Source: an uncultured Bdellovibrionales bacterium | Lineage (GTDB): Bacteria; Bdellovibrionota_C; UBA2361; OMII01 | Direction of reading: 5' to 3' | DNA length: 58,329 nucleotides | Assembly (NCBI GenBank): GCA_964654585.1 | Contig: CAZZJR010000004.1 | Location: forward strand, 13,157-71,485 | In this document: piece by piece, positions 1 through 58,329 of the stretch | Position numbering within the stretch: position 1 is the stretch's first letter | Layout of the letters: every line of letters begins with the position of its first letter | Program-made: the position numbers and the translations under genes | The notes under the pieces: generated by a model | What the model was told of the DNA's origin: nothing | Database searches by the model: none | Seen by the model: the letters and a program-made list of their open reading frames with translations, nothing else

Positions 1-6
1 TAGTTG

Positions 7-867
7 ATGCGTCGTTCGTTGCTGGCTCTCTTGTTCGTGGCTGGAATCTCCCTGTCGGGATGCGGTGACTCGTCCGTTGCAGACGGGCTCGCGCAGCGTG
101 ATGCGAACGAGATCGTTGCCGCGCTGCGAGCGAGGGGTATCGAAGCCAGCACCGAGAAGGAGCGTGGCGCGAAGGGGCGCTACACGGTGTCAGTGTCCTC
201 TGACCGGTTCGGTGAGGCAGCGGCGGCTCTTACAGAGCTTGGTCTGCCTGCGGAGCAGAAGCTCTCCTTCGGTGAGCTCGTTGCGCCATCCGGAATCCTT
301 CCCAGTTCGCGAGAGGTAGAAGCACTGCGCCTCGACCGGGCTGCGGCGGCAGAAATTGAGGCGCTGCTATCACAGCATCCCGGCGTCGCCTCGGCTGGAG
401 TAATCGTGCGGATGCGGGCTACTCAGTCGGGTGAGTCTCCGGCCGTGTCAGTGGTTGTTCAGAAACGGGCTGGAGATGCGCTCGATGAGGCGGCCGTGCG
501 AGAGATGGTGGTGAGGGCCGTGCCAGGGATTCATCCAGAGGGGATCGTCCTCGTGATCGCTGAGCAGCGCCCTCCGCCTGTGGTCGCCGATAGCTCTGGA
601 GCTTCGCTGGTTCCGTTTCTCGTATTCTGGAGAGTTCCGCAAGATGACTACGGCGGGCTCTCCTTGCTGCTCTTGGGTCTTCTTGTCGGCATCACAGCAT
701 TGGCTGGCTTGGCAGGCTACATCTACGGGCAGTACAACCTGAGTCGGCACACCGACGTGCTGCGGGCAGATGGGCTCGACGGCGGCCGGGTAGTGCCGAC
801 GATCGCCGCCCCACTCAAGAGGGATATCGGCGAGGACGCAGGCGAAAGTGGAGATGAAGGGGCATGA
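7..867 (+). CDS. sctJ: T3SS inner-membrane ring lipoprotein (SctJ/YscJ/EscJ family), 286 aa
   Basis: Signal peptide with lipobox LSGC; YscJ-type N-terminus (GLAQRDANEIVAALRARGI, LTELGLP); ring motif EIEALLSQHPGVASAGV; one C-terminal TM helix; much shorter than flagellar FliF. ATG at 7 preferred over TTG at 4. Confidence 0.9.
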   Translation: MRRSLLALLFVAGISLSGCGDSSVADGLAQRDANEIVAALRARGIEASTEKERGAKGRYTVSVSSDRFGEAAAALTELGLPAEQKLSFGELVAPSGILPSSREVEALRLDRAAAAEIEALLSQHPGVASAGVIVRMRATQSGESPAVSVVVQKRAGDALDEAAVREMVVRAVPGIHPEGIVLVIAEQRPPPVVADSSGASLVPFLVFWRVPQDDYGGLSLLLLGLLVGITALAGLAGYIYGQYNLSRHTDVLRADGLDGGRVVPTIAAPLKRDIGEDAGESGDEGA

Positions 868-1088
868 GCGCAGACGGCAAGCAGCGGTTATCGCTGCATG
901 AACAGGCTCTCGTAGCGGTAGCGGTGCTGGTGGACGGCGCCGAAGCTGCGAATGTGCTGGCGCTCGACGCGCGCCGCGGAGACGTGCTGAAGGCTGAAGC
1001 GGCGAGCTGGAGCGAGATCGAGCTCGATGCCAGACTTCCGTTCGTTGGGACGCAGCTCCGCCGAGCGCTTGAGAGAGAGGGGGCTTAA
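864..1088 (+). CDS. Small hypothetical protein of the T3SS-like operon (74 aa, SctK position)
   Basis: ATGA overlap with the sctJ stop; helical amphipathic composition; fills the gap to the next coupled ORF. Confidence 0.7.
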   Translation: MSADGKQRLSLHEQALVAVAVLVDGAEAANVLALDARRGDVLKAEAASWSEIELDARLPFVGTQLRRALEREGA

Positions 1089-1092
1089 GGAT

Positions 1093-1449
1093 GTGGACGG
1101 CGACCGAGAACAGCTCGAAGAGTACCGTGGGCAGGTGCTGGGTGAGGTTGATCGGCGGGCAGATCGGGTTAAGCGGATCGATTCTGAGATCGCAGCGGCT
1201 GATTTTCGCCTTGAGAACCTGGCAGCACAGCGTAGCGCCATCGGTGGCGAAACAGGCAGGCTGCTGGCGCAGGTTGCGTATCGGGCTAAGGTCAAGCGCG
1301 ACCGGGCGAGGCTTCAGGAGCAGCGCGCTGAGGCGGCTGATGACCTGCGGAGCGCTATTGAGCGGCTTGAGCAGGTTGACTCTCAGATCGCGCGGCTCGG
1401 AGACGTGGCCGACGGTACCCAAGTTTCAGGCGAGGAGCAGGTGGAGTAA
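1093..1449 (+). CDS. Coiled-coil protein, SctO/FliJ-like stalk candidate (118 aa)
   Basis: GTG at 1093 after AAGGA; R/E/A/L-rich heptad pattern; directly upstream of sctQ, where sctO usually lies. Confidence 0.65.
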   Translation: MDGDREQLEEYRGQVLGEVDRRADRVKRIDSEIAAADFRLENLAAQRSAIGGETGRLLAQVAYRAKVKRDRARLQEQRAEAADDLRSAIERLEQVDSQIARLGDVADGTQVSGEEQVE

Positions 1450-2487
1450 GTGAGCACTCAGGGAATTCCGCAGAGCGGGGAGGGGAATGACGTTCAGGTC
1501 TGGGACCCACAACGCACCTGCCGCCGAGTCACGCGCGCGGAAGCGCTGCTCTCCCGAGGCTTCCTACGCTGCCGCCCGGAACGTTGGTTCCCGGGGCTAG
1601 CGGGTCAGTGGACCCCCGTCATGCATGCCTTTGGGTGCGAGGTGTCGGTCACGGATATTCGTCCGGCGTTGAATCGGGCACCAGTCGGGGGACACTCGTT
1701 CCTAGCGTCAGTTGCGGGGGAGCCACTTGTGCTCACGGTCGACCCTGATGGCGCGGAGGAGCTGGCGGGAGAGATTGTGCCCGGGGCTGAGTCGGCAGCC
1801 GCTGGAGTCGTGCTTGAGTACATGATGCGCCGGCTCTTCTTTACGCTCGTAACGTCGTGGACGGGACCTGAAACGGTGGGTGCATCTTTCGAGGGAGCTG
1901 CTGGTAGCTCCGCACCGCAGAGTTTGGCGAGTGTTCGGCTCGGAGTTTCGGTCAACACCACCCCCTTCACCGTTTGGTTTGGTCTCGGTCCGAAGATGGT
2001 TGAGACTCTCGACGGATTGTGGCGCAGGCAGGTGCAGTCGACGGCGGCGCGAGCTGCAACGGGCTCGGTGCAGGCGCGCGTTGAGGTGGCGCAGCTTGGT
2101 GTGCCTCCTCAGATGCTCTCGGAGTATCTCAAGGCAGGAACCGTGATCGATCTTGAGGTGCGGGCTTCCGATACGCTCACAGTGCGGGTCGGCGGCAAAG
2201 CTTGGATGCCGGGCAGGATGGTCAACGTTGACGGATTCTTTGGCTGTGAAGTGGCTCCGGGAGCGATCGCCGCGCCGGCAGTCCCTGAGGGAACGACCCG
2301 GCTCTCAGTTGAGCTCGGTAGTGTTGCGCTGGAAGGGCCCCAACTAGCGGAGTTCGGGCAGGCGGGAGCGGTTTTGCTCACCCAAACACCGGTCAGCGAA
2401 AATGTTTCGCTTGTTATTAACCAAGAGGTGGTTGGCAAGGCGAGGCTGTGCGTCTACGAGGGGCGCTTCGCCATCGAGGTGCTGTAG
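1450..2487 (+). CDS. sctQ: SctQ/FliM-FliN-like C-ring (sorting platform) protein with C-terminal SpoA domains, 345 aa
   Basis: SpoA-like segments (YLKAGTVIDL...VRVGGK; RLSVELGSVAL...VSLVINQEVVGKARLCVYEGRFAIEVL); GTG immediately follows the upstream stop. Confidence 0.8.
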   Translation: MSTQGIPQSGEGNDVQVWDPQRTCRRVTRAEALLSRGFLRCRPERWFPGLAGQWTPVMHAFGCEVSVTDIRPALNRAPVGGHSFLASVAGEPLVLTVDPDGAEELAGEIVPGAESAAAGVVLEYMMRRLFFTLVTSWTGPETVGASFEGAAGSSAPQSLASVRLGVSVNTTPFTVWFGLGPKMVETLDGLWRRQVQSTAARAATGSVQARVEVAQLGVPPQMLSEYLKAGTVIDLEVRASDTLTVRVGGKAWMPGRMVNVDGFFGCEVAPGAIAAPAVPEGTTRLSVELGSVALEGPQLAEFGQAGAVLLTQTPVSENVSLVINQEVVGKARLCVYEGRFAIEVL

Positions 2488-2702
2488 GCCCTCCGCCGTA
2501 ACCTGTCGACGGCTCGACGCTTTCAGGTTGGATTGCCCTACCCGTCAGTACCTACAAGGTCCATTTCCTGCCCCGCTATCGATAGCAAGCTGCCCCTGTA
2601 ACGAGCGCCTCGACCCTTGCCGTGCTGTGTGGTAGCTAATCGTGAGTCGACGGGTGCCCCGATGGTCCCCCGGCAATCTTGTAGGTCAATTCAGGAGGTC
2701 GA

Positions 2703-3434
2703 ATGTTCCCTTTTTCAACCACCCTTCGCGGAAGCTGTGCACGCAAACTCATCGCGCTTTCTCTATCGCTTGTCGCTCTCTCTGCTGTCGGCTGTAAGGC
2801 CGGTCCTGCCCCAGATGCGGGCTTCATTCAGAATCCGGAAGTTTTGCGCCAAGACGACAAGCTCCCATTCGACGCAGTTTGGTTCAAGGAGGGGGTAGAC
2901 TTCTCAAAATTTCAGACGGTCTACATCGCTCCGGTTGACACAACGCACCTGCTCAATCTCGATTGGTGGGATAAGGCGAATATCGCTCCCGGCGACCAGC
3001 AATCCCAGGCCGAGGAGCTAGGAGAGTACTTCCGGAATAAAGTTAAAGGTCAGTTCGCCGACGACGACAAGAATAAGCATACGGTGGTCGATACACCGGG
3101 CGATGACACGCTTATTGTAGAGCTTGCTATCGTGGAGGTCGTGCCTACCAAGGTTTGGCTCAACGCCATCGGCTACATCCTTGCTGGACAGCTCGATAAC
3201 GGCTTAACCGCATTCGAGGGCCGTTTCCGTGACGGCAAAACCAAAGAGGTCATCGCAGAGTTCAAGGACCGTGAGTACGGTCAAATCGATATCGTTAGCC
3301 TAGCGGACTTTCAGTGGAACAGGCACTCGCGCCACACCGTAGAAGTGTGGGGAGATCAGCTTGAAGAGGTTGTTTATGTTCAGCCAGGCGCGGCGATCTC
3401 TAGCATGTCATCTGTTACCCTGCGGCCCTGGTAA
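2703..3434 (+). CDS. DUF3313-family lipoprotein
   Basis: RBS GGAGG; lipobox-like AVGC; DUF3313-like motifs (GVDFSKFQTVYIAPV, LIVELAIVEV, EGRFRDGKTKEVIAEFKD). Confidence 0.7.
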   Translation: MFPFSTTLRGSCARKLIALSLSLVALSAVGCKAGPAPDAGFIQNPEVLRQDDKLPFDAVWFKEGVDFSKFQTVYIAPVDTTHLLNLDWWDKANIAPGDQQSQAEELGEYFRNKVKGQFADDDKNKHTVVDTPGDDTLIVELAIVEVVPTKVWLNAIGYILAGQLDNGLTAFEGRFRDGKTKEVIAEFKDREYGQIDIVSLADFQWNRHSRHTVEVWGDQLEEVVYVQPGAAISSMSSVTLRPW

Positions 3435-3486
3435 CTAAGAATTTTGCCGCTAGCAGCCTCGGCTTTCCTGGGGCTATGCTCCGGGG

Positions 3487-4065
3487 ATGGACAGCTCTTT
3501 TTTCGGGGCACTTGTAGCCCTGCTGCTCTTTAGCCAATTCGTCAAGTTCGCGACGGTCCTTTCTGTGTTTCGCTACGGGGCAGGGCTGGTCGGTTTTGAG
3601 CTTGGGGTGGTGACGCTTGTCGCTGCGCTTGGGCTCGCTTTTGCGACGCTCCCGAAAGAAGTCAGGGAGTCTGGTGCCGCGGTTGCGATCGTGTCGGGTG
3701 CCCCGGCGGATACTGTGGCGTTGCGCACCTCGCTTGTGCCGACGATGGCAGCGAGCCTCGACCCGCAGATTGTGAAGGGGCTTTACGGAGCAGATACTTC
3801 TCTCACGCCAGAGTCGCTCAAGAGCGATCTGGGCCGCTTGCTGCCTGCATACACCCTCTCGCAGCTTAAGTCGGCGCTCGTCCTCGGCGTCATGCTGCTT
3901 ATTCCGTTTGTTCTCCTGGACCTCGTTGTTGTGCATGTGCTCTCGCTGCTCGGTATTCAGCAGATCGGAGCGCAGGTTGTCTCGCTGCCTCTCAAGCTCC
4001 TCCTGTTCCTCGCTATCGATGGTTGGGGGCTGCTGGGTGCCAAGCTTCTCGCTGGAGGTGCTTAG
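3487..4065 (+). CDS. sctR: Divergent T3SS export-gate protein SctR/FliP family, 192 aa
   Basis: FliP/YscR signatures FVKFATVLSVFR and LIPFVLLDLVV...VSLPLKLLLFLAIDGWGLL. Confidence 0.88.
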   Translation: MDSSFFGALVALLLFSQFVKFATVLSVFRYGAGLVGFELGVVTLVAALGLAFATLPKEVRESGAAVAIVSGAPADTVALRTSLVPTMAASLDPQIVKGLYGADTSLTPESLKSDLGRLLPAYTLSQLKSALVLGVMLLIPFVLLDLVVVHVLSLLGIQQIGAQVVSLPLKLLLFLAIDGWGLLGAKLLAGGA

Positions 4066-4307
4066 TGCATCAAGAGATTTCGAGTCTCTGGCAGCAGGGC
4101 ACCAAGGTGCTGGTCGTGGTGCTAGTGCCGACGCTTCTTATTCCTGCAGTTGGCCTTCTGTCAGGGTTGCTCCAGGGTATGATGGGAGTGCGTGAAGATG
4201 GCCTCCAGTATGCGCTGCGCGCGCTTGCGCTGGCTGGGGTGGTCCTCGTTTTTGGGGCATCTTTCGCGAGTGCGTTTGCCGAGCTGATGCAGATGGCGCT
4301 GAGGTAG
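4065..4307 (+). CDS. sctS: Divergent T3SS export-gate protein SctS/FliQ family, 80 aa
   Basis: GTG overlaps the sctR TAG; two TM helices; GLLSGLLQ...REDGLQYALRALAL aligns with the GLLxxLxQ...QEQTLxFxxKLL pattern; size and position fit. Confidence 0.78.
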   Translation: MHQEISSLWQQGTKVLVVVLVPTLLIPAVGLLSGLLQGMMGVREDGLQYALRALALAGVVLVFGASFASAFAELMQMALR

Positions 4308-4308
4308 G

Positions 4309-4857
4309 ATGCTTGCCGCGCTCCTTCCCGTCTTCGGACCCGTTCTCCTGATGAGCATCGCTCTCAGCCTTTCGTTCGTGGTGGCTGGCTCGCCGCAGTC
4401 AGCGTTCTCTGGCGCGTTTGCCATCATGCTCCCGGCCGTCGCAGCCGCAGCTTCCCTGAGCATGCTCTACCGATGGTGCTTTCCTAATGCGGACACCCGA
4501 CCGGCTGGGCTGGCGGCCGCGCTGGTTACGCTCCTCATGCTCTTCTCGTCTAGGGATTACCTGTCGCTCTTTTCGTCTTCGGCTTGGCTGGGAGCTGATT
4601 CGGCTAATCTGCTGATTGCAGCGCGCGAGCTTGCGCTTGTGTGGGGGCTTTCCTTAATTTCGGTGATGGCTGTCGTGTTGGTGTTAGAGCTGCCCCTGCG
4701 CTTCATCTTTGCGGGCTGGAGTGGGCCCGGTCAGGAATCGACCCTGCGCAGCGCCCGGTGTGTGGCTTCATGCGCAATAGTAGGCGCCGCCTGGGTCCTG
4801 CTCGAGGAGAGCGCTGTGGAGAGGCTGTTGCACCTTAAGCAGCTCCTGGTGCGGTAG
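4309..4857 (+). CDS. sctT: Polytopic membrane protein, probable shortened SctT/FliR, 182 aa
   Basis: Very hydrophobic and coupled between sctS and sctU; sequence similarity by eye is weak, so the call is mainly syntenic. Confidence 0.55.
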   Translation: MLAALLPVFGPVLLMSIALSLSFVVAGSPQSAFSGAFAIMLPAVAAAASLSMLYRWCFPNADTRPAGLAAALVTLLMLFSSRDYLSLFSSSAWLGADSANLLIAARELALVWGLSLISVMAVVLVLELPLRFIFAGWSGPGQESTLRSARCVASCAIVGAAWVLLEESAVERLLHLKQLLVR

Positions 4858-4860
4858 GGT

Positions 4861-5442
4861 ATGGCTGAGAGCGCATTCGCCGGAAAAGAGGAGCTGCAGG
4901 AGCTTAAGGCAAGAGGGGTAGTATTTAGCTCGCCGCTAGCTACTCGGTCCGTCGTCCTGGCAGCGCTGCTTGGCTCAAGTGTAGCCGGTTGGGAATGGGT
5001 TACATCGGCGCCAGCGCCGGAGACGCTGCCGGCGATGATTGAACTGGCGCGAAGAGTAGGGCTCGCGGCAGTCGTGCTGTGCGCAGTTACCGTTGCGGCA
5101 ACGCTTGTCGTTACTTTGGCCTTCAACGGCTTCACGCTATCCGCAGGTTTTCTCTCACTCAAGATTCGCCCCGTGCGGCGAGAGAGCGTGTGTATAACCC
5201 TGGCGAGTGGGGTGCTTGGCGCCTCGGTGGGCTCTTTGCTCGCCTACGCATTCGCGGGCGAGCTGTTCCTGTTGCTCAGGACCACTGACGCAGCTTCTCT
5301 GGGAGCTAGCCTTGGCCGGCTGGCCTTGAGGCTTGCCAAAGTAGTTGCCCTTGGAGCGGTTGGGGTGGCGGTGATAGTGACACCGGTCACCAGGGCGCGT
5401 TTTCTCTGGCTTCACCGGTCCCGGAAGGGTGTGCGCGAGTAG
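4861..5442 (+). CDS. sctU: SctU/FlhB-like protein, transmembrane domain only, 193 aa
   Basis: N-terminus KEELQELKARGVVFSSPLAT resembles FlhB/YscU KxxxAReeGqvaxSxel; four hydrophobic segments; ends at the post-TM4 helix (TRARFLWLHRSRKGVRE); no NPTH domain; tandem TAGTAG stop. Confidence 0.68.
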   Translation: MAESAFAGKEELQELKARGVVFSSPLATRSVVLAALLGSSVAGWEWVTSAPAPETLPAMIELARRVGLAAVVLCAVTVAATLVVTLAFNGFTLSAGFLSLKIRPVRRESVCITLASGVLGASVGSLLAYAFAGELFLLLRTTDAASLGASLGRLALRLAKVVALGAVGVAVIVTPVTRARFLWLHRSRKGVRE

Positions 5443-5542
5443 TAGTGCAATTTGCAGCAAGGTGCTAGAAAGACCGAGTGAGGGCGGTCATTGGGGCCCA
5501 AAAAGGCGCGCGCTCTCGGATCAATTTTTTCGCCTCGCAGCT

Positions 5543-5791
5543 ATGTCCACAACCATCGGGAGTCCCCCGGATCCATTTTCCCTGTCGCCTCTGCTCTCGC
5601 TCCTGCCATCGTGCGGCTCGGTTTCGCGCCTCGAAGGGATGGTATCTTCTCTCTTTGCCCGTCAAGAGAAGGTGCTGCAGCTCCGCGAGCAGGGCGGTAG
5701 TAAGGAGATTGAGCGTCGTCTTGCCTGTGAGGAGGCGATGCTGCGGCAAGTTCTCGATTGGCTCTCGGCCAAGAGCGGAGGGGGTGAGTAA
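5543..5791 (+). CDS. Small hypothetical protein, 82 aa
   Basis: ATG at 5543; stop overlaps the next start (TAATG); helical C-terminal half. Confidence 0.6.
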   Translation: MSTTIGSPPDPFSLSPLLSLLPSCGSVSRLEGMVSSLFARQEKVLQLREQGGSKEIERRLACEEAMLRQVLDWLSAKSGGGE

Positions 5792-6225
5792 TGGACCTTC
5801 CTTCGCGCAAGCCAACGGATCTCCCGCGGCGTAGTTACTCAAGAGAAGAAGTAGTCGATTTGTACGAGCTTGGAAAACTGTGGCTCGAGACCGGCCAACA
5901 CAAGCGTGCCGAAGACATTATGTCTGGCCTTAACGAGGTTGCGCCGGATTTTGCTCCAGCCTGGCTCGGGACCGCCTTTCTGCGTGGAACACAGCTCGAC
6001 TACGAGGGAGTGGTCGCCGCGGCCACGTCAGCCCTGCGCCTTGAGCCCGACTGCGTTGAGGCGATGCTTTTTGTGGTTATCTCCGCTCTCGCTCTCAAAG
6101 ACTCGAGTATGGCCGGCACCTACCTTGGTGAAGTCGGTGACCGGATCGAGCAGGGGCAGGTCTCTAATCCGAACGTAACCCGGCTGTACAAGATGCAGCT
6201 CGCCCGTTACCAAAACCGTGAGTAG
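5791..6225 (+). CDS. TPR protein, SycD/LcrH (class II T3SS chaperone)-like, 144 aa
   Basis: TPR pattern (LYELGKLWLETGQHKRAEDIM, APDFAPAWLG, ALRLEPDCVEA); size and context match class II chaperones. Confidence 0.72.
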   Translation: MDLPSRKPTDLPRRSYSREEVVDLYELGKLWLETGQHKRAEDIMSGLNEVAPDFAPAWLGTAFLRGTQLDYEGVVAAATSALRLEPDCVEAMLFVVISALALKDSSMAGTYLGEVGDRIEQGQVSNPNVTRLYKMQLARYQNRE

Positions 6226-6295
6226 CTGCAGGGGCTGCCGCTGTTTCGGCCCGCTTGCGCGTACATAATCGCGGGGTCATCAGGAATATTTTTTG

Positions 6296-6365
6296 ACAAA
6301 GAGAGCAGCGAGGGCAGCGAGGGGGCAGAGAGGGGCTCTCTCGCTGCCCTCGCTGCTCTCTTTGT
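6296..6365. repeat. Perfect 26-bp inverted repeat (long hairpin) downstream of the T3SS-like operon
   Basis: ACAAAGAGAGCAGCGAGGGCAGCGAG (6296-6321) is the exact reverse complement of 6340-6365; 18-nt spacer can pair further through G-U pairs. Confidence 0.9.
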
Positions 6366-6626
6366 GAATTTCCCCCTAAACGGGGATGCCTGCTGCGCCT
6401 CTGGTGCCCACGTGATTTTAAAGCGTAACCAGGGGTTTGGCATCTGGCCGCCTGTTGCCGCTCGATTGAGCCTGACAGAGGCTCTCCAAGTTTCTTCCCA
6501 AATATTGCCGGAATCGAGAGTATGGGCGTGTCACTCAAGGGCAGGCTTCCTGGTTCGAAAATAATTGCGATCCATCCCTGCCGGCACTATTCTCCGACCG
6601 AGCCTGTGTATCCGGAGGACTTAGCC

Positions 6627-7226
6627 ATGAAACGTGTATTGGGCCTTATTTTCTCGTGCGCTTTTATTCTCGCCGTTCCGGCAAGCGCTGAGGATATCCA
6701 CGAGGTATTCAAAAAAGTTGAGGAGTACGCTCAACAAAAAAACTTCCCTAAGGCAATGGAGGAGCTGCAGTGGGCGCAGAAGGAGCTCGAGAAGATGCAC
6801 CAACAGCGGCTCGCTGAGCTGCTTCCAGGCAGCATCGATGGCTTCACTGGGGAGGAGCCGCAGTTTCAGTCAGCGATGGGCTTCTCGAGCATCGAGCGTC
6901 AGTACGTGAAAGGCGACGACAGCATTCGCCTCAGCATTGCGGGTGCTGCGGGAGCAGACGGCATGGGCGGGCTCGCTGGCCTCGCAAAGATGGGGATGAT
7001 GATGGGCGGCACTCAGCCGGGCAAAGAGCAGTTCCGGATCGATGGCCGCACCGCGACACTCGATACCTCCGGAGGATCGCCAGAGCTAACGGTGTTGCTT
7101 GAGAGCGGAGGAATTCTTCAGCTACAGGCAAACGGCGAGTCGATTAATGCGGCTTCGCTCAAGAAGTTTGCCCAGGCGATTAAGCTTGGGGATCTGGATT
7201 CGTACCTTAAGGGCGGCAAGAGCTAA
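6627..7226 (+). CDS. Exported hypothetical protein, 199 aa
   Basis: RBS GGAGGA; Sec signal peptide ending in ASA; strong codon bias; Gly/Met-rich internal segment. Confidence 0.8.
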   Translation: MKRVLGLIFSCAFILAVPASAEDIHEVFKKVEEYAQQKNFPKAMEELQWAQKELEKMHQQRLAELLPGSIDGFTGEEPQFQSAMGFSSIERQYVKGDDSIRLSIAGAAGADGMGGLAGLAKMGMMMGGTQPGKEQFRIDGRTATLDTSGGSPELTVLLESGGILQLQANGESINAASLKKFAQAIKLGDLDSYLKGGKS

Positions 7227-7245
7227 CACATACAGGGTAGTTTGC

Positions 7246-8193
7246 ATGGATCGGCAGCCGACCAACTCGCGGCAGGGGCCTGCGCAGCCAGAGATAAGCT
7301 CTCTAACGGTGGTTGTTTCGGCGGTCACTTCGACCGCTCCGCAACCTGTTTCTTTTGACACGCTTTCGGTGCCAGAGGTTGAGAGCGTCGAGCTTCCAGT
7401 TCAAGTTGGGTGTTTTGATTCAGCCGACGATGCCTTCGCGGCGACATTCGGCCTGCGTCGCGCCGAACTCTCCCCGGCGGAACGCGAGGTCCTTTCGGCG
7501 CTGCTCGGTGGCTTGAGGGAAGCCTGCCTCGCCCCAATAAGCCCCCTCTCAGCGGGTGATGTGCCGGAAGAGGAGTCGATAGCGCTTCCGCAGATACTGG
7601 TTCGGTGTAGCCCGGCGTTCAAGAACGAGGTCGGCGCTAGTGTGCTCTGGATAGAGAGTTCGTGTCCCGAGACAGGAGAAACGCTCCTTCCCGATATCGC
7701 TTGGCTAACCGAAGGATTGCCGGACGCGGTGATTGAGGCGCGAGGTGGCTGCGTTTGGGAGCGGTTCGGTCAAGGCAATGCTCGCCTCACGCTGGAGTTT
7801 GACCCGGACCGAGGAGGAGGCTTCTCGCTCCGGCCGTGGCTTGCGCCGGAATGCGCCGACGAGGCGCTGCGCCACATGACACTCTCTATCCGGACACACG
7901 GAGTAGTAGGACCCTCGGCCCTGCACCTGGTGCTCGTCGAAGGTGCAAGCTCGGTCCTGCGTGAAGCCGGAGTGCCGCTCCCAAGGGATCTTTCGACGGC
8001 CACCCTCACGCGCGAGATTGATCTGCGCCCCCTCAAGCTCTCGTGTACCACCCAGGGGAATACCTCGTACGAATTCGAGCTGTACCGCAGGGGCGGGCGG
8101 GCACGAGGCTCCTCGTTGCAGCTTTCAGCCTCGTTCGGCCTCACGTCGCTGAGCGGCTACGGTCTACAGACGCTCGTCGTGACGGAGAGCTAA
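7246..8193 (+). CDS. Hypothetical protein, 315 aa
   Basis: Long ORF 19 nt after the previous stop; no recognised motif. Confidence 0.65.
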   Translation: MDRQPTNSRQGPAQPEISSLTVVVSAVTSTAPQPVSFDTLSVPEVESVELPVQVGCFDSADDAFAATFGLRRAELSPAEREVLSALLGGLREACLAPISPLSAGDVPEEESIALPQILVRCSPAFKNEVGASVLWIESSCPETGETLLPDIAWLTEGLPDAVIEARGGCVWERFGQGNARLTLEFDPDRGGGFSLRPWLAPECADEALRHMTLSIRTHGVVGPSALHLVLVEGASSVLREAGVPLPRDLSTATLTREIDLRPLKLSCTTQGNTSYEFELYRRGGRARGSSLQLSASFGLTSLSGYGLQTLVVTES

Positions 8194-8202
8194 AGCGCCC
8201 GC

Positions 8203-9561
8203 TCACGACGGCGTTGCAAACGACTCGTCCACATCCACATCAACAATAATTTTTGACTCTACCAGGTAGCGGTAGAGGTGCTGGTTGACGTGTGCTAGCG
8301 AAAGATTGTCAGCGCGCACCATTCCGGCTGCCGGGAAGGAGATGCGGCTGGTGTCGAAGTTCACAAGCTCTAGGTACGAAGAGAAGAGCTTGGATTCTAC
8401 CGGGTACACGAGCAGGTGAACCTGCTGCTGAAAGAGGCGGGCGGAGGCTTCGAGCACTCCGCCACTGAGCAGGGCGTAGCGGTCATCCTCAAGCAGCAGC
8501 GGCAGGAGGGCAGAGCTGACCACAAAGCCGAAGGGCGAGGTCGAGTACCGGCGCAGGTACTGAGTCAGGTGAAAGAACTGCGAGTAGGTGCTAACCAAGA
8601 TATTGTGATGCTGCTTCGAGAGCTGCTCGACGACGTCAAGCACTTCATCATCAGTTGACTGTTGCGTGCGCAAGATGTTGTTGAGCGAGAGCTCAAGAAC
8701 GTAGGCAGCGTCTTTCTCTGCGCCCTCTCCGAAGGACTGGAGCTTGGCATTGCACTGCTGCGCTAGGTCAGGAAACATGTGGTGCAGGGCCCGGAAGGAG
8801 CCGCGCTCAAGCAGGATCGGGCGCTTGTGGAAGAACTCCGTTGGCGGAAGAGGCTGCTGGTCGGAGTCGAACAGGATAGCGTTGGCGAGCCCCTTGCGCA
8901 GCAGCGCGATGGTAACCAGTCGCGGGTCAAGCCCTGCGAAAAGCGGTCCGGAAAGCTCGACGTAGTCAACCTCTACTCTACCCCCAGCAAGGGAGTCGAG
9001 CAGGCTAGGGAGTAGGGCGTTGATGTCGTCGCTGAGGTAGAAGGCTCCGTAGGCGAGGTTGACTCCCAAGACACCTAAAGCTTCTGACTGCCGAACCGAG
9101 TCTTCGTCGGTCATGTTTACGTGCAGGAGTATCTGGCTTGGTTCGGCTTTGGGGCTACCCTGGAAGCGGATCCCCATCCATCCGTGGCTCTCGTTAGTTC
9201 CGGCGAAGTTTCGTGCGGATACCGTGTCGGCGATTGTAAAGAACCCGGTCTCAGCACCGCGTGAGGGTCCAAGCCGTTCGACCAGCAGACTGAACTCGTG
9301 TGAGAGCATCGAGATGAGGCGCTCTTTAGAGACGTAGCGAGAGGCTTTGCCGTAAATACTGTCGCTCACGAGCATGTCGTACGCTGACATAGACTTGGCG
9401 ATCGTGCCGGAGGCAGCACCGACACGGAAGAACCAGCTCGCGATCTCCTGCCCGGCTCCGATCTCTGCGATCGTGCCGTAGCGCTGCTGGTCGAGGTTTA
9501 TGTGGAGCGCCTTGTGGTGCGGGTCAAGTGTGTCTGTGTTTAGCTTCGGAGCTACCGTCAT
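8203..9561 (-). CDS. Conserved cytoplasmic protein of the nucleotidyltransferase-like family often labelled nicotinate-nucleotide adenylyltransferase or (wrongly) TonB-dependent receptor
   Basis: Family motifs KALHINLD...YGTIAEIGAGQE..WFFRVGAASGTIAKSMSAYDM..SD.IYG, FADTV-like TIADTVSARNF, HGWMGIRFQ, ERGSFR. ATG at 9561 chosen. Confidence 0.7.
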   Translation of the reverse strand: MTVAPKLNTDTLDPHHKALHINLDQQRYGTIAEIGAGQEIASWFFRVGAASGTIAKSMSAYDMLVSDSIYGKASRYVSKERLISMLSHEFSLLVERLGPSRGAETGFFTIADTVSARNFAGTNESHGWMGIRFQGSPKAEPSQILLHVNMTDEDSVRQSEALGVLGVNLAYGAFYLSDDINALLPSLLDSLAGGRVEVDYVELSGPLFAGLDPRLVTIALLRKGLANAILFDSDQQPLPPTEFFHKRPILLERGSFRALHHMFPDLAQQCNAKLQSFGEGAEKDAAYVLELSLNNILRTQQSTDDEVLDVVEQLSKQHHNILVSTYSQFFHLTQYLRRYSTSPFGFVVSSALLPLLLEDDRYALLSGGVLEASARLFQQQVHLLVYPVESKLFSSYLELVNFDTSRISFPAAGMVRADNLSLAHVNQHLYRYLVESKIIVDVDVDESFATPS

Positions 9562-9621
9562 GGCACGATCGTATCTGATGGAGCAACTTGACGGAACGGC
9601 AAAAGAGAGCACGAGAACGTG

Positions 9622-9963
9622 CTACTTCTTTTTCGGGGGCTCTGCTGACTCAATGAGGGAGGCGTCGATGACCATCTTAACCGCCTGCTCTACGATGGCG
9701 CGCTGGTTCTTTGGAATAACTCCCTGGGCGGCGAGCTTCTCAGCCTCCTCCGAGACGAGGCTCATCAGCTTGTCTCGCTGTTCGAGAGTGATGGACCCAA
9801 GCGCGCCAGCTCCTCCTACCCGTGAAACGCCGGACACGCCTTTGACAGACGTCGCACCTTTGACCTTCTCAACTTCGGATACTGACTCAGTGCCTTTGAC
9901 GCCCTTGGTCGACCCGGAGGAGCCGACTGCACCAACTTTCTTGTCGTCTTTATTTTTGCCCAT
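9622..9963 (-). CDS. Small protein with low-complexity N-terminus; FlgM-like anti-sigma candidate, 113 aa
   Basis: Immediately downstream of the FliA-like sigma gene on the same strand; G/V/K/S-rich N-half and helical C-half. The CDS is well supported; the function is inferred. Confidence 0.6.
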   Translation of the reverse strand: MGKNKDDKKVGAVGSSGSTKGVKGTESVSEVEKVKGATSVKGVSGVSRVGGAGALGSITLEQRDKLMSLVSEEAEKLAAQGVIPKNQRAIVEQAVKMVIDASLIESAEPPKKK

Positions 9964-9991
9964 CTGATGGCCTCGCTTCGCCGGTTATCTG

Positions 9992-10783
9992 TTATCCTGA
10001 TGCTTTCCGCAACGCGTCGGTGAATGGCCCCTTCGAGCCATCTCCCTTGAGCTTCGCCATGAGGGGCCTGAGACCAGGCCGGATCTTCGGCGTGGGCGCG
10101 GCTTTCCCCTGCGCCATGCTCTTCTGCAGGTACGCAATCAGAACTTTGTGCTCTCGCATCACGTTAAGTCCATCTGTCTCCCACTCGGTGGCGACGGTGC
10201 GCAGTGAGAGACCATCCCAGTACACCTTGTAGAGGAGCCACTGGTGCACCGGCTCAAGAGCCGCCATGACCCCCACCATGCGCCGGTAATCGATTAGGTC
10301 ATCGGGCAGCGGATCGCTCGAGACAGCTTGCCGAGTGGCAACGATGCTGGCTCCAACGAGGAGTTCCCTGACCGCTGCTCTCATGTCTGCGTCTTCGTTT
10401 CCAGAAGACTCTGAAACAGGCAGGCGCCCGTCGCGCATTTCCGGGAAGACTCCGTACAACTCTGCTGAGATCTCTCGTGCCTTAGCCTCTACCGCGGTTT
10501 TGCTCGCTGTGTTGCGGGTCCAGCCCTTAGATTTTCTGGCGGCATCCGTCGATGCCTCGTGAATTCGCTTGCGCGCGTACCCCTTAAATGGAATTCCGCG
10601 GGTAGGGTCGAAGCGGCGCGAACAGAAGATCAGCGCTTCCATCGCGGCGCCATCGAGACCATCCAGTCGCCAATCTAGACTCCATGCTCGCGCCACGCTG
10701 CGGGCGATACTTTCGGCCCAACCGTGGTGCTCTACGACCAGGTTGTTAGCTTCTTCTTCTGTTAGGGTTTTTCTCTCGGCCAC
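9992..10783 (-). CDS. Sigma-70 family RNA polymerase sigma factor, FliA/WhiG-like, 263 aa
   Basis: Region 2 (LVVEHHGWAESIA...RRFDPTRGIPFKGYARKRIHEASTDAARK) and a region-4-like segment (LEPVHQWLLYKVYWDGLSLRTVA). Confidence 0.8.
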   Translation of the reverse strand: MAERKTLTEEEANNLVVEHHGWAESIARSVARAWSLDWRLDGLDGAAMEALIFCSRRFDPTRGIPFKGYARKRIHEASTDAARKSKGWTRNTASKTAVEAKAREISAELYGVFPEMRDGRLPVSESSGNEDADMRAAVRELLVGASIVATRQAVSSDPLPDDLIDYRRMVGVMAALEPVHQWLLYKVYWDGLSLRTVATEWETDGLNVMREHKVLIAYLQKSMAQGKAAPTPKIRPGLRPLMAKLKGDGSKGPFTDALRKASG

Positions 10784-10798
10784 GTCCAGTCTCGAATC

Positions 10799-10825
10799 CT
10801 TTCGGCAGGCACTCTCGGTGGATTA
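10799..10825 (-). promoter_or_regulatory. Weak sigma28-like promoter candidate TAATCCAC-N11-GCCGAAAG
   Basis: Reverse-strand match with canonical spacing, just upstream of the FliA-like start; the -35 element matches only partly. Confidence 0.3.
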
Positions 10826-10858
10826 ACCACCGAGCTTCCTGCCCTCCCCCTACCATAA

Positions 10859-10887
10859 CTATCGGCAAGCACTGGCTAAAACCTTTA
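10859..10887 (-). promoter_or_regulatory. Sigma28-like promoter candidate TAAAGGTT-N13-GCCGATAG
   Basis: Near-consensus -35 and -10 elements on the minus strand about 75 nt upstream of the FliA-like gene; spacer 1-2 nt longer than canonical. Confidence 0.45.
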
Positions 10888-11058
10888 GTTGCCAGCAGTC
10901 ACTTACACCCAGGATAGCCCAGAAGCTAGCAGTTCCAAATACTTAACTTTTTCAGAAGCAGTTTTAGCACGGGGATGGATAAGGGGGAGAACGCCGTAGG
11001 AAAGCTAAAAACGCGGCGGAAAGGTTTTGTTTCTACTCAGAAAAACGAGGGCAGCACA

Positions 11059-11940
11059 ATGGGAGTGGCTTCAGTCAGAGAGATTTCGAAGAGAGAGAAG
11101 GCTCGCGCACGTGGTGGTGCTAAGGCAGCTACGCGTTCGTCGAAAGCAAAGCTGCGACTGGTAAAGCCGACGCTGAAGGGTGACGGGTCGCCAACACCGC
11201 TTCAGCAAGAGGCGCTCATCCTGAAATATCGGCTCAAGGCACGCAAACTCGGCCGCAGCATCCTGCGCCGCTGGCACGCCCGCATGGACCTCGACGAGGT
11301 AGACAGCCTAGTCGATCTCTCCCTGTGTGAAGCTGTAAAGCGCTTCAACCCGTCAAAGGGTGCAAGCTTTATGACCTTCCTGTTTTACCACCTAAAAGGC
11401 AACCTCGTTCGTTCGGTCGCCGCGGCGGCCGCTTCGGCATCTCTCCCGTCAAGCCTGCTCGCTGAGGGCGAGGGCACTCCACTCAGTGGAGACCTGATGG
11501 GCGAGCTGAGCCTGCGGGGCCTAAACTCGGCGGAGATCGCCGAGGCAATTTCAAGTCAGGACGCTCCGCAGCCAGATGAGGCGCTGTGGAAGAAGCAGCT
11601 TCACGGCCAGAGCTCACTGGCTTGCGAGAAGCTCGACGCCCTTGAGCAGGAGATCATAAAGCGCATCTTCATCCAGGAGCAGCAGATCATGGATATCGCA
11701 GCTTCCCTCGGATACAGCCGCTGCCACATCTCACGTGTCAAGAAGAAGGCTCTAGAGACGCTGTACGACGAGCTGCGTGGCGCGATGAACCAGGATGACC
11801 TTGGCCAGCGCCCGTCGTTCGACGATGATTCCGATGATGAGGTCGAGCAGCGGATCATGAACCGTAAAGCGATCCACCGCCGCCGGCCGCGCTCTCGCGC
11901 ATCGAAGCAGTCACCATTCGTTCCAGCTCGCGCCGCGTAA
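11059..11940 (+). CDS. Sigma-70 family sigma factor, SigB/F-like, 293 aa
   Basis: Region 2 (SLCEAVKRFNPSKGASFMTFLFYHLKG) and region 4 HTH (LEQEIIKRIFIQEQQIMDIAASLGYSRCHISRVKKKAL); basic N- and C-terminal tails. Start could be 10975. Confidence 0.85.
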   Translation: MGVASVREISKREKARARGGAKAATRSSKAKLRLVKPTLKGDGSPTPLQQEALILKYRLKARKLGRSILRRWHARMDLDEVDSLVDLSLCEAVKRFNPSKGASFMTFLFYHLKGNLVRSVAAAAASASLPSSLLAEGEGTPLSGDLMGELSLRGLNSAEIAEAISSQDAPQPDEALWKKQLHGQSSLACEKLDALEQEIIKRIFIQEQQIMDIAASLGYSRCHISRVKKKALETLYDELRGAMNQDDLGQRPSFDDDSDDEVEQRIMNRKAIHRRRPRSRASKQSPFVPARAA

Positions 11941-11970
11941 GGTATGCCCTCTCGAACCTGGTGCGCCCTC

Positions 11971-12663
11971 CTAGGGACGCGGCAGCCGTTTCTCGGTCGG
12001 AGACAGCTTAGGGATCGAGATAATGTGCCGCTCAATCTCGCTTCCGGGAATTCGCACCGTCAAGATACGGGGCGCCCCGCCCCCCAGAGCTTTTAACAGC
12101 TTCTCGTGCCCCTCCATCTCTTGCTCGTAACCAGCGCCCTTCAGCGCGACTGCAACGCCGCCGGGCTTTACAAGCGGGAGCATCCATTCAATGAGCACGG
12201 GGTAGGGAGCTACAGCCCGCGACGTGACGACGTCGTACCGCTCGCGGTGCGCGGGGTCGTGCGCGATCCTCTCAGCTCGCGCGTGGAGACCCGAGACGTT
12301 TTCGATTCCAGAGGAGGCTGCAGCCTCACTCGCAAAGCGCACCTTTTTGCCGGTGGAGTCCAGGAGCGTTACGCGGGCGTCGGGGCGTAAAGCGGCGATA
12401 GGAACTCCGGGAAAGCCCGCGCCTGTGCCGATGTCGATAATGGCGAGGTCTCGTGCGGTCGGGAGGGCAGGGAGAGCCGCCAACGAGTCTAAGAGGTGCA
12501 GCTTAACAAAATCGGCGCGAGCAATCCGGGTGAGGTTGAATGAGCGATTCGTCTCGTCAAGGAGTGCGAGGAAGCGCAGCAGAGCCGCTACCTGATCGGC
12601 GCTGGCCGGGACGCCGAGTTGCGCCAATCCACTGCTAAGCTCTCTCTGCTCTTCGCTGCTCAC
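11971..12663 (-). CDS. rsmG: 16S rRNA m7G527 methyltransferase RsmG (GidB)
   Basis: FNLTRI, HLLDSL, IDIGTGAGFPGVPIA, LLDSTGKKVRF, DVVTSRAVA motifs. Confidence 0.95.
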   Translation of the reverse strand: MSSEEQRELSSGLAQLGVPASADQVAALLRFLALLDETNRSFNLTRIARADFVKLHLLDSLAALPALPTARDLAIIDIGTGAGFPGVPIAALRPDARVTLLDSTGKKVRFASEAAASSGIENVSGLHARAERIAHDPAHRERYDVVTSRAVAPYPVLIEWMLPLVKPGGVAVALKGAGYEQEMEGHEKLLKALGGGAPRILTVRIPGSEIERHIISIPKLSPTEKRLPRP

Positions 12664-12866
12664 GTAAGCTCTCCGTTATCGCCAAAATTCCCCATACACC
12701 CGTTCAGAAAGTGAATCGTACACTGAAGAGGGCGGGATGAGAATGCCGCTGGGAAGAGTGCCCAACAAGTTTCCGATGTGGACGATGTGGTTGACGCAGG
12801 GTGAGGGGGCAGAGCGCGGTAGTTGGCTGGGCGATTTGGTAAAAGAGCTTGCGGCAGCAGCGGCGG

Positions 12867-13775
12867 CTACTCGACGCTCTGCGGTTCGACCGCTGCTTCT
12901 TCGGGTGAGTCTGGAAGCTTTGCCCAGGTCTGTAAACTCTCGCCAAGCTTCTCCTCGAAATCCTCTAGGGTCAGCCCGAACGCAGACTCGAAGGCGGTCG
13001 GGCTATCCACTCCTTTGCGTAGCGATGTGAGGTAATCTCCGATCCGTTCGAAGCCGAAGGCCTTGATCATAGCCTTAGAGGCGAGGAGAGATTGGGCATA
13101 TGCGGCTGGAACCATCGTCGGTTCCAGCTTAGTGAAGCCACCCTGCAATCGGCCGAGCGGCACCGGATTGTGGTGCTTGAGCCAGCTCTTGAGAGCTTTG
13201 CGCAGAGCGGGATGCTCTTGTCCCTCAGCCCACTGTGCGATGCCTTCATCGAGCCAGCCAGGAATCTGCCCCCCAGACATCGACGACAGGATTGCATGCG
13301 TGAACTCGTGCCGCACTGAGCGGTCGAGGTTGTCGATGTCGATCGGCTTGGTATTCGATAGCGGGATAATAATCTCTCCACGGAAGAACATGGCGTTAGT
13401 CCAGGTGGGTGCTCCTGTTAGCTCGTAGAAGGCGTCCTCATCCATCAGGCGGATGGCGGTGCTGAAGGCAGGAATTCGTTCAAAGCGGTCGGTGTACTCA
13501 TTGTGCGTTCGGTTGAGGGAGACCACCAGCTCCTCCGCGAGGTCGCTCCAGCGCGAGGGAGAGATAAGGGTGAGCTTGCTTCCATCTGCGAGGTCGAGCG
13601 GAGTAAAGCGCAGCGGGGAGTCCTCGTCGGTGGGGGCAATGAAGCGCGCCCGTTGGTCGGATGATTTGGGGTCGGCAGCCGCGATCCCCACGTACAGCAG
13701 GATGCCGACGGAGAGCGCTGAGAGTAGCGAACTCAAGGGTCCCTTTCTTAGTTCAGCCAGTGGCCTCTGCGGCAT
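12867..13775 (-). CDS. Exported zinc metallopeptidase with peptidase MA-like domain
   Basis: N-terminal hydrophobic helix; VRHEFTHA (HExxH) followed by PGWLDEGIAQW. Confidence 0.8.
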   Translation of the reverse strand: MPQRPLAELRKGPLSSLLSALSVGILLYVGIAAADPKSSDQRARFIAPTDEDSPLRFTPLDLADGSKLTLISPSRWSDLAEELVVSLNRTHNEYTDRFERIPAFSTAIRLMDEDAFYELTGAPTWTNAMFFRGEIIIPLSNTKPIDIDNLDRSVRHEFTHAILSSMSGGQIPGWLDEGIAQWAEGQEHPALRKALKSWLKHHNPVPLGRLQGGFTKLEPTMVPAAYAQSLLASKAMIKAFGFERIGDYLTSLRKGVDSPTAFESAFGLTLEDFEEKLGESLQTWAKLPDSPEEAAVEPQSVE

Positions 13776-13994
13776 GGCGGGTCCTCGTTGGTCAGTAACG
13801 CAAAAGGGGGAAGGAACGGCGGAGCAGCGGAAAAGTTAGGAGCCCTTCCCCTCAGAGGATCTTTCGGCACTTTCCCGGTCCAGCATGAGCGCGGAGTCGC
13901 CGCTTGAGGGCGCTCGAAACCGGCAATTTCTGCTCGTTTTGCGAATTTGTGCCGCTAACTAGGCAGGGAGACGGGCTCGGGGTCGGCTGTTTGC

Positions 13995-14024
13995 TTGTGA
14001 CAATCGTCGGATTTTCAGTATACT
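13995..14024 (+). promoter_or_regulatory. Sigma70-like promoter candidate TTGTGA-N18-TATACT
   Basis: Good -10 and plausible -35 about 120 nt upstream of the HesB/IscA gene. Confidence 0.4.
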
Positions 14025-14143
14025 GGGGAGGTTATTGGTGGTCCGGTCATAAAAGTCCTGGCGGCTAGAGGCACCCCGTGATTTTCCCCCATCAGTGGGG
14101 TGGAACGGCGAGCCTCGGGAAATCCAAACTGAGAGGAAGTGTT

Positions 14144-14572
14144 ATGGGTTCATGTGGAAGTTCATCTTGTGGTAGCGGCTGCGGTCCGAAGAATGTTGCT
14201 CCGGAGCAAACTCTAGAAGCTACTGAAGCGTTCACCGGCACAGATGAGAGGCCAGTTCTCTTCACCGCAGCGGCTGCGGATGCGGTTTCTAAGGCGCTGA
14301 AGGAAGAGGGCGAGCCGGGGGACTTCTTGCGAGTGTCAGTGGTTGGTGGCGGCTGCTCTGGTTACCAGTACGGGCTCGATTTCGATAAAGAAGAGCGGAT
14401 GGGCGACATCGCCATGGAGTTTGAGGGCGTGAAGGTCGTTGTTGACCCAGTGAGCGCTGGTTACCTACGTGGTACGGTTGTTGACTACGTGACTGGTCTT
14501 CACGGCACGGGTTTTCAGTTCAAGAACCCGAACGCGAAGCGCACCTGTGGTTGCGGTAGCTCGTTCAGCTAG
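14144..14572 (+). CDS. erpA: HesB/IscA/ErpA-family Fe-S cluster carrier protein, 142 aa
   Basis: GGGCSGYQY and FKNPNAKRTCGCGSSF motifs; ATG at 14144 after GAGGA. Subtype (ErpA vs IscA/SufA) uncertain. Confidence 0.9.
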   Translation: MGSCGSSSCGSGCGPKNVAPEQTLEATEAFTGTDERPVLFTAAAADAVSKALKEEGEPGDFLRVSVVGGGCSGYQYGLDFDKEERMGDIAMEFEGVKVVVDPVSAGYLRGTVVDYVTGLHGTGFQFKNPNAKRTCGCGSSFS

Positions 14573-14598
14573 ATCCGGGGCGTTGCGGCGCAAATAAG

Positions 14599-14634
14599 AA
14601 GCCGGCGTTGGGTCAGCCAACGTCGGCTTTTTTT
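14599..14634 (+). terminator. Intrinsic terminator after erpA
   Basis: AAGCCGGCGTTGG-GTCAG-CCAACGTCGGCTT stem running into a T tract. Confidence 0.85.
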
Positions 14635-14767
14635 ATGCTCGGGCTCCGAGCCGAGAAGAGAAACACAGTTACCTGACTGTGACGTGGCAGAACGGCTATC
14701 AAGCTTCTTGCCTGGCAGGCCGGGAAGCAGGAGACTGTCCCTTTCTCAGTACGTGACCAGGTGAACT

Positions 14768-15289
14768 ATGAGTAAGCCACGCCTGTTACCAGTGGTCGTT
14801 ATCTTCCAGATCAATATCCTTCAGCTCAATGCGTGCAGCATGGGGGTAAGTCCGAAGGGCTCGATCGCCGACGTGGTCGGAGCCTCTCAACATGGACTCG
14901 AGGTCGCCGCCACCACCGAGGACTTGGCGCGTAGCGAGGTCCTTCAGAGCCCGACCGACTTTGACGTTACGATCGAGCAAGATCGCTACGCATGGGAGCG
15001 AACGCACCTTTTCCTTGAGAGCTACGTCGATCCACAGCGCGCGCCGGTGCGGCCGATCACCAAGGTTGTTGGTTCGCGTTGGGGCCTAGCGAGCCCACCG
15101 GTGCACGGTGGCTACGTGTACGAGGTGTGGCGTGAGACAATACCTGACGGCTTTCACTACTCAGTGCGCTGCGTGGCTGCTCCCGAGGCATCAAAAGACC
15201 AGGCGGCGCTGAATGCGGGGAACCTTGCGCGCTTCATCCGCGATGGGAAGCTTGAAGTATCCCTACTCCCAGCCGTGGTAGCGAACTAA
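14768..15289 (+). CDS. Hypothetical protein, possible lipoprotein
   Basis: ATG start; N-terminal hydrophobic stretch ending in LNAC; typical codon usage. Confidence 0.65.
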   Translation: MSKPRLLPVVVIFQINILQLNACSMGVSPKGSIADVVGASQHGLEVAATTEDLARSEVLQSPTDFDVTIEQDRYAWERTHLFLESYVDPQRAPVRPITKVVGSRWGLASPPVHGGYVYEVWRETIPDGFHYSVRCVAAPEASKDQAALNAGNLARFIRDGKLEVSLLPAVVAN

Positions 15290-15425
15290 GCGCAAGGGTG
15301 CTTTGACTCCGGGCATCTGAGCTGCGGGCATCAAGGGCCTGCGAAAAACTACCAACTAGCCCATACCGTTGGTGCAACGTCTTGATACTAGGACGTTACT
15401 TTCTACTCTGAATAGGGTTCCCCAC

Positions 15426-15453
15426 TAAAGCCCGGCGCAAGTTGCGCCGATAG
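15426..15453 (+). promoter_or_regulatory. Sigma28-like promoter TAAAGCCC-N12-GCCGATAG upstream of the subtilase
   Basis: Close match to the TAAAGTTT-N11/12-GCCGATAA consensus, 47 nt upstream of the ATG, correct orientation. Confidence 0.6.
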
Positions 15454-15500
15454 ACTTTTCTGTAGATTCCAATTGGGAATCGGCAGCCGGGAAGAGCACT

Positions 15501-17921
15501 ATGTGTCAGGCCCTGTGCAGAGCCGCCCAGCGGGTGCGGCAGACGCTTCTGGTCAGCGCAGCAGCTTTTGCGTGCGGCGTTGACTGGTCCGAGTCTGCAG
15601 CGCAAGAGCTGCGGGTGGTGCCTGGCGAGTACATTGTGACGCTGCCTGCGCGTGCGTCAGGCAAGAGCGTTACAGCTGCCGCTTCGAGCCCAAACTTTTC
15701 ATCCTCGATGGTTGGTGTTGCTGACGTGCTGAACGGCGAGGCCCTAGTCGTGCGGGCTCCCGGTAACGGCGTGATGCGCGCGGCGACAGCTGCTGCAGAT
15801 GGCTCTGTGCCGTACCGAGCCGAGCACGACCTCTGTAAGGCGATCCTTGCCGAGGGGCGAGCCGAGAGCTGCTCCCCCAACTTTGTTGTCCGGGCCCTGG
15901 CTGTTCCCAACGACCCCCAGCTGTCGCAACTGTGGGGTCTGAGCGAAGCGAGCGGAATCAATGCGCCGCGGGCTTGGGACCTCTTCACCGGGTCAAGCTC
16001 GATCGTTGTGGCGGTGATCGACACAGGGATAGACTACAATCACCCGGACCTGGCCGCGAACATGTGGAGAAATCCGGGAGAGATCGCGAGCAACGGGGTT
16101 GACGACGATGGTAACGGATACGTCGACGACCTGTACGGAATTAATGCTCGAACTGGCGCGGCACAGCCTGGAAATCCGCTGGATGACCACTACCACGGGA
16201 CACACGTAGCAGGAACCATCGGCGCTGTGGGCAACAATGGAATAGGCGTCGTGGGGGTCAATCAGCGCGTGAAGATGATGGCGCTCAAGTTCCTCTCGTC
16301 AACTGGCAGCGGCAGCCTATCTGACGCGATCCGGGCGATCGACTACGCTACCATGATGAAGAACGACTACGGGGTGAACGTCCGGGTTTCGAACAATTCG
16401 TGGGGCGGCGGAGGTTACTCGGCCGCATTGGAGAATGCTATCAAACGCGCCCGAAATGCGGGGATCATCTTCGTGGCGGCGGCTGGAAACTCCAGTGTAG
16501 ACACTGACTCAGAACCGAGCTACCCATCAGGATACGATGTGGACAATGTCGTGTCGGTCGCCGCTATCGACAGCTCGCACAACCTTGCGACCTTTTCCAA
16601 TTACGGCGCCACGACGGTTGATATCGCCGCGCCGGGAGTCGATATTCGCAGCACCATGCCGACTTCGCAGTACGGCAAGTTATCGGGTACGTCGATGGCA
16701 ACGCCGCACGTAGCCGGAGCGCTCGCGCTCTTGCTGGGTCGGGAGCCAGGGCTTAGCTACCTCGAGGCTGTAGACCGGTTGTACCTCTCTGGGGTGACCA
16801 GGGCATCCCTGGTCGACATACCCACCGGGGTGTCTCTTGTGCGAACTCAACGAACTCTAAACGTCGCACGGATGCTCTACAACGAAACAGCGCCCCTGCC
16901 GTCCCTGCCCCCGAACCAGGTTCCGTGCGGGTACAGCTTCCAGTCGGCTAACCTGCTTGCGGGCGGCGAAGTGGACACGGCAGCCGATGAGGCCCCGATC
17001 GTCAACCAGACTGATGAAGGGAGCTTCTACCAAATTGACCTGCCGTTCTCCTTCCAGTTCTTCCGGGAGAGCGTCAACAGAATCTGGCTCTCGCCCAACG
17101 GGATCGTCTACACCAAGTCGCCGCTGGGGCTTGATTACGTTGTGAGCGCTAAGGCGCCGAAAAACTCTATCGCGGCGCTGCACACTGACCTCATTCCCCG
17201 AGCGGCGGATCAGGGCGTCAGGGTAGCTGTCTCGGATAACAAGGTAACGGTGATGTGGAGGTCCGAACACTACGGACTCCCGGGTCAGGGGGTCATCACT
17301 GTTCGTTTGACGATACGCGCAGATGGTACCTATTCATCGTCCGCGCACTTCGGTTCGGATGGGCTCAATTACGCTCTCAAGAATCAGGTTCTCGGTAATC
17401 CATTCGAATCGACCCCGACCGACGGCCGCGCGCTGGTCGGAGTGACCGGGGCACTCTCAACGTTCTTCTCGGTTCTTGACCTGGCTGCCACCCAGACCGC
17501 CCTGACTTCATCCTCAAGCGAGGCACTGGCTTTGGGGGCGGGGATGACCACGAGCTGTGCGGTCGCGCCACCGCCCCAGGATGGAGACTCAGAGCCCGTA
17601 ATCACAGGGGTGGTCATCAGCCAAACCGGTGCCGGCCGTTTAAGTGTGCCGGCACAGGTGGCTCTCTACGGGTCGGGGTCGGGTAGTGTCCCGGTGACGT
17701 TCAGGGTTAACTCCCGCACCTGCCGAAGTACGGTGCCGTTCAACCTAAGCGATGGCACTGCACGGGTTAGGTTACGGGTTCCGGCAGGCGTACGGGGGTT
17801 GACCGCGTCCGCCTCGAGTGCGAGCGATTCAATTCGTTTCCGTTGGTCGGCAGGAGCGGGGGCAGGTGCGAGCGACTCAACTCGCTGCGCCAGGCTCCTG
17901 AGGAGTGTTACCCCCTTCTAA
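15501..17921 (+). CDS. Secreted S8 (subtilisin-like) serine protease with C-terminal beta-rich domains, 806 aa
   Basis: Catalytic triad motifs VAVIDTGID, HYHGTHVAGTI, SGTSMATPHVAG; oxyanion AAAGN; prodomain VPGEYIV. Confidence 0.93.
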   Translation: MCQALCRAAQRVRQTLLVSAAAFACGVDWSESAAQELRVVPGEYIVTLPARASGKSVTAAASSPNFSSSMVGVADVLNGEALVVRAPGNGVMRAATAAADGSVPYRAEHDLCKAILAEGRAESCSPNFVVRALAVPNDPQLSQLWGLSEASGINAPRAWDLFTGSSSIVVAVIDTGIDYNHPDLAANMWRNPGEIASNGVDDDGNGYVDDLYGINARTGAAQPGNPLDDHYHGTHVAGTIGAVGNNGIGVVGVNQRVKMMALKFLSSTGSGSLSDAIRAIDYATMMKNDYGVNVRVSNNSWGGGGYSAALENAIKRARNAGIIFVAAAGNSSVDTDSEPSYPSGYDVDNVVSVAAIDSSHNLATFSNYGATTVDIAAPGVDIRSTMPTSQYGKLSGTSMATPHVAGALALLLGREPGLSYLEAVDRLYLSGVTRASLVDIPTGVSLVRTQRTLNVARMLYNETAPLPSLPPNQVPCGYSFQSANLLAGGEVDTAADEAPIVNQTDEGSFYQIDLPFSFQFFRESVNRIWLSPNGIVYTKSPLGLDYVVSAKAPKNSIAALHTDLIPRAADQGVRVAVSDNKVTVMWRSEHYGLPGQGVITVRLTIRADGTYSSSAHFGSDGLNYALKNQVLGNPFESTPTDGRALVGVTGALSTFFSVLDLAATQTALTSSSSEALALGAGMTTSCAVAPPPQDGDSEPVITGVVISQTGAGRLSVPAQVALYGSGSGSVPVTFRVNSRTCRSTVPFNLSDGTARVRLRVPAGVRGLTASASSASDSIRFRWSAGAGAGASDSTRCARLLRSVTPF

Positions 17922-17995
17922 GGTGGCTGCCATCCAGGCTCGCTGCCGTGTTACAAGCCCTGTGGGCTCTACAACGCTACCAAGTGGAATCGCAC

Positions 17996-19288
17996 ATGAC
18001 TGAGATCGCATCACCTTTCTTTCCCGACCTTGCTCCCCAGCTTGACCGATACGCAACACTGATAGCCGCTCACGGTCTCAACGTGCAGCCGGGGCAGCTC
18101 GTCCAGGTAATGGGGGAGAGCTACCACCGCCCACTCTACCAGCGGCTGCTGCGCGAGCTGTATCGCCGCGGCGCCGGCTTCGTGCACGTTGAACTCTCGG
18201 ATCCACTGCTGCAGCGCATCAGGATCCAGGAGTCCCAGCCGCAGTTCCTACGGAGCACACCCGGCTTCTACTCAGCTAAGTTCCGGGAGCTAGTGGACTC
18301 TGGAGCGGCTAACCTCAAGGTGCTGGGCCCAGAGTTTCCAACCTACCTTGCAGACCTCCCCACACAGTCGGTGAACGAGGTTCGCAAATCCGCCTACCAA
18401 GCGGCGAAGTACTTCTACAACGAGGGTATTGAGCGCTCAAAGGTGCACTGGTGTGTAGTCGCCGCAGCTACCCCGGGCTGGGCTGCACGGCTCTTCCCCA
18501 GCCTCTCTCCCCGCGATGCCGAGGCTCGGCTGTGGGGTGAGATCTTTCGCATCTGTCGGGTCGACCGCCCGAACTTTCTTGAGCTGTGGGAGGCGCACAA
18601 CAAGCTGCTGCACGCCCGTGCGCGGCGGCTGACAGAGCTGAAGATCAAGGAGCTGCACTTTGAGGGGCCTGGTACTGACCTAGTCGTCGGGCTATCGGAG
18701 CTGGCGCTCTTTAAGGGGGGTTCAGACCTCGCCCCGACTGGACATAGCTTCGAGCCGAACCTGCCGACTGAGGAGTGCTTTACGACGCCTGATTGGCGAG
18801 CGACCCGTGGAACCGTCGCTGCCACGAGGCCCTTTCTGGTCAATGGCACCTTGGTCCGCGACTTAACGCTCACCTTCACGAATGGTGAAATCTCGCATTT
18901 TGAGTGTCGCGCGGGAGGGGACGCCCTGCGCTCATACTTGGAGAGTGATGCGGGCGCGAAGAAGCTGGGAGAAGTGGCACTAGTCGGCACCGATTCGCCA
19001 GTGTTCCAGAGCGGTTTGGTATTCGAGGAGATATTGTTCGACGAGAATGCGGCCTGCCACATCGCGGTTGGGTCGGCGTACAAGGGGTGTCTGCGCGGGG
19101 GCGCAGGCATGAGTGACGTCGAATGTGCTGATATCGGCTGTAATTCCAGCTCAGTGCACACCGACATCATGATCTCTTCGGAGCAGGTTAGTGTAACCGC
19201 GAATCTCTTCAGTGGAGAGCGATTGATGCTGATCGATAGAGGTCGATGGACAGCAGATCTCGCCCCGCAGGGATCGTCGAGAGCATGA
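17996..19288 (+). CDS. M29-family aminopeptidase (AmpS/AmpT-type)
   Basis: HGLNVQPGQLV, FEGPGTDLVVGL, PNLPTEECFTTPD, LGEVALV, LFDENAACHIAVGSAY, SSVHTDIMI motifs. ATG at 17996. Confidence 0.92.
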   Translation: MTEIASPFFPDLAPQLDRYATLIAAHGLNVQPGQLVQVMGESYHRPLYQRLLRELYRRGAGFVHVELSDPLLQRIRIQESQPQFLRSTPGFYSAKFRELVDSGAANLKVLGPEFPTYLADLPTQSVNEVRKSAYQAAKYFYNEGIERSKVHWCVVAAATPGWAARLFPSLSPRDAEARLWGEIFRICRVDRPNFLELWEAHNKLLHARARRLTELKIKELHFEGPGTDLVVGLSELALFKGGSDLAPTGHSFEPNLPTEECFTTPDWRATRGTVAATRPFLVNGTLVRDLTLTFTNGEISHFECRAGGDALRSYLESDAGAKKLGEVALVGTDSPVFQSGLVFEEILFDENAACHIAVGSAYKGCLRGGAGMSDVECADIGCNSSSVHTDIMISSEQVSVTANLFSGERLMLIDRGRWTADLAPQGSSRA

Positions 19289-19901
19289 CGCGCAACCTTT
19301 CCGGTGCAGAGCAACATCAAATAAGTACTTGCCAACACGTTCGTTGGGTGTCACCATTTTTTCAGTGCTCGGTCTCTCACTGACTGCAGAAAATCTAGCG
19401 GCCCTCATTAAGAGTCGCAGTCGGCAGTGAGTGAGCGACCAAACCAAGGGTGAGCGATGCTTGTCCGGGCAAGGAGCAGGCACCAGCTTCGTGAAGTAGG
19501 ATACGAGGCGGTGATGTTGAAGGAAGGTTGGTCGGTAGCTTGGCGGTGGAGGAAGGTAGTAGTTGTCCCCTCCGGTGCTATCGCGAGCTGCGAGGATCCG
19601 CGGCGAGGTGAGAAAGCTCTTCCCTTGTCTCGAAAAATCTTGCAGCATTCGTAGAGAAGAATTGTCAAGCGATGCATCTTATCTTCCGATAAGGCAAAGC
19701 AGACAGTCCCTCAAGTAATTTGCGCAGTGTCTTCTACACGATTGGAGGTAAGGCGCGAGAGTTGAGGGGATAAAAGTTTCGGGTATACGGCATACTTTTG
19801 GGGAGGGTTTTCCCGGCTCGCGAGAGGTGCTGAGGCTCGATTAACAAACGTAGATAGCGGTTAGAACTAGTTCTTCCGCAATCAACACTGGAGAAAAAAA
19901 A

Positions 19902-19982
19902 ATGGCAACTAAGAAGGCAAAGAAGACCACCAAGAAGGCTGCTAAGAAGAAGACCACTAAGAAGGCTTCAAAGAAGAAGTAA
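19902..19982 (+). CDS. 26-aa Lys/Ala/Thr-rich histone-H1-like microprotein MATKKAKKTTKKAAKKKTTKKASKKK
   Basis: GGAG RBS plus A-rich spacer, ATG at 19902, TAA at 19980-19982, uniform AAG/GCT/ACY codons, own strong terminator. Below the ORF-track size cutoff. Confidence 0.75.
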   Translation: MATKKAKKTTKKAAKKKTTKKASKKK

Positions 19983-20002
19983 GCAGCGCTTTGCGTCTTA
20001 CG

Positions 20003-20045
20003 GCGCCCTCCGACGCTTTCGAGTGTCGGAGGGCGCTTTTTTTTT
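20003..20045 (+). terminator. Intrinsic terminator after the Lys-rich microprotein
   Basis: GCGCCCTCCGAC-gct-TTCG-agt-GTCGGAGGGCGC stem followed by 9 T. Confidence 0.92.
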
Positions 20046-20138
20046 GCCTCGCCTGACCCTCGCATTGTGCGCGTAAATGACAATTTACAAACGAAGTTAG
20101 AAAAAAACTAGCGGAGGTGATGCGCTGGGGATGCAGCG

Positions 20139-21629
20139 TTAGTTACCAAGGGCGCTGCGCAGAAGAAGCATCCACTGGCGCTCGTCCGCTGGGGTGGCCG
20201 AAGACGCGCCGTTGTCGGAAGCTCCGACCTGCAGAACCGTACTCGGACTGACGTAGGTGCGGGATCGGCACCAGGTCCGTGAGAAGAGGGCTATGTTTGC
20301 CGGGTCAGTTGGGCCCGGGGGCATAGGCGCCGAGAAAGTAACCGTATTAGGGTTCTGCTCTGGCGTTAGAGTTACCTGGCGTGAAGCGACACGGTACGTG
20401 GGCCCGAACCCCCTGCCGTTTCGCAGGGCCTGTGCCATCAAACCAACCGTACACGGCTCCGCCCGTAGGCTGGTCGACCGAATCACCGCAAAAAAGGTCT
20501 GAGCAGTGGTGCCCTCGAGCGAAATGCTCAGATCGTGGTCGGGCAACCGGGCGATACAGCGCATGCGGGAGCTGATCGCCGACTTCATAGCGGCAAGAGA
20601 GAGCTGTGAGAAGCCGTTGTTGTTCGCCGAAAGAACCGGATTCATCACCGAGTTTGGAACCGAATCGTGGTAGCTCCCCAAGTTGTGCGCGATTTCGTGG
20701 GCAAACAGCAAGGGCTGAAGCGGCGGCGAAATGGCGCGGGAAAGCCCGATGTTAAACCTCGCTCGACCTGAGCAGGCAGTGCCCACGTAGGCGATTCCGA
20801 TGGTGCGGCTGACTAGGGCGCGCCCGGTGAAGAGGTGCAGCACGTCGTAGTTTTCCGTCTCCGCCATGGACTGTTGCTGGAACTGGGTAAGAAGCGAACT
20901 CGCTTCGATCGGCGAAGGCTGTGCTGCGCCGCTTGTTTGGACTTTTTGGCTCACCAGGCGTAACCGTAATCCCAGAGGGGCCGCATACAGCACCTCGGCG
21001 GCGTGCACAGTGGCAGCGATGTAGTCATTCGTGTTGGCACCGTAGAGCGTGTAGAACTCATAGTCGGCGCGCGTTGCTACCTCTAGGACCCTCTGCGGGT
21101 TAAAGGGAACGCTGCCCTGTCCAGCCGCGGAGACCCCTCCGCTGCCTTTTTCGTGCGAGGCAACGCGCCCGACTCGGTGTGCATGCCGACTACCGCACGG
21201 TAGGGACCGTTGCGGATTTCGGCTCACACGCACGCGAGCCGGCAGAAGGCCATCCGCTGAGGCGACCAGGGAGAACGAGACACTGGAGGGAACACCCCAG
21301 CGAGAAGAGGTAAAGAACACGATGTAGCTGTCACCGATGCGACTGGCAGCGACAGCATTGGGATTCCGCCTACCTCCCCGTGGACGACTCTCTCCTCGCA
21401 GGTGAAGAAGGGATGCGCTGAGCTGTTGCTGGGAATCGACCTTAAGCTCAAAGCGCTCAATGCCTTCTTTGGTGGCCACTGAAAGAAAGAGGCGCTCTGT
21501 AACCCCTGGGTTCGCTAACGCCTGGAACGTCCCCAGGATCTTTGGCTCGGCGACGGCGCTATTCGAGCAGCAGGTCGCGAGGAGCATGTAAGAGAGCGTG
21601 ACAAATAGCGATGAAGAACTGCGCCGCAT
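20139..21629 (-). CDS. Secreted M12B/reprolysin-like (metzincin) zinc metalloprotease
   Basis: Signal peptide; HLFTG...TIGIAYVGTAC; FAHEIAHNLGSYHD (HExxHxxGxxHD); Met-turn SVMNP. ATG at 21629 preferred. Confidence 0.85.
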   Translation of the reverse strand: MRRSSSSLFVTLSYMLLATCCSNSAVAEPKILGTFQALANPGVTERLFLSVATKEGIERFELKVDSQQQLSASLLHLRGESRPRGGRRNPNAVAASRIGDSYIVFFTSSRWGVPSSVSFSLVASADGLLPARVRVSRNPQRSLPCGSRHAHRVGRVASHEKGSGGVSAAGQGSVPFNPQRVLEVATRADYEFYTLYGANTNDYIAATVHAAEVLYAAPLGLRLRLVSQKVQTSGAAQPSPIEASSLLTQFQQQSMAETENYDVLHLFTGRALVSRTIGIAYVGTACSGRARFNIGLSRAISPPLQPLLFAHEIAHNLGSYHDSVPNSVMNPVLSANNNGFSQLSLAAMKSAISSRMRCIARLPDHDLSISLEGTTAQTFFAVIRSTSLRAEPCTVGLMAQALRNGRGFGPTYRVASRQVTLTPEQNPNTVTFSAPMPPGPTDPANIALFSRTWCRSRTYVSPSTVLQVGASDNGASSATPADERQWMLLLRSALGN

Positions 21630-21763
21630 TGTTGATCCATGGGATACGAGCCGCACAAGCGGCTGGAGGGGATGTATCAAAGTGCTGCTGCCTAAGATAC
21701 CCGCTTCCAGTGGGGAAATGGGACTGGTCGGGACGGATTCGAACAGGACCAGACAGGAGGAGA

Positions 21764-23557
21764 TTAACGGTCGAAGCCGATATTTGCGGCAGCATTCTCC
21801 GCGCCAATGATCTCGCTCCGCAGGCGCGCGTTGAAGAGCTGGCCGGCCGCGAAAATGATGCGCGGGTCCCCAGCTTTGCTCCCGTCGGGTCCGTCGCGCA
21901 GGGGAACGGCGACGTCTATTCGCACTATGCCGCCGCCGCTGGATCGCGGGAAGCAGAGGCGCAAGCCCACTCCCACGTCGCTGTAGACGTCATCGGAAAA
22001 GAGCTCAGTGATTGAGTTTGAGTTTGCTGCGCCGATATCGACAAACGCGGCGGTCCCCAAGCTTACGAGCTGGAAAACGTCGTCCGCTAAGTGAGTGCGC
22101 TCCTCAAGATTAAGCACGAAGCGTTTGTCACCAGAGAAGGTGTTTATATCATAGCCCCGTAGTCCGGTGTCAGCTCCTAACAGGAGCTGTCGATCCTTGT
22201 CCAGCTTTTCGCCGAAATCGAGGTAGAACTGGCTTGCGAAGGTGTGCCGTCCTAGGAATTGCTCACCCATGAAGAGGTCTCCGATCACGGAGTAGTATTT
22301 AGCTTCTCCGCGCAGCAGCGTGTTCTCAACTTGGTCCTGAGCTATTCGGGTGGACCCGCCGATCTCGCCACGCAGGAAGGAGCGTTCAGTGGTCTTCCAG
22401 CCGCGGCTGCGGTTTGCTGTTGCGAGGACTGCGTTGTACAGGGAGCCCAGAGACGTTGGGGCAACCTGCATCAGTACCAACGACTCGTCGCCGAGGTTGT
22501 AGTCTTCCGGGCGGTCAAACCGATCGATGTAGTTCATAGTGATGAACTTTGGCTGAACTGACTGGTACTGGAAAAGGGGGCCGTTGAAGCGTCGGTCCGT
22601 CGGCAGGTCGGCTGGATTGTTGCTGACGGTTGATGGGTTTAGGTCCAGGTCTTTGTAGTCTTGTTCAGTCGCCTGGTAGAAGCTCGCATTGTCGTAGCCG
22701 AAGCCCACCGAGTAGCGCTGCGACAGGATCGTCTGGCCCTTGAAGATACCGGTGTACGGATCGTCCTCCTCAGCCGGGTGAGCGCCCTTTCCGGCGAAGG
22801 TGTAGAGAGCCGTGAAGTCGTCGAGGTGCTGACGAAAGATGTACGTTTCGGTGCCGGCGTACCAGAGTCGACCGACCGTGTTCTGCTTTCCAGCATCGAT
22901 CTGCCACGCGTCACGCTGCTCAAGGCTGCGGAAAGGGAGACCGTACACGAGTTCGTAGACGGTGCCGTCCGAACGCTCTGCTATCCCGACATCCATGTTG
23001 TGTAAGGTGCCGAAAGCCTGCCGGTCGCTGACGGCGAAGCCGTACGAAGTACGGGACGCCTGCTCAATGTAGCGCCAATCAACCCTCGTCGCGCCGCCAC
23101 CGAGGTTTGAGTCGGTGAGGCCGACGCCGCGGTTTGTCTGGCCGGTGCCTGACGAGTAGCTGAGGAAGGGTATGAGCGTCCAGGCATCGCGGGCGTACAC
23201 CGCCACGTCGACTGCATCGCCGTCGAATGTTGGCACGACACGGATTTCACGTAGGTATCGTATCAACCGCAGGTTTCGCTCGAACTGCTTGAGGAGGTAC
23301 GGGTCGAATCGGTCGCCCTCTTTAAAGAGTAACTCATTTCGAATCACGCTCTCGTGAGTCTTGTACTTGAGGGATTCGGCAATCTTGTAGGGAGTGCTCG
23401 AATAATCCTCAAAGATGTCGTTGATTTTGATCGTGATGGAGCGAATGTAACGCTTCCCGGGTTTTACCAGACTCGGGGCCGGATTCTGGGCAAGGACAGG
23501 GGAGACCGCCGAAAAGAGCAGCACGAGGAGCACTAAGATGCGTTGAAAAATCGACAT
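21764..23557 (-). CDS. Omp85/BamA-TamA-like outer-membrane beta-barrel protein (single POTRA), 597 aa
   Basis: Signal peptide; POTRA-like THESVIRNELLFKEGD; loop-6 motif LRGY (DTGLRGYDINTF); AFVDIG and DVGVGLR strands. Confidence 0.82.
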   Translation of the reverse strand: MSIFQRILVLLVLLFSAVSPVLAQNPAPSLVKPGKRYIRSITIKINDIFEDYSSTPYKIAESLKYKTHESVIRNELLFKEGDRFDPYLLKQFERNLRLIRYLREIRVVPTFDGDAVDVAVYARDAWTLIPFLSYSSGTGQTNRGVGLTDSNLGGGATRVDWRYIEQASRTSYGFAVSDRQAFGTLHNMDVGIAERSDGTVYELVYGLPFRSLEQRDAWQIDAGKQNTVGRLWYAGTETYIFRQHLDDFTALYTFAGKGAHPAEEDDPYTGIFKGQTILSQRYSVGFGYDNASFYQATEQDYKDLDLNPSTVSNNPADLPTDRRFNGPLFQYQSVQPKFITMNYIDRFDRPEDYNLGDESLVLMQVAPTSLGSLYNAVLATANRSRGWKTTERSFLRGEIGGSTRIAQDQVENTLLRGEAKYYSVIGDLFMGEQFLGRHTFASQFYLDFGEKLDKDRQLLLGADTGLRGYDINTFSGDKRFVLNLEERTHLADDVFQLVSLGTAAFVDIGAANSNSITELFSDDVYSDVGVGLRLCFPRSSGGGIVRIDVAVPLRDGPDGSKAGDPRIIFAAGQLFNARLRSEIIGAENAAANIGFDR

Positions 23558-23882
23558 CGTTATCTTGGCAGCCGTTCGCCCTGCGGAGAGCGAACAAGAC
23601 GAAATTCCTCAATCTTTACGATGCAATTATCAAGATTTACGGTCCCGAAGAAGACCCGTGCCCAGCGAGATTTGCCGCAAAAAATCGGGTTCCGAAGGGC
23701 GTTGGTACCAACGCCTAAACTGGTCGCAGGGGCTGGGGCGGGCGACTGCATTGTCGTCGCGTCGGAGTCGCAACAGCTGCGAGACTGAGTCGGTGTTCTA
23801 CTTTTTAGCGGGCGTTGCTGCCGAAAATTATACTCATCTGAATTCGTTGACGTATTTCGGAGGGGTAGCTATCGTTCGGCGG

Positions 23883-25166
23883 ATGACCTCCTGGAGTTTC
23901 TCTCGAAAGATAGCCCTGCGGTACCTCTGGAGCAGGCGCTCGGAGGCGTTCATCTCGATTATAACGGTTATATCGGTGCTCGGCGTCGCGATCGGCGTGA
24001 TGGTGCTTAACATCGTTATGGCGGTGATGAGCGGGTTCGAGACGGAGCTACGCGAGAAGATAGTAGGCACCGATTCCCACATTGTGATTAGCAGCCGAAA
24101 CTCGGCCTGGATAGAGGACTGGCGCAGTGTTGCGGGAGCTGTGCAGGGAGTAGCGGGCGTAAAATCCGTTTCGCCATTTACGTACCACCAGGTGCTGATC
24201 CGTTCGCAATCACGAGCATCTGGGGTTCTGCTGCGCGGGATCGAGAAGGGCAGCGCCTCGGCCGAGCAGGTGAAGAGCTACCTCGGCCCAAAGCAAAGTC
24301 TCGATGCGCTCTTTGATCCGCCGACAGTCACTGTGTTGATGGCATCAGGCGAAGAGAGTGAGGCTTCCATCCCCGGCATACTGCTTGGTCGCTCGCTCGC
24401 CCAGACGTTGGGTGTGTTCGTTGGAACTCCGGTGTCAGTTCTCTCTCCGCAGGTAAGCTCAACACCTTTCGGCCTAGTGCCGAGTTTCCGCCGCTTCGTT
24501 GTTTCCGGGACCTACAGCTCCGGGCTAGTCGAGTATGAGAACGGAGTGGCGTACATAAGCCTCGAAGAGGCCCAGCGATTTTTCGGCATGAATGGAGGCG
24601 TCACGGGGCTTGAGGTCCGGATCGGGGATGTAAATGAGGCGCCGGTGCTCGCGAAACAGATCCTAGATACGCTCGGAGGAGCTGGATCGAATTTCATCGT
24701 CCGGGACTGGACCGCAACCAATCGGCCGCTCTGGGACGCTATTCAGCTCGAGAAGCGGGTGTACTTCATCGTGCTGCTTCTGATCATCGTGATGGCGAGC
24801 TTTTCAATTATTACAACGCTCATAATGATAGTGATCGAGAAACGAAAGGATATCGCCATCATGAAGACGCTCGGAGCGTCAACGAAGAGCGTGAGCCGCA
24901 TCTTCCGCATCCAAGGAGCGGTGATAGGAGGTCTCGGCACCCTGCTCGGGTTGCTGCTTGGTTTCCTCGGCTGTGTTGGGCTCAAGAAGTTCGGATTCCC
25001 GATCGACGAGCGCATCTTTCAGATGTCTCAGCTTCCGGTTCAGATCGACCCACTAAATTTTGCGCTGGTCGGCATCTCTGCGTTCCTCATTTGTTTCTTC
25101 GCCACCGTCTATCCGGCGCGCCGTGCTGCGAGCCTCGAGCCGAGTGAGGTGCTGCGCTATGACTGA
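23883..25166 (+). CDS. lolC: Lipoprotein-releasing ABC transporter permease LolC/E
   Basis: IALRYL..., VLNIVMAVMSGFETELREKI, EKRKDIAIMKTLGAS, YPARRAASLEPSEVLRYD motifs. Confidence 0.93.
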   Translation: MTSWSFSRKIALRYLWSRRSEAFISIITVISVLGVAIGVMVLNIVMAVMSGFETELREKIVGTDSHIVISSRNSAWIEDWRSVAGAVQGVAGVKSVSPFTYHQVLIRSQSRASGVLLRGIEKGSASAEQVKSYLGPKQSLDALFDPPTVTVLMASGEESEASIPGILLGRSLAQTLGVFVGTPVSVLSPQVSSTPFGLVPSFRRFVVSGTYSSGLVEYENGVAYISLEEAQRFFGMNGGVTGLEVRIGDVNEAPVLAKQILDTLGGAGSNFIVRDWTATNRPLWDAIQLEKRVYFIVLLLIIVMASFSIITTLIMIVIEKRKDIAIMKTLGASTKSVSRIFRIQGAVIGGLGTLLGLLLGFLGCVGLKKFGFPIDERIFQMSQLPVQIDPLNFALVGISAFLICFFATVYPARRAASLEPSEVLRYD

Positions 25167-25893
25167 TCGTCGGGAGCGAGCCGGAGTTCGGCTCGGCGTG
25201 GAGCTGCGTAACCTTACCAAGCGCTACCGCGATGCGGATCGCGATTTAACGGTCATTAGTGGCCTCACGTTTTCGTTCCCTGAGCAGGGGACGATTGCGA
25301 TCATTGGGCGATCCGGAATCGGAAAATCGACTCTGATGCACCTGATAGGTGCCCTCGATACGCCATCGGAAGGAGCGGTCCTCTTCGGCGGCCAAGACGT
25401 GAGTGCGATGGGCTCTGATGAGAGGGCAGCCTTCCGTGCGCGGAATGTCGGATTTATTTTTCAATTTCACCACCTTCTCCCTGAGTTCTCTGCCGAGGAG
25501 AACGTTGCGATGCCGCTCATCATGTCAGGCATGCACGAGGGTGAGGCGCGCGCCGAAGCGGCCGCCTTGCTTAGCCGCATGGGGCTTGCGGAGCGCGCTG
25601 CACACCTTCCATCGCAGCTCTCAGGCGGTGAACAGCAGCGTGTTGCGATAGCGCGCGCGCTCATCACGAAGCCGCGCGTGGTGCTGGCAGATGAGCCGAC
25701 TGGGAACTTGGATGTGCGCACCGCTACCGAGGTGCAGAAGCTTCTGCTGGAAATGAACAGAGAGCTAGACAATACGCTGATCGTCGTGACCCACAACGAA
25801 GAGTTAGCACAGAGCATGGACATGGTCGTAGAGATGACGCCGGGTGGAGCGCTCGTTGAGCACCGCAAGGCGAGGCGAGTGCCGGAGGAGTGA
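25159..25893 (+). CDS. lolD: Lipoprotein-releasing ABC transporter ATPase LolD
   Basis: Walker A GRSGIGKST, LolD motif GFIFQFHHLLPEFSA, LSGGEQQRVAIARAL, DEPTGNLD; overlaps lolC. Confidence 0.93.
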   Translation: MTDRRERAGVRLGVELRNLTKRYRDADRDLTVISGLTFSFPEQGTIAIIGRSGIGKSTLMHLIGALDTPSEGAVLFGGQDVSAMGSDERAAFRARNVGFIFQFHHLLPEFSAEENVAMPLIMSGMHEGEARAEAAALLSRMGLAERAAHLPSQLSGGEQQRVAIARALITKPRVVLADEPTGNLDVRTATEVQKLLLEMNRELDNTLIVVTHNEELAQSMDMVVEMTPGGALVEHRKARRVPEE

Positions 25894-28196
25894 TGAGGAG
25901 AGTCCAATTCTGGAGTCTGGCGCTGTGCGTTTTGCTCGTTGCAGCGGTCGTGACCGCGCACCCCGCCGCTGCCCAGGGAGGCGAGTCGTACGTTGTGCAT
26001 GGCGTCGAGATCGAGGGGAATAGGCGTATCGATACGGGCGCTGTCATGTCACAGCTGGCAAGTGTGCCGGGGCGAGTTACCGCGGCGCAGCTGAGCGATG
26101 ACGTAAAGACGCTCTACAACTCCGGGTATTTCGACCAGGTTCAAGTGTCAGTTGTTCCGCGCGGGGATGGCTCCGTAACGGTCAAATTCTCCGTTTCCGA
26201 GAAGCCCATCGCCAGGAAGATCTTCATCAAAGGAAACGACGAGGTAAGTGAAGATGACCTGAGTGAGGTGCTGAAGCTGGATGGCAGGCGCTTCGTTGAT
26301 CGAGCAAAGATTCAGGCCCTCATCCGGAAAGCCACAGCGTACTACCAGACGCAAGGCTACTACGACGCCTCGCTCGACTACTCAACTACTCCGGTTGGAG
26401 ACAACGAGGTGGACGTCACCTTCGACGTAAAGGAGGGGAAACTGTACCACGTGCGGGAGGTAGTGCTTCAGGGTGTAGCTGATCTCGATGAAGACGAGAT
26501 GCGGGCGGTTCTGCAGACCCAGAGGTACAAGTGGTGGAGCTCATGGCTCTTCGGCACCGGAAAGGTGAGTGAGGAGATGACTGAAGCGGACAAGCAGGTG
26601 CTGCGGCAGTACCTGCTCGACCACGGATACATTGAGGGTAATGTCGGAGAGGCTTCGATAGACAAACGCGATGACGGGCTGTACGTCGTGTTCGACATCT
26701 CAGAGGGAGAGCAGTTTAAGATTGGAAAGATCACGGCAGCAGGCGACCTTGTCGATGGCTCCGAGGAAAAGACGGTTGAGGACCTCAAGAGTGAGCCGGG
26801 TGACGTCTTTAGCGCTTCCAAGGTTCGGGCGGATATCTTCACTATCACTGATCGATTCGGTGATGAGGGTTACGCTTTTGCAAACGTGGTGCCGAACTCC
26901 GAGATTCACCGCGACGAAGGCACGGTAGACCTTGCGTTCACAAGCACAAAGGGCAATCCCGTGAAGATTGGCAAGATTACCATCTCGGGCAACGAAAAGA
27001 CGTATGACAACGTCATCCGGCGAGAGATGCGAATCGAGGAGCAGCACCGTTACAGTGGGACCAAAATTCGCCGCAGCCAGACCCTGCTGCAGCGTCAGGG
27101 GCTCTTCGAGGAAGTGAATATTACCAACAAGCCAACCTCGGACCCCTCAGTGGTCGACCTAGACGTCAACGTCAAGGAGGGAACGACGGGCAGCTTCACT
27201 GCAGGAGCCGGATACTCCACCGCCAACGGAAGTCTCTTTAATACCAAAATCTCTGAGAATAACCTTTTTGGAACGGGGAATAAGCTTAACCTGAACCTTG
27301 ATTTCGGTAGTCAGGTTTCAAACCAGGTGCTCTCATTCGATAATCCACGCGTCAATGATAGCTTCGTTTCGGCCGGAGCCGACCTTCTCCGCACGACTCG
27401 GCAGTACCAAGACTTCAATCGCGAGCTCGAAGGAGGCTCTACTACCGTCGGCTACCCGGCTGAGCTGATTTTTGGCAAGTGGGCAGAGGATATGTCTGTT
27501 ACCCTTAAGTACGAAATGCTCCGCATCAATATTCGGGACGTCAATCCAGATTCTGCGCAGCTCGTTAAAGATTCTCAGGGATACTCGACGTCATCTGCGT
27601 TTACTCCAGCTCTCAATCGCAGCACGATCAATAATCCTACCAACCCAACTCGCGGCTCACGTCAAAATCTTTCGGTGGAGATAGCGGGAGCGGGCGGCGA
27701 CCAAGATTTTTGGCTCTTTGAGGCTAGGAACGCCTGGTACCATCCTATTTGGGAGGGAGAGGAGGGCGATGTAACGTTCGCAAACCGCACCTCATTCGGG
27801 TACGGAGAGAGCATGAACGACAATCCATTCCCGCTCTTCCGCCGATTCTTCCCGGGAGGATTGAATTCGGTGCGTGGTTACCGGAACCGCACGCTTGGTC
27901 CTACCGATATTAACGGGCAGGAGTATGGAGGTAGCAAACAGCTGATCAACAACGTCGAGGTCATCTTTCCGCTTGTGAATTCCGCGGGATTGCGCGGAGT
28001 AGTATTCTACGACGTCGGTCAAGCGTACGATGACAATCAGGCGATCGAGATCCACGACCTCCGCCAAGCAGTGGGCTACGGTATCCGTTGGAACTCTCCG
28101 ATGGGACCGATTCGGTTTGAGATCGGGTATCCGATCAACCGCCAGCCGGGCGAAGAGGCGAAGCAGACTATGTTCTCGTTCGGCGCCCCTCTCTAG
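25893..28196 (+). CDS. bamA: Outer-membrane protein assembly factor BamA
   Basis: Five POTRA-like repeats (IEGNRRID, IKGNDEV, ISGNEKTYDNVIRRE), VRGY, WNSPMGPIRFE and terminal FSFG. Confidence 0.95.
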   Translation: MRRVQFWSLALCVLLVAAVVTAHPAAAQGGESYVVHGVEIEGNRRIDTGAVMSQLASVPGRVTAAQLSDDVKTLYNSGYFDQVQVSVVPRGDGSVTVKFSVSEKPIARKIFIKGNDEVSEDDLSEVLKLDGRRFVDRAKIQALIRKATAYYQTQGYYDASLDYSTTPVGDNEVDVTFDVKEGKLYHVREVVLQGVADLDEDEMRAVLQTQRYKWWSSWLFGTGKVSEEMTEADKQVLRQYLLDHGYIEGNVGEASIDKRDDGLYVVFDISEGEQFKIGKITAAGDLVDGSEEKTVEDLKSEPGDVFSASKVRADIFTITDRFGDEGYAFANVVPNSEIHRDEGTVDLAFTSTKGNPVKIGKITISGNEKTYDNVIRREMRIEEQHRYSGTKIRRSQTLLQRQGLFEEVNITNKPTSDPSVVDLDVNVKEGTTGSFTAGAGYSTANGSLFNTKISENNLFGTGNKLNLNLDFGSQVSNQVLSFDNPRVNDSFVSAGADLLRTTRQYQDFNRELEGGSTTVGYPAELIFGKWAEDMSVTLKYEMLRINIRDVNPDSAQLVKDSQGYSTSSAFTPALNRSTINNPTNPTRGSRQNLSVEIAGAGGDQDFWLFEARNAWYHPIWEGEEGDVTFANRTSFGYGESMNDNPFPLFRRFFPGGLNSVRGYRNRTLGPTDINGQEYGGSKQLINNVEVIFPLVNSAGLRGVVFYDVGQAYDDNQAIEIHDLRQAVGYGIRWNSPMGPIRFEIGYPINRQPGEEAKQTMFSFGAPL

Positions 28197-28199
28197 GCA

Positions 28200-29414
28200 C
28201 TACGCTCGGATCAGGCTCGGATCCTTGGCAATTTTTGCAGCCTCGGCTTCGTCTTCCTCGTGAGCGAGGAATGGGTTTCTGGCGCGGCGACGGAGGAGTG
28301 CGAAGGTGTCGTGGTATCCGACTTCTATCAGCGAGTTGAGGTACTCTGGGTCGAGGGCGACGTACGACATCACCTCGTAGGCGGCCTCCTCTCCTAGCTT
28401 CGCCTTGACCAGCGTAAAGAGGGGCCACAGGGCGCCGCATGCATCCATAAAACGCTTGCGGGAGCTACCGACAGCCTGCTTAAGGTAAACCCCAAGGCTG
28501 CCTGGGTTGCGAATCGTAAGAGTTTCTGGCGGACGGAGACAGAAGGTGTCGTCACCAGCGGGAACCTCCCAGCTTGGGCGCTTGTCGTGAGCCTCGCCGT
28601 ATCTGTCGAGCCACCACGAGCGACCGGAGATATCGATAACGACGATGCGGTGGGCACCGAGTCGAACGGCCGGGTCTACCGGTATGTTCTGTGAGATTCC
28701 GCCGTCTACGAGCCGGACACGACCGCGGTCGGTATCCAGCTCAACCGGGGGAAGTATCGAGGGGAGAGCCGCTGATGCGAAGCCATGACGCGCGCTCAGT
28801 TCGTCGACGTAACACACCTCAAAGGTTGCTCCCGATAGCTCTTCTGGGGTCAGATGGTGGTGGCTGCTCAGAAAGAGCAGCGGCTTCCGTTGGGCACCGT
28901 CCATGGTAGTCATAACCCCAATGGCACGCAGCGACGGAGCTCGTCGTGATGGATTCAGCCCGCCTTGGCTCTGAATGACAGCATTGAGTCGCTCCTCAAG
29001 TGGCGAGGGATCGAGCACAGAGGTCTTAGAGGTAGTTGGGCCGGGGGCTAGGTACTGAGCGGTCGCTATTCTGATAGCGCGCAGGAAGGCACGTGTGCGA
29101 GAGCCGGCGAAGGTGTTTGAGAAGGTTCTCTCGCGCCACAGGTCTTCGAGCACTTCGATGCTCGAACCTATCCCGTTGCGGATGCAGGCTGACAGCACGA
29201 GTCCATTCACTGCACCTATGCTGCTACCGAGCACTATCGAGGTATTGTCTAGGTCTTTTCCGAGAACCTGGGCGAGCGCTTTGAGTGCCCCAGCTTGATA
29301 CGCGGCACGGACTCCCCCTCCAGACAAGACGATTCCGAGGTCACTGCTGTTCGGCTCTAGCGACTTCCGAAATTTAACCGCTTTTTGGTCCTCAGACTGT
29401 GGCCGTCTCCTCAT
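28200..29414 (-). CDS. Patatin-like phospholipase
   Basis: Gly-rich LSGGGVRA, nucleophile GSSIG, ASAALP and catalytic DGG. ATG at 29414 (AAGG RBS) or GTG at 29432. Confidence 0.9.
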   Translation of the reverse strand: MRRRPQSEDQKAVKFRKSLEPNSSDLGIVLSGGGVRAAYQAGALKALAQVLGKDLDNTSIVLGSSIGAVNGLVLSACIRNGIGSSIEVLEDLWRERTFSNTFAGSRTRAFLRAIRIATAQYLAPGPTTSKTSVLDPSPLEERLNAVIQSQGGLNPSRRAPSLRAIGVMTTMDGAQRKPLLFLSSHHHLTPEELSGATFEVCYVDELSARHGFASAALPSILPPVELDTDRGRVRLVDGGISQNIPVDPAVRLGAHRIVVIDISGRSWWLDRYGEAHDKRPSWEVPAGDDTFCLRPPETLTIRNPGSLGVYLKQAVGSSRKRFMDACGALWPLFTLVKAKLGEEAAYEVMSYVALDPEYLNSLIEVGYHDTFALLRRRARNPFLAHEEDEAEAAKIAKDPSLIRA

Positions 29415-29447
29415 AAAAACCTTGAGGTCCACTCGCCCCTAACGGGA

Positions 29448-29474
29448 ATATCGGTCCTCAGCCGAGAACCTTAA
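29448..29474 (-). promoter_or_regulatory. Sigma28-like promoter TTAAGGTT-N11-ACCGATAT upstream of the patatin gene
   Basis: Canonical spacing and near-consensus elements on the minus strand, correctly oriented. Confidence 0.55.
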
Positions 29475-29642
29475 TGAACGGTGGCTCTTATCCTTATATT
29501 GGCGCTTAAAGGTATGATGCGGCAAGAGGTCGAATAGACTGGAGAATCTTAAGCCTAGGCGCGTGTCAGCGTGAGTGCCAGGTGGCGCGTAGGGTTAGGG
29601 AGTGGGGTGCGAGTGGCGAGCCGAGTATGATACCCTTCCGGC

Positions 29643-30368
29643 GTGTCTCATAATGATTCCAATAAGGTAAGCCCGTCTGCGACCCGTCTGGTCGTAACGG
29701 TGGACGGGGTTGGCGCTTCGGGAAAGAGTGCGCTAGCGCGCTTGCTCGCAGATCAGCTTGGATTTGCGCACCTTAACTCTGGTCTCCTCTACCGTGCTGC
29801 CGCCTTCATTGCAGAGCGCGCCAGAATTCCGGTTAGTGCTGGCGACGCCCTCGCCGCGGAGTTGCCCCGGCACCAGCTGGAGCTTCGGCATGACTCGATC
29901 CTCGGCAGTGTGGTGGTAATTGACGGAGTGGTCAGGGAAGGTGAGCTGATGTCGCGCGCGATCTCGGAAGGGGCGTCGCAGGTTGCCAAGCATCAGGGAA
30001 TCAGGGCCATCTTTCTTCCGATCCAACGCGCGGCATTCGCACCTATGGGGGTCGTTGCAGAGGGGCGGGACATGGGGACGGTCGTATTCCCGGATGCTCC
30101 TGTGAAGTTTTTCGTGGATGCTCGACTAGATGTGCGGGCAGCACGGCGAGTCGAGCAGCTTCGGGCAAAGGGCCAGGCAGCGGATATTGAGTCAGTTTCA
30201 GCGGAGCTTGCTGCGCGCGACGAACGAGATGCCACCCGCACTGCTGCACCGATGAAGCCAGCGATTGGGGCGGTGATCATCAACAACTCAGACACTCCGC
30301 TGGAGGAGACGGTGGAACGGATGCTGGGAGTTGTGCGGGAGCGATTAGGGAGTAGCTGCGGGCGATAG
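29643..30368 (+). CDS. cmk: Cytidylate kinase
   Basis: VDGVGASGKS P-loop, LNSGLLYRA, VAEGRDMGTVVFPDA, RDERD motifs. Confidence 0.93.
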   Translation: MSHNDSNKVSPSATRLVVTVDGVGASGKSALARLLADQLGFAHLNSGLLYRAAAFIAERARIPVSAGDALAAELPRHQLELRHDSILGSVVVIDGVVREGELMSRAISEGASQVAKHQGIRAIFLPIQRAAFAPMGVVAEGRDMGTVVFPDAPVKFFVDARLDVRAARRVEQLRAKGQAADIESVSAELAARDERDATRTAAPMKPAIGAVIINNSDTPLEETVERMLGVVRERLGSSCGR

Positions 30369-30397
30369 GCTGACTAGGATGGCTCAGGGTACGCCGG

Positions 30398-31486
30398 CTA
30401 GCGGGGAGCTTCAGCGCCGAGGTTCAGGATAAGCGCCACCGTGCCCATCACGATATTCGCCATCCACGCGGCAAGCGGGGCAGGGAGCAGGTCGGCTCGC
30501 CCCATAGAAATACTGAAAGAGTCGACTGCGAAGTACGCAAACGCAATGAAGAGCGCCGCGAGTGAGCTCTGTGCCATGCTACCGGTTCGGGTGGGTATGA
30601 GCGTAAACGGCAGAACTATCATTCCGACAATGAATACTACCAGTGGAGCGGCCAGTTTGCTGTACATATCCGGGAGGTACTGCGCTGTCGAAATGCCATT
30701 CCGGCGCTGCTTCTTGATAAAACGGCGGATCTCGCTGTAGCTCATCGTGGAGGGATCGTCCTTGAATTCGTAGAAGTCCTCGGGCTGTTCGCCAATCACG
30801 AGAGGTACCTGCTCGAAGTGCTCGACTGACACCGGCTGGGTGTCAAAGTGGTAGCGCGTCACCCCCTTCATGCTCCAACCCAGGTCGTCAGAGATCCATT
30901 CGACGTTTTCCGCGTCAGTGCGCTTTACCGTATTCCAGTCGGAATCAAGCTCAAATTGAGAGAATTGGTGCAAGCTCTTCGAGCTGCTGTTAAAAAAGTC
31001 CACGGCAAAAAAGCTGTTGCCGTTTCGCCACCAGAAATCCTCCTGGCTGTAGCCGCCACGCTTGTCCTTCTGCCGAATTTCAAGGTTGTAGATTAGCTTC
31101 TGCTTCCGTTCGGCGTGCGGGACCACGAATTCACCGAGCACGAACGACAGCGCCGAGAGAAGAAGTCCTGAAATAACGAGCGGGCGCGCGAGCCAAAAAA
31201 GGGTTAGTCCGCTGGCGCGCATCGCCGTAATCTCTGAGCTTTTGGATAGCAGGCCGAAAGTGAAGAGCACTGAAAACATCACTGCTATTGGCAGCATGAG
31301 AGCGACCATCAGCGGGACTTTGCATAGGAAGTACTGAGCGATGAGCAGTACTGAAGCTTTCTCAGACAGGACGTTATCGAGGCGGTCAAAGAAGTCGACC
31401 ATCAGGAAAAGAAATACGAACATCGCTAGCCCGATAGCGAAATTCTTCACGAGGATCCCGAAGATGTACCGATGCAGGATCTTCAC
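30398..31486 (-). CDS. lptG: LPS export ABC transporter permease LptG
   Basis: YjgP/YjgQ family (SEITAMRASG), periplasmic jellyroll, AAWMAN C-terminus; follows lptF. Confidence 0.88.
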   Translation of the reverse strand: MKILHRYIFGILVKNFAIGLAMFVFLFLMVDFFDRLDNVLSEKASVLLIAQYFLCKVPLMVALMLPIAVMFSVLFTFGLLSKSSEITAMRASGLTLFWLARPLVISGLLLSALSFVLGEFVVPHAERKQKLIYNLEIRQKDKRGGYSQEDFWWRNGNSFFAVDFFNSSSKSLHQFSQFELDSDWNTVKRTDAENVEWISDDLGWSMKGVTRYHFDTQPVSVEHFEQVPLVIGEQPEDFYEFKDDPSTMSYSEIRRFIKKQRRNGISTAQYLPDMYSKLAAPLVVFIVGMIVLPFTLIPTRTGSMAQSSLAALFIAFAYFAVDSFSISMGRADLLPAPLAAWMANIVMGTVALILNLGAEAPR

Positions 31487-32727
31487 GCACGTCTCCGAAT
31501 GAACCGGGCTAGACCCACGGCACGCTGGAGTGAACGCTGAACCCCCTCGGAGACAGAGTTCCAGCGCTCCGTGGCGATCTTTCGCACAAGCAGCACAGCA
31601 ATGGCTGATGCGATAACGTTGGGGGTCCAGAGGGCGATTCCAACGTTGAGTTTGCCGCTGTCCGCTAGGGCGACTCCAACCGAGAATATTGCGTAGTAAA
31701 CGATAAACACGGCGAGCCCTAAGGTGGCGGCGAAGCCAGCCCCCCAGGTGCGCTGCGTTCGGGGCGACATGATGCCGAGCGACATCCCGATAAAAGCCAT
31801 AATGACCGAGGCTAGCGGCAGGGAAGTTCTCTGTCCAAGCTCAATCTTCGCTCTACGGAACTTCTTCTCGACTTCAGCCCGTGTCAGGGTCTCTCCGAAT
31901 ACTGACAGCTGCGCGGCATCACTGCTGCGCAGGGCCCTGCGATACTCCTGAATCGCTTCTCGCAACCGCGTCATCGATAGCTCGCGCGCCATGAGGCCCT
32001 TCTTCGTTTCGGTCTTTATCTCATTTGGGTCGACCGTCAGGCTGTTTGAGTTGAACTCGGTCCTGGAATACCGGCCGTCGAGAGTCTCGTGCGCTACGCC
32101 GTCGGCAAGGATCAGGGAAATAGTGCGCTCTGCTTCGTCTGCTACGATCCTGCCACGCTTAGCGACGACTACCTTGCGCTGTTCTGAGTCTCGTTTGTCG
32201 TCGACGAGCACGCGCGATAGGTCGCCCGTTTGATAGTTGATTGCATCAGCATACAGGGTCATCGCTCCGAGCTTATTGAATACCCCCTCCGTCAATCCCG
32301 AGATGCTTTTCGAGCGGGCGATCTCAAACAATGCGCGGGACAGGGCGTCGAAGCCCCATGGGCGGAGCACGCACGAGACCAAGAGGCTCGTCGCACCAAC
32401 CGCAGTGGCGAAGAGCGCAATCGGCTTAAGGAACCTCGCAAGACTGATGCCACTCGCCCGCATGACAACCATCTCGGAGTCGCCGCAGAGCCGTGCAAAA
32501 GCCAACATAACGCCTAGGAGCGTAGACATCGGTAACGCTATCTCGAGGAAGGTTGGAATAATCGCGAGGAATACTTTCGCTATCTGCCCGAACTCAACGC
32601 CGCGGTTGATAATGAGCGACGTCAGTCGCAGCATGCGTAACGTTAGCAGCAGTCCGGTAAAGGCAGCTAAGCTGATGCCGAAGAACGACACAACTTCCCG
32701 CAGTACGTACTTGGACAGAATCTTCAC
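31483..32727 (-). CDS. lptF: LPS export ABC transporter permease LptF
   Basis: IPTFLEIALPMSTLLG, DSEMVVMRASGIS, LWTPN motifs. Confidence 0.88.
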   Translation of the reverse strand: MKILSKYVLREVVSFFGISLAAFTGLLLTLRMLRLTSLIINRGVEFGQIAKVFLAIIPTFLEIALPMSTLLGVMLAFARLCGDSEMVVMRASGISLARFLKPIALFATAVGATSLLVSCVLRPWGFDALSRALFEIARSKSISGLTEGVFNKLGAMTLYADAINYQTGDLSRVLVDDKRDSEQRKVVVAKRGRIVADEAERTISLILADGVAHETLDGRYSRTEFNSNSLTVDPNEIKTETKKGLMARELSMTRLREAIQEYRRALRSSDAAQLSVFGETLTRAEVEKKFRRAKIELGQRTSLPLASVIMAFIGMSLGIMSPRTQRTWGAGFAATLGLAVFIVYYAIFSVGVALADSGKLNVGIALWTPNVIASAIAVLLVRKIATERWNSVSEGVQRSLQRAVGLARFIRRRA

Positions 32728-32869
32728 CGTTCGCCGCTCCTAGCTTCTGCTTGCGGATCATAGATCGGTTGGGCGCCAAGGGGCACTACCTTAGCCCTAA
32801 TCTTGTCCGGCACGAGTTTTGCGCGGCTACCCGTTAGGGTGGGGACTGGCACGGAGGGCCGGGAGCAAT

Positions 32870-32894
32870 AAAAAAGGGTCCCCGAAGGAACCCT
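32870..32894 (-). terminator. Intrinsic terminator after rpsU
   Basis: Minus strand AGGGTTCC-TTCG-GGGACCCT followed by T tract (cUUCGg loop). Confidence 0.88.
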
Positions 32895-32909
32895 ACATTC
32901 GCGCCGGGC

Positions 32910-33269
32910 TTACATCAAACCCGGACCCTTCTTGAGGCGCGCCTCATCCTTGCGCTGCTTCTTGCGAGCTTCCTTGACCTTGCGCTTGCGGCGCTCAGAC
33001 GGCTTCTCAAAGTAGCGGCGGGCTTTGAGCTCCTTGAAGAGTCCCTCCTTAATCAGCTTGCGCTTGAGGATCTTCATCGCCTTCTCGATGTTGTGAGAAA
33101 CTGCGACCTCCATTGGGCCAGTGCGGGCACGATCGTCACTATGGCTGTGGCGCGCTTCACGTGAGCGCGGAGCATCCGAGCCTCCCTCGCGGCTTTCTCC
33201 CTCCGAACCACGAGTGTTGTTCTCAGTCCTCTGATTGTTCACTTCTTCGTTCATAGATCCGAATACCAT
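32910..33269 (-). CDS. rpsU: 30S ribosomal protein S21 with N-terminal extension
   Basis: Core NIEKAMKILKRKLIKEGLFKELKARRYFEKPSERRKRK. Start at 33269 or 33254; the S21 core begins at the Met at 33113. Confidence 0.9.
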   Translation of the reverse strand: MVFGSMNEEVNNQRTENNTRGSEGESREGGSDAPRSREARHSHSDDRARTGPMEVAVSHNIEKAMKILKRKLIKEGLFKELKARRYFEKPSERRKRKVKEARKKQRKDEARLKKGPGLM

Positions 33270-33404
33270 TCCTTTTCGTACCGTGTGTTATCCGCGTCGC
33301 TTGCTGAAGCTCGGCGCAAGCCGGCTTCGTGCCCAGGTTATGGGCGCGCAAGGAACTCGATGGCGTTGCGGATAGCTGCCACACACCTCCTTGCCGGAGC
33401 GGGG

Positions 33405-33434
33405 TTTGTAGCAAAGGACAGGGGAAGATGTAAA
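33405..33434 (-). promoter_or_regulatory. Sigma70 promoter candidate TTTACA-N18-(TG)cTACAAA for rpsU
   Basis: -35 and extended -10 on the minus strand upstream of rpsU. Confidence 0.45.
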
Positions 33435-33522
33435 GAGTTCGGGCTGTTGACCCGACTGCTGAGCAGCGGTTCAGGAGCTAATTTGGACACCGCGAGCCTT
33501 TACGCCTATGAAATTCAGGCGG

Positions 33523-34461
33523 TTAGGCCGTTCGAAGCTCGATCGTCGTGATCTCCGGGGGGCAATTGACTCGGAATGGCAACCCGACCACACCGAGCCC
33601 TCTTGAGGTGTAGACCATCTGGTCGTCCACCCGCACGAGCCCGGCGATAAAGCGCGAGTCCCGCACCGGTGCGGCCAACGACACGAGGCCGGGGAGTCGA
33701 ACCTGGCCACCGTGCGTGTGCCCGCACAGCGCCACACTAAAACGCGCCGCGCCGCGCTTGAGAAGCTCTGACACGTAGTCTGGGTTGTGCGAAACCAGGA
33801 CGCGAGCTGATACGCCGGGGGTTGTGGGTGCGGGGGGCACCCGGGGAAGGCCCGTGAGGTAGTCATCTGAGCCGAAAAACAAGAGGGACTCAGAGCCGCG
33901 CCTAATGGTAACCTCGTCGTTTACGAGGACGCGTATAGCTGGGTACGCCCGGAAAGCAGCGTTGAAAAGTTCGATTGAATTCCACCGTTCGTGGTTCCCA
34001 ACAACTGCTACGATCCCATCCGGTGGCGAGTAGCTGGAGAGCACCTTCGCCGCGGTCGAAAAGATGAGCGGCACCGCATCTTCCGAGTCCATGCCTGCGT
34101 ACGTTTCGTTTCGCACTAAGCCGAGCATGGGCCAGACTGGGTTGTCATTCGCCAAAATGTAGTCCCCACCGAGAACCAGCAGATCAGGCGAGTGCGCGCG
34201 CAGCTTCTCTAGCCCCCACGCCACCCATTCGTCCGGGACCCATATGCCGAGGTGGATGTCGGTGAAAAATGCTATTCGGTAACCGTCGAAAGCCCTCGGC
34301 AGACCAGGGATAACGAGGTGCACAGTTTCGTCGACAATCTGTCCGGCGGCTGAATCGAGCCCCATGTCTGCGTGCGCTGCAGCCAGGGCTGCGCCTCCAG
34401 CGAGGAGCGTGGCTCCCTGCAGGAAAGCTCTACGGCTTATGAACTTCGTGTTGCCCCCCAT
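33523..34461 (-). CDS. Calcineurin-like metallophosphoesterase (YkuE/YaeI-like) with Tat-type signal
   Basis: SRRAFLQ twin-arginine motif; FTDIH, LGGDY, VGNHE, SHNPD, CGHTHGGQ, TSRGLG motifs. ATG at 34461. Confidence 0.88.
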   Translation of the reverse strand: MGGNTKFISRRAFLQGATLLAGGAALAAAHADMGLDSAAGQIVDETVHLVIPGLPRAFDGYRIAFFTDIHLGIWVPDEWVAWGLEKLRAHSPDLLVLGGDYILANDNPVWPMLGLVRNETYAGMDSEDAVPLIFSTAAKVLSSYSPPDGIVAVVGNHERWNSIELFNAAFRAYPAIRVLVNDEVTIRRGSESLLFFGSDDYLTGLPRVPPAPTTPGVSARVLVSHNPDYVSELLKRGAARFSVALCGHTHGGQVRLPGLVSLAAPVRDSRFIAGLVRVDDQMVYTSRGLGVVGLPFRVNCPPEITTIELRTA

Positions 34462-34469
34462 ACCACGCT

Positions 34470-34988
34470 TCACCGAGATCGCAGGGCAAGCGCCGTAGCT
34501 GGAGCGGGTCGACTCTTGCGGGCTTGCCAGAAACTTCGTGTGCGGCTCGCTCGAACGGCCATCGCCCAGCCGCCGGATGAGATCCATGCGTGAAGCGCGG
34601 CGATATCTGGATGGCGCCTCTCAAGCTCTTGGAACTCGCGACCGTGCCACATTCGCCTCCCGCCTCTTGAGCACGATACCTGCTCATCTATTACCGCGTG
34701 GCAAAGCTCGTGGTAGAGGACTGGCCCAATCCAGCGAACCGCCGCCGGCTCAAAGAGCTCTCTGGCGACCACGACTTTGCGGCGACGAATGTTGCACGAC
34801 GCAAGAACACGCTTCTGTCGACGCGCGCTCCACACAATGCAGTACAAATCGAGCTCTGGGCGCTCCGGAAAGAATTCCCGCCGCAGGCTGCGCCACACCT
34901 CTCCGAGGAAGGGATCGCTCCCGACGTCCTGTCGTTGCGGCACTGCGCGTGGAGATAGCAAGAGATCAAGCTGTCGCAGGAATCCCAT
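34470..34988 (-). CDS. SprT-like zinc metalloprotease domain protein
   Basis: VLYHELCH (HExxH) and downstream WHGREFQ motif. Confidence 0.75.
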   Translation of the reverse strand: MGFLRQLDLLLSPRAVPQRQDVGSDPFLGEVWRSLRREFFPERPELDLYCIVWSARRQKRVLASCNIRRRKVVVARELFEPAAVRWIGPVLYHELCHAVIDEQVSCSRGGRRMWHGREFQELERRHPDIAALHAWISSGGWAMAVRASRTRSFWQARKSRPAPATALALRSR

Positions 34989-34996
34989 AACCCTCG

Positions 34997-35551
34997 TCAG
35001 TGATAGTCATCGCCTTTGAGGTCGATCAGCACAAGCCCTGCGAGGAAGTCTGCAACCTCGTCTATGCACACTCCAGCATATGCGCCAGCTACAAGGACGT
35101 CGCCGCCCAAGCCGACCTCCCCGGGACACACTGGGCGGTCCGGTGAGTCAGCGTACACCGGTCCGATCCCGAACTCGCTCGACTTTTCGACCATGACCGG
35201 GAGGCGCCTGCCGAGGTCACCAACACGCACTGACGCAGGCATCATCTGCCGGTAGCCCAACTGCCCATACTCGGTGACACGAACCACCGCTCCCACGGAG
35301 GGCCCAAAGCCAACATCGACACGAAAAATATCGATCAGATCGAGTACTCGGTTGGGGATGTAGAGAAGGACGTCCGACCAAAACGGGGAGCTCGGTTTAA
35401 TCTGGTCGAGTGCCAGGTCTACCCAGGGCTCCTTAGGACTAGCGATCACAAGGTCGGTTACCGGGGGCGGAATGGGAAAGGGCTGCGCCGCACAGGGAGA
35501 AGCGAATGAAGCGAGGGCAATCAGGAGAGCCTGCAGGCGGGCGCAACGCAT
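34997..35551 (-). CDS. Exported hypothetical protein
   Basis: Signal peptide; ORF sits in a run of co-oriented genes. Confidence 0.65.
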   Translation of the reverse strand: MRCARLQALLIALASFASPCAAQPFPIPPPVTDLVIASPKEPWVDLALDQIKPSSPFWSDVLLYIPNRVLDLIDIFRVDVGFGPSVGAVVRVTEYGQLGYRQMMPASVRVGDLGRRLPVMVEKSSEFGIGPVYADSPDRPVCPGEVGLGGDVLVAGAYAGVCIDEVADFLAGLVLIDLKGDDYH

Positions 35552-35595
35552 GAGGAGAAGGTACCACCACCGGGGCCCTTTCGGTACACTCTTCT

Positions 35596-36870
35596 TCAGG
35601 CCTTTTCAAGGATCGCGATCAGCTCGCTGTGGTATGTCTGAGGGAACATGTCGAGCACTGAGACGCTCTTGAGGTAGTACCCCCGCTCACACAGCACCTG
35701 TACGTCGCGCGCGAACGTCGGAGGGTAGCAGCTCACGTAGATTACATACGGCGAAACCTCGGAGGAAAGCTGCTGGCAGACTTCCAGCGCGCCGCTCCGA
35801 GGTGGATCCAGCACGACCGTCTCGGCCGGCACGTGGCTGTGGATCCACTTCTCGCAACCCGACACGTGAAAGGAGAGCCGGCTTGAAACAGCCGCCGCTT
35901 CGGCGCGCGTCTGGCCGAACGCAACCAGCGCGGGGTCGAGTTCGACGGCAGTGACGGTATTTCCCCCTTCGGCTAGCGGTATCGAGATATTTCCAGCGCC
36001 GGCAAAGAGGTCGGTTACCGACTCGGTCTGCACGTTACGCACTATGAATTCGAGCATCGCCTCGTTCGCGAGCATGTTGTTCTGCGAGAAATGACCGACC
36101 GGGGGGCCATCACGCACAACACCCGAGGCACGGTACACAGCCTTGTGACGGAAGTTGACCTGTAGTTGAGGAATTCGACGCTCAAGCTCGCGGAAGGCAG
36201 CCTTTTCAAGGAGCGTGTGCGCGCCGTCGAGGTTCCTCGGGTGGATCTCTAAGGCCACGTGGGGAACCCCATCGTGATCCTCCACTGTCACCGTCTCAAC
36301 CTCCGGAACGCAGCCTTTGAGGAGAGGGATGTTCTGCTCCAGGAATACGTTGATGGTGTCGGTTGAGATCGGGCAGTGAGTAAGTTCGACGATGCTGCGA
36401 CCGTGCTTGCGGTAGAGGCCGAACTCCCCCTTCTTGTTGATGTGAAACGACATCCGCCGACGATACGAGAGGCCAGGGAGATCGGGTGCCAACAACGACA
36501 CCCCATCCTGGGCCTCGATTCCGCCGTGGATGCGCAGTAGGTCTTGCACCATCTGGGCCTTGAGCTTGCGCTGCTCCGGAAGATTAATGTGCTGCAGATC
36601 GCAGCCTCCGCAGCTCCCAAAGACCGGGCAGGCCGGGGCGCATCGATTCGGTGACTCTTTTAGAACTGAGAGCAGGTTGCCCTCGACGAACGAACGCTTG
36701 TTGCGAGTAACCACCGCGCTTACGACTTCACCCGGCGCCGTGAAGGGAATAAAGGCTTTCTTGCCGGCGAGGTCTTGCGGTGAAGTAATCGATCCGACGC
36801 AGGACCCGCCAGCGGCGAGACTCGTTAATTCGACAGTGATTTCATCCGAAGAGCTGGCGGGCGTAGACAT
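35596..36870 (-). CDS. rlmD: 23S rRNA (uracil-5)-methyltransferase, RlmD/RumA family with TRAM domain
   Basis: TRAM N-terminus, CPVFGSCGGCDLQH Fe-S motif, DLFAGAG, LDPPRSG, YVSCYP, DMFPQTYHSE. Confidence 0.9.
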   Translation of the reverse strand: MSTPASSSDEITVELTSLAAGGSCVGSITSPQDLAGKKAFIPFTAPGEVVSAVVTRNKRSFVEGNLLSVLKESPNRCAPACPVFGSCGGCDLQHINLPEQRKLKAQMVQDLLRIHGGIEAQDGVSLLAPDLPGLSYRRRMSFHINKKGEFGLYRKHGRSIVELTHCPISTDTINVFLEQNIPLLKGCVPEVETVTVEDHDGVPHVALEIHPRNLDGAHTLLEKAAFRELERRIPQLQVNFRHKAVYRASGVVRDGPPVGHFSQNNMLANEAMLEFIVRNVQTESVTDLFAGAGNISIPLAEGGNTVTAVELDPALVAFGQTRAEAAAVSSRLSFHVSGCEKWIHSHVPAETVVLDPPRSGALEVCQQLSSEVSPYVIYVSCYPPTFARDVQVLCERGYYLKSVSVLDMFPQTYHSELIAILEKA

Positions 36871-36980
36871 CCTGGGCAATCTAGCACGGAGCCGTCCCTA
36901 AGCAAAAAAGTAGGGCTGTGGAGCGAGCTGTATGGGGAGCCTGGCGGCTCACAAACGAGCAGGTATGAAGTTACGACCCG

Positions 36981-37421
36981 CTAGAAGTAGACATCGGTTT
37001 CCCCGGGATTCGCATCGTTTAGGCGAAACGCTCGCACCACCGCGAGGGACGAAAGCAATGAGTGTACCGCGCTGCGGAGTCGCCCCGTGCCGAGCCCATG
37101 AATAATCTTCGTATGCCCTGCGCCGGCTAAGATAACCTGGTTCAGGTGGCGTTCTACGGCCCGTACCGCTTCGTCTGCTGACATGCCGTGCAGGTCTACG
37201 CTTTTAGGGGCTGGCATAGACGAGGCCGCCACTACGCGCGAGGCTTCTCGGGTTGCGCTCTTGGCAGCAGCCTGAGCCTCCTCAATATCTCCGGTTTTGA
37301 CGCGGATCGAAAGGTCTCCCACAGCAACCTGGAGCCGATCAGGAGCGAGAACCTTCGTCACTACGCCGCTCTTCCTGAGGAGAGGCACGTACACAGCATC
37401 GCCCTCGGCGAAGCGTTTCAC
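36981..37421 (-). CDS. Stand-alone KOW/SH3-Smr domain protein (MutS2 C-terminal module), 146 aa
   Basis: GDAVYVPLLRKSGVV KOW-like segment, then VDLHGMSADEA, IIHGLGTGRLR, NPGETDV; GTG directly after the tyrS stop. Confidence 0.82.
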   Translation of the reverse strand: MKRFAEGDAVYVPLLRKSGVVTKVLAPDRLQVAVGDLSIRVKTGDIEEAQAAAKSATREASRVVAASSMPAPKSVDLHGMSADEAVRAVERHLNQVILAGAGHTKIIHGLGTGRLRSAVHSLLSSLAVVRAFRLNDANPGETDVYF

Positions 37422-37422
37422 G

Positions 37423-38688
37423 CTACACTCCCTCGACGCGGACGATGTGGTAGTTCTTCTTGCCACTGCGCAGCACGATGAAGCCCTTCTCGAGGAGCTT
37501 AGTGTCTCGCACCTTAATCGATTCGTCCGAGACTCGCTCATTGTCGAGGTATATTCCGCCACCCTGCACGAGGCGACGCGCCTCTCCCTTCGACTTCGCT
37601 ACCGTCGAGGCGAGCAGCGACAAGAGGTCGAGCTCGTTCGCCTCCTGGCGCGATACCGTCGTGGCAGGTGCATCTGCAAAAAGCTCAAGGAGCTGCTCTT
37701 TCGTTAGGTCCTCGGCGGAGCCGCTGAAGAGCGCCGAGGCAGATCGCCTCGCTTCGGCGGTAGCTTCGGGCCCATGCACGAGGTCGCAGAGCGCATCAGC
37801 CAGAACCTGCTGTGCCGCTCGCTGCTCGGGGTGAGCCTTCACCGACGCTTCCAGCTCTGCGATGCGCTCGCGGCTCTCAAGGGTGAAGACCTTGAGCAGC
37901 CTAACGACATCTGAATCCGGGACGTTGAGCCAGAACTGGTGAAATTTGTAGGGGCTCGTCATTGAAGAGTCGAGCCACACTGCATTGCCCTCGCTTTTGC
38001 CGAACTTCTTCCCGTCGGAATTTGTGATAAGCGGCGTGGAGAATGCGAAAGCCTCCTTCTGTAGCTTGCGGCGAATGAGCTCAAGTCCGGCAGTGAGGTT
38101 GCCCCACTGGTCCGAGCCGCCCACCTGCAATTTACAGCCGTTGTTCTGGAAGAGGTGCATGAAGTCAAAAGCCTGGAGCAGCATGTAGCTAAACTCAGTG
38201 TACGAGATTCCGTCCCCTGAGAGCCGGCTCTTCACGGAGTCCTTCGCGAGCATGTAGTTGACAGTGAAGTGCTTGCCGATGTCGCGAAGGAACGCCAAAA
38301 GAGATACATCTTTAGTCCACGTCATGTTGTTGACGAACGTTGGCGATACTGCGCATCCACTCCGCGCCCAGAGCACGCGCGCCTGCGCCTCTTGCAGCTT
38401 TGTGTTTGAAGCAACCTGCTCGAGCTCTAACAGATTCCGCTCTGCACTCCTCCCGCCGGGATCTCCGATCATTCCCGTCGCCCCTCCGAAGAGAAGGATC
38501 GGCTTAAGCCCGGCGCGGGTGAGGTGAATGCCGACGATAAGCGGAACCAGATTGCCAACCTGGAGCGACGGAGCGGTGGGATCAAAACCCATGTAAAAAG
38601 CGTCTCCAGCCTTCACCTTTGAGAGCGCCTCAGGATCGGAGATGTCCTGGATAAGACCGCGCCACTTTAGCTCTTCTAACAGGTTCAT
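37423..38688 (-). CDS. tyrS: Tyrosine--tRNA ligase
   Basis: GFDPTAPSLQVGN (HIGH variant), QVGGSDQWGN, KFGKS, C-terminal S4 domain. Confidence 0.97.
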   Translation of the reverse strand: MNLLEELKWRGLIQDISDPEALSKVKAGDAFYMGFDPTAPSLQVGNLVPLIVGIHLTRAGLKPILLFGGATGMIGDPGGRSAERNLLELEQVASNTKLQEAQARVLWARSGCAVSPTFVNNMTWTKDVSLLAFLRDIGKHFTVNYMLAKDSVKSRLSGDGISYTEFSYMLLQAFDFMHLFQNNGCKLQVGGSDQWGNLTAGLELIRRKLQKEAFAFSTPLITNSDGKKFGKSEGNAVWLDSSMTSPYKFHQFWLNVPDSDVVRLLKVFTLESRERIAELEASVKAHPEQRAAQQVLADALCDLVHGPEATAEARRSASALFSGSAEDLTKEQLLELFADAPATTVSRQEANELDLLSLLASTVAKSKGEARRLVQGGGIYLDNERVSDESIKVRDTKLLEKGFIVLRSGKKNYHIVRVEGV

Positions 38689-38767
38689 ACGGGCTCACTA
38701 AGAGACATTTTTGCGTCCGAGGGGACATTTGCTACGATGCTTCTCCGTTCTACCACTGCCAACAGCC

Positions 38768-39907
38768 ATGAATCCAGCCCTGCCCACCTCAATCGTTAAC
38801 GCCCTCAACGAGCGAACGCAGGAGGTCGCGTTGCGTACGCTGGCAGTTAACCAGGGTGGGGTAGACCTGTGCTCGAACGACTACCTGGGCCTGGCCCGGA
38901 TCTTGGGTCGGCAGGCAGCCATCGGCAGAAACTCGGGGGGAGCGACAGGATCAAGGCTTGTTAGCGGGAATACCGCGGAGCATGAGAACCTCGAGAGCTT
39001 TTTGGCGGCGTTTCACGGCTCTCAAGGGGCGCTTCTTTTTGGCTCAGGATACGAAGCGAATATCGGATTGCTCAGCGCTCTCGGCGGACGACACGACACA
39101 GTGATTTACGACGAGCTGGTACACGCGTCAATGCGAGACGGCGTCCGTCTGGGGCAGGCGCGCTCATACTCGTTCCGCCACAACGACCCCGAGGACCTAC
39201 GGCAGAAAATGAAAGCAGCGCGGGGCGAGATTTTTGTTGCTGTGGAGTCGCTCTACTCGATGGACGGACACGAGGCGCCACTACGGGAGCTTGCAGGAGT
39301 GTGCCGCGAGAAGGGGGCATTCCTGATCGTCGATGAGGCGCACGCAACCGGCGTGTTCGGTGAGCGAGGAGAGGGGCTCGTGCAGTCCAAAGGTCTTGGC
39401 GACGAGGTTTTCGCCCGTGTTCACACCTTCGGAAAAGCCTTGGGATTTCGTGGAGGCGTCGTTGTTGGCTCCGCTGAGCTGCGTCAGTACCTGATAAATT
39501 TCTCTCGCCCCTTTATCTACTCAACCGCACCAGATTCCCTGACGCTTGCCACGATCCGCTCTGCGTACGAGCTTCAGGCAGGGATGGATGACGAGCGGTT
39601 GGTGCTCTTCTCCCTGATTCGGGCGTTTCGAGCGATGCGGCAGGAGTTCCCTGCGCTCCAGTTTTTGGAGTCGGAGTCTCCGATTCAAGGCATCGTTGTG
39701 CCAGGAAACCACTCGGTAGTTGCGGTTGAGTCAGCCCTCGCGCAGCAGGGCTACTTCGCCCGGGCGATTCGCTCTCCCACTGTCCCCGCGGGCACAGAGA
39801 GGCTACGTGTCTGCTTGCACGCATTCAATTCCGAGGCTCAATTGAGAGAGGCGCTTGAGGTCGTGCAAGGCGCTATCGCACCGACCAGGGTGATCGTGCA
39901 TGGTTAA
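38768..39907 (+). CDS. bioF: 8-amino-7-oxononanoate synthase
   Basis: CSNDYLGL, GATGSRLVSG, DELVHASMRDG, ESLYSMDG, VDEAHATG, HTFGKALG, RPFIYSTA. Confidence 0.92.
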   Translation: MNPALPTSIVNALNERTQEVALRTLAVNQGGVDLCSNDYLGLARILGRQAAIGRNSGGATGSRLVSGNTAEHENLESFLAAFHGSQGALLFGSGYEANIGLLSALGGRHDTVIYDELVHASMRDGVRLGQARSYSFRHNDPEDLRQKMKAARGEIFVAVESLYSMDGHEAPLRELAGVCREKGAFLIVDEAHATGVFGERGEGLVQSKGLGDEVFARVHTFGKALGFRGGVVVGSAELRQYLINFSRPFIYSTAPDSLTLATIRSAYELQAGMDDERLVLFSLIRAFRAMRQEFPALQFLESESPIQGIVVPGNHSVVAVESALAQQGYFARAIRSPTVPAGTERLRVCLHAFNSEAQLREALEVVQGAIAPTRVIVHG

Positions 39908-41075
39908 AAAGCCACTCCTCATCCGGTCACTTGCGACAGTCTCTCCACTAGGCTCCTCTCGCGCCGAGGCTGCCGAATCCTTGCGCCGCGCAGAACCAAA
40001 ACCGGCTAAGCTAGGGGAGAGGGCGGTGTTTAGGCTCTCGCCCACCGGTGAAGCCGCGCTGCAAGCGGAATCGTTACGGAGCGGGGCGCGTCCGCCCGAT
40101 AGAGCCGTGCTGTTGGCACTGGCGGCAGCGCGACAAACGCTCAGTGAGCTGGAGCGGCAAGAGCCGATTGGGTGTGTCACGATCGGTTCGGCGCGCGGAG
40201 CAACAGCAACGCTCGAAAGCACGATCTTGCAGCAGCATGCGGGCAAGGTCGCGCTCTCCCCAGAAACGTCTCCGAAAACCACGGCCGGGGGGATTACCTC
40301 TTGGGTGGCCCAGGAGCTTCTCGCTGGCACGGACGCGGCGATAGGAGTCGCGGCGATCGCAACGTCGATGACGTGCACCTCCGCCCTCCATTCTTTGCTG
40401 GTTGCGAAAGCGTTTATCGATGCCGGGATGGCAGAACGTGCGCTGTTCGGGGGCACGGAGTCATGCTTGACCCCCTACACGGTTGCGCAGCTTGAGGCGT
40501 TGCGAATTTACTCGCAGGGAGACAGCGATTGGCCCTGTAGGCCCTGCTTCGCCTCAGAACAGAGGAGCAACTCAGTCGTGCTGGGGGAAGGGGCTGGCAC
40601 TGCGCTGCTTTGCAGAGACGACTCCATTCGGGAGGGAGACCTCCGGGTTGCCGGGATAGGCTGGGCGCTCGAAGCAGCCCCGTCGGCAACCGGAATCTCA
40701 GAGGATGGCGCTGGATTCGAGCTGGCGATGCAGCGCGCAACAAGCAGCCTGCCGGCTGACGTCAGGGTCGAAGCCGTCATCTTGCACGCTCCCGGGACAA
40801 CGAAGGGCGACGCGGCCGAGTTGCGAGCCGTGCAGAGACTCTTCGGTACGGTTCCGGTGTGCACCACCAAGCATTTGACGGGCCACACCTACGGCGCCTC
40901 TGGGATGGTAAGTCTGGCGATGGCCCAGTGGCTTCTTGAGGGGGGTGGGTGGCAGGGTTTCCCGTACCCCAGCACCGCTCAGAGCTGCCGCTTCGAGCAG
41001 CCCAGAGCAGTGCTGGTGAATAGTGCTGGCTTCGGCGGAAACTCAATCAGTGTGCTGGTCACAAAGCCCTTCTAG
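39900..41075 (+). CDS. Beta-ketoacyl-ACP synthase (FabF/KAS)-like protein
   Basis: Active-site Cys in SMTCTSAL, LGEGAG, HAPGT, TKHLTGHTYGASG, NSAGFGGNSIS; overlaps the bioF stop. Confidence 0.82.
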   Translation: MVKKPLLIRSLATVSPLGSSRAEAAESLRRAEPKPAKLGERAVFRLSPTGEAALQAESLRSGARPPDRAVLLALAAARQTLSELERQEPIGCVTIGSARGATATLESTILQQHAGKVALSPETSPKTTAGGITSWVAQELLAGTDAAIGVAAIATSMTCTSALHSLLVAKAFIDAGMAERALFGGTESCLTPYTVAQLEALRIYSQGDSDWPCRPCFASEQRSNSVVLGEGAGTALLCRDDSIREGDLRVAGIGWALEAAPSATGISEDGAGFELAMQRATSSLPADVRVEAVILHAPGTTKGDAAELRAVQRLFGTVPVCTTKHLTGHTYGASGMVSLAMAQWLLEGGGWQGFPYPSTAQSCRFEQPRAVLVNSAGFGGNSISVLVTKPF

Positions 41076-41160
41076 GGGCTTCCAAGCGGAATATCGGCGC
41101 CCAGTATTCATTTCGCCCACTTACCGCTCTTGCCGGGACGACTCGTAACCCGGTGTATGG

Positions 41161-41189
41161 TTGAATGTTGCTCGGTTTTAGGCTACAAC
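41161..41189 (+). promoter_or_regulatory. Sigma70 promoter TTGAAT-N17-TACAAC for rpmG
   Basis: Canonical spacing about 80 nt upstream of the ATG. Confidence 0.55.
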
Positions 41190-41271
41190 CCACGGTTCTG
41201 ATTCGGCGCACCTGCTCTTCTCCAGTCGGGGGACACTCAGCTAACGGCGCCAGCGTATTGAGGGATACCGT

Positions 41272-41508
41272 ATGGCCAAGGCCGCAAAAGAGACATTCTA
41301 CCTCGTTTCCTCCGAAGGGACTGGATTCTTCTACATAAATCGCAAGAACAAGAAGAAGGGCAAGGGGGAGAACAAGCTCAAGGTTCGCAAGTACGATCCG
41401 ATCGCTCGTAAGCACGTGCTATTCGAAGACAAGAAGCTCTCTAAGCTCAAGAAGAAGTACGTTGCCGGAGGAGCCACCGAGAGCAATTCGGGTAAGCAGT
41501 CTGAGTAG
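41272..41508 (+). CDS. rpmG: 50S ribosomal protein L33 (Cys-free form) with C-terminal extension
   Basis: LVSSEGTGFFY...KLKVRKYDPIARKHVLFED. Confidence 0.92.
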   Translation: MAKAAKETFYLVSSEGTGFFYINRKNKKKGKGENKLKVRKYDPIARKHVLFEDKKLSKLKKKYVAGGATESNSGKQSE

Positions 41509-41524
41509 CAGCTCAGGTGCTCCG

Positions 41525-43417
41525 GTGGTAGCTATTACACAGAGCGAGGAGCCGTCTCAGCAATCCGAAGATTCCACGGTCAGCGAAGCCTCGACTGAAA
41601 CAGGCGTCGCCCCACCCCGTCAAAGCGCCGGTCGAACCCTTATCAGTCGGCAGCCGGAGCGCAGTATCCCATCGTCGACAGTACGCACACTCCTGGGGCT
41701 TTCATTGCTCGCCCTCGCGGTCGTCGCCTACACACTAACGGAGAGCGGTCTAGAGCCGGAGCGACAGCAGATGTTATCGCTGTCCCTGTCCGGTGTCGCG
41801 CTTGTGGTTGCTCTCTTTGAAGCTACCTCTATTCTCTCGACGAGGGACAGGCTGGAGAGCCCGCTGGAACTTTTCGCGCCGGCTGGAGTGTTTCTGCTAG
41901 CGCTTGGGGGTTTGGGAGATGGTTATGTTCCCTCTTTTAGCTCATCGATTTTGATCTCCACTGGGCCCGTACTTGCGGCCGGGGTTCTGTTGCTTGCTCG
42001 CGCTGCGGTTCCGAGTGCGGTTCTCACGGCAAGCACTGATCATCTCTTACTTCCACCGGGCGTAGAGGTCGGAGAGGCCGCCAAGGGGGAGGCGCTCTCG
42101 CTTTCCAGTGGTGTGATCGTAGCGGCTGATTCTCGGATAGAGCGAGGTTGCTGCAGTGTTCTTGAGCGACAGCTCTCTCCGGAGACACGTTTTCGCATCA
42201 AGGAGGAGGGCGATGTCCTCTTCGCAGGCTCCGAGGTAATCGGTGGGTCTGCCGAGGCAGTGGCGCTTTCAAGCTCGGAGAATTCGTGCTTGCGGAGCCT
42301 TGAGAAGCTTGTGTTCTCAAATGTCGAAAAAGCGGGCGCATCGCTCCATCAGGAGGACCTACGTTCTCGCAAAGCGACCGCGTACGTCTTGGTGTTCGTA
42401 TCTGTGGCCTGCGCAATCCTGTGGGATGAGCGAGTAGGTCGCCCATGGGATACGCTGGCAGCGTCAGGACTGGTGCTATTTGCGGGGATTGTCTGCCAGC
42501 TTGCAGATATTTTGTACTCGCGCCAGCGCTCTATGGTTCGGCGCTGGGCTAGGCAGGGATTCATTGCTGCCTCTGAGAGCGCTGTTCGGGAGTTGGCATC
42601 TGCGACAAAAGCCCTGTTTGACCCCAGCCGAGTTGACCTCGGCTCCTTAGTTCGGGTTCGAGAGCTGGAGATCCTCGACGATCGAGTCGGAAGGCAGGAA
42701 TTGACAGCTTGCCTCGCGACTCTCTTGGGACGGGCAGAGGAAGTTGCGTTGGTTGCGGCCGGTGATTTCTGCCAGAAAGAGTGCTCAACCGTGGTGCCTG
42801 AGCGGGTCCTCGAACTCCACGAGATCGCCGGCATGGGAATTAGTGGAAGAGTTAAGGGCGTATCAGTTCTAATAGGAACCGAGGAGCTGCTGCTCGATAG
42901 GGGAGTGCTCATTCATCCATCTGAAAGCAACGTCGAGAGCGCTGACAACGAGCGTCCGCTGCTAGTGGCGGTTGGTGGAGAGCTTGTCGCCCGGTTCTGG
43001 GTAGTGTTTGGACAGCGGGCGCTGGTCGAGGAGGGGGCTGACCACGCGGTGTGGCACGGCTTGGTTTCTGCGGGGATCTCGGTTGGTGTTCCGGGGGAGA
43101 TTAGTCCGACGACGATCCTCGTTCGGGGTCAGGAATCAGATGTGCTGGGCCGTTCTGCAGAGATACAGGTGTCGCATTTTGCAGGGGAGCGGTTCGAACT
43201 CCCGCGCTCGACAGTTATCGCGTTGACACGCAACCTGAGCGACCTTCCGTCGCTCATTGCCGAATCCCACCGGTACCTGCGGCTAGTGGAAAGGGCTCGG
43301 ATACTGGTAGCGTTCGGAGCCTTCCTGTCGGTCGCGACAGTCTTTTTCGGCTTCTTCTCCCCGCTTGTGGCGAGTGTCTCTCTTGGGCTCGTGGCTGCTG
43401 TCTTCGCCCTTCTGTAG
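41525..43417 (+). CDS. Degenerate P1B-type (heavy-metal) ATPase-like membrane protein
   Basis: Colinear P1B scaffold (VAADSRIERG..V.E, GDVLFAGS, GFIAASESAVRELA, EIAGMGISG.V.G..VLIG) with catalytic motifs altered. Start uncertain (41462-41525). Confidence 0.7.
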   Translation: MVAITQSEEPSQQSEDSTVSEASTETGVAPPRQSAGRTLISRQPERSIPSSTVRTLLGLSLLALAVVAYTLTESGLEPERQQMLSLSLSGVALVVALFEATSILSTRDRLESPLELFAPAGVFLLALGGLGDGYVPSFSSSILISTGPVLAAGVLLLARAAVPSAVLTASTDHLLLPPGVEVGEAAKGEALSLSSGVIVAADSRIERGCCSVLERQLSPETRFRIKEEGDVLFAGSEVIGGSAEAVALSSSENSCLRSLEKLVFSNVEKAGASLHQEDLRSRKATAYVLVFVSVACAILWDERVGRPWDTLAASGLVLFAGIVCQLADILYSRQRSMVRRWARQGFIAASESAVRELASATKALFDPSRVDLGSLVRVRELEILDDRVGRQELTACLATLLGRAEEVALVAAGDFCQKECSTVVPERVLELHEIAGMGISGRVKGVSVLIGTEELLLDRGVLIHPSESNVESADNERPLLVAVGGELVARFWVVFGQRALVEEGADHAVWHGLVSAGISVGVPGEISPTTILVRGQESDVLGRSAEIQVSHFAGERFELPRSTVIALTRNLSDLPSLIAESHRYLRLVERARILVAFGAFLSVATVFFGFFSPLVASVSLGLVAAVFALL

Positions 43418-43664
43418 CAGTTCCCAGTGTCCCCGAAACGGTCTGCTTACTAATGGTCCTCTAGAACGGGTGCGTCCCGTGACTGCCGGAGTCACTCCTC
43501 GGGGGCAGGTGCTCCCTTTAGTCGTTTTTGGCAAGAAAGAAACCGGCCCCGCGTAGGCTTGAGCACCGAACACAACGGACCGGCATCCGAATTAAGAAGG
43601 TCAACTTCCAGCGGCCGGGCCTTGGGGCCCTAACCCCCCGGAAGTTCATTAGTAGGAGGCGAAG

Positions 43665-44027
43665 ATGGCTTGCGGAAATATCGAGGTTCGAAAAGGTTCT
43701 GAGTCGGTTTTCGCCACATCGGTTGTTGAAGAACTTCTTGATGGAAACAAGGGGTACGCACACGGCCCAGAGCGGGGACTTCTCTCAGCCCTACTTTTCG
43801 ACGGGGTGCAGGCGTACATCCACTACGCTCTCGCTTCCTCACTCAAGGAGAAGACCCGGTACGTCGAGGCGTTCAACTGGGTCATGGATACAGGGGTTGA
43901 GTACGCATTCTCCTTCAATAACGTGTGCGAGGCGCTCGGGCTAAATCCTGAGTATGTTCGCTTTGGGTTGGCCAACGCTTCAACAAGTCTACTTGCCGAG
44001 GCCGGGAAATCGCGCCGCAACTTCTAG
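43665..44027 (+). CDS. Conserved small hypothetical protein (PExxLL...FSFxxVCEALGL family), paralog A
   Basis: RBS AGGAGG; strong motif similarity to 44876-45166. Confidence 0.8.
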   Translation: MACGNIEVRKGSESVFATSVVEELLDGNKGYAHGPERGLLSALLFDGVQAYIHYALASSLKEKTRYVEAFNWVMDTGVEYAFSFNNVCEALGLNPEYVRFGLANASTSLLAEAGKSRRNF

Positions 44028-44041
44028 TGCGCGGCAGTAGG

Positions 44042-44263
44042 TCACTCCGCATCTTCTGGCTGGTCCGGAGAGGTTACCGCTGGACCAGCCGCGATGCGGT
44101 AGCCCTCGCTAAACCACTTCGAGAGGTCCTGCATCTTGCAATTGTGCGAACAGAACGGACCGTTGGGACCTAGCTCAGCAGGGATCTCCCTGCCGCAGTG
44201 CCGGCATGCTATCAGGCCTCTAGAGCCATCCGCCTTCCGTTTTCCCCTCGCCGATTCAGACAT
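44042..44263 (-). CDS. yacG: DNA gyrase inhibitor YacG
   Basis: CRHC...PFCSHNCKMQDLSKWFSEGYRI zinc-finger motif. Confidence 0.9.
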   Translation of the reverse strand: MSESARGKRKADGSRGLIACRHCGREIPAELGPNGPFCSHNCKMQDLSKWFSEGYRIAAGPAVTSPDQPEDAE

Positions 44264-44304
44264 GTTCGCAACCCACCTGAATTGTGAAGAGCTGCCAAGT
44301 GCAG

Positions 44305-44565
44305 CTATTTATCTCTGAGTCGAAGCTCTCGAATACCAGTAGCGTCCTGGGCGATGAGCTCTAGGTGCTGCAGCGTGCCGCCCTTTCGTAGGTACGAATC
44401 GTCCTCCGGTGTGCCGGGTTCTATAAAGAGTATTCCAGACTCGAAGTGGTACGCCTTAACGCGCCTGATGCGGTCTAGGAGACCCAACTGGAGCTTTTCG
44501 TCTAATTCCGCGAGCAGCTTCTCCCACAATTCAGGGTTGTTTCCTTTAGCCGCGGCATCAGACAT
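44305..44565 (-). CDS. Small hypothetical protein, 86 aa
   Basis: ATG at 44565 after GAGG; typical coding composition; co-oriented with yacG. Confidence 0.72.
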   Translation of the reverse strand: MSDAAAKGNNPELWEKLLAELDEKLQLGLLDRIRRVKAYHFESGILFIEPGTPEDDSYLRKGGTLQHLELIAQDATGIRELRLRDK

Positions 44566-44783
44566 AGCGCACCTCACATTTCGCTAACCGCTCAAGACCC
44601 GTCTAACAACGGGGGCGAGATAGCCCTTTTTGTTACCGGAAGCCCATTCATACAGCTCCAGAACCCTCTGCACCGGCTAAACCGCCCGGTCCGAGGCAAC
44701 ACCCATCCGGCTGAGAGGCGCAAACGCGCCCTCATCTTCTAATTATAGAGCCCTGCAAAGTTTGGGGGGAAGCAGTAAAAACT

Positions 44784-44830
44784 TAAGGGCGCAGAATAAC
44801 GGCTTAAAAAGCCGATACTCTGCGCCCTTA
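44784..44830 (-). terminator. Long imperfect hairpin, probable terminator of the 44876-45166 gene
   Basis: TAAGGGCGCAGA/TCTGCGCCCTTA outer stem plus CGGCTT/AAGCCG inner stem; GTTTTT follows on the minus strand. Confidence 0.6.
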
Positions 44831-44875
44831 CGAGCAAGAAACCCCGCCCTTCGGCCGGGGAATCTCCCGCCGCAT

Positions 44876-45166
44876 TTAGGCAATAGCGTCGGAAGCCGCG
44901 TACTCGCGAGCCTGGGCGTCAGCCTGGCGCGAGATCGCTTTGCGGAGGCTCTCTGAATCGAGATCGAGCGCCTCACAGATGAAACGGAACGACAGCGGAG
45001 CATCCGTTGGCTCGTCGTCTAACAGCCAAGCGCGAGCACCGTCTCGTACCTCGCCTTCGCCCCCGATGAAGTCGTGGATCGCCCTCTGGAGAACCGCTGC
45101 AAGTAATCGCAGCTCAGGAATCGAGCTACCCGGGGTCGGAACATCAGAATTTGACCAGAATTTCAT
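44876..45166 (-). CDS. Conserved small hypothetical protein (PExxLL...LSFxxICEALDL family), paralog B
   Basis: ATG at 45166 with AAGGGA RBS; motif similarity to 43665-44027. Confidence 0.8.
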   Translation of the reverse strand: MKFWSNSDVPTPGSSIPELRLLAAVLQRAIHDFIGGEGEVRDGARAWLLDDEPTDAPLSFRFICEALDLDSESLRKAISRQADAQAREYAASDAIA

Positions 45167-45581
45167 ATTTGATTGTCCCTTCAATAAGTAAGTAAATAAG
45201 TGTCGCTCCCTGCCTGCTGGCGAGCCAGCTCAACAATTCGCAACTTGTGTAACAAAGCGGCTACTTCATCCATGAGCCCAGTCACTCCCTGGAATCCGAT
45301 TCCACGCTACAAGAGTGGAATACAGGAACAGGACAACGAGACGACAGGGCCGAGGCGGCTAGTAACCAAGCGAGCGAACCACCAATCGAACAACAGAGAA
45401 GTTGGGAGACCCAATCATGGAACCCCTTCGTCTCGGTCATCCTGCATTCGGAGGATCCTAAACTCATCGATCGAACTACGATCAATGCTTCAACGTTTCC
45501 TACCGCGCGCGTCGGGCCTAATCAAATAAATGTTGCCATTCAATTGACCGAGCCGCTGCTCATCCGAACTTCTGAGCCCGC

Positions 45582-45606
45582 AAAAAAAGACGCCCGTATA
45601 GGCGTC
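45582..45606 (-). terminator. Orphan intrinsic terminator in a long intergenic region
   Basis: Minus strand GACGCC-TATACG-GGCGTC followed by 7 T; no convincing CDS upstream on that strand. Confidence 0.7.
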
Positions 45607-46165
45607 CCCTTTTTGAGCTCCAACACACGAACCCCGCCAGTGCCGTTACGACCAGAAAGTTTCCTTTATGATCGAACCCTCACCAACACACCGGAGACCG
45701 ATGATTTTATGGGTCCTTCCACTCGCCAAGAGCCGCTTGGGACCCTTCAGCGAGTAACTTTGGATGAAGCAAGCGCGATTTGCTCGCATCGATTTTCAGA
45801 GTTACCCCTGCAAACCGGAGGGCGGAGAATAAGGTGCCGCAGATCCGTTTGTCCAGAAAAAAGTGAGCCGCGCCATAGAAATTACCTTCTCACGGAACAT
45901 TTCCTGGCAAACAGTGCCTCAACTGTTCAATTTCAGAGTTACGGTGGTGTCGGACGGCAGCGTAAGCCCGGTTTGATGCCCGGGGGTAAATGCTTTTTTC
46001 AGCTCTCTTGTGTTGCAAAATGTCCGTAACAGGGTGCTCCCGAGCGGTCCCAGGACGCCTATGTGCCGCATCCGTGCGACGAAAGTAGTTAGGGGTGCGT
46101 GGCGTCGTTGAATATGATCGCGTAGTTACGTATCATCAGACTAGTTTTGTACTGGAGCGATCTCG

Positions 46166-47434
46166 TTGTCACAGGGAGACACCAAAAATACAGGGTTCGG
46201 GAAACTGATTCCGGGGGAGTCGGTTCGGGGTTTATTCCCCTTCTTCAGTGAGGGGCCAGCAGGCTTCTATCTCGATTCTGCCGCGACGACTCAGAAGCCG
46301 CAGGCGGTGTTAGCTGAGCTAACGCGGGTGCTGGTGCACCACAATGCGAACGTCCATCGGGGGGCTTACCGGCTCAGCGCGGAGGCCTCCGAACTCTATG
46401 ATCAGGCCCGCAACAAAGTGGCCCGCATGATCGGTGCCCCTTCCGAGCGTTCGATTGTCTTCGTGCGTGGGGCGACCGAGGCGATTAACCTTGTAGCTTA
46501 CGGGTCCGAGCAGCTCTTTCATCCAGGGGACACGATCCTTCTGACCCTGCTGGAGCACCACAGCAATATCGTTCCGTGGCAGCTCCTCGCAAAGCGTCGC
46601 GGGCTAAAGGTCGCGTTTGCGGATATCACTGATGACGGGCGGCTCGACATCGACGACTTTCGCGACAAGTTAAAGCAGCTCAAGCCGAAACTCGTGGCGG
46701 TAACCCAGCTCGCCAACTCTCTCGGCACCGTAACCCCGATAGAGGAGGTTGTGGCGCTCGCCAAGCAATCAGGAGCGCAGGTGCTGGTCGACGGCGCCCA
46801 GGGTGTGACGCATCTCGGCGTCGACGTACAGGCGCTTGGGTGTGATTACTACGTGTTCTCCGGGCACAAGATGTACGGGCCGACCGGCATTGGGGTGCTC
46901 TACGGCCGGCCGGAAAGACTTGAGGCGATGCAGCCGTTCCAGGGGGGCGGCGACATGATCTCTTACGTCAGTGTTGAGGGCTCAGGCTGGGCAGAGGTGC
47001 CGCAGCGATTCGAAGCTGGCACGCCGGCGTTTCCAGAGGCGATAGCACTGGGCACAGCGGTGGACTTCTTGAGCAGCTTCGATCGCTCCGAGATTCTTTC
47101 GCATGAGTCTGCGCTGGTTGCAGAGGCGGGTGACATGCTCTCGCGCGAGCAGGGGGTAACGCTGCACGGACCTGCGAGTCGTGGTGGCCAGCAGCTCGCT
47201 GTGGTCTCTTTCTCGATAGATTCGGTTCATCCGCACGACTTCGCAACGATTGCCGACACGCACAACATCCAGGTTCGCGCGGGAAACCACTGTGCCATGC
47301 CGACGCTACGACGGCTGGGCTTGCAGGCGACGGTGCGGTTGAGCTTCGGACTGTACTCGTGCCGAGAAGATCTCGCGGCTGTGCAGGCAGCGGTGAGAGA
47401 AGCGCGTGCGCTATTCGCTCGCTCACCGTCGTAG
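46166..47434 (+). CDS. sufS: Cysteine desulfurase, SufS (group II) family
   Basis: YLDSAATTQKP, ANVHRG, LEHHSNIVPW, FSGHKMYGPTGIG, RFEAGTP, VRAGNHCAMP. Confidence 0.92.
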   Translation: MSQGDTKNTGFGKLIPGESVRGLFPFFSEGPAGFYLDSAATTQKPQAVLAELTRVLVHHNANVHRGAYRLSAEASELYDQARNKVARMIGAPSERSIVFVRGATEAINLVAYGSEQLFHPGDTILLTLLEHHSNIVPWQLLAKRRGLKVAFADITDDGRLDIDDFRDKLKQLKPKLVAVTQLANSLGTVTPIEEVVALAKQSGAQVLVDGAQGVTHLGVDVQALGCDYYVFSGHKMYGPTGIGVLYGRPERLEAMQPFQGGGDMISYVSVEGSGWAEVPQRFEAGTPAFPEAIALGTAVDFLSSFDRSEILSHESALVAEAGDMLSREQGVTLHGPASRGGQQLAVVSFSIDSVHPHDFATIADTHNIQVRAGNHCAMPTLRRLGLQATVRLSFGLYSCREDLAAVQAAVREARALFARSPS

Positions 47435-47438
47435 TGTA

Positions 47439-48020
47439 TCACGTCAGACCAGCAGTCTTGTGCCTGATCGTTACAATTGCAAGGAAGTTGTACACGCCGT
47501 GGGCCACCATTGCGGCGGTGAGAGAGCCAGTGACGCAGGCTACTCCCCACAGGTACAGCCCGACTCCGGTGTAGAGAGGAAGCATCCCCCCGAATCGTTT
47601 CAGGTTGCCTATGAAATGCACGTAGGCAAAGAGTGCACTGGAAATTACCGCGGCGAGCCCGGTCCCCACAGACTCTATCAGGACCTGATTGAGGGCGCCG
47701 CGGAAGAGTAGCTCTTCAGCGAAGCCGGAGAGCACAGCAACAGTAAAGGCCAGGGGAGGCGAGATTCGGGCGCACAGCGGAACGATGATTTCTCGGCTAA
47801 AACGGGCAAAGACTGTCTGGGGGTGTTTAAGGCTCCACCGCCAGATGATGTGGTTGAGGAGTAGAAGGGGCACTGCAGCGACAGCCCCGAGCACGATATG
47901 ATTAACAGAGGTGGAAAACGCTGGCGATAAGCCAGTCAGCCAGTAGATGCCGTACGCCACTACGGTAAGGAGCCCCTCCGAGAGCAGGGCCGCGCTGAGA
48001 ATAGCGGATGGAGTCTTCAT
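47439..48020 (-). CDS. CPBP/Abi (CAAX-type) intramembrane metalloprotease
   Basis: FAEELLFRG, FAYVH and HGVYN motifs in a polytopic membrane protein. Confidence 0.88.
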   Translation of the reverse strand: MKTPSAILSAALLSEGLLTVVAYGIYWLTGLSPAFSTSVNHIVLGAVAAVPLLLLNHIIWRWSLKHPQTVFARFSREIIVPLCARISPPLAFTVAVLSGFAEELLFRGALNQVLIESVGTGLAAVISSALFAYVHFIGNLKRFGGMLPLYTGVGLYLWGVACVTGSLTAAMVAHGVYNFLAIVTIRHKTAGLT

Positions 48021-48024
48021 GCGG

Positions 48025-48615
48025 CTAGCGAGCGAGGCGTGGCTTCGGGAGGGAGAGGCACTCGACGAGAGCCACCGCAGCCTGAGTTAGAGCGATGCGA
48101 CGCGCTTCATTGAGCTGCTCGGAGAAGGCAAACTTCGCAGTGAAGGTCGCGTCACCGACACCGGTACACTGCTTCACGACTGAGCCGTCGCGTGAGTGGA
48201 GCGTTGCATTCAGCACCACGTCAGAGTGCGGCCGGCGCACGAAGATGTAGCAGTACCCCGAAACCGTGAGCTCCTGAACTGTGACCTCAAGGTTGAACGC
48301 GACCTGTTCAGCAGGATCCGAGGGCTCAACCATTCGGTACCCTTTTAGCCCCCCCTGTAGCTTCAGTTGGTCGGTCACCTCCCGCGTAATATCCGGCGTG
48401 TATACGCGAGTAACTGGGATGGCGGTCAGATACTGGTAGCCGCGATGCCCGTCCACGGGTGCTACGTTAACGGCCAAGGCGATATTTGCGTCGGCCAGGT
48501 CGCTAAGGCGTGAGACGGCTGGCGGGGTCTCAAGTGGCGCTAAGTGAGCAGGAAAACAGCCGCTTAGCAGCGCTAGGAGAAGGATAGCCAAGAGTTTTTT
48601 ACGTGGTTTGGTCAT
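48025..48615 (-). CDS. Hypothetical lipoprotein, 196 aa
   Basis: ATG at 48615; basic N-region, hydrophobic core and lipobox LSGC. Confidence 0.75.
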   Translation of the reverse strand: MTKPRKKLLAILLLALLSGCFPAHLAPLETPPAVSRLSDLADANIALAVNVAPVDGHRGYQYLTAIPVTRVYTPDITREVTDQLKLQGGLKGYRMVEPSDPAEQVAFNLEVTVQELTVSGYCYIFVRRPHSDVVLNATLHSRDGSVVKQCTGVGDATFTAKFAFSEQLNEARRIALTQAAVALVECLSLPKPRLAR

Positions 48616-48724
48616 CAGATCTGCGCGTCGGCACTTCAATCCCGCGGTTGGTAGCGGTACCATAGACAAAGGTCTTGAATGTCGCCATCCGCTTTGCGCG
48701 CACAGAGTCGTTAGTCTCGGACGT

Positions 48725-50059
48725 ATGAGTGAATCATCTTCAAACAGAAACGATAGGTTAGACCTAGGCCTCTCGGAGCTCCTCTTGAGTGCTGCCGAGC
48801 CTCCGCCGCCAGCGGTGCAGCGAGCTGAGCCGTCCAGCACCGGTTCTCCAGCCGACAACACTGCCGAGTCAGAGCAGAGCCGGTCCCCGTTTGTGAGGCT
48901 GAAGGAAGGCGGGCGTTGGCAGGAGCTGATCGCCATAGCCGAACGCTCGTTGACCGGTCAGAACGGGTCGGAGAGCTCCCTGTGGTGGGTGCGTGGACAC
49001 CTTGGAGCGCTCTCGATGCCGGTGTCGCTGCTCATAGCTCCGTTCGAGCGAGTTGCAAGGGAACTCGCCGCTAAGCCCGTAGTGGATGAGACCCGCAGCG
49101 TTCTTGAGGAGACCGCAGCGCTGATGTTGGAGCGGCTGCAGCAGGTTGGGCAGCGGGAGCAGGTGCTCTCGTTCCAGGCAATGTTGCAAGAACTGAAATT
49201 AGCCACGGTCTCCGGGGAGTTGGGGAAGCACCGACATTCGTGGACGCTCTCCGCGGAGCCATCACGACCTGAGGCAGGGGGGCCGCCTCCGCTCCCTGGG
49301 CAGGTTCCGCAGGCCGCACGGAGGCGTGGTCCGAGGTTGGCAATTGTACTTGTGGGGCTGCTGTTCTTCGTGGGCTCGTGCCTCGCGCTCTGGGAGATCC
49401 GCTCTTCGCTGTTCTCTACCCCAACTGCCCTGGCATTTGAGGGCTTCGTGCGCGAGTCGTCGCTGCCGGAGCAGGAGCAGGCCGCGGTTATTCCGCGCGA
49501 TCCGGTCGGCGACCTCAATGCGCTCTTCTATTCGATTGAGCCGAACACTCCGAACACAAGTGCTGGTAGCCCAGGCCTGTCTAACTCGGCGCAATCCGCG
49601 CAACAAGCCAATGACTCAGCGTCAGGGGGAGGGGTACAGGTTGCCAACTCGGCTCCAGCAGCAACCGGCTCTGCCCCAAAACCAAAGGATCGAGTCGACA
49701 CATCTGGTCCAATCGAGGGCCAGGAGTATCGCAGTGGTGTCGATCGGAGTGGGGCTCGCCCAGGGGTGACGGATCCACAACTGCCTTCGGCAGGGGGGCC
49801 GTCCCGAAAGCAACCGCGTAGCCCGTTCGATCCGCAGTCTGGCGAAACGGTTTACAGGGTCGTTGCAAGGGTAAATGTCGTTGCTACGCCCAGCTACAGG
49901 GGCACGGTTATCGGACGCCTTCAGCCCGGGGATGAGGTCTTAGTTGATGGGCGCTCTGGAGCATGGCTGAAGCTGCGCTCAAGGCGGGGCAATGAAGGGT
50001 TTATTTTGGCCCAAGATGCGGAGGTCGTTGAAGGGAAGAGCGCTGACGACCTTCGATGA
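48725..50059 (+). CDS. Membrane-anchored protein with Pro/Ser-rich linker and C-terminal SH3b-like domain
   Basis: Single TM helix (LAIVLVGLLFFVGSCLALW); C-terminal VNVVATPSYRGTVIGRLQPGDEVLV...WLKL...EGFI SH3b pattern. Confidence 0.72.
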   Translation: MSESSSNRNDRLDLGLSELLLSAAEPPPPAVQRAEPSSTGSPADNTAESEQSRSPFVRLKEGGRWQELIAIAERSLTGQNGSESSLWWVRGHLGALSMPVSLLIAPFERVARELAAKPVVDETRSVLEETAALMLERLQQVGQREQVLSFQAMLQELKLATVSGELGKHRHSWTLSAEPSRPEAGGPPPLPGQVPQAARRRGPRLAIVLVGLLFFVGSCLALWEIRSSLFSTPTALAFEGFVRESSLPEQEQAAVIPRDPVGDLNALFYSIEPNTPNTSAGSPGLSNSAQSAQQANDSASGGGVQVANSAPAATGSAPKPKDRVDTSGPIEGQEYRSGVDRSGARPGVTDPQLPSAGGPSRKQPRSPFDPQSGETVYRVVARVNVVATPSYRGTVIGRLQPGDEVLVDGRSGAWLKLRSRRGNEGFILAQDAEVVEGKSADDLR

Positions 50060-50116
50060 CTGCACCGGTCGAGGGAGTTCCGGCTTCGCGGGCCAAGCAG
50101 TGGAGGATGACCGAGC

Positions 50117-50146
50117 AAAAAAAAGAGACGCCTGCTGGCGTCTCTT
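50117..50146 (-). terminator. Intrinsic terminator after the cold-shock gene
   Basis: AAGAGACGCC-AGCA-GGCGTCTCTT stem with T tract on the minus strand. Confidence 0.88.
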
Positions 50147-50204
50147 GTTACTCGACACGACCGCCGACGGGCAGCCGCGCGAGGCGGTCATCAGAAAACG
50201 GATC

Positions 50205-50516
50205 CTACTCGTCGGAGTCAGCTTCGGCCGACTCAGTCTCGGCCGAGGATTCTGACGAAGCCGTCTCGGCTGCGTCTGCTGCCTCGTCCGCCTTCTTGGT
50301 CCGGAGGACTCTGGAAGCTTGAAGCCCCTTGGGGCCTTCCTTCAGCTCGTACTCGACCGTTTCGCCATCCTTGAGAGTCTTGAAACCCTCGGTAGCAATA
50401 ACTGAGTAGTGCACGAAAACATCTCGGCCGCTTGTGTGCTCGATGAAGCCAAACCCCTTGGCGTCATTGAACCACTTTACAACTCCCTTGAGGATACCGG
50501 ACTCAGACTCAGACAT
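50205..50516 (-). CDS. csp: Cold-shock domain protein with acidic C-terminal tail
   Basis: GVVKWFNDAKGFGFI (RNP1), DVFVHYS (RNP2), GFKTLKDGETVEY, GPKGLQA. Confidence 0.93.
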   Translation of the reverse strand: MSESESGILKGVVKWFNDAKGFGFIEHTSGRDVFVHYSVIATEGFKTLKDGETVEYELKEGPKGLQASRVLRTKKADEAADAAETASSESSAETESAEADSDE

Positions 50517-50989
50517 ACCTACTGACTCCCCGCTAAAAAACGCACGGTGTTAAAAACCTACCACATTCATTTCTGGTTACAATACTGCAGTGAGGCCGGC
50601 ATTTCGCCGTCCCTGAAAGTTGAGATTCAGGAAGGGTGGGTAGAGTTCCAGGTTTTTCTAGTGAGGTCGTTTCGCCCAGCACGGGGCACCCGTTGTGCAC
50701 CGTGAAAATCACGCGAGTAATCTCAAAAAGACTGGAATACTGCAAAGTTACCGTATCAAGCGAGAAAAGGTACCAGCGCCAGCTAAAGCACGAGGACCGA
50801 TTGATAAGCGCCGTACCCAAAAGGTATAGTTAGCCGTCGCGACGGGCTAACTTACGCCCCCAAACGACGAAAAAACGCCACAAAAGGGGAGTGCCGCTGC
50901 ACCGTCCCAGCAAAAAAGTCTCCGCCTCGGCGGGGAAAGAGAGGTGGCGAATCCGCCTGCAGCGCTCAAAAGAGGCAGCTCGAGTCCCC

Positions 50990-52450
50990 ATGGAATCACC
51001 GAATTCAGTTTGTGCAATCGACGTTCTGCCCGAGCCGCTATGCCTACTCGGTGGAGATATGCGTTGCTTGTCGGCAAACGCGGCCTTCGCCACGCTGGTC
51101 GGACGCTCAGTGCCAGAGTTGGTTGGTCAGCCCGCAGCTTTCTTCATTCGCGATTCCGAAGCGCTCCGTTGGGAGACGCGAGAGTTTCGCGCCGAGCTGC
51201 TAGTGGCCGGAGGAACGGCACGAGTAGTTAAGCTCGGCTCCTACGCTGGCAATGCGCTGGCGCTCCGCGTGATAGCCTCCCTATCAGAGGAGCGCTCACC
51301 GCAGGTGTTCCACACTCAGCGCCTTGAGACGCTTGGGCTACTGGCTGGTGGAGTCGCGCACGACTTCAACAATATCTTGACCGGCATGCTCGGGCACGTG
51401 GCGTACCTGCGCCACGTTCTTCCGCAGAAGGGAGAGCACTCTGAGTCGCTGGCTGCAATCGAGGAGGGGGCGCTGCGCGGCTCTTCCCTGACGCAGCAGA
51501 TCCTCAAGTTCTCAAAGCTAGACTCCCAGGAAGCTACCGCGCGCGTCGACGTTGGAGACCTCGTGACCCGTGTGCTCGCGCTTCTCAAGAGCGCCATCCC
51601 GGCTTCGATCTCGGTGCGCTTGACGATTCCAAAAGCTCCCACGGTGGTGATCGCCTCTGAAGCGCAGCTGACCCAGGTAGTCATCAACCTCATCGTGAAT
51701 GCGAGAGACGCGATCAAGGGTGCGGGGGAGATCTCAATCGGCGTCGTGGGAAGAGACAGTCCCGAGCGTGTCCACGCCCTGTTTGGCTCAGAGCCTCCTG
51801 CTCCGGCGTACGGGGCAGTAGTCGTAAAAGACTCTGGCGAGGGCATGGACGAATCGGTGCGGGCGAGGCTTTTTGAGCCCTACTTCACAACCAAGAAAGA
51901 GCGCGGCACAGGGCTTGGGCTCTACACCGTACATTCGATAGTCAAGCAGCTCGCCGGAGCGATCGAGGTGGAATCAGAGCGCGGAAAGGGCACGGAGTTT
52001 CGGGTTGTGCTGCCGGTTGTGCCTGAAGAGCCGCAGTCGGTCGAGGCGCAGCCGAGCGAAGTCGGCGGCCCGGCTCGCGGCCAGGGCGAGCGGATCCTCG
52101 TGGTCGATGACGAGTACGCGGTGCGCAACGTGCTTGGGCTAAGCCTCTCGCACCTGGGCTACACGGTAGAGACGGCAGAGTCTGGCCTTGAAGCGATTGA
52201 GAAGTTCTCCTCTGGCAGCGCGCCATTTGAGTTAGTGATCCTCGATCTCCTGATGCCGGGCCTCTCTGGCGAGGAGGTGTTCTTGCGCTTGAAGGAGATG
52301 CGCCACGATGTGCGCGTCCTGATCGTGAGCGGCTTTAGCTCAGAAGGGACCGTTGAGCGGATCCTTTCAGTCGGCGGAAGAGATTTTATCCAGAAACCGT
52401 TCTCGATAGATGTATTAGCAAGAAAGGTGCGTGGGTGTTTGTGTGATTAA
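50990..52450 (+). CDS. Cytoplasmic hybrid sensor kinase/response regulator (PAS-HisKA-HATPase-REC, CckA-like)
   Basis: LAGGVAHDFNNILT (H box), NLIVNARDA, DSGEGM, FEPYFTTK, GTGLGL, receiver ILVVDDE...LVILDLLMPG...KPF. Confidence 0.92.
   Translation: MESPNSVCAIDVLPEPLCLLGGDMRCLSANAAFATLVGRSVPELVGQPAAFFIRDSEALRWETREFRAELLVAGGTARVVKLGSYAGNALALRVIASLSEERSPQVFHTQRLETLGLLAGGVAHDFNNILTGMLGHVAYLRHVLPQKGEHSESLAAIEEGALRGSSLTQQILKFSKLDSQEATARVDVGDLVTRVLALLKSAIPASISVRLTIPKAPTVVIASEAQLTQVVINLIVNARDAIKGAGEISIGVVGRDSPERVHALFGSEPPAPAYGAVVVKDSGEGMDESVRARLFEPYFTTKKERGTGLGLYTVHSIVKQLAGAIEVESERGKGTEFRVVLPVVPEEPQSVEAQPSEVGGPARGQGERILVVDDEYAVRNVLGLSLSHLGYTVETAESGLEAIEKFSSGSAPFELVILDLLMPGLSGEEVFLRLKEMRHDVRVLIVSGFSSEGTVERILSVGGRDFIQKPFSIDVLARKVRGCLCD

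Positions 52451-58329: not shown

Follow-up and report, generated by a model that had tools for sequence, protein, structure and literature searches.

A conserved operon in uncultured Bdellovibrionota encoding part of a divergent type III secretion-like machine

Genes of the operon

The window, by which we mean the whole 58-kb stretch of DNA that was analysed, contains a run of 11 ORFs, all on the + strand and all at the coordinates given in Table 1. Most of them overlap or sit 0-4 nt apart, the junctions in gene order being -4, +4, 0, +215, +52, -1, +1, +3, +100 and -1 nt. The description of the run as co-oriented and mostly translationally coupled, which was made in the initial annotation, therefore stands. 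The hairpin found by a consensus scan only, 82 nt past the stop codon of the TPR gene, is probably the end of the operon. A faint sign of expression was also observed: an RNA-labelled run holds two exact 151-nt records, one of which spans the junction between the coiled-coil gene and sctQ.

Table 1. Positions of the operon genes, the hairpin and the conserved neighbours in the window
Feature	Position	Strand	Evidence or remark
SctJ, inner-membrane ring lipoprotein, 287 aa	4..867	+	PF01514 (YscJ_FliF) 1e-14; TIGR02544 SctJ 3e-25 (below NCBI's cut-off)
74-aa clade-specific protein	864..1088	+	ATGA overlap couples gene to sctJ
Antiparallel coiled-coil protein, 118 aa	1093..1449	+	GTG start
SctQ, cytoplasmic ring / sorting-platform protein, 345 aa	1450..2487	+	FliMN_C PF01052 1e-15; TIGR02551 SctQ 9e-9
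DUF3313 lipoprotein, 243 aa	2703..3434	+	PF11769 6e-15; lipobox SAVGC
SctR (FliP family) gate subunit, 192 aa	3487..4065	+	PF00813 FliP 4e-22
SctS (FliQ family) gate subunit, 80 aa	4065..4307	+	PF01313 (Bac_export_3) 4e-5 (24.0 bits, cut-off 25); TIGR01403 1e-4
T', polytopic membrane protein, 182 aa	4309..4857	+	Five long predicted helices; position of sctT
SctU/FlhB membrane domain only, 193 aa	4861..5442	+	PF01312 matches of orthologues; FlhB profile match
82-aa small protein	5543..5791	+	Highly conserved, PDPFSLSPLL..SLFAR..AMLRQILDWL; TAATG overlap couples gene to TPR gene
TPR protein, 144 aa	5791..6225	+	TPR_19 3e-4, SctY model 0.02, SycD/LcrH model 0.13 (all below cut-off)
Hairpin, putative operon end	6307..6354	+	GC-rich, strong, 20-bp stem, then T-rich tail
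113-aa gene	9622-9963	-	Conserved neighbour
Divergent FliA/WhiG-like sigma gene, 263 aa	9992-10783	-	Conserved neighbour
Second sigma-like gene	10975-11940	+	Conserved neighbour

The ring protein showed a signal peptide, a lipobox (LSGC), a C-terminal TM segment (residues 219-237 by hydropathy) and a cytoplasmic tail of about 45 residues. It matched the SctJ model far better than the FliF model (3e-25 vs 0.04), in agreement with its earlier assignment as an SctJ lipoprotein and not FliF. SctJ orthologues, 42-95% identical, were found in all related loci. The adjacent 74-aa gene is kept in every operon variant, the gate-less ones included; its product has 9 invariant residues in a 17-sequence alignment and a dN/dS of 0.04-0.10, and found no match in Pfam or PDB. 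The coiled-coil protein gave generic coiled-coil matches only, apart from 1 of 17 orthologues that matched FliJ (0.0027). The gene (dN/dS 0.23-0.28) is missing from the distant locus L034. By its position and size only, the 118-aa protein is a candidate SctO/FliJ-like stalk. The version of this ORF in the initial annotation, 140 aa long, starts at the ATG at 1027.

SctQ carries two C-terminal SpoA (FliN) domains, and PF01052 matched two stretches of it. Its homologues form 181 clusters of 340-347 aa, every one from MAGs or metagenomes, and sctQ showed a dN/dS of 0.05-0.06. Between sctJ and sctQ the locus has no sctK, sctL or sctN, as had been pointed out before. The DUF3313 gene is present in L001 and L004-L008 and absent from L009-L018 and L034-L038; it is an accessory insertion into the operon of the closest sub-lineage only.

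The export-gate genes were compared with known families. SctR spans positions 11-190 of the 191-position FliP model, and its family profile matched FliP/SpaP chains in PDB at 1e-24. SctS is of normal length; its family profile matched FliQ chains at 2e-5 and SpaQ at 2e-3 in PDB. The SctU of the window itself barely matches PF01312 (E = 3.9), but 9 of 13 syntenic orthologues do, the best at 7e-14. Columns 5-105 of the family profile align in register with FlhB residues 11-122 (hhalign, E = 3e-4), and hmmsearch of the family against FlhB gave 1e-6. The cytoplasmic autocleaving NPTH switch domain is absent from SctU in each of the 13 or more lineages examined, because no family member, at 188-222 aa, exceeds 222 aa. 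These facts bear out the proposal that this SctU consists of the TM part only. The broader proposal, that all four gate subunits are short and remodelled, holds for SctU, which is without its cytoplasmic domain, but not for SctR and SctS, which are not truncated.

The protein in the SctT slot, T', requires separate treatment. Its family fills this slot in every gate-bearing relative; among 78 representative homologues the full-length ones are about 176-217 aa, and none has the canonical SctT length. None of 51 family members matched PF01311, T' found no match among PDB sequences, and the hhalign probability against the SctT/FliR profile was 0.1%, whereas a positive control in the same kind of comparison, SctR against SctT, was detected at E = 3e-4. 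The reciprocal HMMs of T' and SctT/FliR do not cross. Foldseek matches of the AF2 model of T' (pLDDT 76) include no SctT, and none of the fold matches obtained with monomer AF2 models was informative. T' as a recognisable SctT was rejected on the PF01311, hhalign and HMM results. The label "sctT-like" of the initial annotation thus keeps only position and polytopic membrane character, and of the expected FliP, FliQ, FliR, FlhB and YscJ matches all but FliR were obtained. T' belongs to a separate membrane family of about 180-200 aa and is not recognisably SctT/FliR; as the evidence is negative, T' may still be an SctT that diverged past detection.

The 82-aa protein has 26 invariant columns over 11 lineages (dN/dS about 0.05), is retained in gate-less variants and found no match in PDB or Pfam. 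Candidate roles are those of a chaperoned substrate and of a partner that binds the gate. The TPR gene is the most constrained in the operon (dN/dS 0.03-0.04). Its earlier reading as a TPR chaperone was upheld by profile as far as TPR is concerned; the likeness to T3SS chaperones is one of size and position only, and the family profile matched generic TPR chains only in PDB.

Conservation, selection and loss of the gate

The operon was found in synteny at more than 30 loci in Bdellovibrionota-labelled MAGs and metagenomes, down to about 40% identity. The chromosomal context (mreB, GAF, rng, response regulator) is constant across loci. The hosts found are uncultured bacteria only, mostly freshwater, labelled Bdellovibrionota, Oligoflexia or 'delta-proteobacteria'. 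Chance is far too weak to explain synteny of the whole run in more than 30 independent loci. It is confirmed that a real and strongly conserved operon encodes part of a T3SS-like machine.

All 13 genes tested showed a dN/dS of 0.03-0.28 at a dS of 0.3-0.8, including the genes of T' (0.19-0.24) and the truncated SctU (U', 0.26-0.27), and no frameshifts were present in the orthologues compared. Neutral decay, with a dN/dS near 1 and frameshifts, was thus not what was seen, and the earlier view of a cluster under purifying selection is supported. In the tree, SctR sits on a long branch as a clade of its own (support 99/98), separate from all FliP and SctR sequences sampled and outside the injectisome clade as sampled; the cluster is T3SS-derived and very divergent, as had been supposed.

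The R-S-T'-U' block is cleanly lost in one sister clade, and another variant is without T'-U'; all else is retained in both. The locus can therefore do without the gate block. The loci that have no gate group in one clade (98/98) within the gate-bearing ones, which fits a single loss. Since the sister clade lost the whole block cleanly, the ring and platform part can persist without a cis gate. The cis gate might therefore be matched by a second gate operon that does the same work. The fastest-evolving parts are T' and U', with 25-35% identity where the TPR protein keeps 50-70%.

Surroundings of the operon

A near-identical contig showed, just upstream, two FHA proteins followed by a response regulator, RNase G, a GAF protein and MreB. 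FHA449, one of the two FHA proteins, is tail-anchored and carries several FHA domains. Because its single TM segment sits at residues 423-441 of 449, few residues follow the helix and the periplasmic ring domain is absent. The suggestion that sctV, sctN, sctC and sctD may lie upstream was not borne out, the upstream region consisting of the two FHA proteins and then housekeeping genes. Neither the near-identical contig, within 10 kb, nor the 58-kb window, nor the related loci whose flanks are long contain sctV, sctN, sctC or a true sctD. Likewise, no FHIPEP, T3SS ATPase or secretin was found in the largest ORFs of the window, among the called genes of L001 and L034-L038, or among the scanned large flank ORFs of L004-L017. 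SctV, the ATPase (SctN/SctL), SctK, a ring-forming SctD, the secretin and a needle gene are missing in cis.

Downstream, the two sigma genes matched TIGR02479 at 4e-8 and 1e-11, both far below the cut-off. The distant L034 still has orthologues of the sigma and 113-aa neighbours at its side, with 69%, 39% and 61% identity, and similar genes lie next to L036 and L037. These genes may belong with the operon, to which conserved neighbourhood only ties them. In L037, fliL directly follows the TPR gene and a 630-aa Flagellin_N/_C protein follows the sigma gene; a homologous flagellin-domain protein, 631 aa long, is encoded 7 kb downstream in L035. No flagellin-like gene was found in the 58-kb window. 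As regards the ring protein, the statement that the system is not flagellar is fair, but FliA-like sigma, fliL and giant flagellin-domain genes stand beside the operon in relatives.

Interpretation and comparison with known systems

We consider it likely that the operon is inherited vertically, that it is present here in its gate-containing form, and that it encodes the core, in the inner membrane and cytoplasm, of a device derived from a T3SS but without a needle. The device probably depends on parts encoded elsewhere. SctJ and SctQ would build the inner-membrane ring and the cytoplasmic platform. The tail-anchored FHA protein would replace the cytoplasmic FHA domain of SctD, and this stand-in could tie assembly or firing to threonine phosphorylation. 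R, S, T' and the N-terminal part of SctU would form a remodelled export channel, which may handle one substrate class since it has no switch domain. The 82-aa and TPR proteins might bind the gate as a pair, or be a substrate with its chaperone. The device would not be self-sufficient, needing at least an SctV-type protein encoded elsewhere, and would be driven by proton-motive force or a foreign ATPase. Exported proteins may end up in the periplasm or be handed to a partner machine of the envelope, which is what has been proposed for the needle-less Myxococcus T3SS*; it is from this analogy that we infer the partner.

There is another interpretation, in which the operon belongs to an injectisome that is complete but spread over the genome, as that of Chlamydia is, with SctV, SctN/L, SctD, SctC and the needle at other loci and nothing unconventional but its divergence. 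Chlamydiales, among others, have their NF-T3SS genes scattered over several loci (PMC3459982), and the search for scattered parts covered the 58-kb window and related loci only. The cis SctU, however, is without a switch domain in all lineages examined, and the place of SctT is taken by a family not recognisably related to it. The SctD-like protein, moreover, has no ring domain in the periplasm, SctR falls outside the injectisome clade as sampled, and the related loci examined have no gene for an ATPase, secretin or FHIPEP within 10 kb. We regard this interpretation as unlikely.

It is less probable still that SctJ, SctQ, R, S, T' and the SctU N-terminus alone act as an autonomous minimal exporter, a PMF-driven channel without SctV or an ATPase. 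The cis gene set is indeed constant and strongly selected, and neither SctV nor an ATPase is ever adjacent in the loci examined. We know of no studied T3SS, however, in which SctV/FlhA is not required. Moreover, the sister clade keeps J, Q, 82 and TPR without any gate; what is conserved at the core of the locus can therefore not be a channel by itself and must cooperate with genes elsewhere.

Equally doubtful is a flagellum-linked accessory system, that is, a derived flagellar export branch under sigma-28-like control that exports flagellin-fold proteins. The two sigma genes and the 113-aa gene beside the operon, even in L034, the neighbours in L037 and L035, and the about equal scores of SctR against FliP and SctR models speak for it. 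Nevertheless, the ring protein is of the SctJ type, rod, hook, FliG, FliM and Mot genes are absent in every locus, the window has no flagellin-like gene, the sigma matches are far below family cut-offs, and the flagellin neighbours, seen in two loci only, may be part of a normal flagellum. A last possibility, that the cluster is a T3SS or flagellar remnant in decay and now without function, would agree with the missing core genes, the fast evolution of T' and U' and the loss of the gate block in some lineages, but is close to refuted by the low dN/dS in all genes, T' and U' included, by frames that are intact in more than 30 lineages and keep their lengths and coupling there, and by the conserved lengths of the 78 T' and 181 SctQ cluster representatives.

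The preferred reading, a needle-less core, can be set against known systems. With the injectisome gate SctR5-S4-T1-U1 (SpaPQR/SpaS; FliPQR-FlhB; PDB 6PEM, 6R6B, 6S3L, 6F2D) the operon shares the SctR and SctS profile matches (1e-24 and 2e-5), the order R-S-(T)-U, and an SctU N-terminus whose first TM helices align in register with FlhB. It differs in that no SctT/FliR similarity was found, SctU ends after the membrane domain and SctV is not adjacent. The chlamydial T3SS is encoded at scattered loci, and its CdsD carries FHA domains but keeps the periplasmic ring-building domains; Chlamydiae also have a secretin, a needle, an ATPase and a full-length SctU. The present operon resembles it in the FHA domains at the SctD position, and its system may likewise span several loci, whereas FHA449, unlike CdsD, ends shortly after the TM helix.

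A further close system is the Myxococcales 'Myxo' NF-T3SS, the needle-less T3SS* of Myxococcus xanthus (mxan_2434-2464), which has no secretin, needle or translocon and acts with a Kil/Tad-like pilus (PMC12075869, PMC12428579, PMC3459982). According to a review, Kil and T3SS* co-occur in Cystobacterineae only (PMC12428579); no Tad genes lie within 10 kb of the present operon. The ATPase SctN is still encoded in the Myxo loci, together with a full sorting platform and a complete secretion apparatus (PMC3459982, PMC12075869). The present operon, by contrast, has no ATPase or SctV in cis, an SctU without the C-domain, another family in the SctT slot, and tail-anchored FHA proteins in place of SctD. 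Both are nevertheless T3SS-derived, with SctJ, SctQ and SctR/S/U homologues; both are without secretin, needle and translocon, as far as locus and flanks were searched here; and both, each in a predatory lineage, are inherited vertically and kept by selection (PMC3459982, PMC12075869, PMC12428579).

Organization of the operon and its gate subunits

The T3SS-like run near the start of the window comprises eleven co-oriented ORFs at positions 4-6225, and seven of its ten junctions are an overlap or a gap of 4 nt or less. The coupled eleven-ORF run described in the initial annotation was therefore correct. The coiled-coil gene has an alternative upstream ATG at position 1027, which gives the 140-aa version adopted there. 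Two exact 151-nt records (window 1324-1474 and 1549-1699) were found in one aquatic run labelled RNA-Seq, and one of them runs from the coiled-coil gene into sctQ. The hint at co-transcription that this gives is faint, since two records are too few and DNA carry-over is possible.

Positions of the operon genes, neighbouring features and additional genes in related loci (loci designated L)
Feature	Sequence	Position	Strand	Remark
SctJ	window	4-867	+	287 aa
74-aa protein	window	864-1088	+	
Coiled-coil protein	window	1093-1449	+	118 aa, GTG start
SctQ	window	1450-2487	+	345 aa
DUF3313 protein	window	2703-3434	+	243 aa
SctR	window	3487-4065	+	192 aa
SctS	window	4065-4307	+	80 aa
T' (protein in the sctT slot)	window	4309-4857	+	182 aa
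U' (SctU-derived protein)	window	4861-5442	+	193 aa
82-aa protein	window	5543-5791	+	
TPR protein	window	5791-6225	+	144 aa
GC-rich hairpin	window	6307-6354		20-bp stem and T-rich tail, directly past TPR gene
469-aa protein	window	8203-9612	-	
Divergent FliA/WhiG-like sigma gene and 113-aa gene	window	9622-10783	-	
Second divergent FliA/WhiG-like sigma gene	window	10975-11940	+	
Peptidase run, secreted type	window	15501-21680		subtilase S8 (806 aa), M29 aminopeptidase, M12B reprolysin-like metalloprotease (-)
597-aa ORF	window	21764-23557	-	
651-aa protein	window	41462-43417	+	
44-aa ORF	L023	12465-12596		
44-aa ORF	L035	11093-11227		
~630-aa flagellin-domain protein	L035	18649-20544		
~630-aa flagellin-domain protein	L037	17488-19380		
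fliL	L037	13992-14561	-	directly after TPR gene
Small stand-alone FHA protein	L037	2847-3170		
Small stand-alone FHA protein	L038	4598-5008		

Membership was judged against the T3SS core-gene list of Abby and Rocha (2012; PMC3459982). The window SctJ matched PF01514 (1e-14) and TIGR02544 (3e-25, under the NCBI trusted cut-off), against 0.04 for the flagellar FliF model; its sequence carries an LSGC lipobox and, at the C-terminus, a TM segment, as in an inner-membrane ring lipoprotein. SctQ contains two stretches of PF01052 (FliMN_C, 1e-15), which are SpoA domains, and matched TIGR02551 (9e-9). The window SctR covers positions 11-190 of the 191 in PF00813 (FliP, 4e-22), and a profile of its syntenic orthologues found FliP/SpaP chains in the PDB at 1e-24. 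The window SctS scored 24.0 bits against a Pfam cut-off of 25; the corresponding orthologue profile found FliQ/SpaQ chains, the best being FliQ (2e-5). Judged by these family matches, the injectisome core components SctJ, SctQ, SctR and SctS are present in the operon.

The accessory proteins gave less specific results. The DUF3313 protein of the window matched its family at 6e-15. The 74-aa protein had no specific match in Pfam or in the PDB profile search, and a FliG_N-like adaptor, suggested by a motif resemblance, found no support in Pfam scans of the family members or in that PDB search. The 82-aa protein had no match, PDB included. The coiled-coil protein gave generic antiparallel coiled-coil matches; one weak FliJ match among 17 orthologues was the only support for SctL, SctO or FliJ, and these assignments were rejected. 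The window TPR protein matched TPR_19 (3e-4). Its matches were only generic TPR ones, also in the PDB, and a specific SycD/SctY/YscG chaperone was likewise rejected.

Full-length SctU is about 355 aa long and has a cytoplasmic, autocleaving NPTH domain. The window U' itself scored only E = 3.9 against PF01312, the family matched by nine of 13 positional orthologues (best 7e-14). The U' family profile aligned in register with FlhB residues 11-122 (hhalign E = 3e-4; hmmsearch 1e-6). Lengths in the family range from 188 to 222 aa, with none above, and no full-length SctU with an NPTH domain was found in it. Since the orthologues match PF01312, the profile aligns with FlhB and no member exceeds 222 aa, U' is by its predicted sequence an SctU cut down to the membrane domain; the NPTH part, which autocleaves, is missing. 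The U' profile gave no relevant match to PDB chains, though FlhB chains were in the library.

T' behaved differently. The initial annotation called this protein SctT-like; the label found no backing in Pfam, the PDB, hhalign or reciprocal HMMs. None of the 51 T' family members examined matched PF01311 (Bac_export_1), and the T' profile found no PDB chain, although those of FliR and SpaR were in the library. Against a profile of 25 SctT/FliR sequences the hhalign probability was 0.1%, and reciprocal HMMs of T' and SctT/FliR gave no crossing matches. FliP and FliR are known to be distantly related. In the same setting, the operon-family SctR profile detected SctT/FliR with E = 3e-4 over 79 columns; the negative result for T' is therefore not merely a lack of power. 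An exhaustive profile search yielded 78 T' representatives, the full-length ones being about 176-217 aa long, and none reached the SctT/FliR length of about 255 aa. In L037, a more canonical relative, Pfam recognizes R, S and U, yet not the gene in the T slot. The possibility that T' is a diverged SctR paralogue was also rejected (hhalign probability 0.1%).

The AF2 model of T' consists of five long helices (pLDDT 76), and that of U' has a pLDDT of 66. Foldseek searches of both monomers against the PDB returned only noise (E >= 0.7). Extended hairpin proteins such as these probably need their complex, and the searches are taken as uninformative rather than as counter-evidence. E127 and R150 are invariant in T'. 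We consider T' a clade-specific polytopic membrane protein, either an SctT diverged past recognition or a non-homologous replacement.

Flanking genes and components absent in cis

The initial annotation expected sctV, sctN, sctC and sctD upstream. The near-identical Logan contig L001, which reaches 6.5 kb upstream of the window, holds instead two FHA proteins, followed on the opposite strand by housekeeping genes (a response regulator, RNase G, a GAF protein and MreB). The first, FHA449 (449 aa), has FHA and Yop-YscD_cpl domains (1e-31 and 1e-14). Its sole TM helix lies at residues 423-441, where the protein ends, and it therefore has no periplasmic ring domain. The second, FHA421 (421 aa), starts with a zinc-ribbon-like region and ends in an FHA domain, with a long low-complexity linker between them and no TM segment. 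The two proteins occupy the places expected for SctD and SctK, and neither is an SctD with periplasmic ring-building domains. In the deep relatives L037 and L038, a further short FHA protein (107-136 aa) stands alone upstream of the response regulator, and in L034 a Ser/Thr protein kinase is encoded 1.6 kb downstream of the TPR gene. These genes support a link to phosphothreonine signalling.

FHIPEP, the T3SS ATPase and secretin were not found among the largest ORFs of the window. Together with Tad, they were also absent from the called genes within 10 kb in L001 and L034-L038 (precomputed Pfam) and from the scanned large flank ORFs of L004-L017. No ATP-synt_ab/T3SS_ATPase, SctL, SctK or FHIPEP was detected in any locus examined (L001, L034-L038), and no secretin, needle or translocon in the window or related loci. 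An operon adjoining Tad or SctV was sought by the SctJ metagenome scan and in four SctQ contexts, all of which gave the same housekeeping flank.

The rest of the 58-kb window contains housekeeping genes (BamA, TyrRS, IscS-like and others) and proteases. The peptidase run fits a predatory or proteolytic lifestyle. The 597-aa ORF has no Pfam match, and the sole match of the 651-aa protein is a weak one to E1-E2 ATPase (6e-10). Closer to the operon, a 199-aa protein with a Sec signal and a 315-aa protein are conserved downstream neighbours. The two sigma genes matched TIGR02479 at 4e-8 and 1e-11, far under the cut-off, and the 113-aa protein gave no FlgM match. This trio is kept beside the operon even in the distant L034 (69%, 61% and 39% identity) and is a candidate for a dedicated regulator set. 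The 469-aa protein, encoded downstream of the sigma and 113-aa genes, has no Pfam or NCBIfam match; no other gene of the neighbourhood is as conserved (67-94% identity in the loci that have it).

Two distant relatives, L035 and L037, encode proteins of about 630 aa 3-7 kb downstream of the operon. These have Flagellin_N at one end and Flagellin_C at the other, with an insert resembling a beta-propeller (PD40/FG-GAP), and their N-termini are 45% identical; tblastn found no such gene in the window. They may be a substrate or a coincidence. L037 also carries a fliL gene.

Distribution, selection and phylogeny

The SctR scan of species-representative genomes gave 15 loci, all in MAGs labelled Bdellovibrionota, Bdellovibrionales or 'delta-proteobacterium', from sources including Lake Mendota, Erken, Zurich, the Amazon and Delaware Bay. 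The SctJ metagenome scan added 12 loci and the contexts of SctR/SctQ homologues five. By read-set indexing, the organism occurs in many metagenomes from fresh water, reservoirs and drinking water. All carriers are uncultured, with no isolate among 181 SctQ-family clusters. Gene order and chromosomal context are conserved among loci with identities as low as about 40%. The full gene set is present in 22 loci, with the DUF3313 gene confined to the closest sub-lineage.

Two reduced forms were observed. L034 retains R and S without the coiled coil, T' and U'. Three loci (L023, L027 and L035) are without the whole gate block R-S-T'-U', and sctQ is followed directly by the 82-aa and TPR genes. In the SctQ tree, these gate-less loci form one clade (98/98) inside the gate-bearing ones, which fits a single loss. 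The gate block, emphasized as intact in the initial annotation, is dispensable to the locus in a sister clade, which lost it cleanly. Where the block would be, past sctQ and ahead of the 82-aa gene, L023 and L035 share an identical 44-aa ORF, which may be a remnant or else a small gene newly gained.

Selection was assessed as dN/dS (Nei-Gojobori) between the window and L004/L005, for which dS was 0.3-0.8 and unsaturated. The values ranged from 0.03 for the TPR gene to 0.28 for the coiled-coil gene. T' (0.19-0.24) and U' (0.26-0.27) are the fastest-evolving yet clearly constrained. The idea that the operon is a decaying T3SS relic is close to refuted, as these ratios and the absence of frameshifts in orthologues count against it. 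The earlier proposal of selection rather than decay has thus withstood its dN/dS check.

The proposal of a divergent machine is supported too. In the SctR/FliP tree, the sequences of the operon family group in a long-branched clade of their own (99/98), apart from the sampled flagellar and injectisome groups, and L018 is intermediate; because the sequences were query matches only and the root was set at the midpoint, a 'third branch' is a hypothesis and not a result.

It is worth noting that L001 is a mosaic relative to the window. From sctR to the TPR gene (window 3487-6225) the two are identical or nearly so (dS 0-0.006). From sctJ to the DUF3313 gene (window 4-3434) most genes have dS of 0.12-0.35, with sctQ at only 0.02. 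This suggests inter-strain recombination or a chimeric assembly.

Interpretation and comparison with known systems

The operon is a selected, lineage-specific, T3SS-derived gene set that retains SctJ, SctQ, SctR, SctS and a switch-less SctU. It has a foreign-looking protein in the SctT slot, and SctV, the ATPase, the secretin and the needle are not encoded in cis. The initial reading of a real, divergent and selected machine is therefore retained, without its SctT-like subunit and its upstream parts, and with a gate that a sister clade can dispense with.

The products of the operon would form the core, in the inner membrane and cytoplasm, of an export device without a needle, which threonine phosphorylation may control via the FHA proteins. 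A single substrate class would be exported, because there is no SctU switch. The device would also need components from other loci. The sister clade that cleanly lost the gate still keeps SctJ, SctQ, the FHA pair, the 82-aa protein and the TPR protein, which speaks against the locus being an autonomous channel. More speculatively, and with low confidence, the operon might represent a third deep branch of the T3SS superfamily, in which an unrelated membrane protein took the place of SctT, the SctU switch was deleted and the SctD ring gave way to tail-anchored phosphothreonine readers. The needle-less core would then dock to another envelope machine as a module regulated by phosphorylation, and in predatory bacteria the assembly would deliver lytic or flagellin-fold proteins.

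To our knowledge, SctR5S4T1 together with SctU and SctV is considered a constant of both flagella and injectisomes. A selected lineage without a recognizable SctT, the SctU switch and cis-encoded SctV and ATPase is a natural test of which gate parts are indispensable, and of how a machine can do without substrate switching. As to regulation, the FHA proteins suggest that Ser/Thr phosphorylation controls a T3SS-like device. The needle-less T3SS of Myxococcus is, as far as we know, the only one studied functionally. If a second predatory phylum has a related but further reduced system, the Tad/T3SS* model of predation would reach beyond Cystobacterineae.

Our literature searches found no published description of such an operon. 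It differs from the flagellar T3SS in its SctJ-type ring protein, and it contains no flagellar structural genes (FliF MS-ring, FliG, rod/hook or FlhA). The closest described system is the Myxococcus T3SS*, which is without secretin, needle and translocon, is recruited by a Kil/Tad pilus and is required for prey lysis (PMC12075869, PMC12428579, PMC3459982). Loci of both systems are without secretin, needle and translocon. No Tad genes lie within 10 kb of the loci described here. The T3SS* locus keeps the ATPase SctN, a sorting platform and a complete export apparatus (PMC3459982, PMC12075869), whereas the present loci have no ATPase, SctL, SctK or FHIPEP. The operon therefore represents a more radical reduction than that of Myxococcus.

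Follow-up and report, generated by a model that had tools for sequence, protein, structure and literature searches.

The window analysed here, the whole 58,329-nucleotide stretch of DNA, carries, in physical linkage with a T3SS-like gene cluster, a regulatory cassette that is conserved in a freshwater, uncultured clade of Bdellovibrionota. In the cassette, a sigma factor gene (sigma321) is transcribed divergently from an operon encoding a second sigma factor (sigma263), a small partner protein (p113) and a clade-restricted protein (p469), the whole adjoining the T3SS-like genes (Table 1). The likeliest reading, to which we assign a probability of about 0.5, is that a FliA-derived sigma factor turns on the machine together with a group of hydrolases, as parts of a single developmental regulon that resembles an attack-phase programme. 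A preliminary description had combined four elements, namely a remodelled T3SS-like gate, an adjacent FliA-like sigma, a FlgM-like ORF and sigma28 motifs before two hydrolase genes, into a secretion-coupled checkpoint. All four elements are present, and the linkage and the promoters on which that interpretation drew have held; the kinship of p113 with FlgM has not, and sigma263 falls below the FliA/WhiG family threshold.

Table 1. Features of the window: position, strand and basis of assignment
Feature	Position	Strand	Basis
SctJ-type inner-membrane ring lipoprotein	7..867	+	PF01514 55.2 bits; lipobox LSGC; C-terminal TM segment
Coiled-coil protein, 140 aa, SctJ-SctQ interval	1027..1449	+	gene calls in L035, L036; kept in relatives
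SctQ-like sorting-platform protein, SpoA/FliN C-terminal domains	1450..2487	+	PF01052 57.4 bits, two stretches; TIGR02551 weak
DUF3313 lipoprotein, insertion within cluster	2703..3434	+	PF11769 55.9 bits
SctR/FliP export-gate subunit, short, 192 aa, 4 TM segments	3487..4065	+	PF00813 79.5 bits
SctS/FliQ-like export-gate subunit, 80 aa, 2 TM segments	4065..4307	+	PF01313 24.0 bits vs cut-off 25, borderline; 80-aa call in L036
Probable SctT, 182 aa, at least 4 TM segments (hydropathy)	4309..4857	+	position only: SctS-SctU interval, cf. L042
SctU/FlhB membrane domain only, 193 aa	4861..5442	+	N-terminus alignable with L042 226-aa protein
82-aa ORF and coupled 144-aa TPR protein, chaperone-like pair	5543..6225	+	weak TPR_19 match
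Perfect 26-nt inverted repeat, 3' of TPR gene	6296..6365		read off sequence
p469, 452 aa from likely start, last gene of sigma operon	8203..9561	-	clade-restricted
p113, small partner protein, candidate anti-sigma	9622..9963	-	disordered N-half; helical hairpin 60-105
sigma263, highly diverged sigma-70-family factor, 263 aa	9992..10783	-	TIGR02479 33.4 bits; best similarity to FliA
Predicted sigma-28-type promoter, sigma263-p113-p469 operon	10860..10887	-	TAAAG-N17-CCGATA
sigma321, second sigma, divergent, group-3 type, basic N-extension, 321 aa	10975..11940	+	Sigma70_r4 28.2 bits, r2 16.7 bits
Predicted sigma-28-type promoter before subtilase	15426..15452	+	TAAAG-N16-CCGATA, 49 nt 5' of ATG
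S8 subtilase, 806 aa, signal-peptide-like N-terminus	15501..17921	+	PF00082 192.7 bits
Sigma-28-type motif before microprotein gene	19665..19691	+	TCAAG-N16-CCGATA, ~210 nt 5'
Lys-rich microprotein, 26 aa, histone-H1-like	19903..19983	+	sigma-28-type motif upstream
Patatin-like phospholipase, 404 aa from ATG at 29414	28200..29414	-	PF01734 86.3 bits
Predicted sigma-28-type promoter before patatin gene	29449..29474	-	TTAAG-N15-CCGATA, both boxes perfect

Linkage of the cassette across relatives

Co-occurrence across genomes had been set beforehand as a test of the proposed arrangement, and it was borne out: sigma321, sigma263 and p113 are found together in all 31 loci of related Bdellovibrionota species that offer enough flanking sequence, p469 is next in line in most of them, and about 20 have T3SS-like genes as immediate neighbours. 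The same layout recurs in a distant relative (L042), in which p113 is only 38% identical, along with SctD, J, Q, R, S and T and a truncated SctU. In four loci that carry the cassette, T3SS genes are lacking from the 10 kb around it.

A reduced T3SS-like apparatus

By its gene content the apparatus is of a reduced, non-flagellar, T3SS-like kind. The ring follows the injectisome pattern, with SctJ and an FHA-domain SctD rather than FliF. SctJ reaches 88.9 bits with the NCBIfam model TIGR02544, below the cut-off of 161.95; in three relatives (L036, L038 and L046) FHA/Yop-YscD_cpl proteins lie directly 5' of SctJ, and there the two FHA/SctD-like genes form the head of the operon, at a position upstream of the window. 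The gate departs from the injectisome pattern of SctR, SctS and SctT with a full-length, autocleaving SctU, SctR alone being clear (yscR 70.6 bits vs fliP 63.7, each under its own NCBIfam cut-off). The putative SctT gave no family match. The SctU ORF has an FlhB/SctU-type N-terminus with four to five hydrophobic segments, is without the autocleaving C-terminal switch domain, and itself matches PF01312 only at E = 3.9. Its positional counterpart in L042, of 226 aa, matches positions 2-224 of the 335 in that model and likewise ends there, which makes the truncation a trait of the clade. The cluster encodes a remodelled gate lacking the SctU switch, as originally proposed: besides SctR and SctS it has a likely SctT, and its SctU consists of the membrane domain only.

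The most widely kept members of the cluster are the 82-aa ORF and its TPR partner, which almost every locus has. A needle or rod gene was not recognised in the cluster, and SctV, the SctN ATPase, the SctC secretin and a needle were found neither in the window nor, in relatives, in the 10 kb around the cluster; with SctV, the ATPase and the secretin missing from both, this machine is at most a putative exporter of proteins. The inverted repeat that follows the TPR gene probably marks the end of the operon. Unrelated metagenome contigs share the left arm of this repeat. Near the other end of the cluster, an additional 74-aa ORF is called in L035 at ~864-1088.

Two diverged sigma factors

Both sigma genes are real, and their sequences are most readily interpreted as encoding two diverged FliA-like (group-3) sigma factors. 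The FliA-like sigma first described beside the cluster stands as to the gene; of all sigma families in NCBIfam, FliA is the one that sigma263 matches best, but sigma263 (33.4 bits) and sigma321 (44.6 bits) both fall short of the TIGR02479 FliA/WhiG cut-off of 189.6. Matches of sigma321 to SigB/F/G as well as FliA/WhiG models are all under their cut-offs. In sigma263, Pfam region 2 scores 21 bits vs 24 and region 4 has no Pfam match; an HTH resembling that of region 4, with an altered helix, can be made out by eye in the alignment. The best PDB matches of sigma263 are to FliA, weakly so (E = 0.04), and hhalign against E. coli FliA returned a probability of 21%, for region 2 only. Sigma263 is 71-89% identical in 16 of 17 aligned species, and 57% in the outlier L034.

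Sigma-28-type promoter motifs and their reader

The motif searched for was TTAAG-N16-CCGATA, the consensus of the Bdellovibrio bacteriovorus FliA/attack-phase promoters, which was derived experimentally in that organism (PMC3627812). Six matches occur window-wide against 0.54 expected, a number reached or exceeded in none of 300 simulations, and four of the six are promoter-proper, within 5.9% of strand-positions (P = 1.6e-4). These four, in forms described by TTAAG or TAAAG, N15-17 and CCGATA, precede the sigma263 operon, the S8 subtilase, the patatin phospholipase and the Lys-rich microprotein, so that the motifs claimed earlier before a protease and a phospholipase are confirmed. In L036, L038 and L046 the T3SS operon, too, has sites of the same type, located 5' of its first FHA gene. 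Before sigma263, CCGATA is in register, with a -35 box at fixed distance, in 25 of 26 loci. A predicted promoter of the TAAA-N15-GCCGATAA type expected of a cognate sigma thus lies ahead of sigma263's own operon and points to autoregulation, provided that sigma263 is the sigma that reads it. At the subtilase the boxes are kept and the spacer has diverged in two relatives (L005, L004), the site being weaker in two more (L007, L008); a position weight matrix built from sigma263 promoters only gives it 14.7, within the range of shuffled sequence.

We are slightly inclined to believe that sigma263 itself reads these promoters. Because it scores 33 bits against the threshold of 189.6, and its region 4 goes undetected by Pfam, a different, canonical FliA could read them instead. 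Most cultured Bdellovibrio-like bacteria are flagellated. In a flagellated host, a canonical FliA encoded elsewhere would serve all TTAAG-CCGATA promoters as the global attack-phase sigma, sigma263 and sigma321 would be downstream regulators of other specificities, and a real FlgM, acting via the flagellar apparatus, would provide the checkpoint. The low family score and altered region-4 helix of sigma263 are in keeping with this, as is the identity of the consensus with the B. bacteriovorus FliA motif, which there drives proteases as well (PMC3627812). Nevertheless, the 58-kb window is devoid of flagellar genes, no other sigma family matches sigma263 as well as FliA does, and the sigma-28-type promoter is conserved most strongly before sigma263 itself. 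Such conservation before its own gene is typical of an autoregulated alternative sigma. Control by a canonical FliA is, on balance, unlikely while still deserving of serious weight.

The partner protein p113

The p113 gene is real and strongly conserved (74 homologues, 56-96% identity), and belongs to a large, unnamed family comprising 229 clusters at 50% identity. In the AlphaFold2 model residues 1-58 have pLDDT ~50, and helices at 60-79 and 85-105 have pLDDT ~75; the 113-aa ORF thus has a FlgM-like layout (about 100 aa, N-half disordered, C-half helical). Homology with FlgM, in contrast, was not detected: p113 matched nothing in Pfam up to E = 10, a match to FlgM (PF04316) was lacking in all 49 family members, the hhalign probabilities for E. 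coli FlgM were 0.15% and 0.43%, and Foldseek related the model to neither FlgM, needle proteins nor TyeA.

Tentatively, and somewhat short of an even chance, we propose that p113 binds and restrains sigma263. Alternatively, p113 could assist sigma263 as a positive cofactor or chaperone, or it could belong to the T3SS-like machine, as a small structural component or a substrate, and have no more than an operon in common with the sigma. Helical hairpins and disordered N-termini are also features of needle and rod proteins; the C-half of p113 is likewise modelled as a helix-turn-helix hairpin, and the cluster is without an identified needle or rod gene. TyeA, a T3SS gatekeeper partner, is faintly matched by 3 of the 49 family members, and the sequence identity of p113 is far above that usual for FlgM proteins, which are much less conserved. 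The TyeA matches, however, are below threshold, and neither needle proteins nor TyeA were recovered by Foldseek. Moreover, p113 directly follows the sigma gene, its start codon immediately after the sigma stop in L041 and the two genes overlapping by 4 nt in L042, even where p469 is absent, as it is from the L042 locus. A role for p113 other than that of anti-sigma thus seems improbable to us. Export of p113 by the T3SS-like machine is just as doubtful. The last gene product of the operon, p469, is 66-83% identical across 16 species and has no Pfam or PDB match; its AlphaFold2 model (pLDDT 55) includes a weak CinA-like N-domain.

That the adjacency is merely inherited gene order without functional coupling, and the hydrolase-gene motifs chance, would suit the four loci without nearby T3SS genes, the failure of the trained matrix to tell the subtilase site from shuffled sequence, and the mostly housekeeping genes at 12-29 kb (rsmG, lolDE, bamA), but is very improbable given the excess and promoter-proper placement of the matches, a linkage that persists at 38% p113 identity, and the same promoter type before the T3SS operon in three lineages.

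A proposed regulon and its precedents

As a single attack-phase-like regulon, the system might work as follows. Sigma263 would read TTAAG/TAAAG-CCGATA promoters and raise its own operon; the same promoter type would switch on the T3SS-like operon, as predicted in relatives, and the subtilase, patatin and Lys-rich microprotein genes in this genome; and p113 would hold sigma263 in check. Were p113 exported, the circuit would feed back positively on itself, in the manner of Bordetella BtrA or Pseudomonas ExsE. In its fullest form, which we regard as improbable and a shade more so than export of p113 by itself, a needle-less, switch-less machine would export an unrelated, FlgM-like anti-sigma, freeing the FliA-derived sigma to make more machine, secreted hydrolases, a patatin that has no signal peptide at its N-terminus, and a nucleoid-condensing microprotein. 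If true, this would be a contact- or assembly-triggered attack switch, the flagellar checkpoint re-invented on a third kind of type III apparatus, and the signal-less patatin could be an effector.

In the flagellar checkpoint of Salmonella and E. coli, export of FlgM couples assembly to the activity of FliA (sigma-28). The window shares with it the TAAA...GCCGATA promoter type, a sigma nearest to FliA, and a partner of about 100 aa with disordered N-half and helical C-half encoded beside a type III apparatus. It differs in the low FliA/WhiG score of sigma263, in a partner that is no FlgM homologue, and in an apparatus that is non-flagellar (SctJ, SctD-like FHA). Furthermore, because the machine genes themselves appear to be under the same promoter, a loop that feeds back on itself would be expected here, in place of a late-gene checkpoint of the FlgM type.

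The preliminary description goes too far in suggesting an undescribed arrangement, in view of precedents in Bordetella BtrA (PMC10732220), B. bacteriovorus FliA (PMC3627812) and Chlamydia sigma-28 (PMC12282069). B. bacteriovorus belongs to the same phylum and has the same promoter consensus, and its FliA is a global attack-phase regulator that drives, beyond flagellar genes, proteases and small genes (Karunker et al. 2013, PMC3627812). That FliA is, however, canonical and its host flagellated, and the account of that system includes neither a T3SS-like cluster nor a paired sigma or p113-like partner (PMC3627812). The logic proposed here, in which the machine's own secretion removes an anti-sigma, is that of Bordetella, whose non-flagellar T3SS secretes BtrA (BspR), the anti-sigma of the ECF sigma BtrS, thereby raising expression of the T3SS regulon (PMC10732220, PMC6483047). 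There, in contrast, the sigma is of the ECF type, BtrA is unrelated to p113 and much larger, and the circuit was shown by experiment, whereas ours is inferred. The needleless T3SS* of Myxococcus xanthus, a predator, may be likened to the present cluster in its reduced basal body, lack of a recognisable needle and association with hydrolytic killing functions; a sigma cassette and sigma-28-type promoters are not described for it (PMC12075869). In Chlamydia, sigma-28 operates in a non-flagellated bacterium with a non-flagellar T3SS, on developmental late genes that include the histone-like hctB (PMC12282069, PMC10597470). Chlamydial sigma-28 differs from sigma263 as a recognisable FliA/WhiG member with no FlgM-like partner known, in another lineage and lifestyle, but hctB has a counterpart of sorts in the window, in the Lys-rich, histone-H1-like microprotein with a sigma-28-type motif upstream.

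Conservation of the cassette

The diverged sigma factors sigma263 and sigma321 (263 and 321 aa), together with p113, a 113-aa partner protein encoded in the sigma263 operon, form a cassette which, along with a reduced type III secretion (T3SS)-like cluster, is conserved in dozens of uncultured freshwater Bdellovibrionota species. Homologues of p113 number 74, at 56-96% identity, and a scan of species-representative genomes placed p113 in 31 metagenome-assembled genomes (MAGs); most bear the label Bdellovibrionota, and almost all come from freshwater sites. When all window proteins were compared by tblastn with the loci of those 31 MAGs, sigma321, sigma263 and p113 were found side by side in all loci with sufficient flank, followed in most by p469, the last gene of the sigma263 operon; in the same comparison T3SS-like genes adjoined the cassette in about 20 loci, and none were found within 10 kb in four (L001, L023, L026, L027). 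The conservation of sigma263 exceeds that of RsmG, with 71-89% identity to the window protein in 16 of the 17 other aligned species (57% in the outlier, L034).

In a full HMMER search, the profile of p113 recovers 229 clusters at 50% identity. At the locus of one distant member (L041), a sigma263 homologue (hhalign E = 1e-69, 47% identity) lies directly upstream of p113, so that the stop codon of the one adjoins the start of the other. At another (L042) the p113 and sigma genes overlap by 4 nt and the whole layout is repeated: besides SctD, J, Q, R, S and T it includes a 226-aa SctU, an 88-aa ORF and a TPR protein. Linkage of both sigma factors with p113 in all flanked loci, and these two distant arrangements, therefore give a positive answer to the question of co-occurrence raised in the preliminary description.

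Features of the cassette, the T3SS-like cluster and the sigma-28-type sites (window coordinates unless a related locus is named)
Feature	Position	Strand	Remarks
SctJ	7-867	+	PF01514, 55 bits
Coiled-coil protein	between SctJ and SctQ	+	
SctQ	1450-2487	+	PF01052
DUF3313 lipoprotein	after SctQ	+	
SctR	3487-4065	+	PF00813, 79.5 bits
SctS	4065-4307	+	24.0 bits, slightly below cut-off
Two membrane proteins	SctT and SctU positions	+	SctT assigned by position
82-aa ORF coupled to 144-aa TPR protein	cluster end	+	
Perfect 26-nt inverted repeat	6296-6365		3' of TPR gene, probably closes operon
p469	8203-9561	-	
p113	9622-9963	-	
sigma263	9992-10783	-	operon with p113 and p469
Sigma-28-type site	10865	-	before sigma263 operon
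sigma321	10975-11940	+	divergent from sigma263 operon
Sigma-28-type site	15447	+	before subtilase
Sigma-28-type site (TCAAG-N16-CCGATA)	19686	+	about 210 nt before 26-aa Lys-rich microprotein
Sigma-28-type match	22032	+	within a gene
Sigma-28-type site	29454	-	before patatin; both boxes perfect
Sigma-28-type match	40096	+	within a gene
Response regulator	L036 6619-7005; L038 6459-6824; L046 2399-2764		upstream of window's left edge

Affinities of the sigma factors and their candidate promoters

The best NCBIfam match of sigma263 is FliA_WhiG, whose cut-off of 189.6 bits lies well above the 33 bits scored, and in the PDB sigma263 matches FliA chains best (E = 0.04). Against E. coli FliA, hhalign pairs 64 columns, which lie in region 2 and are 34% identical (probability 21%); the sigma263 alignment also displays a region-4-like helix-turn-helix with an altered recognition helix. 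Regions 2 and 4 are both recognizable in sigma321, which resembles the SigB/F/G and the FliA/WhiG families equally weakly. Both proteins are best regarded as group-3-like, and the earlier designation of a FliA-like sigma holds in the sense of nearest neighbour, but not of family membership by threshold.

The strict E. coli sigma-28 consensus, TAAA-N14-16-GCCGATAA, has no match in the window. The form TAAA-N14-18-CCGATA has two, against 0.17 expected, lying before sigma263 and before the subtilase. Aligned upstream regions of sigma263 from 26 loci contain CCGATA in 25, mostly as GCCGATA, with a -35 box (TAAAG, TTAAG, TAATG or CTAAC) at a fixed distance from it. In sequence, this element matches the FliA consensus of Bdellovibrio bacteriovorus, where 5'-end mapping assigned TTAAG-N16-CCGATA to 92 of 140 attack-phase promoters, and where this consensus, which drives proteases too, is ascribed to FliA (PMC3627812). 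The Bdellovibrio consensus, not that of E. coli, is the right yardstick for promoters in the window. Scanning the window with this external consensus, allowing at most one mismatch in the -35 box and a spacer of 15-17 nt with CCGATA exact, yielded six matches against 0.54 expected, a number reached in none of 300 simulations. Promoter-proper positions, defined as non-coding and at most 300 nt upstream of a same-strand gene, make up 5.9% of strand-positions and contain four of the six matches (P = 1.6e-4). The sigma-28 motifs originally noted before a protease and a phospholipase are among the six.

The boxes of the subtilase promoter are retained in L005 and L004 despite a diverged spacer; L007 and L008 have weaker versions, and L001 and L023 lack them. 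In L036, L038 and L046, comparable sites stand ahead of the T3SS-like operon's first FHA gene. A position weight matrix built from sigma263 promoters alone was discarded because of over-fitting to TGCCGATA: the patatin site escaped it, and the subtilase site did not rise above shuffled sequence. Weak -10-like boxes (CCGAAA and CCGCTA, at 13869 on the minus and 13950 on the plus strand) occur between the divergent Peptidase_MA and Fe-S genes, with matrix scores within the shuffled-sequence range. A second conserved element lies near the sigma321 start (10930-10965), and at the corresponding position of 25 related loci. Its sequence in the sigma263 orientation, TGCTTC-N3-AAAA...TAAG/C...TTGG, is not that of a sigma-28-type site; the element may serve sigma321 as its own promoter, or act as an operator. 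The organism of the window was not present in two candidate RNA runs.

The small partner protein

The preliminary description called the 113-aa ORF FlgM-like; it is not a FlgM homologue. We found no match of p113 to any Pfam or NCBIfam family, FlgM included, no FlgM match in any of 49 diverse family members (three gave faint TyeA matches), a probability of at most 0.43% against E. coli FlgM by hhalign, and no match in a PDB profile search or by Foldseek. The FlgM look-alike peptides SITLEQRDKLMS and VIDASLIESAE were unsupported by any alignment tool, and a homologue search with E. coli FlgM, meant to supply a diverse profile, returned only enterobacterial FlgM of at least 78% identity. In the AlphaFold2 model the N-terminal half is of low confidence and residues 60-105 form a helical hairpin; p113 therefore has the general shape and sigma-adjacent place of FlgM, not its ancestry. 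With its gene abutting or overlapping that of a sigma factor, p113 is most simply read as a stoichiometric sigma partner, and probably as an anti-sigma; this small-protein family without a name may represent a new class of such partners. The product of p469 matched no family, and its low-confidence AlphaFold2 model (pLDDT 55) has a marginally CinA-like N-domain.

The reduced secretion machine

The T3SS-like cluster extends over the window's initial 6.2 kb, on the plus strand, and in the 95%-identical locus L036 the operon is headed by two FHA/Yop-YscD-type (SctD-like) proteins preceding SctJ. Genes for SctV, the ATPase, a secretin or a needle were found neither in the cluster nor, in relatives, within 10 kb of it. 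As originally described, the gate lacks the SctU switch: the 193-aa ORF has an N-terminus of FlhB/SctU type, and its L042 counterpart, also without the switch domain, matches PF01312 only over positions 2-224 of 335, so that the absence of this domain is a trait of the clade. A needleless T3SS* is known from Myxococcus (PMC12075869).

One subclade (L003, L038, L039, L046) carries an SctD-J-Q-82aa-TPR block without SctRSTU genes at this site, where the subclade of the window has a short, divergent SctRSTU set inserted, a pattern that suggests duplication or relocation of gate genes. A conserved single-domain response regulator (121-128 aa) is divergent from the first FHA gene, and CCGATA boxes sit in the intergenic region that they share. 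Several contigs from two other metagenome runs, unrelated in other respects, carry the left arm (6296-6326) of the inverted repeat at the probable operon end with at least 95% identity, and the repeat may therefore be a dispersed REP-like element rather than a terminator alone.

A proposed regulatory circuit

The preliminary description envisaged a secretion-coupled sigma28/anti-sigma checkpoint controlling lytic enzymes. We propose instead that a FliA-derived sigma, probably sigma263, would autoregulate and, in a programme resembling the attack phase, would also drive a few hydrolase and nucleoid-related genes together with the T3SS-like operon; p113 would be its partner and candidate anti-sigma. 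By analogy, the T3SS-like machine might export p113. Since the same promoter type appears before the machine genes as well, export would make the circuit a positive feedback loop activated by secretion, unlike a FlgM-style late-gene checkpoint; the Pseudomonas ExsE cascade works in this manner, as does Bordetella BtrS/BtrA. BtrS/BtrA is a secretion-activated positive feedback loop (PMC10732220). The main rival explanation is that a canonical FliA and a flagellum are both encoded elsewhere in the genome and that this FliA reads these promoters; beyond 29.5 kb the window is housekeeping and contains no flagellar gene.

If sigma263 does read sigma-28-type promoters, a FliA descendant would have been re-used, within a lineage of a predator phylum, to run hydrolases as well as a non-flagellar secretion machine, extending the finding of FliA as a global attack-phase regulator in Bdellovibrio. 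Sigma-28 occurs in non-flagellated Chlamydia (PMC12282069). The arrangement had been thought undescribed, and we found no account of the specific cassette, the p113 family or the reduced machine in the literature searched, but the individual principles are already known: besides the chlamydial sigma-28 and the needleless T3SS* of Myxococcus, these are FliA/FlgM, attack-phase FliA in Bdellovibrio and a secreted anti-sigma on the Bordetella injectisome.

Hydrolases and a lysine-rich microprotein

Housekeeping genes (rsmG, lolDE, bamA and that of an Fe-S protein) make up most of the 12-29.5 kb region, which also encodes several hydrolases: a Peptidase_MA protein, the S8 subtilase, an M29 aminopeptidase, a reprolysin-like metallopeptidase and the patatin. 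Rfam and tRNA scans of the window found nothing, and a metagenome scan with the Omp85-like protein, seeking the patatin and microprotein promoters in relatives, returned a single 1.2-kb locus. The patatin-like phospholipase (28200-29414) has no signal peptide, yet lies behind a perfect sigma-28-type promoter; it is conceivable, though purely speculative, that it leaves by a non-Sec route such as the T3SS-like machine. The microprotein MATKKAKKTTKKAAKKKTTKKASKKK (19903-19983, plus strand) has 14 Lys among its 26 residues, a GGAG ribosome-binding site and a strong terminator, and its position behind a sigma-28-type motif parallels that of the histone-like hctB of Chlamydia under sigma-28.

Follow-up and report, generated by a model that had tools for sequence, protein, structure and literature searches.

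Rewritten constriction residues in the SctR and SctS subunits of a reduced T3SS-like locus from an uncultured freshwater Bdellovibrionota

The SctR and SctS subunits encoded by an uncultured freshwater member of the Bdellovibrionota carry replacements at every published constriction of the type III export channel, and the rewritten gate chemistry is conserved under purifying selection. The locus lies in a window of 58,329 nucleotides, which is the whole stretch of DNA analysed. The Met gasket is viewed as the key device by which type III pores stay tight while thousands of residues cross each second. The large selected clade described here is a natural replacement of this 99% conserved gasket and a natural test of pore tightness. 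One subclade has also rewritten the loop of the neighbouring subunit, and the family provides co-adapted sequence sets ready for testing the needs of sealing and substrate gripping. We consider it probable, at roughly 60%, that this is a remodelled export gate still in working order, part of a T3SS-like machine that derives from injectisomes and has been reduced to a needle-less form.

Organization of the locus

The operon, read across the window and its upstream flank, has the order SctD-D-J-x-x-Q-lipoprotein-R-S-"T"-U(N-domain only)-x-TPR and is common to 12 species-level genomes. Its T3SS-like parts are the two SctD proteins, SctJ, SctQ, R, S and U(N). The Bdellovibrionota are a predatory phylum, and minimal T3SS-like cassettes of the kind seen here form a large group within it; we found no description of their composition or function in the literature searched. 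The features are as follows.

4..867, + strand: SctJ-like inner-membrane ring lipoprotein, 287 aa (Pfam YscJ_FliF, 1e-14; NCBIfam SctJ TIGR02544, 3.4e-25, under the equivalog cut-off)
864..1088, + strand: conserved 74-aa protein with no role assigned (position constant in all orthologous loci; no family match)
1093..1449, + strand: conserved coiled-coil protein of ~118 aa in the SctO/SctL position (weak coiled-coil-type matches; syntenic in all loci; gene call in L001)
1450..2487, + strand: SctQ-like cytoplasmic-ring protein, 345 aa, with two FliN-type C-terminal domains (Pfam FliMN_C, 1.4e-15, two stretches; NCBIfam SctQ, 9e-9)
2703..3434, + strand: DUF3313 lipoprotein between sctQ and sctR (Pfam DUF3313, 6e-15)
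3487..4065, + strand: SctR/FliP-family pore subunit, 192 aa (Pfam FliP, 4e-22, 79.5 bits; SpaP/FliP structures, E 2e-17)
3583..3603, + strand: SctR hairpin-1 loop GLVGFEL at the Q2-belt position (alignment to SpaP)
3955..3963, + strand: SctR I157-Q158-Q159 at the M-gate position (gap-free HMMER alignment; codons ATT CAG CAG)
4065..4307, + strand: SctS/FliQ-family hairpin subunit, 80 aa (Pfam Bac_export_3, 24.0 bits; family profile against FliQ structures, E 5e-6)
4173..4220, + strand: SctS hairpin tip Q37-GMMGVREDGLQYAL-R52 (register from SpaQ/FliQ alignments)
4309..4857, + strand: 'T-like' polytopic membrane protein, 182 aa, in the sctT slot (placed by gene position alone)
4861..5442, + strand: SctU/FlhB N-terminal transmembrane domain only, 193 aa (hhalign to the L017 orthologue, 93%, E 3e-7, full length)
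5543..5791, + strand: conserved 82-aa protein with the motif PDPFSLSPLLSLLP (synteny holds in every locus, the distant L017 and L020 included; no family match)
5791..6225, + strand: TPR protein of 144 aa, similar to class II T3SS chaperones (TPR_19, 3e-4; weak SctY and LcrH/SycD NCBIfam matches)

The TPR gene closes the R-S-T-U cassette in all loci, and the DUF3313 lipoprotein gene is present in the window subclade and L019 and lacking from the other loci. The GTG start of sctS overlaps the TAG stop of sctR, and the gene call in L001 agrees.

We compared the locus with the injectisome core SctR5-SctS4-SctT1 (SpaPQR; 6pep, 7agx and 7ah9) and the flagellar core FliP5-FliQ4-FliR1 (6f2d). The homology, length and hairpin layout of SctR and SctS are shared, as are the SctR core motifs, Pro22 and the E...K/R salt bridge of SctS, the R-S-T-U order and translational coupling. 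The M-gate reads IQQ (V/I-T-Q in the family) rather than MMM, the Q1-belt reads GxRxD after a hydrophobic pair rather than QxQxQ, and the Q2-belt reads VG with a conserved Glu rather than QQ. The SctT slot holds a 182-aa protein, SctU is reduced to its N-domain, and SctV, SctN, SctC and needle genes are not found nearby.

The gasket and Q2-belt positions of SctR

SctR scores 79.5 bits against Pfam FliP (PF00813), above the threshold of 26.9 bits, with residues 11-186 placed on profile positions 11-190 of 191. Its score against the SctR equivalog TIGR01102 of NCBIfam is 70.6 bits, below the cut-off of 208.6 bits, with a good match over the C-terminal 74 residues only. The structural core, P140, D145, P168-L-K170, F174 and G179-W180, falls in invariant columns of the alignment with canonical FliP/SctR. 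In a phmmer comparison with solved structures SctR aligns to both SpaP and FliP, gap-free and with high posterior, and the central stretch reads vlsllGIQQIGaqvvSLPLKLLLFLAiDGW against vllalGMMMMSpvtiStPiKLvLFvAlDGW in SpaP.

The three published constrictions are the Q1-belt (SpaQ Q41/43/45), the M-gate (SpaP M185-187) and the Q2-belt (SpaP Q44/45) (PMC7943601). First, I157-Q158-Q159 (3955-3963) occupy the exact positions of SpaP Met185-187 and FliP Met209-211, where window SctR has IQQ in place of Met-Met-Met. Among the 12 species-level genomes of the clade the triplet is IQQ, VQQ, MQQ, ISH, AVS, VSN, TQN or VQH, and ATT, GTG and ATG occur in relatives as variants of the first gasket codon. 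Second, G33-L-V-G-F-E-L (3583-3603) aligns with the SpaP loop G-L-Q-Q-I-P-S, replacing Q44/Q45 of the Q2-belt with V35/G36 and adding a clade-specific Glu38. This loop is invariant as GL[VI]G[FV]E[FL]G in 12 genomes of the clade and reads GLxGxGFG in the wider family. The original prediction had measured it against the reference motif GxQQxPP, which is not near-invariant: E. coli K-12 FliP reads GTPSAPP at this loop, without QQ, and conservation of the loop is lower in FliP (Miletic et al., PMC7943601).

The three Met residues are conserved at 99, 87 and 99% in ~2500 FliP homologues (PMC8239009). In Salmonella, position 1 needs a medium-size hydrophobic residue, and positions 2 and 3 are exposed; M-polar-polar variants with larger polar side chains retain much activity (~70% for MYY), and replacement at all three positions almost abolishes flagellar export (PMC8239009). 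The natural and engineered variants that Hüsing et al. (2021, PMC8239009) described for the FliP M-loop resemble the window gasket in having a medium-size hydrophobic residue at position 1 and variation at the two exposed positions. However, the published variants are rare, occur in flagellated bacteria and mostly keep at least one Met, MFM being the commonest, whereas the window family is a whole clade without Met at the exposed positions and the window subclade additionally has a rewritten SctS tip.

The hairpin tip and Q1-belt positions of SctS

As a single sequence SctS scores 24.0 bits, just below the Pfam Bac_export_3 (PF01313) cut-off of 25 bits. A profile of 12 SctS orthologues matches FliQ structures with E-values of 5e-6 and 2e-4 in an unchanged register, and the orthologues in L017, L019 and L020 carry PF01313; these matches indicate that window SctS belongs to the FliQ/SctS family. 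Its numbering coincides with that of SpaQ: Q37 G38 M39 M40 G41 V42 R43 E44 D45 G46 L47...R52 stands against Q37 T V T Q41 L Q43 E44 Q45 T L...K52 in SpaQ, for which, as for FliQ, the roles of the tip residues have been defined (PMC7943601, PMC8239009). The Q1-belt residues Q41, Q43 and Q45 are replaced by G41, R43 and D45, and the tip carries the hydrophobic pair M39/M40. Pro22 and the salt-bridge pair E44...R52 are kept, in register, and Pro, Asp/Glu and Arg occupy positions 22, 44 and 52 throughout the clade. They correspond to EscS P23/K54 and FliQ E46/K54, residues without which assembly fails (PMC8726614, PMC8239009). In the window clade, the pattern G-ΦΦ-G-x-R-[D/E]-[D/E] is found in each of the 37 full-length SctS clusters, and the hydrophobic pair is MM, FF, LI, LM, LL, LV or FL.

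The predicted coordinates are all correct. HMMER and MAFFT place IQQ, GLVGFE and G41/R43/D45 of SctS, without gaps, on the gasket, Q2-belt and Q1-belt positions, and we trust the register because the two programs agree for single sequences and for profiles. An alignment artefact is ruled out, as flanking invariant residues fix the register with no gaps.

Family breadth and order of the changes

We examined the 150 nearest 50%-identity cluster representatives of SctR. None carries MMM (0/150), and the consensus is [V/I]-T-Q. Position 1 is Val in 66, Ile in 51 and Met in 11; position 2 is Thr in 74 and Gln in 21; position 3 is Gln in 90, Asn in 15 and Ser in 14. In the SctR tree the family falls into a single clade (SH-aLRT 99) that nests with injectisome SctR and apart from FliP. 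A gasket without MMM is thus not private to the window; such variants are not common in flagella or injectisomes, yet they are the rule in a large uncharacterised family. A Myxococcota-like sister clade with FliO-P-Q-short R cassettes (L022 and L023) also reads without MMM (LQM, LQS) and keeps the SctS loop TQIQD.

The distant members L017, L020 and L021 have V/I-T-Q in SctR yet canonical-like SctS loops (QSATSIQDR, QAATGINDI and QSATGVKEQ), a pairing which separates the loss of the gasket Met residues from the SctS rewrite in time. This distribution indicates that Met was lost first, family-wide, and that the SctS loop was rewritten later, only in the window's Bdellovibrionota subclade; the gain of the hydrophobic pair in SctS is a single evolutionary event (n = 1). 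It had been proposed that Met and Gln were swapped between SctR and SctS. Met is indeed lost from SctR and Gln from SctS, but a neat exchange does not hold, since both the triplet and the pair vary and the two changes are separated in time. Because the pair can be MM, FF, LI or others, MM and QQ are local spellings. The exact letters of IQQ and GMMG thus vary among orthologues. Conservation lies instead in the kind of residue at each site, which gives a hydrophobic-polar-polar gasket and, in the window clade, a hydrophobic G-ΦΦ-G pair with an R-acidic-acidic tip.

Selection on the gate genes

The dN/dS values are 0.10 for SctR, 0.10-0.15 for SctS, ~0.2 for the T-like gene and ~0.26 for the U-like gene, from comparison genomes at dS of 0.4-0.5 (SctR was compared with L006/L007), and the gate codons are unchanged amid synonymous differences. 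The gate genes have unbroken, translationally coupled reading frames, and at least 12 species-level genomes as well as distant relatives share one gene order. Identical proteins recur across independent freshwater metagenomes from 2016 to 2025. Assembly error is ruled out because an identical SctR protein was assembled independently from three sequencing runs. These data already contradict the idea that the locus is a decaying T3SS relic whose gate motifs eroded through disuse, an idea for which there would otherwise be some grounds in the missing components, the NCBIfam scores far under equivalog cut-offs and the unrecognisable T-like protein. With dN/dS of 0.1-0.26 across all four gate genes, we give it hardly any credence.

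The prediction that the gate chemistry is changed is borne out, in that all three constrictions are rewritten at dN/dS of ~0.1. It could be argued that this is ordinary tolerated variation, in which the gate works as a normal T3SS gate, the loop changes are near-neutral in a fast-evolving lineage and nothing has been relocated. Published mutants lend this some weight: single and double Q1-belt substitutions in EPEC EscS are without effect and the belts have been described as seals of flexible sequence (PMC8726614), mutation of the Q2-belt has only mild consequences (PMC7943601), and single gasket substitutions and some M-polar-polar variants stay functional (PMC8239009). E. coli K-12 FliP dispenses with QQ, and the triplet differs even inside the clade (IQQ, VSN, VQH and others). 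Nevertheless, triple gasket replacement is severely damaging in flagella, where Met is conserved at 99, 87 and 99% (PMC8239009), and here none of the 150 representatives has MMM. The new residues are also strongly conserved, with R43, acidic 44/45 and the Gly-flanked hydrophobic pair in 37/37 SctS clusters and Gln at gasket position 3 in 90/150, which argues for selection for a new chemistry and not drift. Moreover, all three constrictions changed in concert, in company with a SctU that has lost its C-domain and a SctT that can no longer be recognised. We therefore regard tolerated variation as unlikely, although it deserves to be kept in view.

Partner proteins and missing components

The protein in the sctT slot is called T-like on the support of its gene position, with no detectable similarity to SctT/FliR (PF01311), which in canonical gates contributes the R-plug loop and Phe/Gln residues. 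It has no Pfam, NCBIfam or PDB match, and its profile, searched against a set of 5.8 billion proteins, retrieves its own family only, without Pfam domains. Comparisons by hhalign with the SctR family and a three-sequence FliR alignment were negative, and those with E. coli FliR and a short Myxococcota FliR gave probabilities below 1%. Its AF2 model, at pLDDT 76, shows five to six helices; Foldseek returned no FliR or SpaR for it, only chance GPCR-like matches, although a monomer model of a helical-assembly subunit makes this a weak test. The gene is kept between S and U in all loci.

The U-like protein likewise has no direct Pfam match, and its AF2 model (pLDDT 64, pTM 0.37) is too poor for a search, so its homology was fixed by transitive profile comparison. 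For the L017 orthologue the PF01312 match (4e-21) covers positions 2-218 of the 335 in the profile, which indicates that the window protein has the N-terminal four-helix membrane domain of SctU/FlhB. The protein ends at 193 aa, so that the C-terminal autocleaving (NPTH) switch domain is absent at the locus, and its cytoplasmic loop is Arg/Lys-rich in all orthologues.

SctV is required for canonical T3SS export. Neither SctV, the SctN ATPase, the SctC secretin nor the needle SctF is encoded in the 58-kb window and 6.5 kb upstream (~65 kb), nor in the ±10 kb Pfam-annotated flanks of L001, L004, L017, L019 and L020, those of L006-L016 being ORF lists only. This absence, the lack of the SctU switch domain and the unrecognisable SctT slot count against a working export gate, and the TPR chaperone-like gene and the SctD/J/Q ring genes in the same predicted transcript count for one.

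The same gaps invite the reading that the proteins have been exapted and translocate no unfolded protein, serving instead as a scaffold or sensor that nucleates SctD/J/Q rings or as an ion or small-molecule conduit through a polar, charged pore. Besides the missing SctV, ATPase, secretin and needle in ~65 kb, it draws on the loss of the substrate-docking/switch C-domain of SctU, on the polar, charged constrictions that replace the hydrophobic gasket, and on distant R-S-T-U-x-TPR cassettes that adjoin two-component and FliG_C genes and are without ring genes. On the other hand, the TPR chaperone-like gene is always attached to the cassette and a homologue of the SctQ sorting platform is present, both of which fit a machine that handles proteins. 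Furthermore, SctV and SctN are known to be absent only from the ~65 kb examined, and, as the needle-less T3SS* of Myxococcus shows, a reduced system can still take part in prey lysis that depends on export (PMC12075869). Exaptation therefore seems to us improbable, and the constitutively open pore and the scaffold or sensor role raised in the original prediction find no direct support.

Among the closest known systems are the 'Myxo' needle-less NF-T3SS of Myxococcales (Abby & Rocha 2012, PMC3459982) and the T3SS* of M. xanthus (PMC12075869), likewise reduced systems of a predatory lineage of the former Deltaproteobacteria. These are without secretin, needle and translocon, are vertically conserved, and have been argued to be functional though incomplete (PMC3459982, PMC12075869). 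However, the Myxo type combines a complete secretion apparatus with the ATPase SctN and with SctJ, SctD being present or not, whereas neither SctV nor SctN is seen at the window locus.

A model for the remodelled gate

In the working export gate that we favour, the core channel would consist of SctR5-SctS4 plus partners. The residues of the helical assembly are kept (SctR PF..DL..SLPLKLLLF..DGW; SctS Pro22 and the inter-subunit E44...R52), and every canonical path-lining set is replaced. In a first, ancient and family-wide step, the two channel-exposed gasket Met residues became polar (Φ-T-Q; here I-Q-Q), which would turn the central constriction into a ring of hydrogen-bonding side chains with no greasy, deformable gasket. 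The tolerance of M-polar-polar gaskets in Salmonella (PMC8239009) makes a ΦQQ gasket functionally plausible. In a second step, confined to the window clade, the Gln-x-Gln-x-Gln belt of SctS gave way to G-ΦΦ-G-x-R-[D/E]-[D/E]-G. Eight large hydrophobic residues from four SctS copies could then form a hydrophobic seal at the cytoplasmic portal, and the Gln ring above this seal could grip the substrate backbone in the fashion of a Q-belt. The Arg/acidic triad may latch electrostatically onto other SctS copies, onto the Arg/Lys-rich cytoplasmic loop of the truncated SctU, or onto both; in the 6s3l structure SctU wraps the SctS loops (PMC7943601). Relocation of the hydrophobic seal to SctS is thus possible but unproven, and the machine presumably still exports polypeptides. 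A precedent for gating by a polar ring is MacAB-TolC, whose constriction is a ring of Gln side chains (cited in PMC8239009); its fold and substrate are unrelated to those of the window gate, so the likeness is one of analogy only.

A bolder and quite doubtful extension is that the R-S-T-U(N)-x-TPR cassette represents a third T3SS-derived lineage beside flagella and injectisomes, widespread in uncultured Bdellovibrionota and neighbouring groups. Its constriction would be of polar Thr/Gln, joined in the window clade by an SctS-borne hydrophobic/electrostatic portal, and it would operate with no SctV, no ATPase and no SctU switch. If true, gating and energising would follow a different principle, and the class of substrate could differ too.

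Finally, the M-loop co-varies with the salt-bridge residue of FliQ (E versus D) (Hüsing et al. 2021, PMC8239009), and half of the clade has Asp, not Glu, at the corresponding position of SctS.

Gene content of the operon

The first 6.2 kb of the window form a single-direction operon whose genes are mostly translationally coupled. Pfam and NCBIfam give the following identities.

4–867, SctJ
1450–2487, SctQ-like protein with FliN-type domains
2703–3434, DUF3313 lipoprotein
3487–4065, SctR/FliP (PF00813, 79.5 bits against a cut-off of 26.9)
4065–4307, SctS/FliQ (PF01313, 24.0 bits against a cut-off of 25), with a GTG start overlapping the sctR stop
4309–4857, T-like membrane protein in the sctT slot, without a family match
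4861–5442, U-like membrane protein in the sctU slot, without a direct Pfam or NCBIfam match
5791–6225, TPR protein, weakly similar to T3SS chaperones

The same contig from another sequencing run (L001) reaches 6.5 kb further upstream, where it carries MreB, RNase G, a response regulator and two SctD-like genes of the FHA/YscD type. The remainder of the window holds housekeeping genes and secreted hydrolases.

Residues of the export gate

The register of SctR was established by phmmer against all PDB chains. Its C-terminal half aligns gap-free and with high posterior to SpaP and FliP, with LLGIQQIGAQVVSLPLKLLLFLAIDGW of the window protein over ALGMMMMSPVTISTPIKLVLFVALDGW of SpaP; thus, I157-Q158-Q159 (bases 3955–3963) corresponds to Met185–187 of SpaP and Met209–211 of FliP. 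The hairpin-1 loop GLVGFEL (from 3583) lies over the canonical G-L/I-Q-Q-I/T-P-P/S. In SctS, the residue numbering coincides with that of SpaQ (SctS/SpaQ: 37 Q/Q, 38 G/T, 39 M/V, 40 M/T, 41 G/Q, 42 V/L, 43 R/Q, 44 E/E, 45 D/Q, 46 G/T, 47 L/L, 52 R/K), and a profile of 12 orthologues matches FliQ structures (E = 5e-6) with the register unchanged. By these alignments, every coordinate of the original prediction is exact.

The M-gate is composed of SpaP M185–187 and SpaR F212, the Q1-belt of SpaQ Q41/Q43/Q45 and SpaR Q208, and the Q2-belt of SpaP Q44/Q45 (PMC7943601). The first and third Met are 99% conserved and the second 87% across about 2500 FliP homologues, and replacing all three almost abolishes flagellar export (PMC8239009). 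Measured against these definitions and data, all three constrictions are rewritten in the window, and the gasket change lies far beyond ordinary variation. The description of the hairpin-1 QQ as near-invariant was too strong, since E. coli K-12 FliP reads GTPSAPP, and SpaP Q44/Q45 mutants show only a mild effect (PMC7943601).

Conservation within the window's clade

When one genome was scanned for each GTDB species, 11 more loci came to light, and the MAGs that carry them are all labelled Bdellovibrionota, Bdellovibrionales or 'delta/proteobacterium'. Their ORF maps match in order and size: FHA-SctD, zinc-ribbon/FHA, SctJ, 74 aa, a coiled coil of ~115 aa, SctQ-like, (DUF3313), SctR, SctS, T-like, U-like, 82 aa and TPR, the family names resting on Pfam for the window, L001, the orthologous locus L004, the distant member L017 and the further cassette locus L019. 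Only the window's subclade and L019 have the DUF3313 gene between sctQ and sctR; L004/L014 and L017 lack it at this position.

Across the 12 genomes, the hairpin-1 loop GL[V/I]G[F/V]E[F/L]G is invariant, and the gasket triplet is IQQ in three, VSN and VQH in two each, and VQQ, MQQ, ISH, AVS and TQN in one each. The SctS tip was surveyed in 38 clusters, with 37 full-length clusters from the window's clade; of the other sequences in that search, one is truncated and one is of the distant L017 type. The full-length tips read G/S/A-ΦΦ-G/A-[V/I/L/M]-R-[E/D]-[E/D/G]-[G/S/C] (Φ, hydrophobic residue), and a conserved Tyr and a conserved Arg come after them; ΦΦ stands for MM in 15 cases, FF in 11 and LI in eight, with LM, LL, LV and FL as single cases. 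About half of the clade carries Asp at the FliQ salt-bridge position.

The original prediction had read these changes as an apparent exchange of Met and Gln between SctR and SctS. The altered chemistry stands and proves far broader than one gene, but the apparent swap reflects how one subclade happens to spell these sites: MM and QQ are not the conserved features, and the two changes are separate in time. At sequence level, what is conserved is the character, a medium-size hydrophobic residue at gasket position 1 and polar residues at the two exposed positions. In Salmonella, position 1 accepts only medium-size hydrophobic residues and is not channel-exposed (PMC8239009). The SctS tip of the window's clade presents two large hydrophobic residues flanked by Gly, together with a charged triad, and the hydrophobic seal may have been relocated to SctS, as judged from helical periodicity relative to Q37; work on EPEC includes Q37 in the belt (PMC8726614).

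Contigs of three independent runs encode the identical SctR protein, and the locus recurs from 2016 to 2025 in freshwater, reservoir and drinking-water metagenomes. Nei–Gojobori dN/dS against two relatives (dS ~0.4–0.5) is 0.10 for SctR, 0.10–0.15 for SctS, ~0.2 for T-like and ~0.26 for U-like, and the gate codons are constant while the surrounding differences are synonymous. These low ratios and unchanged codons effectively exclude a decaying relic of an unused system. That the rewritten gate reflects tolerated near-neutral variation is conceivable but unlikely.

Wider family and order of the changes

The family profile, searched exhaustively with HMMER against 1.84 billion representatives, gave 2922 matches. 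None of the best 150 (E ≤ 2e-25) has the MMM gasket. In these 150, position 1 is mainly V (66) or I (51), then M (11), A (10) and L (8); position 2 is mainly T (74) or Q (21), and position 3 mainly Q (90), N (15) or S (14), the most frequent triplets being VTQ (30) and ITQ (22). In a maximum-likelihood tree, the MMM-less sequences form one clade (SH-aLRT 99) on a long stem; within it, the subclade of the window has a support of 97 and is distinguished by the hairpin-1 Glu. The sister is a small Myxococcota-like clade with LQM, LQS or LQA, and both nest with injectisome-type SctR, not flagellar FliP.

Two loci of this sister clade (L022, 1461–3099; L023, 5082–7249; one member labelled Kofleriaceae, Myxococcota) are isolated FliO–FliP–FliQ–short FliR cassettes with LQM or LQS gaskets and the FliQ loop GAFTQIQDP. 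By these motifs, the clade is a second Met-gasket-less lineage, in non-flagellated bacteria.

Distant members retain the core cassette R-S-T-U-~80 aa-TPR. In L017 and L019, it has the RNase G/response-regulator neighbourhood seen also in L001; in L020, it stands beside two-component and FliG_C genes with no SctD/J/Q, so the cassette occurs in at least two genomic contexts. The L020 neighbours (8709–9860) are a response-regulator/HisKA gene and a gene for a 147-aa protein with a stand-alone FliG_C domain. In another distant member, L021 (7364–11918), inserted AAA-ATPase_like/PDDEXK_9 and ATPase_2/AAA_16 genes separate sctR, sctS and T-like from one another, and these insertions look mobile or defence-type.

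The SctS loops of distant members are canonical-like (QSATSIQDR, QAATGINDI, QSATGVKEQ) although their Met gasket is absent. The order read from these loops is therefore clear: gasket loss came first, family-wide, and the SctS hydrophobic pair with its Arg-acidic-acidic tip came later, in the window's clade only.

Partner proteins

Profile comparison identifies the U-like protein as the membrane domain that forms the N-terminal part of SctU/FlhB: the U-like profile and the L017 orthologue match end to end (93%, E = 3e-7), and this orthologue in turn matches PF01312 (4e-21) only at profile positions 2–218 of 335. The U-like gene has no autocleaving switch domain. Every U-like orthologue has an Arg/Lys-rich cytoplasmic loop, and in the Vibrio complex 6s3l the SctS loops are wrapped by SctU (PMC7943601); thus, the R-E-D motif could reasonably also be read as making an electrostatic contact between the acidic SctS tip and this loop. 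No method used linked the T-like protein to SctT/FliR, and its putative assignment to the sctT slot comes from gene position, size and topology alone.

Proposed function and comparison with known systems

The scaffold-critical residues are kept (SctS P22, the E44...R52 bridge and the SctR core), which argues that an R5S4-type helical assembly still forms. We favour a working export gate and give this reading as a whole, its sealing steps included, a probability of about 0.6. A hydrogen-bonding Gln/Thr ring would replace the Met gasket, SctS would supply a hydrophobic collar in the window's clade, and a salt-bridge latch would operate at the portal. Some functional precedent comes from Salmonella, where M-polar-polar variants with larger polar side chains remain substantially active and the residue in the FliQ salt bridge varies together with the make-up of the M-loop (PMC8239009).

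No SctV/FlhA, T3SS ATPase or secretin gene lies in the window, nor SctV, SctN or SctC within ~65 kb around the operon or in the Pfam-annotated flanks of L001, L004, L017, L019 and L020. Exaptation to a non-secretory or small-solute role seems quite improbable. Both the associated genes for the SctD/J/Q rings and the TPR chaperone-like gene, which is linked in every case, speak for proteins as the substrates.

Among described systems, two come closest: the canonical SctRST/FliPQR gates, and the needle-less 'Myxo' NF-T3SS found in Myxococcales, M. xanthus T3SS* among them (PMC3459982, PMC12075869). As in the Myxo type, the neighbourhood of the window system lacks secretin and needle; unlike the Myxo system, it also lacks ATPase and SctV, its SctU is shortened, its SctT unrecognisable and its gate rewritten. 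Neither a T3SS family with a polar gasket nor this Bdellovibrionota cassette is described in the literature searched.

Neighbouring genes

Further genes of the window are as follows.

6627–7226 (+), signal-peptide protein of ~200 aa (AEDIHEVFKKVEEYAQQKNFPKA...)
9622–9963 (−), 9992–10783 (−) and 10975–11940 (+), two divergent sigma-70-family genes and a 113-aa ORF
15501–17921, 20139–21680 and 28200–29432, subtilase S8, reprolysin-like M12B metalloprotease and patatin phospholipase
41462–43417, 651-aa ORF

The signal-peptide protein lies 3′ of the TPR gene in every orthologous locus; a family search gave no assignment, and it is a candidate substrate or periplasmic component. The 651-aa ORF has only a weak E1-E2_ATPase match (6e-10), with no hydrolase or HAD domain match. 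Just 3′ of the cassette, the sigma-70-family genes match Sigma70_r2 (3e-4) and Sigma70_r4 (1e-6), and the 113-aa ORF has no family match; L017 and L019 likewise carry a sigma-70-type gene in synteny with the cassette, which suggests a dedicated regulator. The three secreted-type hydrolases cluster within 25 kb of the cassette, which fits a predatory or lytic lifestyle.

Follow-up and report, generated by a model that had tools for sequence, protein, structure and literature searches.

The stretch of DNA from an uncultured Bdellovibrionales bacterium presented above encodes a 193-residue protein that, judged by sequence comparison, is a true SctU/FlhB membrane domain from which the CN segment, the NPTH autocleavage motif and the CC domain are all missing. 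SctU/FlhB is treated as a universal and essential component of the five-protein core, and the order of secretion is set by its C-terminal domain, which autocleaves at NPTH and governs substrate-specificity switching. We consider it probable that the protein is a divergent, Bdellovibrionota-specific SctU of a T3SS-like gate, one that has evolved down to its membrane domain and clamps SctRST without a canonical switch. In a large natural clade, the membrane half of SctU is maintained by selection and the switch half has been dropped. No description of a natural membrane-only SctU or FlhB was found in the literature.

Sequence data and searches

The source is assembly GCA_964654585.1 (GTDB lineage Bacteria; Bdellovibrionota_C; UBA2361; OMII01), a metagenome-assembled genome of 2.97 Mb in 164 contigs that is 90.5% complete and has a mean GC content of 58.7%. 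The window, by which we mean the whole 58,329-nt stretch that was analyzed, spans positions 13,157-71,485 of the forward strand of contig CAZZJR010000004.1 (C4). Several short contigs of the assembly (C91, C97, C131, C136, C153 and C155) have a GC content of 70-75% and were probably binned from a different organism. Comparisons within the genus covered 35 genomes or species, for which SctV, SctR, CC genes and FlhB/SctU were counted. An alignment of 37 family sequences, A3, was used for hhalign and AF2. A family HMM of 36 sequences was run against every six-frame ORF of the genome with all filters off, and an exhaustive HMMER search for relatives of the short SctU was made in a database of 1.84 billion representatives.

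Extent and features of the short SctU gene

The gene begins 3 nt past the gene in the SctT position and ends AAG GGT GTG CGC GAG TAG TAG (Table 1). The original prediction described a 193-residue ORF closing on a tandem TAG TAG with no NPTH-containing ORF after it, and an ORF check together with a six-frame scan bears this out: NP[TS]H has zero occurrences in all six frames of the whole 58-kb window. The stop lies about 12 residues past helix 4, a point equivalent to FlhB residue ~225-240.

Table 1. Features of the short SctU gene, its neighbors in the window, and the paralogous SctU genes on contig C3. Coordinates are positions in the window unless a contig or locus is given.
Feature	Coordinates	Strand	Evidence or remarks
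SctJ-family inner-membrane ring lipoprotein	4..867	+	PF01514 55 bits; TIGR02544 89 bits
SctQ/FliN-like C-ring protein	1450..2487	+	PF01052 57 bits
SctR/FliP-family gate subunit, 192 aa	3487..4065	+	PF00813 79.5 bits
SctS/FliQ-family gate subunit	4023..4307	+	Longest ORF 94 aa, 80 aa in relatives; PF01313 24 bits; TIGR01403 weak
182-aa membrane protein in SctT/FliR slot	4309..4857	+	Assigned by position alone; conserved in all relatives
Short SctU, 193 aa plus stop	4861..5442	+	
N-terminal cytoplasmic helix KEELQELKA, residues 9-17, followed by RGVVFSSPLATRS	4885..4911	+	AF2 model
Helices 1 and 2 (first hairpin), residues 25-48 and 56-88	4933..5124	+	AF2, 37-sequence alignment; pLDDT about 77-82
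Helix 2-3 loop, residues 89-109 (21 residues), NGFTLSAGFLSLKIRPVRRES	5125..5187	+	AF2; predicted FlhB_L loop counterpart, about 10 residues shorter
Helices 3 and 4 (second hairpin), residues 110-140 and 144-184	5188..5412	+	AF2
C-terminal tail RFLWLHRSRKGVRE	5398..5439	+	Apparently what is left of the first part of the FlhB_CN linker; aligns with FlhB YQWLRQNKMTKEEVKDE
Tandem stop TAG TAG	5440..5445	+	Double in relatives L011 and L030; TAG TAG TAG in L008
Conserved 82-aa protein, PPDPFSLSPLL...LFAR.EKV...MLRQ.LDWL	5543..5791	+	Always after short SctU
144-aa TPR protein, SctY/LcrH-chaperone-like	5791..6225	+	TPR_19; weak SctY/LcrH matches
Stand-alone CC-like ORF, 86 aa	C3:37673-37888 (L024:5653-5910)	-	PF01312 positions 262-334, 40 bits
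C3-type SctU, TM plus CN, 260 aa	C3:43582-44331 (L024:11559-12338)	-	PF01312 positions 2-256

The segment RGVVFSSPLATRS is the counterpart of the FlhB N-terminal motif PT..R..(E/K)AR.(E/K)G.V..S.(E/D)L and aligns to ELPTERRIAELRRTGAIFHS of FlhB; within the N-terminal segment, L15 and G19 are invariant among the 37 sequences. The loop between helices 2 and 3 carries a conserved (N/Q)-x-G-F-x-x-S...L...R block at the place of FlhB_L, where alignment confidence is low. Two further residues, A170 and F181 in the hairpin of helices 3 and 4, are near-invariant in the family alignment. An AF2 model made with alignment A3 (pLDDT 71.6) shows a short helix at the N-terminus and then four long ones, with a loop of 21 residues between the second and the third; from only five aligned sequences the pLDDT drops to 50 and the model is unusable. 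The predicted layout matches that of FlhB_TM in the Vibrio FliPQR-FlhB structure, which has four helices in two hairpins and a long loop (PMC7064499).

Homology to SctU/FlhB

Neither Pfam nor NCBIfam recognizes the protein of the window when it is searched alone. Its best alignment to PF01312 has E=3.9, with residues 14-103 placed in the correct register on profile positions 14-114. A profile of the five close homologues recovers diverged copies from other species of the same genus and finds nothing among PDB sequences at E<=10. Because the window copy scores below every curated threshold, membership in the family rests on transitive and profile-profile evidence. Four congeneric orthologues pass the gathering score of PF01312 at 52, 58, 55 and 27 bits, matching within profile positions 7-217 of 335, and the three best of them (52-58 bits) match positions 12-217. 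Matches to this model are found for 10 of 15 family members, and FlhB is the JGI annotation for proteins of the same short kind with 207-209 residues. In hhalign, A3 aligns to the flagellar FlhB of the same genome at a probability of 92.3% (E 5.5e-7), and columns 3-211 of the family correspond to FlhB residues 9-241 of 363; NPTH lies near residue 270. When the family HMM is run against the ORFs of the genome, the protein itself is followed by the SctU/FlhB paralogues on C3 (E 1.6e-5) and C12 (E 5.8e-4), and the next sequence has an E-value of 0.24. That the protein is FlhB-like by profile search is thus borne out through its orthologues and through hhalign, the window copy alone staying at E=3.9.

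A Foldseek search of PDB with the 37-sequence AF2 monomer gave no matches other than de novo helical bundles, all with E>4. The probable reason is that FlhB_TM is splayed open on FliPQR while the monomer model packs as a bundle; we take the null result to say nothing about a membrane hairpin protein that is modelled in isolation.

Age and conservation of the truncation

Five proteins with 80-100% identity, from independent assemblies, are each 192-193 residues long and share identical 13-gene neighborhoods. The exhaustive HMMER search found 16 relatives, all of 177-205 residues bar one 100-residue fragment. The homologues found overall range from 177 to 230 residues throughout, so that comparing the lengths of orthologues restores no NPTH-containing ORF of ~350 residues. 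Profile A2, applied to a phylum sample of 124 genomes in 64 genera, matches in 40 of the genomes and 20 of the genera, some of the weakest matches being possible cross-hits onto the C3-type paralogue; the short form is spread over many genera of the order. The matched open frames are at most 270 codons long with one exception, a stop-to-stop frame of 369 residues in G051. This apparent long form was rejected, as the true ORF begins past the overlap with sctT and encodes about 208 residues.

We inspected five distant loci manually, four of them in other families and the fifth in a different order. Their short SctU proteins have 205-230 residues, and the genes follow the order sctR, sctS, sctT, short sctU, a gene for about 82 residues and one for a TPR protein of about 140 residues. 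Their C-termini read RHRMTRREVQSEVGE and KHGMTRREIEDEAKAR, directly before the stop, and RNRMSKTEILKESLEG... and RNRMSKTEILKESLEGQMSPTNRG..., shown without their last residues: the FlhB RMT(K/R)(R/K)E motif is present and then the protein stops. The canonical FlhB counterpart of this end motif is RMSKQEVKDE(.KE.EG). Because the distant loci keep the canonical motif up to the stop, the clade of the window gene is the branch in which trimming and divergence have gone furthest, within an old family derived from full-length SctU. Between the window gene and two relatives, dN/dS is 0.26-0.27 at a dS of 0.37-0.42, which indicates purifying selection on the short SctU.

The 82-residue frame in the window is open back beyond the SctU stop, and the spacing between the two genes varies from 16 to 101 nt among relatives. 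A fusion of SctU with the 82-residue ORF by read-through or frameshift was considered and rejected: two close relatives (L008 and L011) have an in-frame stop codon 26-35 nt beyond the end of SctU.

Gene neighborhood

Two small ORFs lie between the SctJ and SctQ-like genes, and a DUF3313 lipoprotein gene precedes sctR. Upstream of the window are an FHA/SctD-like gene and one gene of unknown function. The gate as a whole appears unusually diverged, the protein in the SctT slot having no Pfam or NCBIfam match at E<=5 and SctS scoring just below the cut-off of PF01313.

The short SctU, the 82-residue protein and the TPR protein form a triad that is invariant at all loci examined, over SctU identities that run from 80% down to about 16%. 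In a distant relative (G010, L066:1355-2062) the latter two are fused into one protein of 235 residues, a gene fusion that is evidence for their interaction. A distant TPR orthologue matches T3SS_chap_SctY with an E-value of 5e-8 and 33 bits, against a cut-off of 70. Profile searches detected no likeness to FlhB_C in the 82-residue ORF or the TPR protein. They also gave no ruler, needle, rod or secretin family match in the cluster, which for needle, rod and ruler is weak evidence because such proteins are small and fast-evolving.

Location of C-domain sequences in the genome

Searches with PF01312 and tblastn place C-domain sequence at two sites in the assembly, the flagellar FlhB on C12 and a stand-alone ORF on C3. 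The PF01312 scan of the assembly at E<=10 gave nothing on contig C4, and tblastn with the FlhB C-domains of the genome itself hit only C12 and C3:37655-37912. The C12 protein is an intact flagellar FlhB of 363 residues that contains NPTH (...ADVVITNPTHYAVAL...). The C3-type SctU ends with ...RRSKVVVVRRAPRSK or ...SKVVVVRRAPRSK and then a stop at the NPTH position, so that NPTH is replaced and the gene terminated; to judge from these termini, this SctU has been split into two genes at the autocleavage site. The CC ORF lies 5.7 kb from it, with a 1035-residue PAS/GAF histidine kinase between them. The gene adjoining sctR in the C3-type cluster is weakly FliK-like, matching Flg_hook at 18 bits where the cut-off is 29.8.

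Intact FlhB is present in 35 of 35 genomes of the genus. The TM plus CN gene and the CC gene each occur in about 31 of the 35, and in 20 genomes the two are on one contig, 3-7 kb apart. A C4-type gate, recognized by its own class of SctR, occurs in about 22 of the 35, and is absent from several genomes of at least 94% completeness that carry the CC gene; examples of genomes with a CC gene and no C4-type cluster are G058, G049, G046 and G053. The free CC piece therefore belongs to the split paralogue: it is linked to the C3-type SctU and also occurs in genomes that have no C4-type cluster. The genus thus holds three grades of the protein: intact FlhB with NPTH, SctU split at NPTH, and membrane-only SctU. 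The original prediction had allowed that the C-domain might be encoded elsewhere. This holds for the genome, which has the 86-residue CC gene on C3, and fails for the short gene, since CC tracks the split SctU; tblastn of the FlhB C-domain found no C-domain on the contig of the short SctU.

Export gates, SctV and ATPases in the genome

The genome encodes three gate sets, namely the flagellar one on C12, the C3-type and the C4-type. Its SctV proteins are also of three types, encoded on C12 (flagellar), C9 and C1. All three SctV types are found in 35 of 35 genomes, with or without the C4-type cluster, and since the SctV set is identical across all 35 the C4-type cluster brings no SctV of its own. 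The coupling of the C4-type gate to any export engine is putative. Two ATPases of the FliI/SctN class are encoded, on C24 and C2, and two secretins, both outside the cluster, on C7 and C27.

On C1 (C1:59230-70384, L027:3230-14384), an orphan SctV/FlhA homologue of 703 residues (PF00771, 586 bits) is encoded immediately after Tad-like genes for a CpaE-like ATPase, RcpC/CpaB, a CpaF-type ATPase and two TadB/C proteins, and before a gene for a kinase-like/HEAT protein. Contig C9 carries a partial T3SS-like cluster (C9:25550-31200, L028:7550-13204) with a sigma factor, SctJ-like and SctQ-like proteins, a 112-residue ORF, SctV and a TPR protein. The C9 SctV has 630 residues and a diverged C-terminal half. 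No sctRSTU genes belong to this cluster, whose partner may be the C3-type gate.

Alternative explanations

It is highly improbable that the gene is not sctU at all and encodes an unrelated four-helix membrane protein sitting after sctT. Such a protein would fit with the lack of any significant Pfam, NCBIfam, PDB-sequence or Foldseek match for the window copy, but its orthologues exceed the PF01312 cut-off in register over positions 12-217, hhalign gives 92%, the reciprocal HMM search returns FlhB paralogues only, and FlhB motifs are kept both at the N-terminus and after helix 4. It is likewise very unlikely that the gene is a decaying relic, a piece of a pseudogene or a misassembly of a former full-length sctU in a non-functional cluster. 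Independent assemblies, and lineages whose synonymous divergence is saturated, share both the length of the protein and the position of its stop; dN/dS is 0.26; the adjoining genes are intact and tightly spaced; and no remnant of a C-domain is found downstream in any frame. These points stand against the accessory nature of the cluster (about 22 of 35 genomes), its want of an SctV and an ATPase of its own, and its strong divergence, with SctT and SctU both undetectable by Pfam in this genome, all of which might be expected of a relic.

Two further explanations would keep substrate selection by other means. The switch domain might act in trans, as the 86-residue FlhB_CC-like protein of C3 or another soluble protein, so that switching is kept. 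A stand-alone CC gene does exist in the genome, and there is a precedent in FlhX, a stand-alone FlhB_CC homologue that, according to Pallen 2005, Wand 2006 and Smith 2009 as cited in a preprint, partly replaces FlhB_CC in Helicobacter pylori (bioRxiv 10.1101/2021.08.29.457346). We nevertheless judge the proposal improbable, given that each genome has one CC gene, that the C3-type SctU, 3-7 kb away from this gene, supplies the matching CN, and that the gene is also found where the C4-type cluster is not. In SctU_C structures, moreover, the CN strand and linker hold CC after cleavage, and the short SctU is missing the whole CN segment. Neither HMM searches nor tblastn found a second C-domain-like sequence, in an assembly whose 90.5% completeness means that a divergent trans-acting partner could be missing or unrecognized. 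The other explanation is a non-homologous replacement, in which the 82-residue and TPR proteins form a cytoplasmic module that selects substrates at the gate or at SctV. It draws on the invariance of the triad with the short SctU at every locus examined, on the fusion in G010, and on the weak likeness of the TPR protein to SctY, whose partner SctX binds SctV. We think this unlikely too, since the SctY/LcrH matches all score below curated cut-offs, the two proteins might just as well be a normal substrate and its chaperone, their contact with SctU is conjectural, and such pairs also occur in T3SS clusters that have a full-length SctU.

Proposed role of the short SctU

Under the favored reading, a membrane-only SctU that clamps the gate and carries no canonical switch, the protein would sit on SctR5-SctS4-SctT1 as a clamp, with its loop beneath SctS where the gate opens to the cytoplasm, by analogy with FlhB, whose FlhB_L loop wraps the base of FliPQR (PMC7064499). 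FlhB_C has been described as the docking site for early substrates (PMC8983047). With neither CN nor CC, the short SctU would be devoid of the NPTH autoprotease, of the target of FliK/SctP and of the early-substrate docking provided by SctU_C, and the machine would therefore most likely export or gate a single class of substrate, without ordered switching. Substrate recognition would be left to SctV, SctQ and probably the adjacent 82-residue and TPR pair, which may resemble SctX/SctY; one may speculate that this pair takes over substrate delivery at SctV. Export of a single class would suit a machine that does not assemble a needle or hook of controlled length. The suggestion in the original prediction of a needleless device without a switch fares better than that of a C-domain elsewhere, in that the cluster has no ruler, needle or secretin match; the loss of switching itself is inferred.

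The separation of the two halves would distinguish two jobs of SctU, the structural one of clamp and loop on the gate and that of substrate docking and switching. It would mean that gates of the T3SS type can be retained after the switch is lost, and would provide a natural test of the purpose of the C-domain. A single genus that holds intact, split and membrane-only states offers ready comparisons for studies of gate assembly and opening, and the finding bears on the needleless T3SS-like machines of bacterial predators. A bolder proposal, possible though rather doubtful, is that the triad marks a third, undescribed class of T3SS-derived machine in the Bdellovibrionota, which is switchless, borrows its SctV (possibly that of the Tad/Kil-like operon) and acts with a pilus in prey contact. 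If that were true, the genus would be a natural "deconstruction series" of the switch protein.

Comparison with known systems

Like the canonical FlhB/SctU proteins (YscU, SpaS, EscU and flagellar FlhB; PF01312), the short SctU begins with a homologous cytoplasmic segment, has four long helices with a predicted loop joining the second to the third, carries the R(M)(S/T)K.E motif past helix 4, and occupies the gene slot after sctR-S-T. The short SctU differs in ending at the equivalent of ~225-240 of about 360-380 residues, without the CN linker helix, NPTH or CC, in a loop about 10 residues shorter, and in a divergence so strong that the copy in the window is missed by the Pfam model when searched singly.

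A separate short FlhB was observed on C131 (L025:1465-2157), a 4.3-kb contig of 73% GC that is likely a binning contaminant and carries fliP-Q-R, a 231-residue FlhB without a C-domain, and flhA. This FlhB has 21 homologue clusters, all of 227-232 residues, and a short flhB is also found at L067:10001-10684, on a 135-kb metagenome contig, in a flagellar fliO-P-Q-R-flhB-flhA-flhF-fliA operon. To go by this operon, the C131 type is a flagellar export gate with a membrane-only FlhB. It is unrelated to the case in the window, which implies that membrane-only FlhB arose more than once.

Separately encoded parts of FlhB are also a feature of FlhX and other stand-alone FlhB_CC proteins (H. pylori HP1575, P. 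putida PP_4329), and the present genome likewise has a CC-only gene. The organisms with FlhX have a full-length FlhB as well, whereas the CC gene here pairs with the paralogue split at NPTH and not with the membrane-only SctU.

The needleless NF-T3SS/T3SS* of Myxococcus xanthus (MXAN_2434-2464) offers a parallel in context. Both systems have a T3SS-derived basal body and belong to predatory lineages formerly counted as "delta-proteobacterial"; both have FHA-domain and SctD/J/Q/R/S/T/U genes; secretin, needle and translocon genes are absent from the M. xanthus cluster, and profile searches, which small needle proteins may escape, gave no match to such families here. The M. xanthus T3SS* works with the Tad-like Kil pilus in predation, and reviews place SctRSTUV, SctN and SctL inside its cluster and make no mention of a shortened SctU (PMC3459982, PMC10433427, PMC12075869). 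Compared by the gene lists of these reviews, the present system differs in having SctV and the ATPase outside the cluster and a membrane-only SctU. In the present genome a T3SS part is linked to Tad-like genes, the orphan C1 SctV coming right after them, which recalls the pairing of the Kil pilus with T3SS* in Myxococcus. By this analogy, kinship to the Myxo-type T3SS* may be taken as a lead.

What the first reader, a model, noticed from the sequence alone, without database searches (positions are those of the whole stretch)
9992..11940. Back-to-back pair of atypical alternative sigma factors
Seen: two group-3-like sigmas transcribed divergently from a region of about 275 nt. The FliA-like one has a good region 2 but an unusual region-4 recognition helix (ETDGLNVMREH instead of an SESRVSQ-type helix). 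The other has a SigB/F-type helix (YSRCHISR), a Lys/Arg-rich N-extension and an acidic-then-basic C-tail (RRRPRSRASK). Inference: a toggle or cascade controlling two lifestyle phases, such as attack versus growth or a developmental switch. One sigma may have altered -35 specificity or act as a decoy.
Basis: partly seen in the sequence, partly recalled or inferred. Interest (0 to 1): 0.62.

Follow-up and report, generated by a model that had tools for sequence, protein, structure and literature searches.

The report
Paired diverged sigma-28-like transcription factors
Two real, back-to-back genes encode strongly diverged relatives of the flagellar sigma factor; almost every member of an uncultured Bdellovibrio-like lineage keeps them together, each behind its own special promoter, so they look like steps of a lineage-specific gene-control cascade whose targets are untested.

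Summary
SigA (9992-10783, minus strand, 263 aa) and SigB (11059-11940, plus strand, 293 aa) are divergent genes 275 nt apart, and every quoted motif is present.

Neither is an ordinary FliA or RpoH. The genome has its own canonical FliA, RpoH, RpoD, three FlgM-like genes and 5-7 flagellins. Both proteins score far below all curated subfamily cut-offs. Their nearest relatives are sigma-28/WhiG-type factors.

- **Conservation:** both are single-copy core genes of the lineage (SigA in 72 of 73 high-quality genomes, SigB in 73 of 73). They are divergently adjacent in 74 of 76 evaluable species.
- **Unusual parts are conserved:** SigA's rewritten region-4 helix and SigB's C-terminal HRRRPR motif are invariant.
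- **sigA promoter:** sigma-28 type (CTAAAGG-N15-GCCGATA).
- **sigB promoter:** a different, strictly spaced class, TGAAGCA-N17-GAYRAGGGG. It has a sigma-28-like -10 and a new -35, and recurs before a few other genes (about 5-fold over control in the genus).

This favours a hierarchical cascade and an altered -35 specificity. It does not support a symmetric toggle or a decoy. Which sigma reads which promoter, and any link to lifestyle phases, remains untested.

The parts
9992..10783 (-). sigA: 263-aa strongly diverged sigma-28/WhiG-related group-3 sigma factor
   Evidence: FliA_WhiG 33 bits against a cut-off of 189.6. AlphaFold pLDDT 89, best folds 9wsm, 1rp3, 6pfj; found in 72 of 73 high-quality genomes of the lineage; an isolated family whose nearest outsiders are sub-threshold FliA/WhiG-like proteins.
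10145..10183 (-). Codons for SigA residues 201-213 (W-E-T-D-G-L-N-V-M-R-E-H-K): turn and recognition helix of region 4.2, where FliA has LGVSESRVSQ
   Evidence: W201, D204, L206, V208, R210, E211 and H212 are invariant and N207 and K213 are at least 90% conserved in 77 sequences. The model places helices at 194-200 and 205-225. Mapping onto sigma-70 R584/E585/R586/R588/Q589 is my own alignment (inference).
11059..11940 (+). sigB: 293-aa diverged group-3 sigma with a basic disordered N-extension, a SigB/F-like region 4 and an acidic-then-basic tail
   Evidence: Sigma70_r4 28.2 bits (above cut-off), SigBFG 45 bits against 234; invariant LGYSRCHISRVKKKAL and HRRRPR; residues 1-36, 130-155 and 270-282 are below pLDDT 50; hhalign probability 92% to the genome's canonical FliA; found in 73 of 73 high-quality genomes.
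11878..11907 (+). Codons for the SigB C-terminal basic motif RRRPRSRASK (residues 274-283)
   Evidence: R274, R275, P277 and R278 are invariant and H273 and R276 are at least 90% conserved in 75 sequences. Position verified.
10860..10888 (-). sigA promoter, sigma-28 class: CTAAAGG (10888-10882), 15-nt spacer, GCCGATA (10866-10860); GCCGATA ends 76 nt before the GTG
   Evidence: CCGATA is invariant in 30 close loci. A site of this type occurs in 31 of 75 loci against 5 in the reversed control. It matches the B. bacteriovorus attack-phase consensus TTAAG-N16-CCGATA (PMC3627812). Coordinates.
10948..10987 (+). sigB promoter, new class: T-tract (10948-10952), AGAAGCA (10954-10960), 17-nt spacer, GATAAGGGGG (10978-10987)
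   Evidence: The 17-nt spacing holds in 30 of 30 sites. In cassette loci the motif occurs between the two sigma genes only in the sigB orientation, never directed at sigA. It recurs before other genes in the genome. Genus-wide there are 125 hits against 24 in the control. The extended -10 is sCnGATAAGrG.
10932..10945 (.). GTTCCAAATACTTA, a conserved element between the two promoters in the closest relatives; possible regulator site
   Evidence: Alignment of intergenic regions; position. Function unknown.
9622..9963 (-). 113-aa gene 28 nt behind sigA, probably co-transcribed; candidate partner or anti-sigma
Evidence: Present directly downstream in 65 of 74 loci, always on the same strand. No Pfam family.
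9608..9623 (-). Terminator-like hairpin at the end of the sigA-p113 unit
   Evidence: It is a weak consensus match; shuffled sequence gives as many.

Best explanation
Shown:
- sigA and sigB encode two genuine but extremely diverged group-3 sigma factors that descend from the sigma-28 (FliA/WhiG) part of the sigma-70 family.
- With the 113-aa gene behind sigA they form a three-gene regulatory cassette. It is a core, single-copy feature of a whole uncultured, flagellated Bdellovibrionota-like lineage.
- The cassette exists in addition to a canonical FliA/FlgM pair.
- The two genes are wired asymmetrically. The sigA-p113 unit sits behind a sigma-28-class promoter (CTAAAGG-N15-GCCGATA). sigB is monocistronic behind a second, strictly spaced promoter class (T-tract, TGAAGCA, N17, GAYRAGGGG).
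- That second class keeps a sigma-28-like -10 but has a different -35. It also marks a small regulon of about 3-6 sites per genome.

Inferred:
- This is a hierarchical cascade, not a toggle.
- Canonical FliA, and/or SigA acting on itself, turns on sigA-p113.
- A cassette sigma then reads the TGAAGCA class and turns on sigB and the small regulon. The best fit is SigA, which keeps FliA-like region 2.3-3.0 but has a rewritten, invariant region-4.2 helix. SigB autoregulation is nearly as likely.
- p113 would gate SigA.
For: Not ordinary orthologues:
- The genome has 15 sigma-70-family ORFs. These include a canonical FliA (247 bits against a cut-off of 190), RpoH (270 bits; 261 against the 241 cut-off of NF005143), RpoD, three FlgM-like genes and 5-7 flagellins.
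- SigA and SigB score only 33-52 bits on NCBIfam subfamily models.

Sigma-28 affinity:
- Fold matches are to sigma-28 and WhiG.
- PDB profile hits are to FliA.
- hhalign supports full-length relatedness.
- The nearest outsiders among 1.84 billion proteins are sub-threshold FliA/WhiG-like sigmas, after a gap from at least 203 bits down to at most 63 bits.

Core status and adjacency.

Purifying selection on the odd parts.

Promoters:
- Characterised, with no sigma-70-type promoter in the region.
- TGAAGCA-class sites precede five other genes in this genome, each with a short 5' UTR.
- The class is enriched across the lineage: 125 hits against 24 in the control within the genus, and 102 of 124 genomes have at least one hit.
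- C at position -2 in 56% of sites and G/C at -3 in 72% resemble GCCGATAA.
- A sigma-28-class site precedes an FlgM-like gene, the subtilase and patatin genes, and the FHA gene at the head of the T3SS-like region.
Against:
- No experiment or covariation assigns either promoter to a particular sigma. The recognition helices and the -35 elements are both invariant, so they carry no covariation signal.
- The sigma-28-type site before sigA is largely confined to the window's own clade (SigA at least 72% identical). Deeper relatives have other upstream sequences, some with an ATAAGGGGG-like -10, so the wiring is not uniform across the lineage.
- The SigA helix carries little net positive charge, so DNA binding is not certain.
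- The tree does not resolve where either family branches.
Confidence: 0.55

Rival explanations
1. Two parallel, self-contained modules. SigB positively autoregulates through the TGAAGCA class, with its invariant C-terminal RRRPR tail contacting the T-tract just upstream of -35. SigA/p113 is a separate sigma/anti-sigma pair that autoregulates through GCCGATA. On this view adjacency reflects shared history or a shared regulator site, not a cascade.
For: - Autoregulation is the norm for alternative sigmas (established knowledge).
- SigB has a canonical-looking, basic region 4.2.
- A T-tract abuts the -35 only at the sigB promoter.
- The TGAAGCA site between the two sigma genes always points at sigB, never at sigA.
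- The -35 region of the sigA promoter varies while GCCGATA is fixed. This would suit a sigma with a weakly specific region 4, such as SigA reading its own promoter.
Against: - The -10 of the TGAAGCA class is sigma-28-like, and SigA retains more of the FliA region 2.4/3.0 signature (Y69, R73, I74, W88) than SigB does.
- The 17-nt spacing is longer than is typical for SigB/F-type promoters (my knowledge).
- This view does not explain why the divergent arrangement is kept in 74 of 76 species.
Confidence: 0.25
2. SigA is not a promoter-recognising sigma. It would be a sigma-like decoy or adaptor that competes for core RNA polymerase, or titrates an anti-sigma such as p113 or FlgM, and so modulates FliA or SigB activity. 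Its rewritten helix would be a protein-binding surface.
For: - There is no Pfam region-4 hit.
- All sigma-70 -35-contacting arginine positions are replaced (my alignment).
- The helix region has a low net charge.
- A conserved extra C-terminal extension is present (RPGL motif, F254, two extra helices).
Against: - The model shows full sigma-2, sigma-3 and sigma-4 architecture with high confidence.
- Invariant N207, R210, H212 and K213 on the recognition helix are typical DNA-contact chemistry.
- FliA-type -10 recognition motifs are retained.
- A promoter class exists with a sigma-28-like -10 and an unassigned -35.
Confidence: 0.1
3. A bistable toggle: the two sigmas antagonise each other, by competing for core polymerase or by cross-acting anti-sigmas, to lock in one of two lifestyle phases.
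For: - The arrangement is divergent, with back-to-back promoters 60 nt apart.
- The attack/growth switch of B. bacteriovorus provides an analogy (PMC3627812).
Against: - Sigma factors activate, and no repressor element or reciprocal site was found.
- Only one partner protein is encoded.
- The lifestyle of this lineage is unknown.
Confidence: 0.07
4. The two genes are ordinary FliA and RpoH/SigB orthologues with a normal flagellar regulon.
For: The best family hits are FliA_WhiG and SigBFG.
Against: - Scores are 5-6 times below the cut-offs.
- A canonical FliA, RpoH and FlgM exist elsewhere in the genome, and FliA is present in 113 of 124 genomes of the lineage.
- At least one flagellin class uses a sigma-54 promoter.
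Confidence: 0.02

Closest known systems
FliA (sigma-28) with FlgM, flagellar class-3 control (structures 1rp3, 1sc5, 6pmi, 9wsm)
   Same: - Three-domain group-3 architecture.
- SigA keeps the FliA-like region 2.2-3.0 signature (FxxYAxxRI, W-x-R) and FliA-like region 4.1 with the first helix of the helix-turn-helix.
- The best fold and profile matches are to FliA.
- A small gene follows sigA.
- The sigA promoter itself is sigma-28 class.
   Different: - Scores 33-45 bits against a cut-off of 189.6.
- The recognition helix reads TDGLNVMREHK in place of SESRVSQ.
- SigA has an extra conserved C-terminal extension of about 40 aa.
- The partner shows no FlgM (PF04316) signal.
- The genome has a separate canonical FliA and FlgM.
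WhiG with RsiG (Streptomyces, 6pfj/6pfv/7lq4)
   Same: A sigma-28-family factor used for a developmental programme and held by an unrelated anti-sigma. It is among the top structural matches to SigA (probability 0.99).
   Different: No RsiG-like protein or c-di-GMP element was found here (no Rfam hit). Sequence similarity is marginal.
SigB/SigF/SigG family (TIGR02980; 1l0o, 8x6g)
   Same: SigB's region 4.2 (GYSRCHISRVKKKAL) aligns best to this family and to FliA (E 7.5e-12 and 1.4e-11).
   Different: - Whole-protein score is 45 bits against a cut-off of 234.
- No RsbW/SpoIIAB-type kinase anti-sigma or STAS partner is adjacent.
- SigB has a basic N-extension and an acidic-then-basic tail with invariant HRRRPR.
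- The promoter spacing is 17 nt.
FliA-driven attack-phase regulon of Bdellovibrio bacteriovorus (TTAAG-N16-CCGATA; Karunker et al. 2013, PMC3627812)
   Same: The same promoter type precedes sigA, a secreted subtilase, a patatin phospholipase and an FHA gene at the T3SS-like locus. Sigma-28 is therefore used beyond flagella.
   Different: - CCGATA shows no strand bias in upstream regions of this genome (77 sense against 77 antisense), so there is no sign of a large CCGATA regulon.
- Two extra sigma-28-derived factors exist.
- No SigA-family member was found outside this lineage, but cultured Bdellovibrio genomes were not checked directly.

Membership tests
Sigma-70 family, group 3 (three-domain alternative sigma) | Sigma-2 domain (Pfam PF04542) with core-binding region 2.1-2.2 and region 2.3-2.4 | tested here: inconclusive
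   SigA scores 21.0 bits and SigB 16.7 bits against a cut-off of 24. The genome scan gives 24.2 bits for SigA when neighbouring matches in the frame are included. In both AlphaFold models the sigma-2 helices have pLDDT above 90, and fold matches are to sigma factors.
Sigma-70 family, group 3 (three-domain alternative sigma) | Sigma-4 helix-turn-helix (Pfam PF04545) | tested here: inconclusive
   SigB meets it (28.2 bits against 24.1). SigA has no sequence hit, but its model shows the helices at 160-174, 178-189, 194-200 and 205-225, and its alignments to sigma-28 and WhiG structures cover nearly the whole protein (222-252 of 263 residues).
FliA/WhiG subfamily (TIGR02479) | Whole-protein score of at least 189.6 bits | tested here: not met
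   SigA scores 33.4 bits (N-terminal third only) and SigB 44.6 bits. The genome's C12 protein scores 246.8 bits.
FliA/WhiG subfamily (TIGR02479) | Region 4.2 recognition helix of the SESRVSQ type that reads -35 TAAA | tested here: not met
   SigA has TDGLNVMREHK, invariant across the family. SigB has YSRCHISRVKK.
FliA-FlgM sigma/anti-sigma pair | Partner protein belongs to FlgM (PF04316) | tested here: not met
   The 113-aa protein has no Pfam hit. Three FlgM-like genes lie elsewhere in the genome.
SigB/SigF/SigG subfamily (TIGR02980) | Whole-protein score of at least 234 bits, and an adjacent anti-sigma kinase or anti-anti-sigma | tested here: not met
   SigB scores 45.4 bits, on region 4 only. 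Its neighbours are rsmG and a peptidase.
RpoH (TIGR02392) | Whole-protein score of at least 323 bits (or NF005143 of at least 241) | tested here: not met
   SigB scores 23.5 bits and SigA has no hit. The genome's C57 protein scores 261 bits on NF005143.
ECF (group 4) sigma | Two-domain architecture without sigma-3; groups with ECF sigmas | tested here: not met
   Both models have a sigma-3 region and linker. Both fall outside the ECF clade, which has 99% support.
Functional sigma factor (binds core polymerase and directs initiation) | Holoenzyme formation and promoter-specific initiation | not testable with these tools
   Indirect support only: fold, purifying selection, and orphan promoter classes.

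The most novel reading that the evidence does not exclude
A three-tier sigma-28 lineage cascade. Canonical FliA switches on sigA-p113. SigA is a FliA descendant whose -35-reading helix was re-specified to TGAAGCA while it kept a CGATAA-type -10. SigA is held by the unrelated 113-aa protein until that protein is removed, possibly through the neighbouring stripped-down T3SS-like machine. SigA then switches on sigB and a small secreted-protein and kinase regulon. This would be a natural example of sigma-28 re-targeting and of a secretion-coupled checkpoint outside the flagellum.
Probability: 0.15. Interest if true: 0.75.

Novelty: new variant of a known kind. Interest (0 to 1): 0.55.

Why it matters
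Sigma-28 is one of the most conservative alternative sigmas in both sequence and promoter. Here a whole uncultured lineage keeps two extra descendants of it. One has an invariant but completely rewritten -35 recognition helix. The lineage also has an orphan promoter class that combines a sigma-28-like -10 with a new -35.

The system is simple and testable for how sigma specificity is re-targeted after duplication: three proteins, two promoters, and a heterologous core RNA polymerase.

It also gives a first regulatory handle on abundant freshwater Bdellovibrionota-like bacteria that nobody has cultured, and on their unusual T3SS-like locus. No paper in the searched library describes the cassette.

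Tried and rejected
- **Calibrating the FliA promoter on flagellin genes.** This failed. None of the flagellin upstream regions has CCGATA. The recurring GCCGTT turned out to be part of a conserved 5'-UTR hairpin, and one flagellin class has a conserved sigma-54 promoter, TTGGCAAGCTCCTTGCT. An FlgM-like gene does carry TAAAG-N16-CCGAAA.
- **Genomes without FliA.** I looked for lineage members lacking canonical FliA, to see whether sigA keeps its GCCGATA promoter there. None exist: FliA is present in 113 of 124 genomes, and the rest are incomplete.
- **Phylogeny.** The SigA stem is 6.5 substitutions per site, and the join of SigA with SigB has 67% support with a long-branch warning. Placement is unresolved.
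- **hhalign against single sequences** is weak for SigA. The first batch timed out.
- **Rfam** found nothing in the two roughly 69-nt leaders.
- **Genome-wide CCGATA** shows no strand bias in upstream regions (77 against 77). There is therefore no sign of a large CCGATA-marked regulon of the kind reported for B. bacteriovorus.
- **The 10975 ATG** as the SigB start was rejected, because it lies inside the conserved spacer and -10 element.
Full report
**What is there**

The stretch holds two divergent ORFs.
- SigA is 9992-10783 on the minus strand, 263 aa. Its GTG start agrees with the N-termini of its homologues.
- SigB is listed from ATG 10975 (321 aa). Database relatives are about 293 aa, and the 10975 ATG lies inside a conserved promoter element. 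The real start is therefore ATG 11059.

**Are they sigma factors, and of which kind?**

Sequence scores:
- SigB passes Pfam Sigma70_r4. SigA has only a sub-threshold region-2 hit and no region-4 hit.
- On NCBIfam, SigA's best model is FliA_WhiG, at 33 bits against a cut-off of 189.6. SigB scores 52 bits on the generic sigma-70 model, 45 bits on SigBFG and 45 bits on FliA_WhiG. All subfamily scores are far below their cut-offs.

Structure and profile comparisons:
- AlphaFold2 with 77 homologues gives SigA pLDDT 89 and an all-helical three-domain fold.
- The best Foldseek matches for SigA are P. aeruginosa sigma-28, the A. aeolicus sigma-28/FlgM complex, and WhiG/RsiG, at probability 0.97-0.99.
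- SigB folds less confidently (pLDDT 64.5). Its N-terminus, inter-domain linker and tail are disordered. It matches sigma factors generally.
- Profile searches of PDB sequences give only E = 0.17 for SigA (FliA region 2) and E = 2e-5 for SigB (sigma-28 region 4).
- hhalign aligns the SigA and SigB profiles to each other over their full length (probability 60%) and aligns SigB to the genome's own FliA (probability 92%).

Family limits:
- Against 1.84 billion representative proteins, the SigA family is isolated. Full-length members score 203-343 bits, and the next full-length proteins score at most 63 bits.
- Seven of those next-best proteins were scanned; each has FliA/WhiG as its best subfamily model, below the cut-off.
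- A tree places both families outside the ECF and RpoD/RpoH groups, but on very long stems, so their placement is unresolved.

**They are extras, not the organism's FliA or RpoH**
- The 2.97-Mb genome has 15 sigma-70-family ORFs.
- These include a canonical FliA (247 bits), an RpoH (261 bits on NF005143, above its cut-off), RpoD, a further FliA-like protein, ECF sigmas, and four sigmas with long N-terminal extensions.
- It also has 5-7 flagellin genes and three FlgM-like genes.

**Conservation**
- A pattern scan of one genome per species returned 80 loci. All are uncultured MAGs, most of them labelled Bdellovibrionota or Bdellovibrionales; the rest carry older or generic labels.
- In 74 of these, SigB lies divergently upstream of SigA. 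Four of the six exceptions simply lack upstream sequence.
- The 113-aa gene follows SigA in 65 of 74 loci. FliN/SctR-like genes lie within 8 kb in 29 of 45 loci with enough flank.
- Across the 124 genomes that make up this lineage in the genome collection, SigA is found in 114 (72 of 73 high-quality) and SigB in 113 (73 of 73 high-quality). Each is nearly always single-copy. Canonical FliA is in 113.
- The odd features are the conserved ones:
  - In SigA, W201, D204, L206, V208, R210, E211 and H212 are invariant, N207 is nearly so, and an RPGL motif sits in an extra C-terminal extension.
  - In SigB, LGYSRCHISRVKKKAL and HRRRPR are invariant.
- By my alignment, the SigA helix replaces the positions that contact the -35 element in sigma-70 (R584, E585, R586, R588) with G, L, N and M, and puts R at the Q589 position. 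That mapping is an inference.

**Promoters**

No sigma-70-type promoter is present in the region.

The sigA promoter:
- Upstream of sigA, 30 close relatives share an invariant GCCGATA, preceded at a distance of 15-17 nt by a variable TAA-containing element. In the window this reads CTAAAGG-N15-GCCGATA at 10888-10860 on the minus strand.
- This is the sigma-28 class, and it resembles the TTAAG-N16-CCGATA attack-phase consensus of B. bacteriovorus (PMC3627812).
- The same class precedes several other genes in this genome:
  - the subtilase gene;
  - the patatin gene;
  - the FHA gene at the head of the T3SS-like region;
  - an FlgM-like gene.
- It is found before sigA in 31 of 75 loci against 5 in a reversed control. 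These are mostly the window's own clade. Deeper relatives differ.

The sigB promoter:
- Upstream of sigB lies a different element: a T-tract, then (T/A)GAAGCA, exactly 17 variable bases, then GAYRAGGGGG. It sits at 10948-10987, and the spacing is identical in 30 of 30 sites.
- In deeper relatives the -35 appears to vary to TGAAGCG (seen by eye).
- In the 80 loci, the site between the two sigma genes always points at sigB, never at sigA.
- Elsewhere in this genome the same architecture sits 20-35 nt before the start codons of two small unknown proteins, an SNase-like lipoprotein, an SH3-domain secreted protein and a Ser/Thr kinase.
- Across the lineage, 102 of 124 genomes have at least one strict match. 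In the genus there are 125 matches against 24 for the reversed control.
- In 150 listed sites, the bases before GAYRWG are C at -2 (56%) and G/C at -3 (72%). This gives sCnGATAAGrG, a sigma-28-like -10 (GCCGATAA) coupled to a new -35.
- The two promoters share the register T(A/G)AAG-N19-GATA.

**Interpretation**
- Solid: these are two real, lineage-specific sigma-28-derived sigma factors in a conserved cassette, each with a dedicated non-sigma-70 promoter of a different class.
- Inferred: the wiring is hierarchical. FliA, or SigA itself, reads the sigA promoter.
- Inferred: the TGAAGCA class is read by one of the cassette sigmas. SigA fits slightly better because it keeps FliA-type -10 determinants and has a new -35 helix. 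SigB autoregulation is about as plausible, perhaps with its RRRPR tail on the T-tract.
- No evidence bears on a toggle or on lifestyle phases.

**Limits**
- There is no covariation signal.
- Flagellin promoters could not calibrate FliA, because at least one flagellin class is sigma-54-dependent.
- Earlier notes from this scan describe the same cassette in four other genomes and propose p113 as an anti-sigma. I confirmed the synteny and the promoters, but I did not test p113 binding.

Noticed in passing
Genome contig C81:5581-6441 and orthologues (loci L098-L120), outside the window: One flagellin class (N-terminus MAINIRTNL) has a conserved sigma-54 promoter, TTGGCAAGCTCCTTGCT. It also has a conserved 5'-UTR hairpin, ACGGCAAAGTTTGCCGT, before the ribosome-binding site. 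At least some flagellins here are therefore sigma-54-dependent rather than FliA-dependent.
   Followed up: partly
window 15447-15452 (+) and 29449-29454 (-): Sigma-28-class promoters precede two genes. CTAAAGC-N14-GCCGATA precedes the secreted subtilase, and TTAAGG-N15-CCGATA precedes the patatin phospholipase.
   Followed up: partly
Genome contig C4:10480-10510, about 2.6 kb upstream of the window start: A multi-FHA-domain membrane protein (C4:10628-11977) at the head of the T3SS-like region is preceded by CTTGAAAA-N12-GCCGATAT. This site combines a TGAAA-like -35 with a sigma-28 -10.
   Followed up: no
Genome contigs C14:45881-47590, C50:18645-20393, C53:12200-13798 and C53:17687-19345: Four sigma factors of 530-580 aa carry long paralogous N-terminal extensions. 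Their cores resemble group 1/2 sigmas. Their best named hit is the MzaA anti-phage-associated sigma, far below its cut-off (192 bits against 800).
   Followed up: no
window 10932-10945: GTTCCAAATACTTA lies between the two promoters and is conserved in the closest relatives. It may be a binding site for a regulator shared by both genes.
   Followed up: no
Genome contigs C34:6517-6837, C144:117-446, C43:4442-5380, C8:about 31695-32712, C2:74697-76475: Genes behind TGAAGCA-class promoters: two small proteins without a family, a Cys-rich SNase-like lipoprotein, a coiled-coil SH3 secreted protein, and a membrane Ser/Thr kinase. This is a candidate regulon of the cassette.
   Followed up: partly
loci L046, L047, L062 (upstream of sigA): In some distant relatives the sigA upstream region carries an ATAAGGGGG- or GACATGGGGG-type -10 where the window has GCCGATA. 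The wiring of the cassette therefore differs between clades.
   Followed up: no
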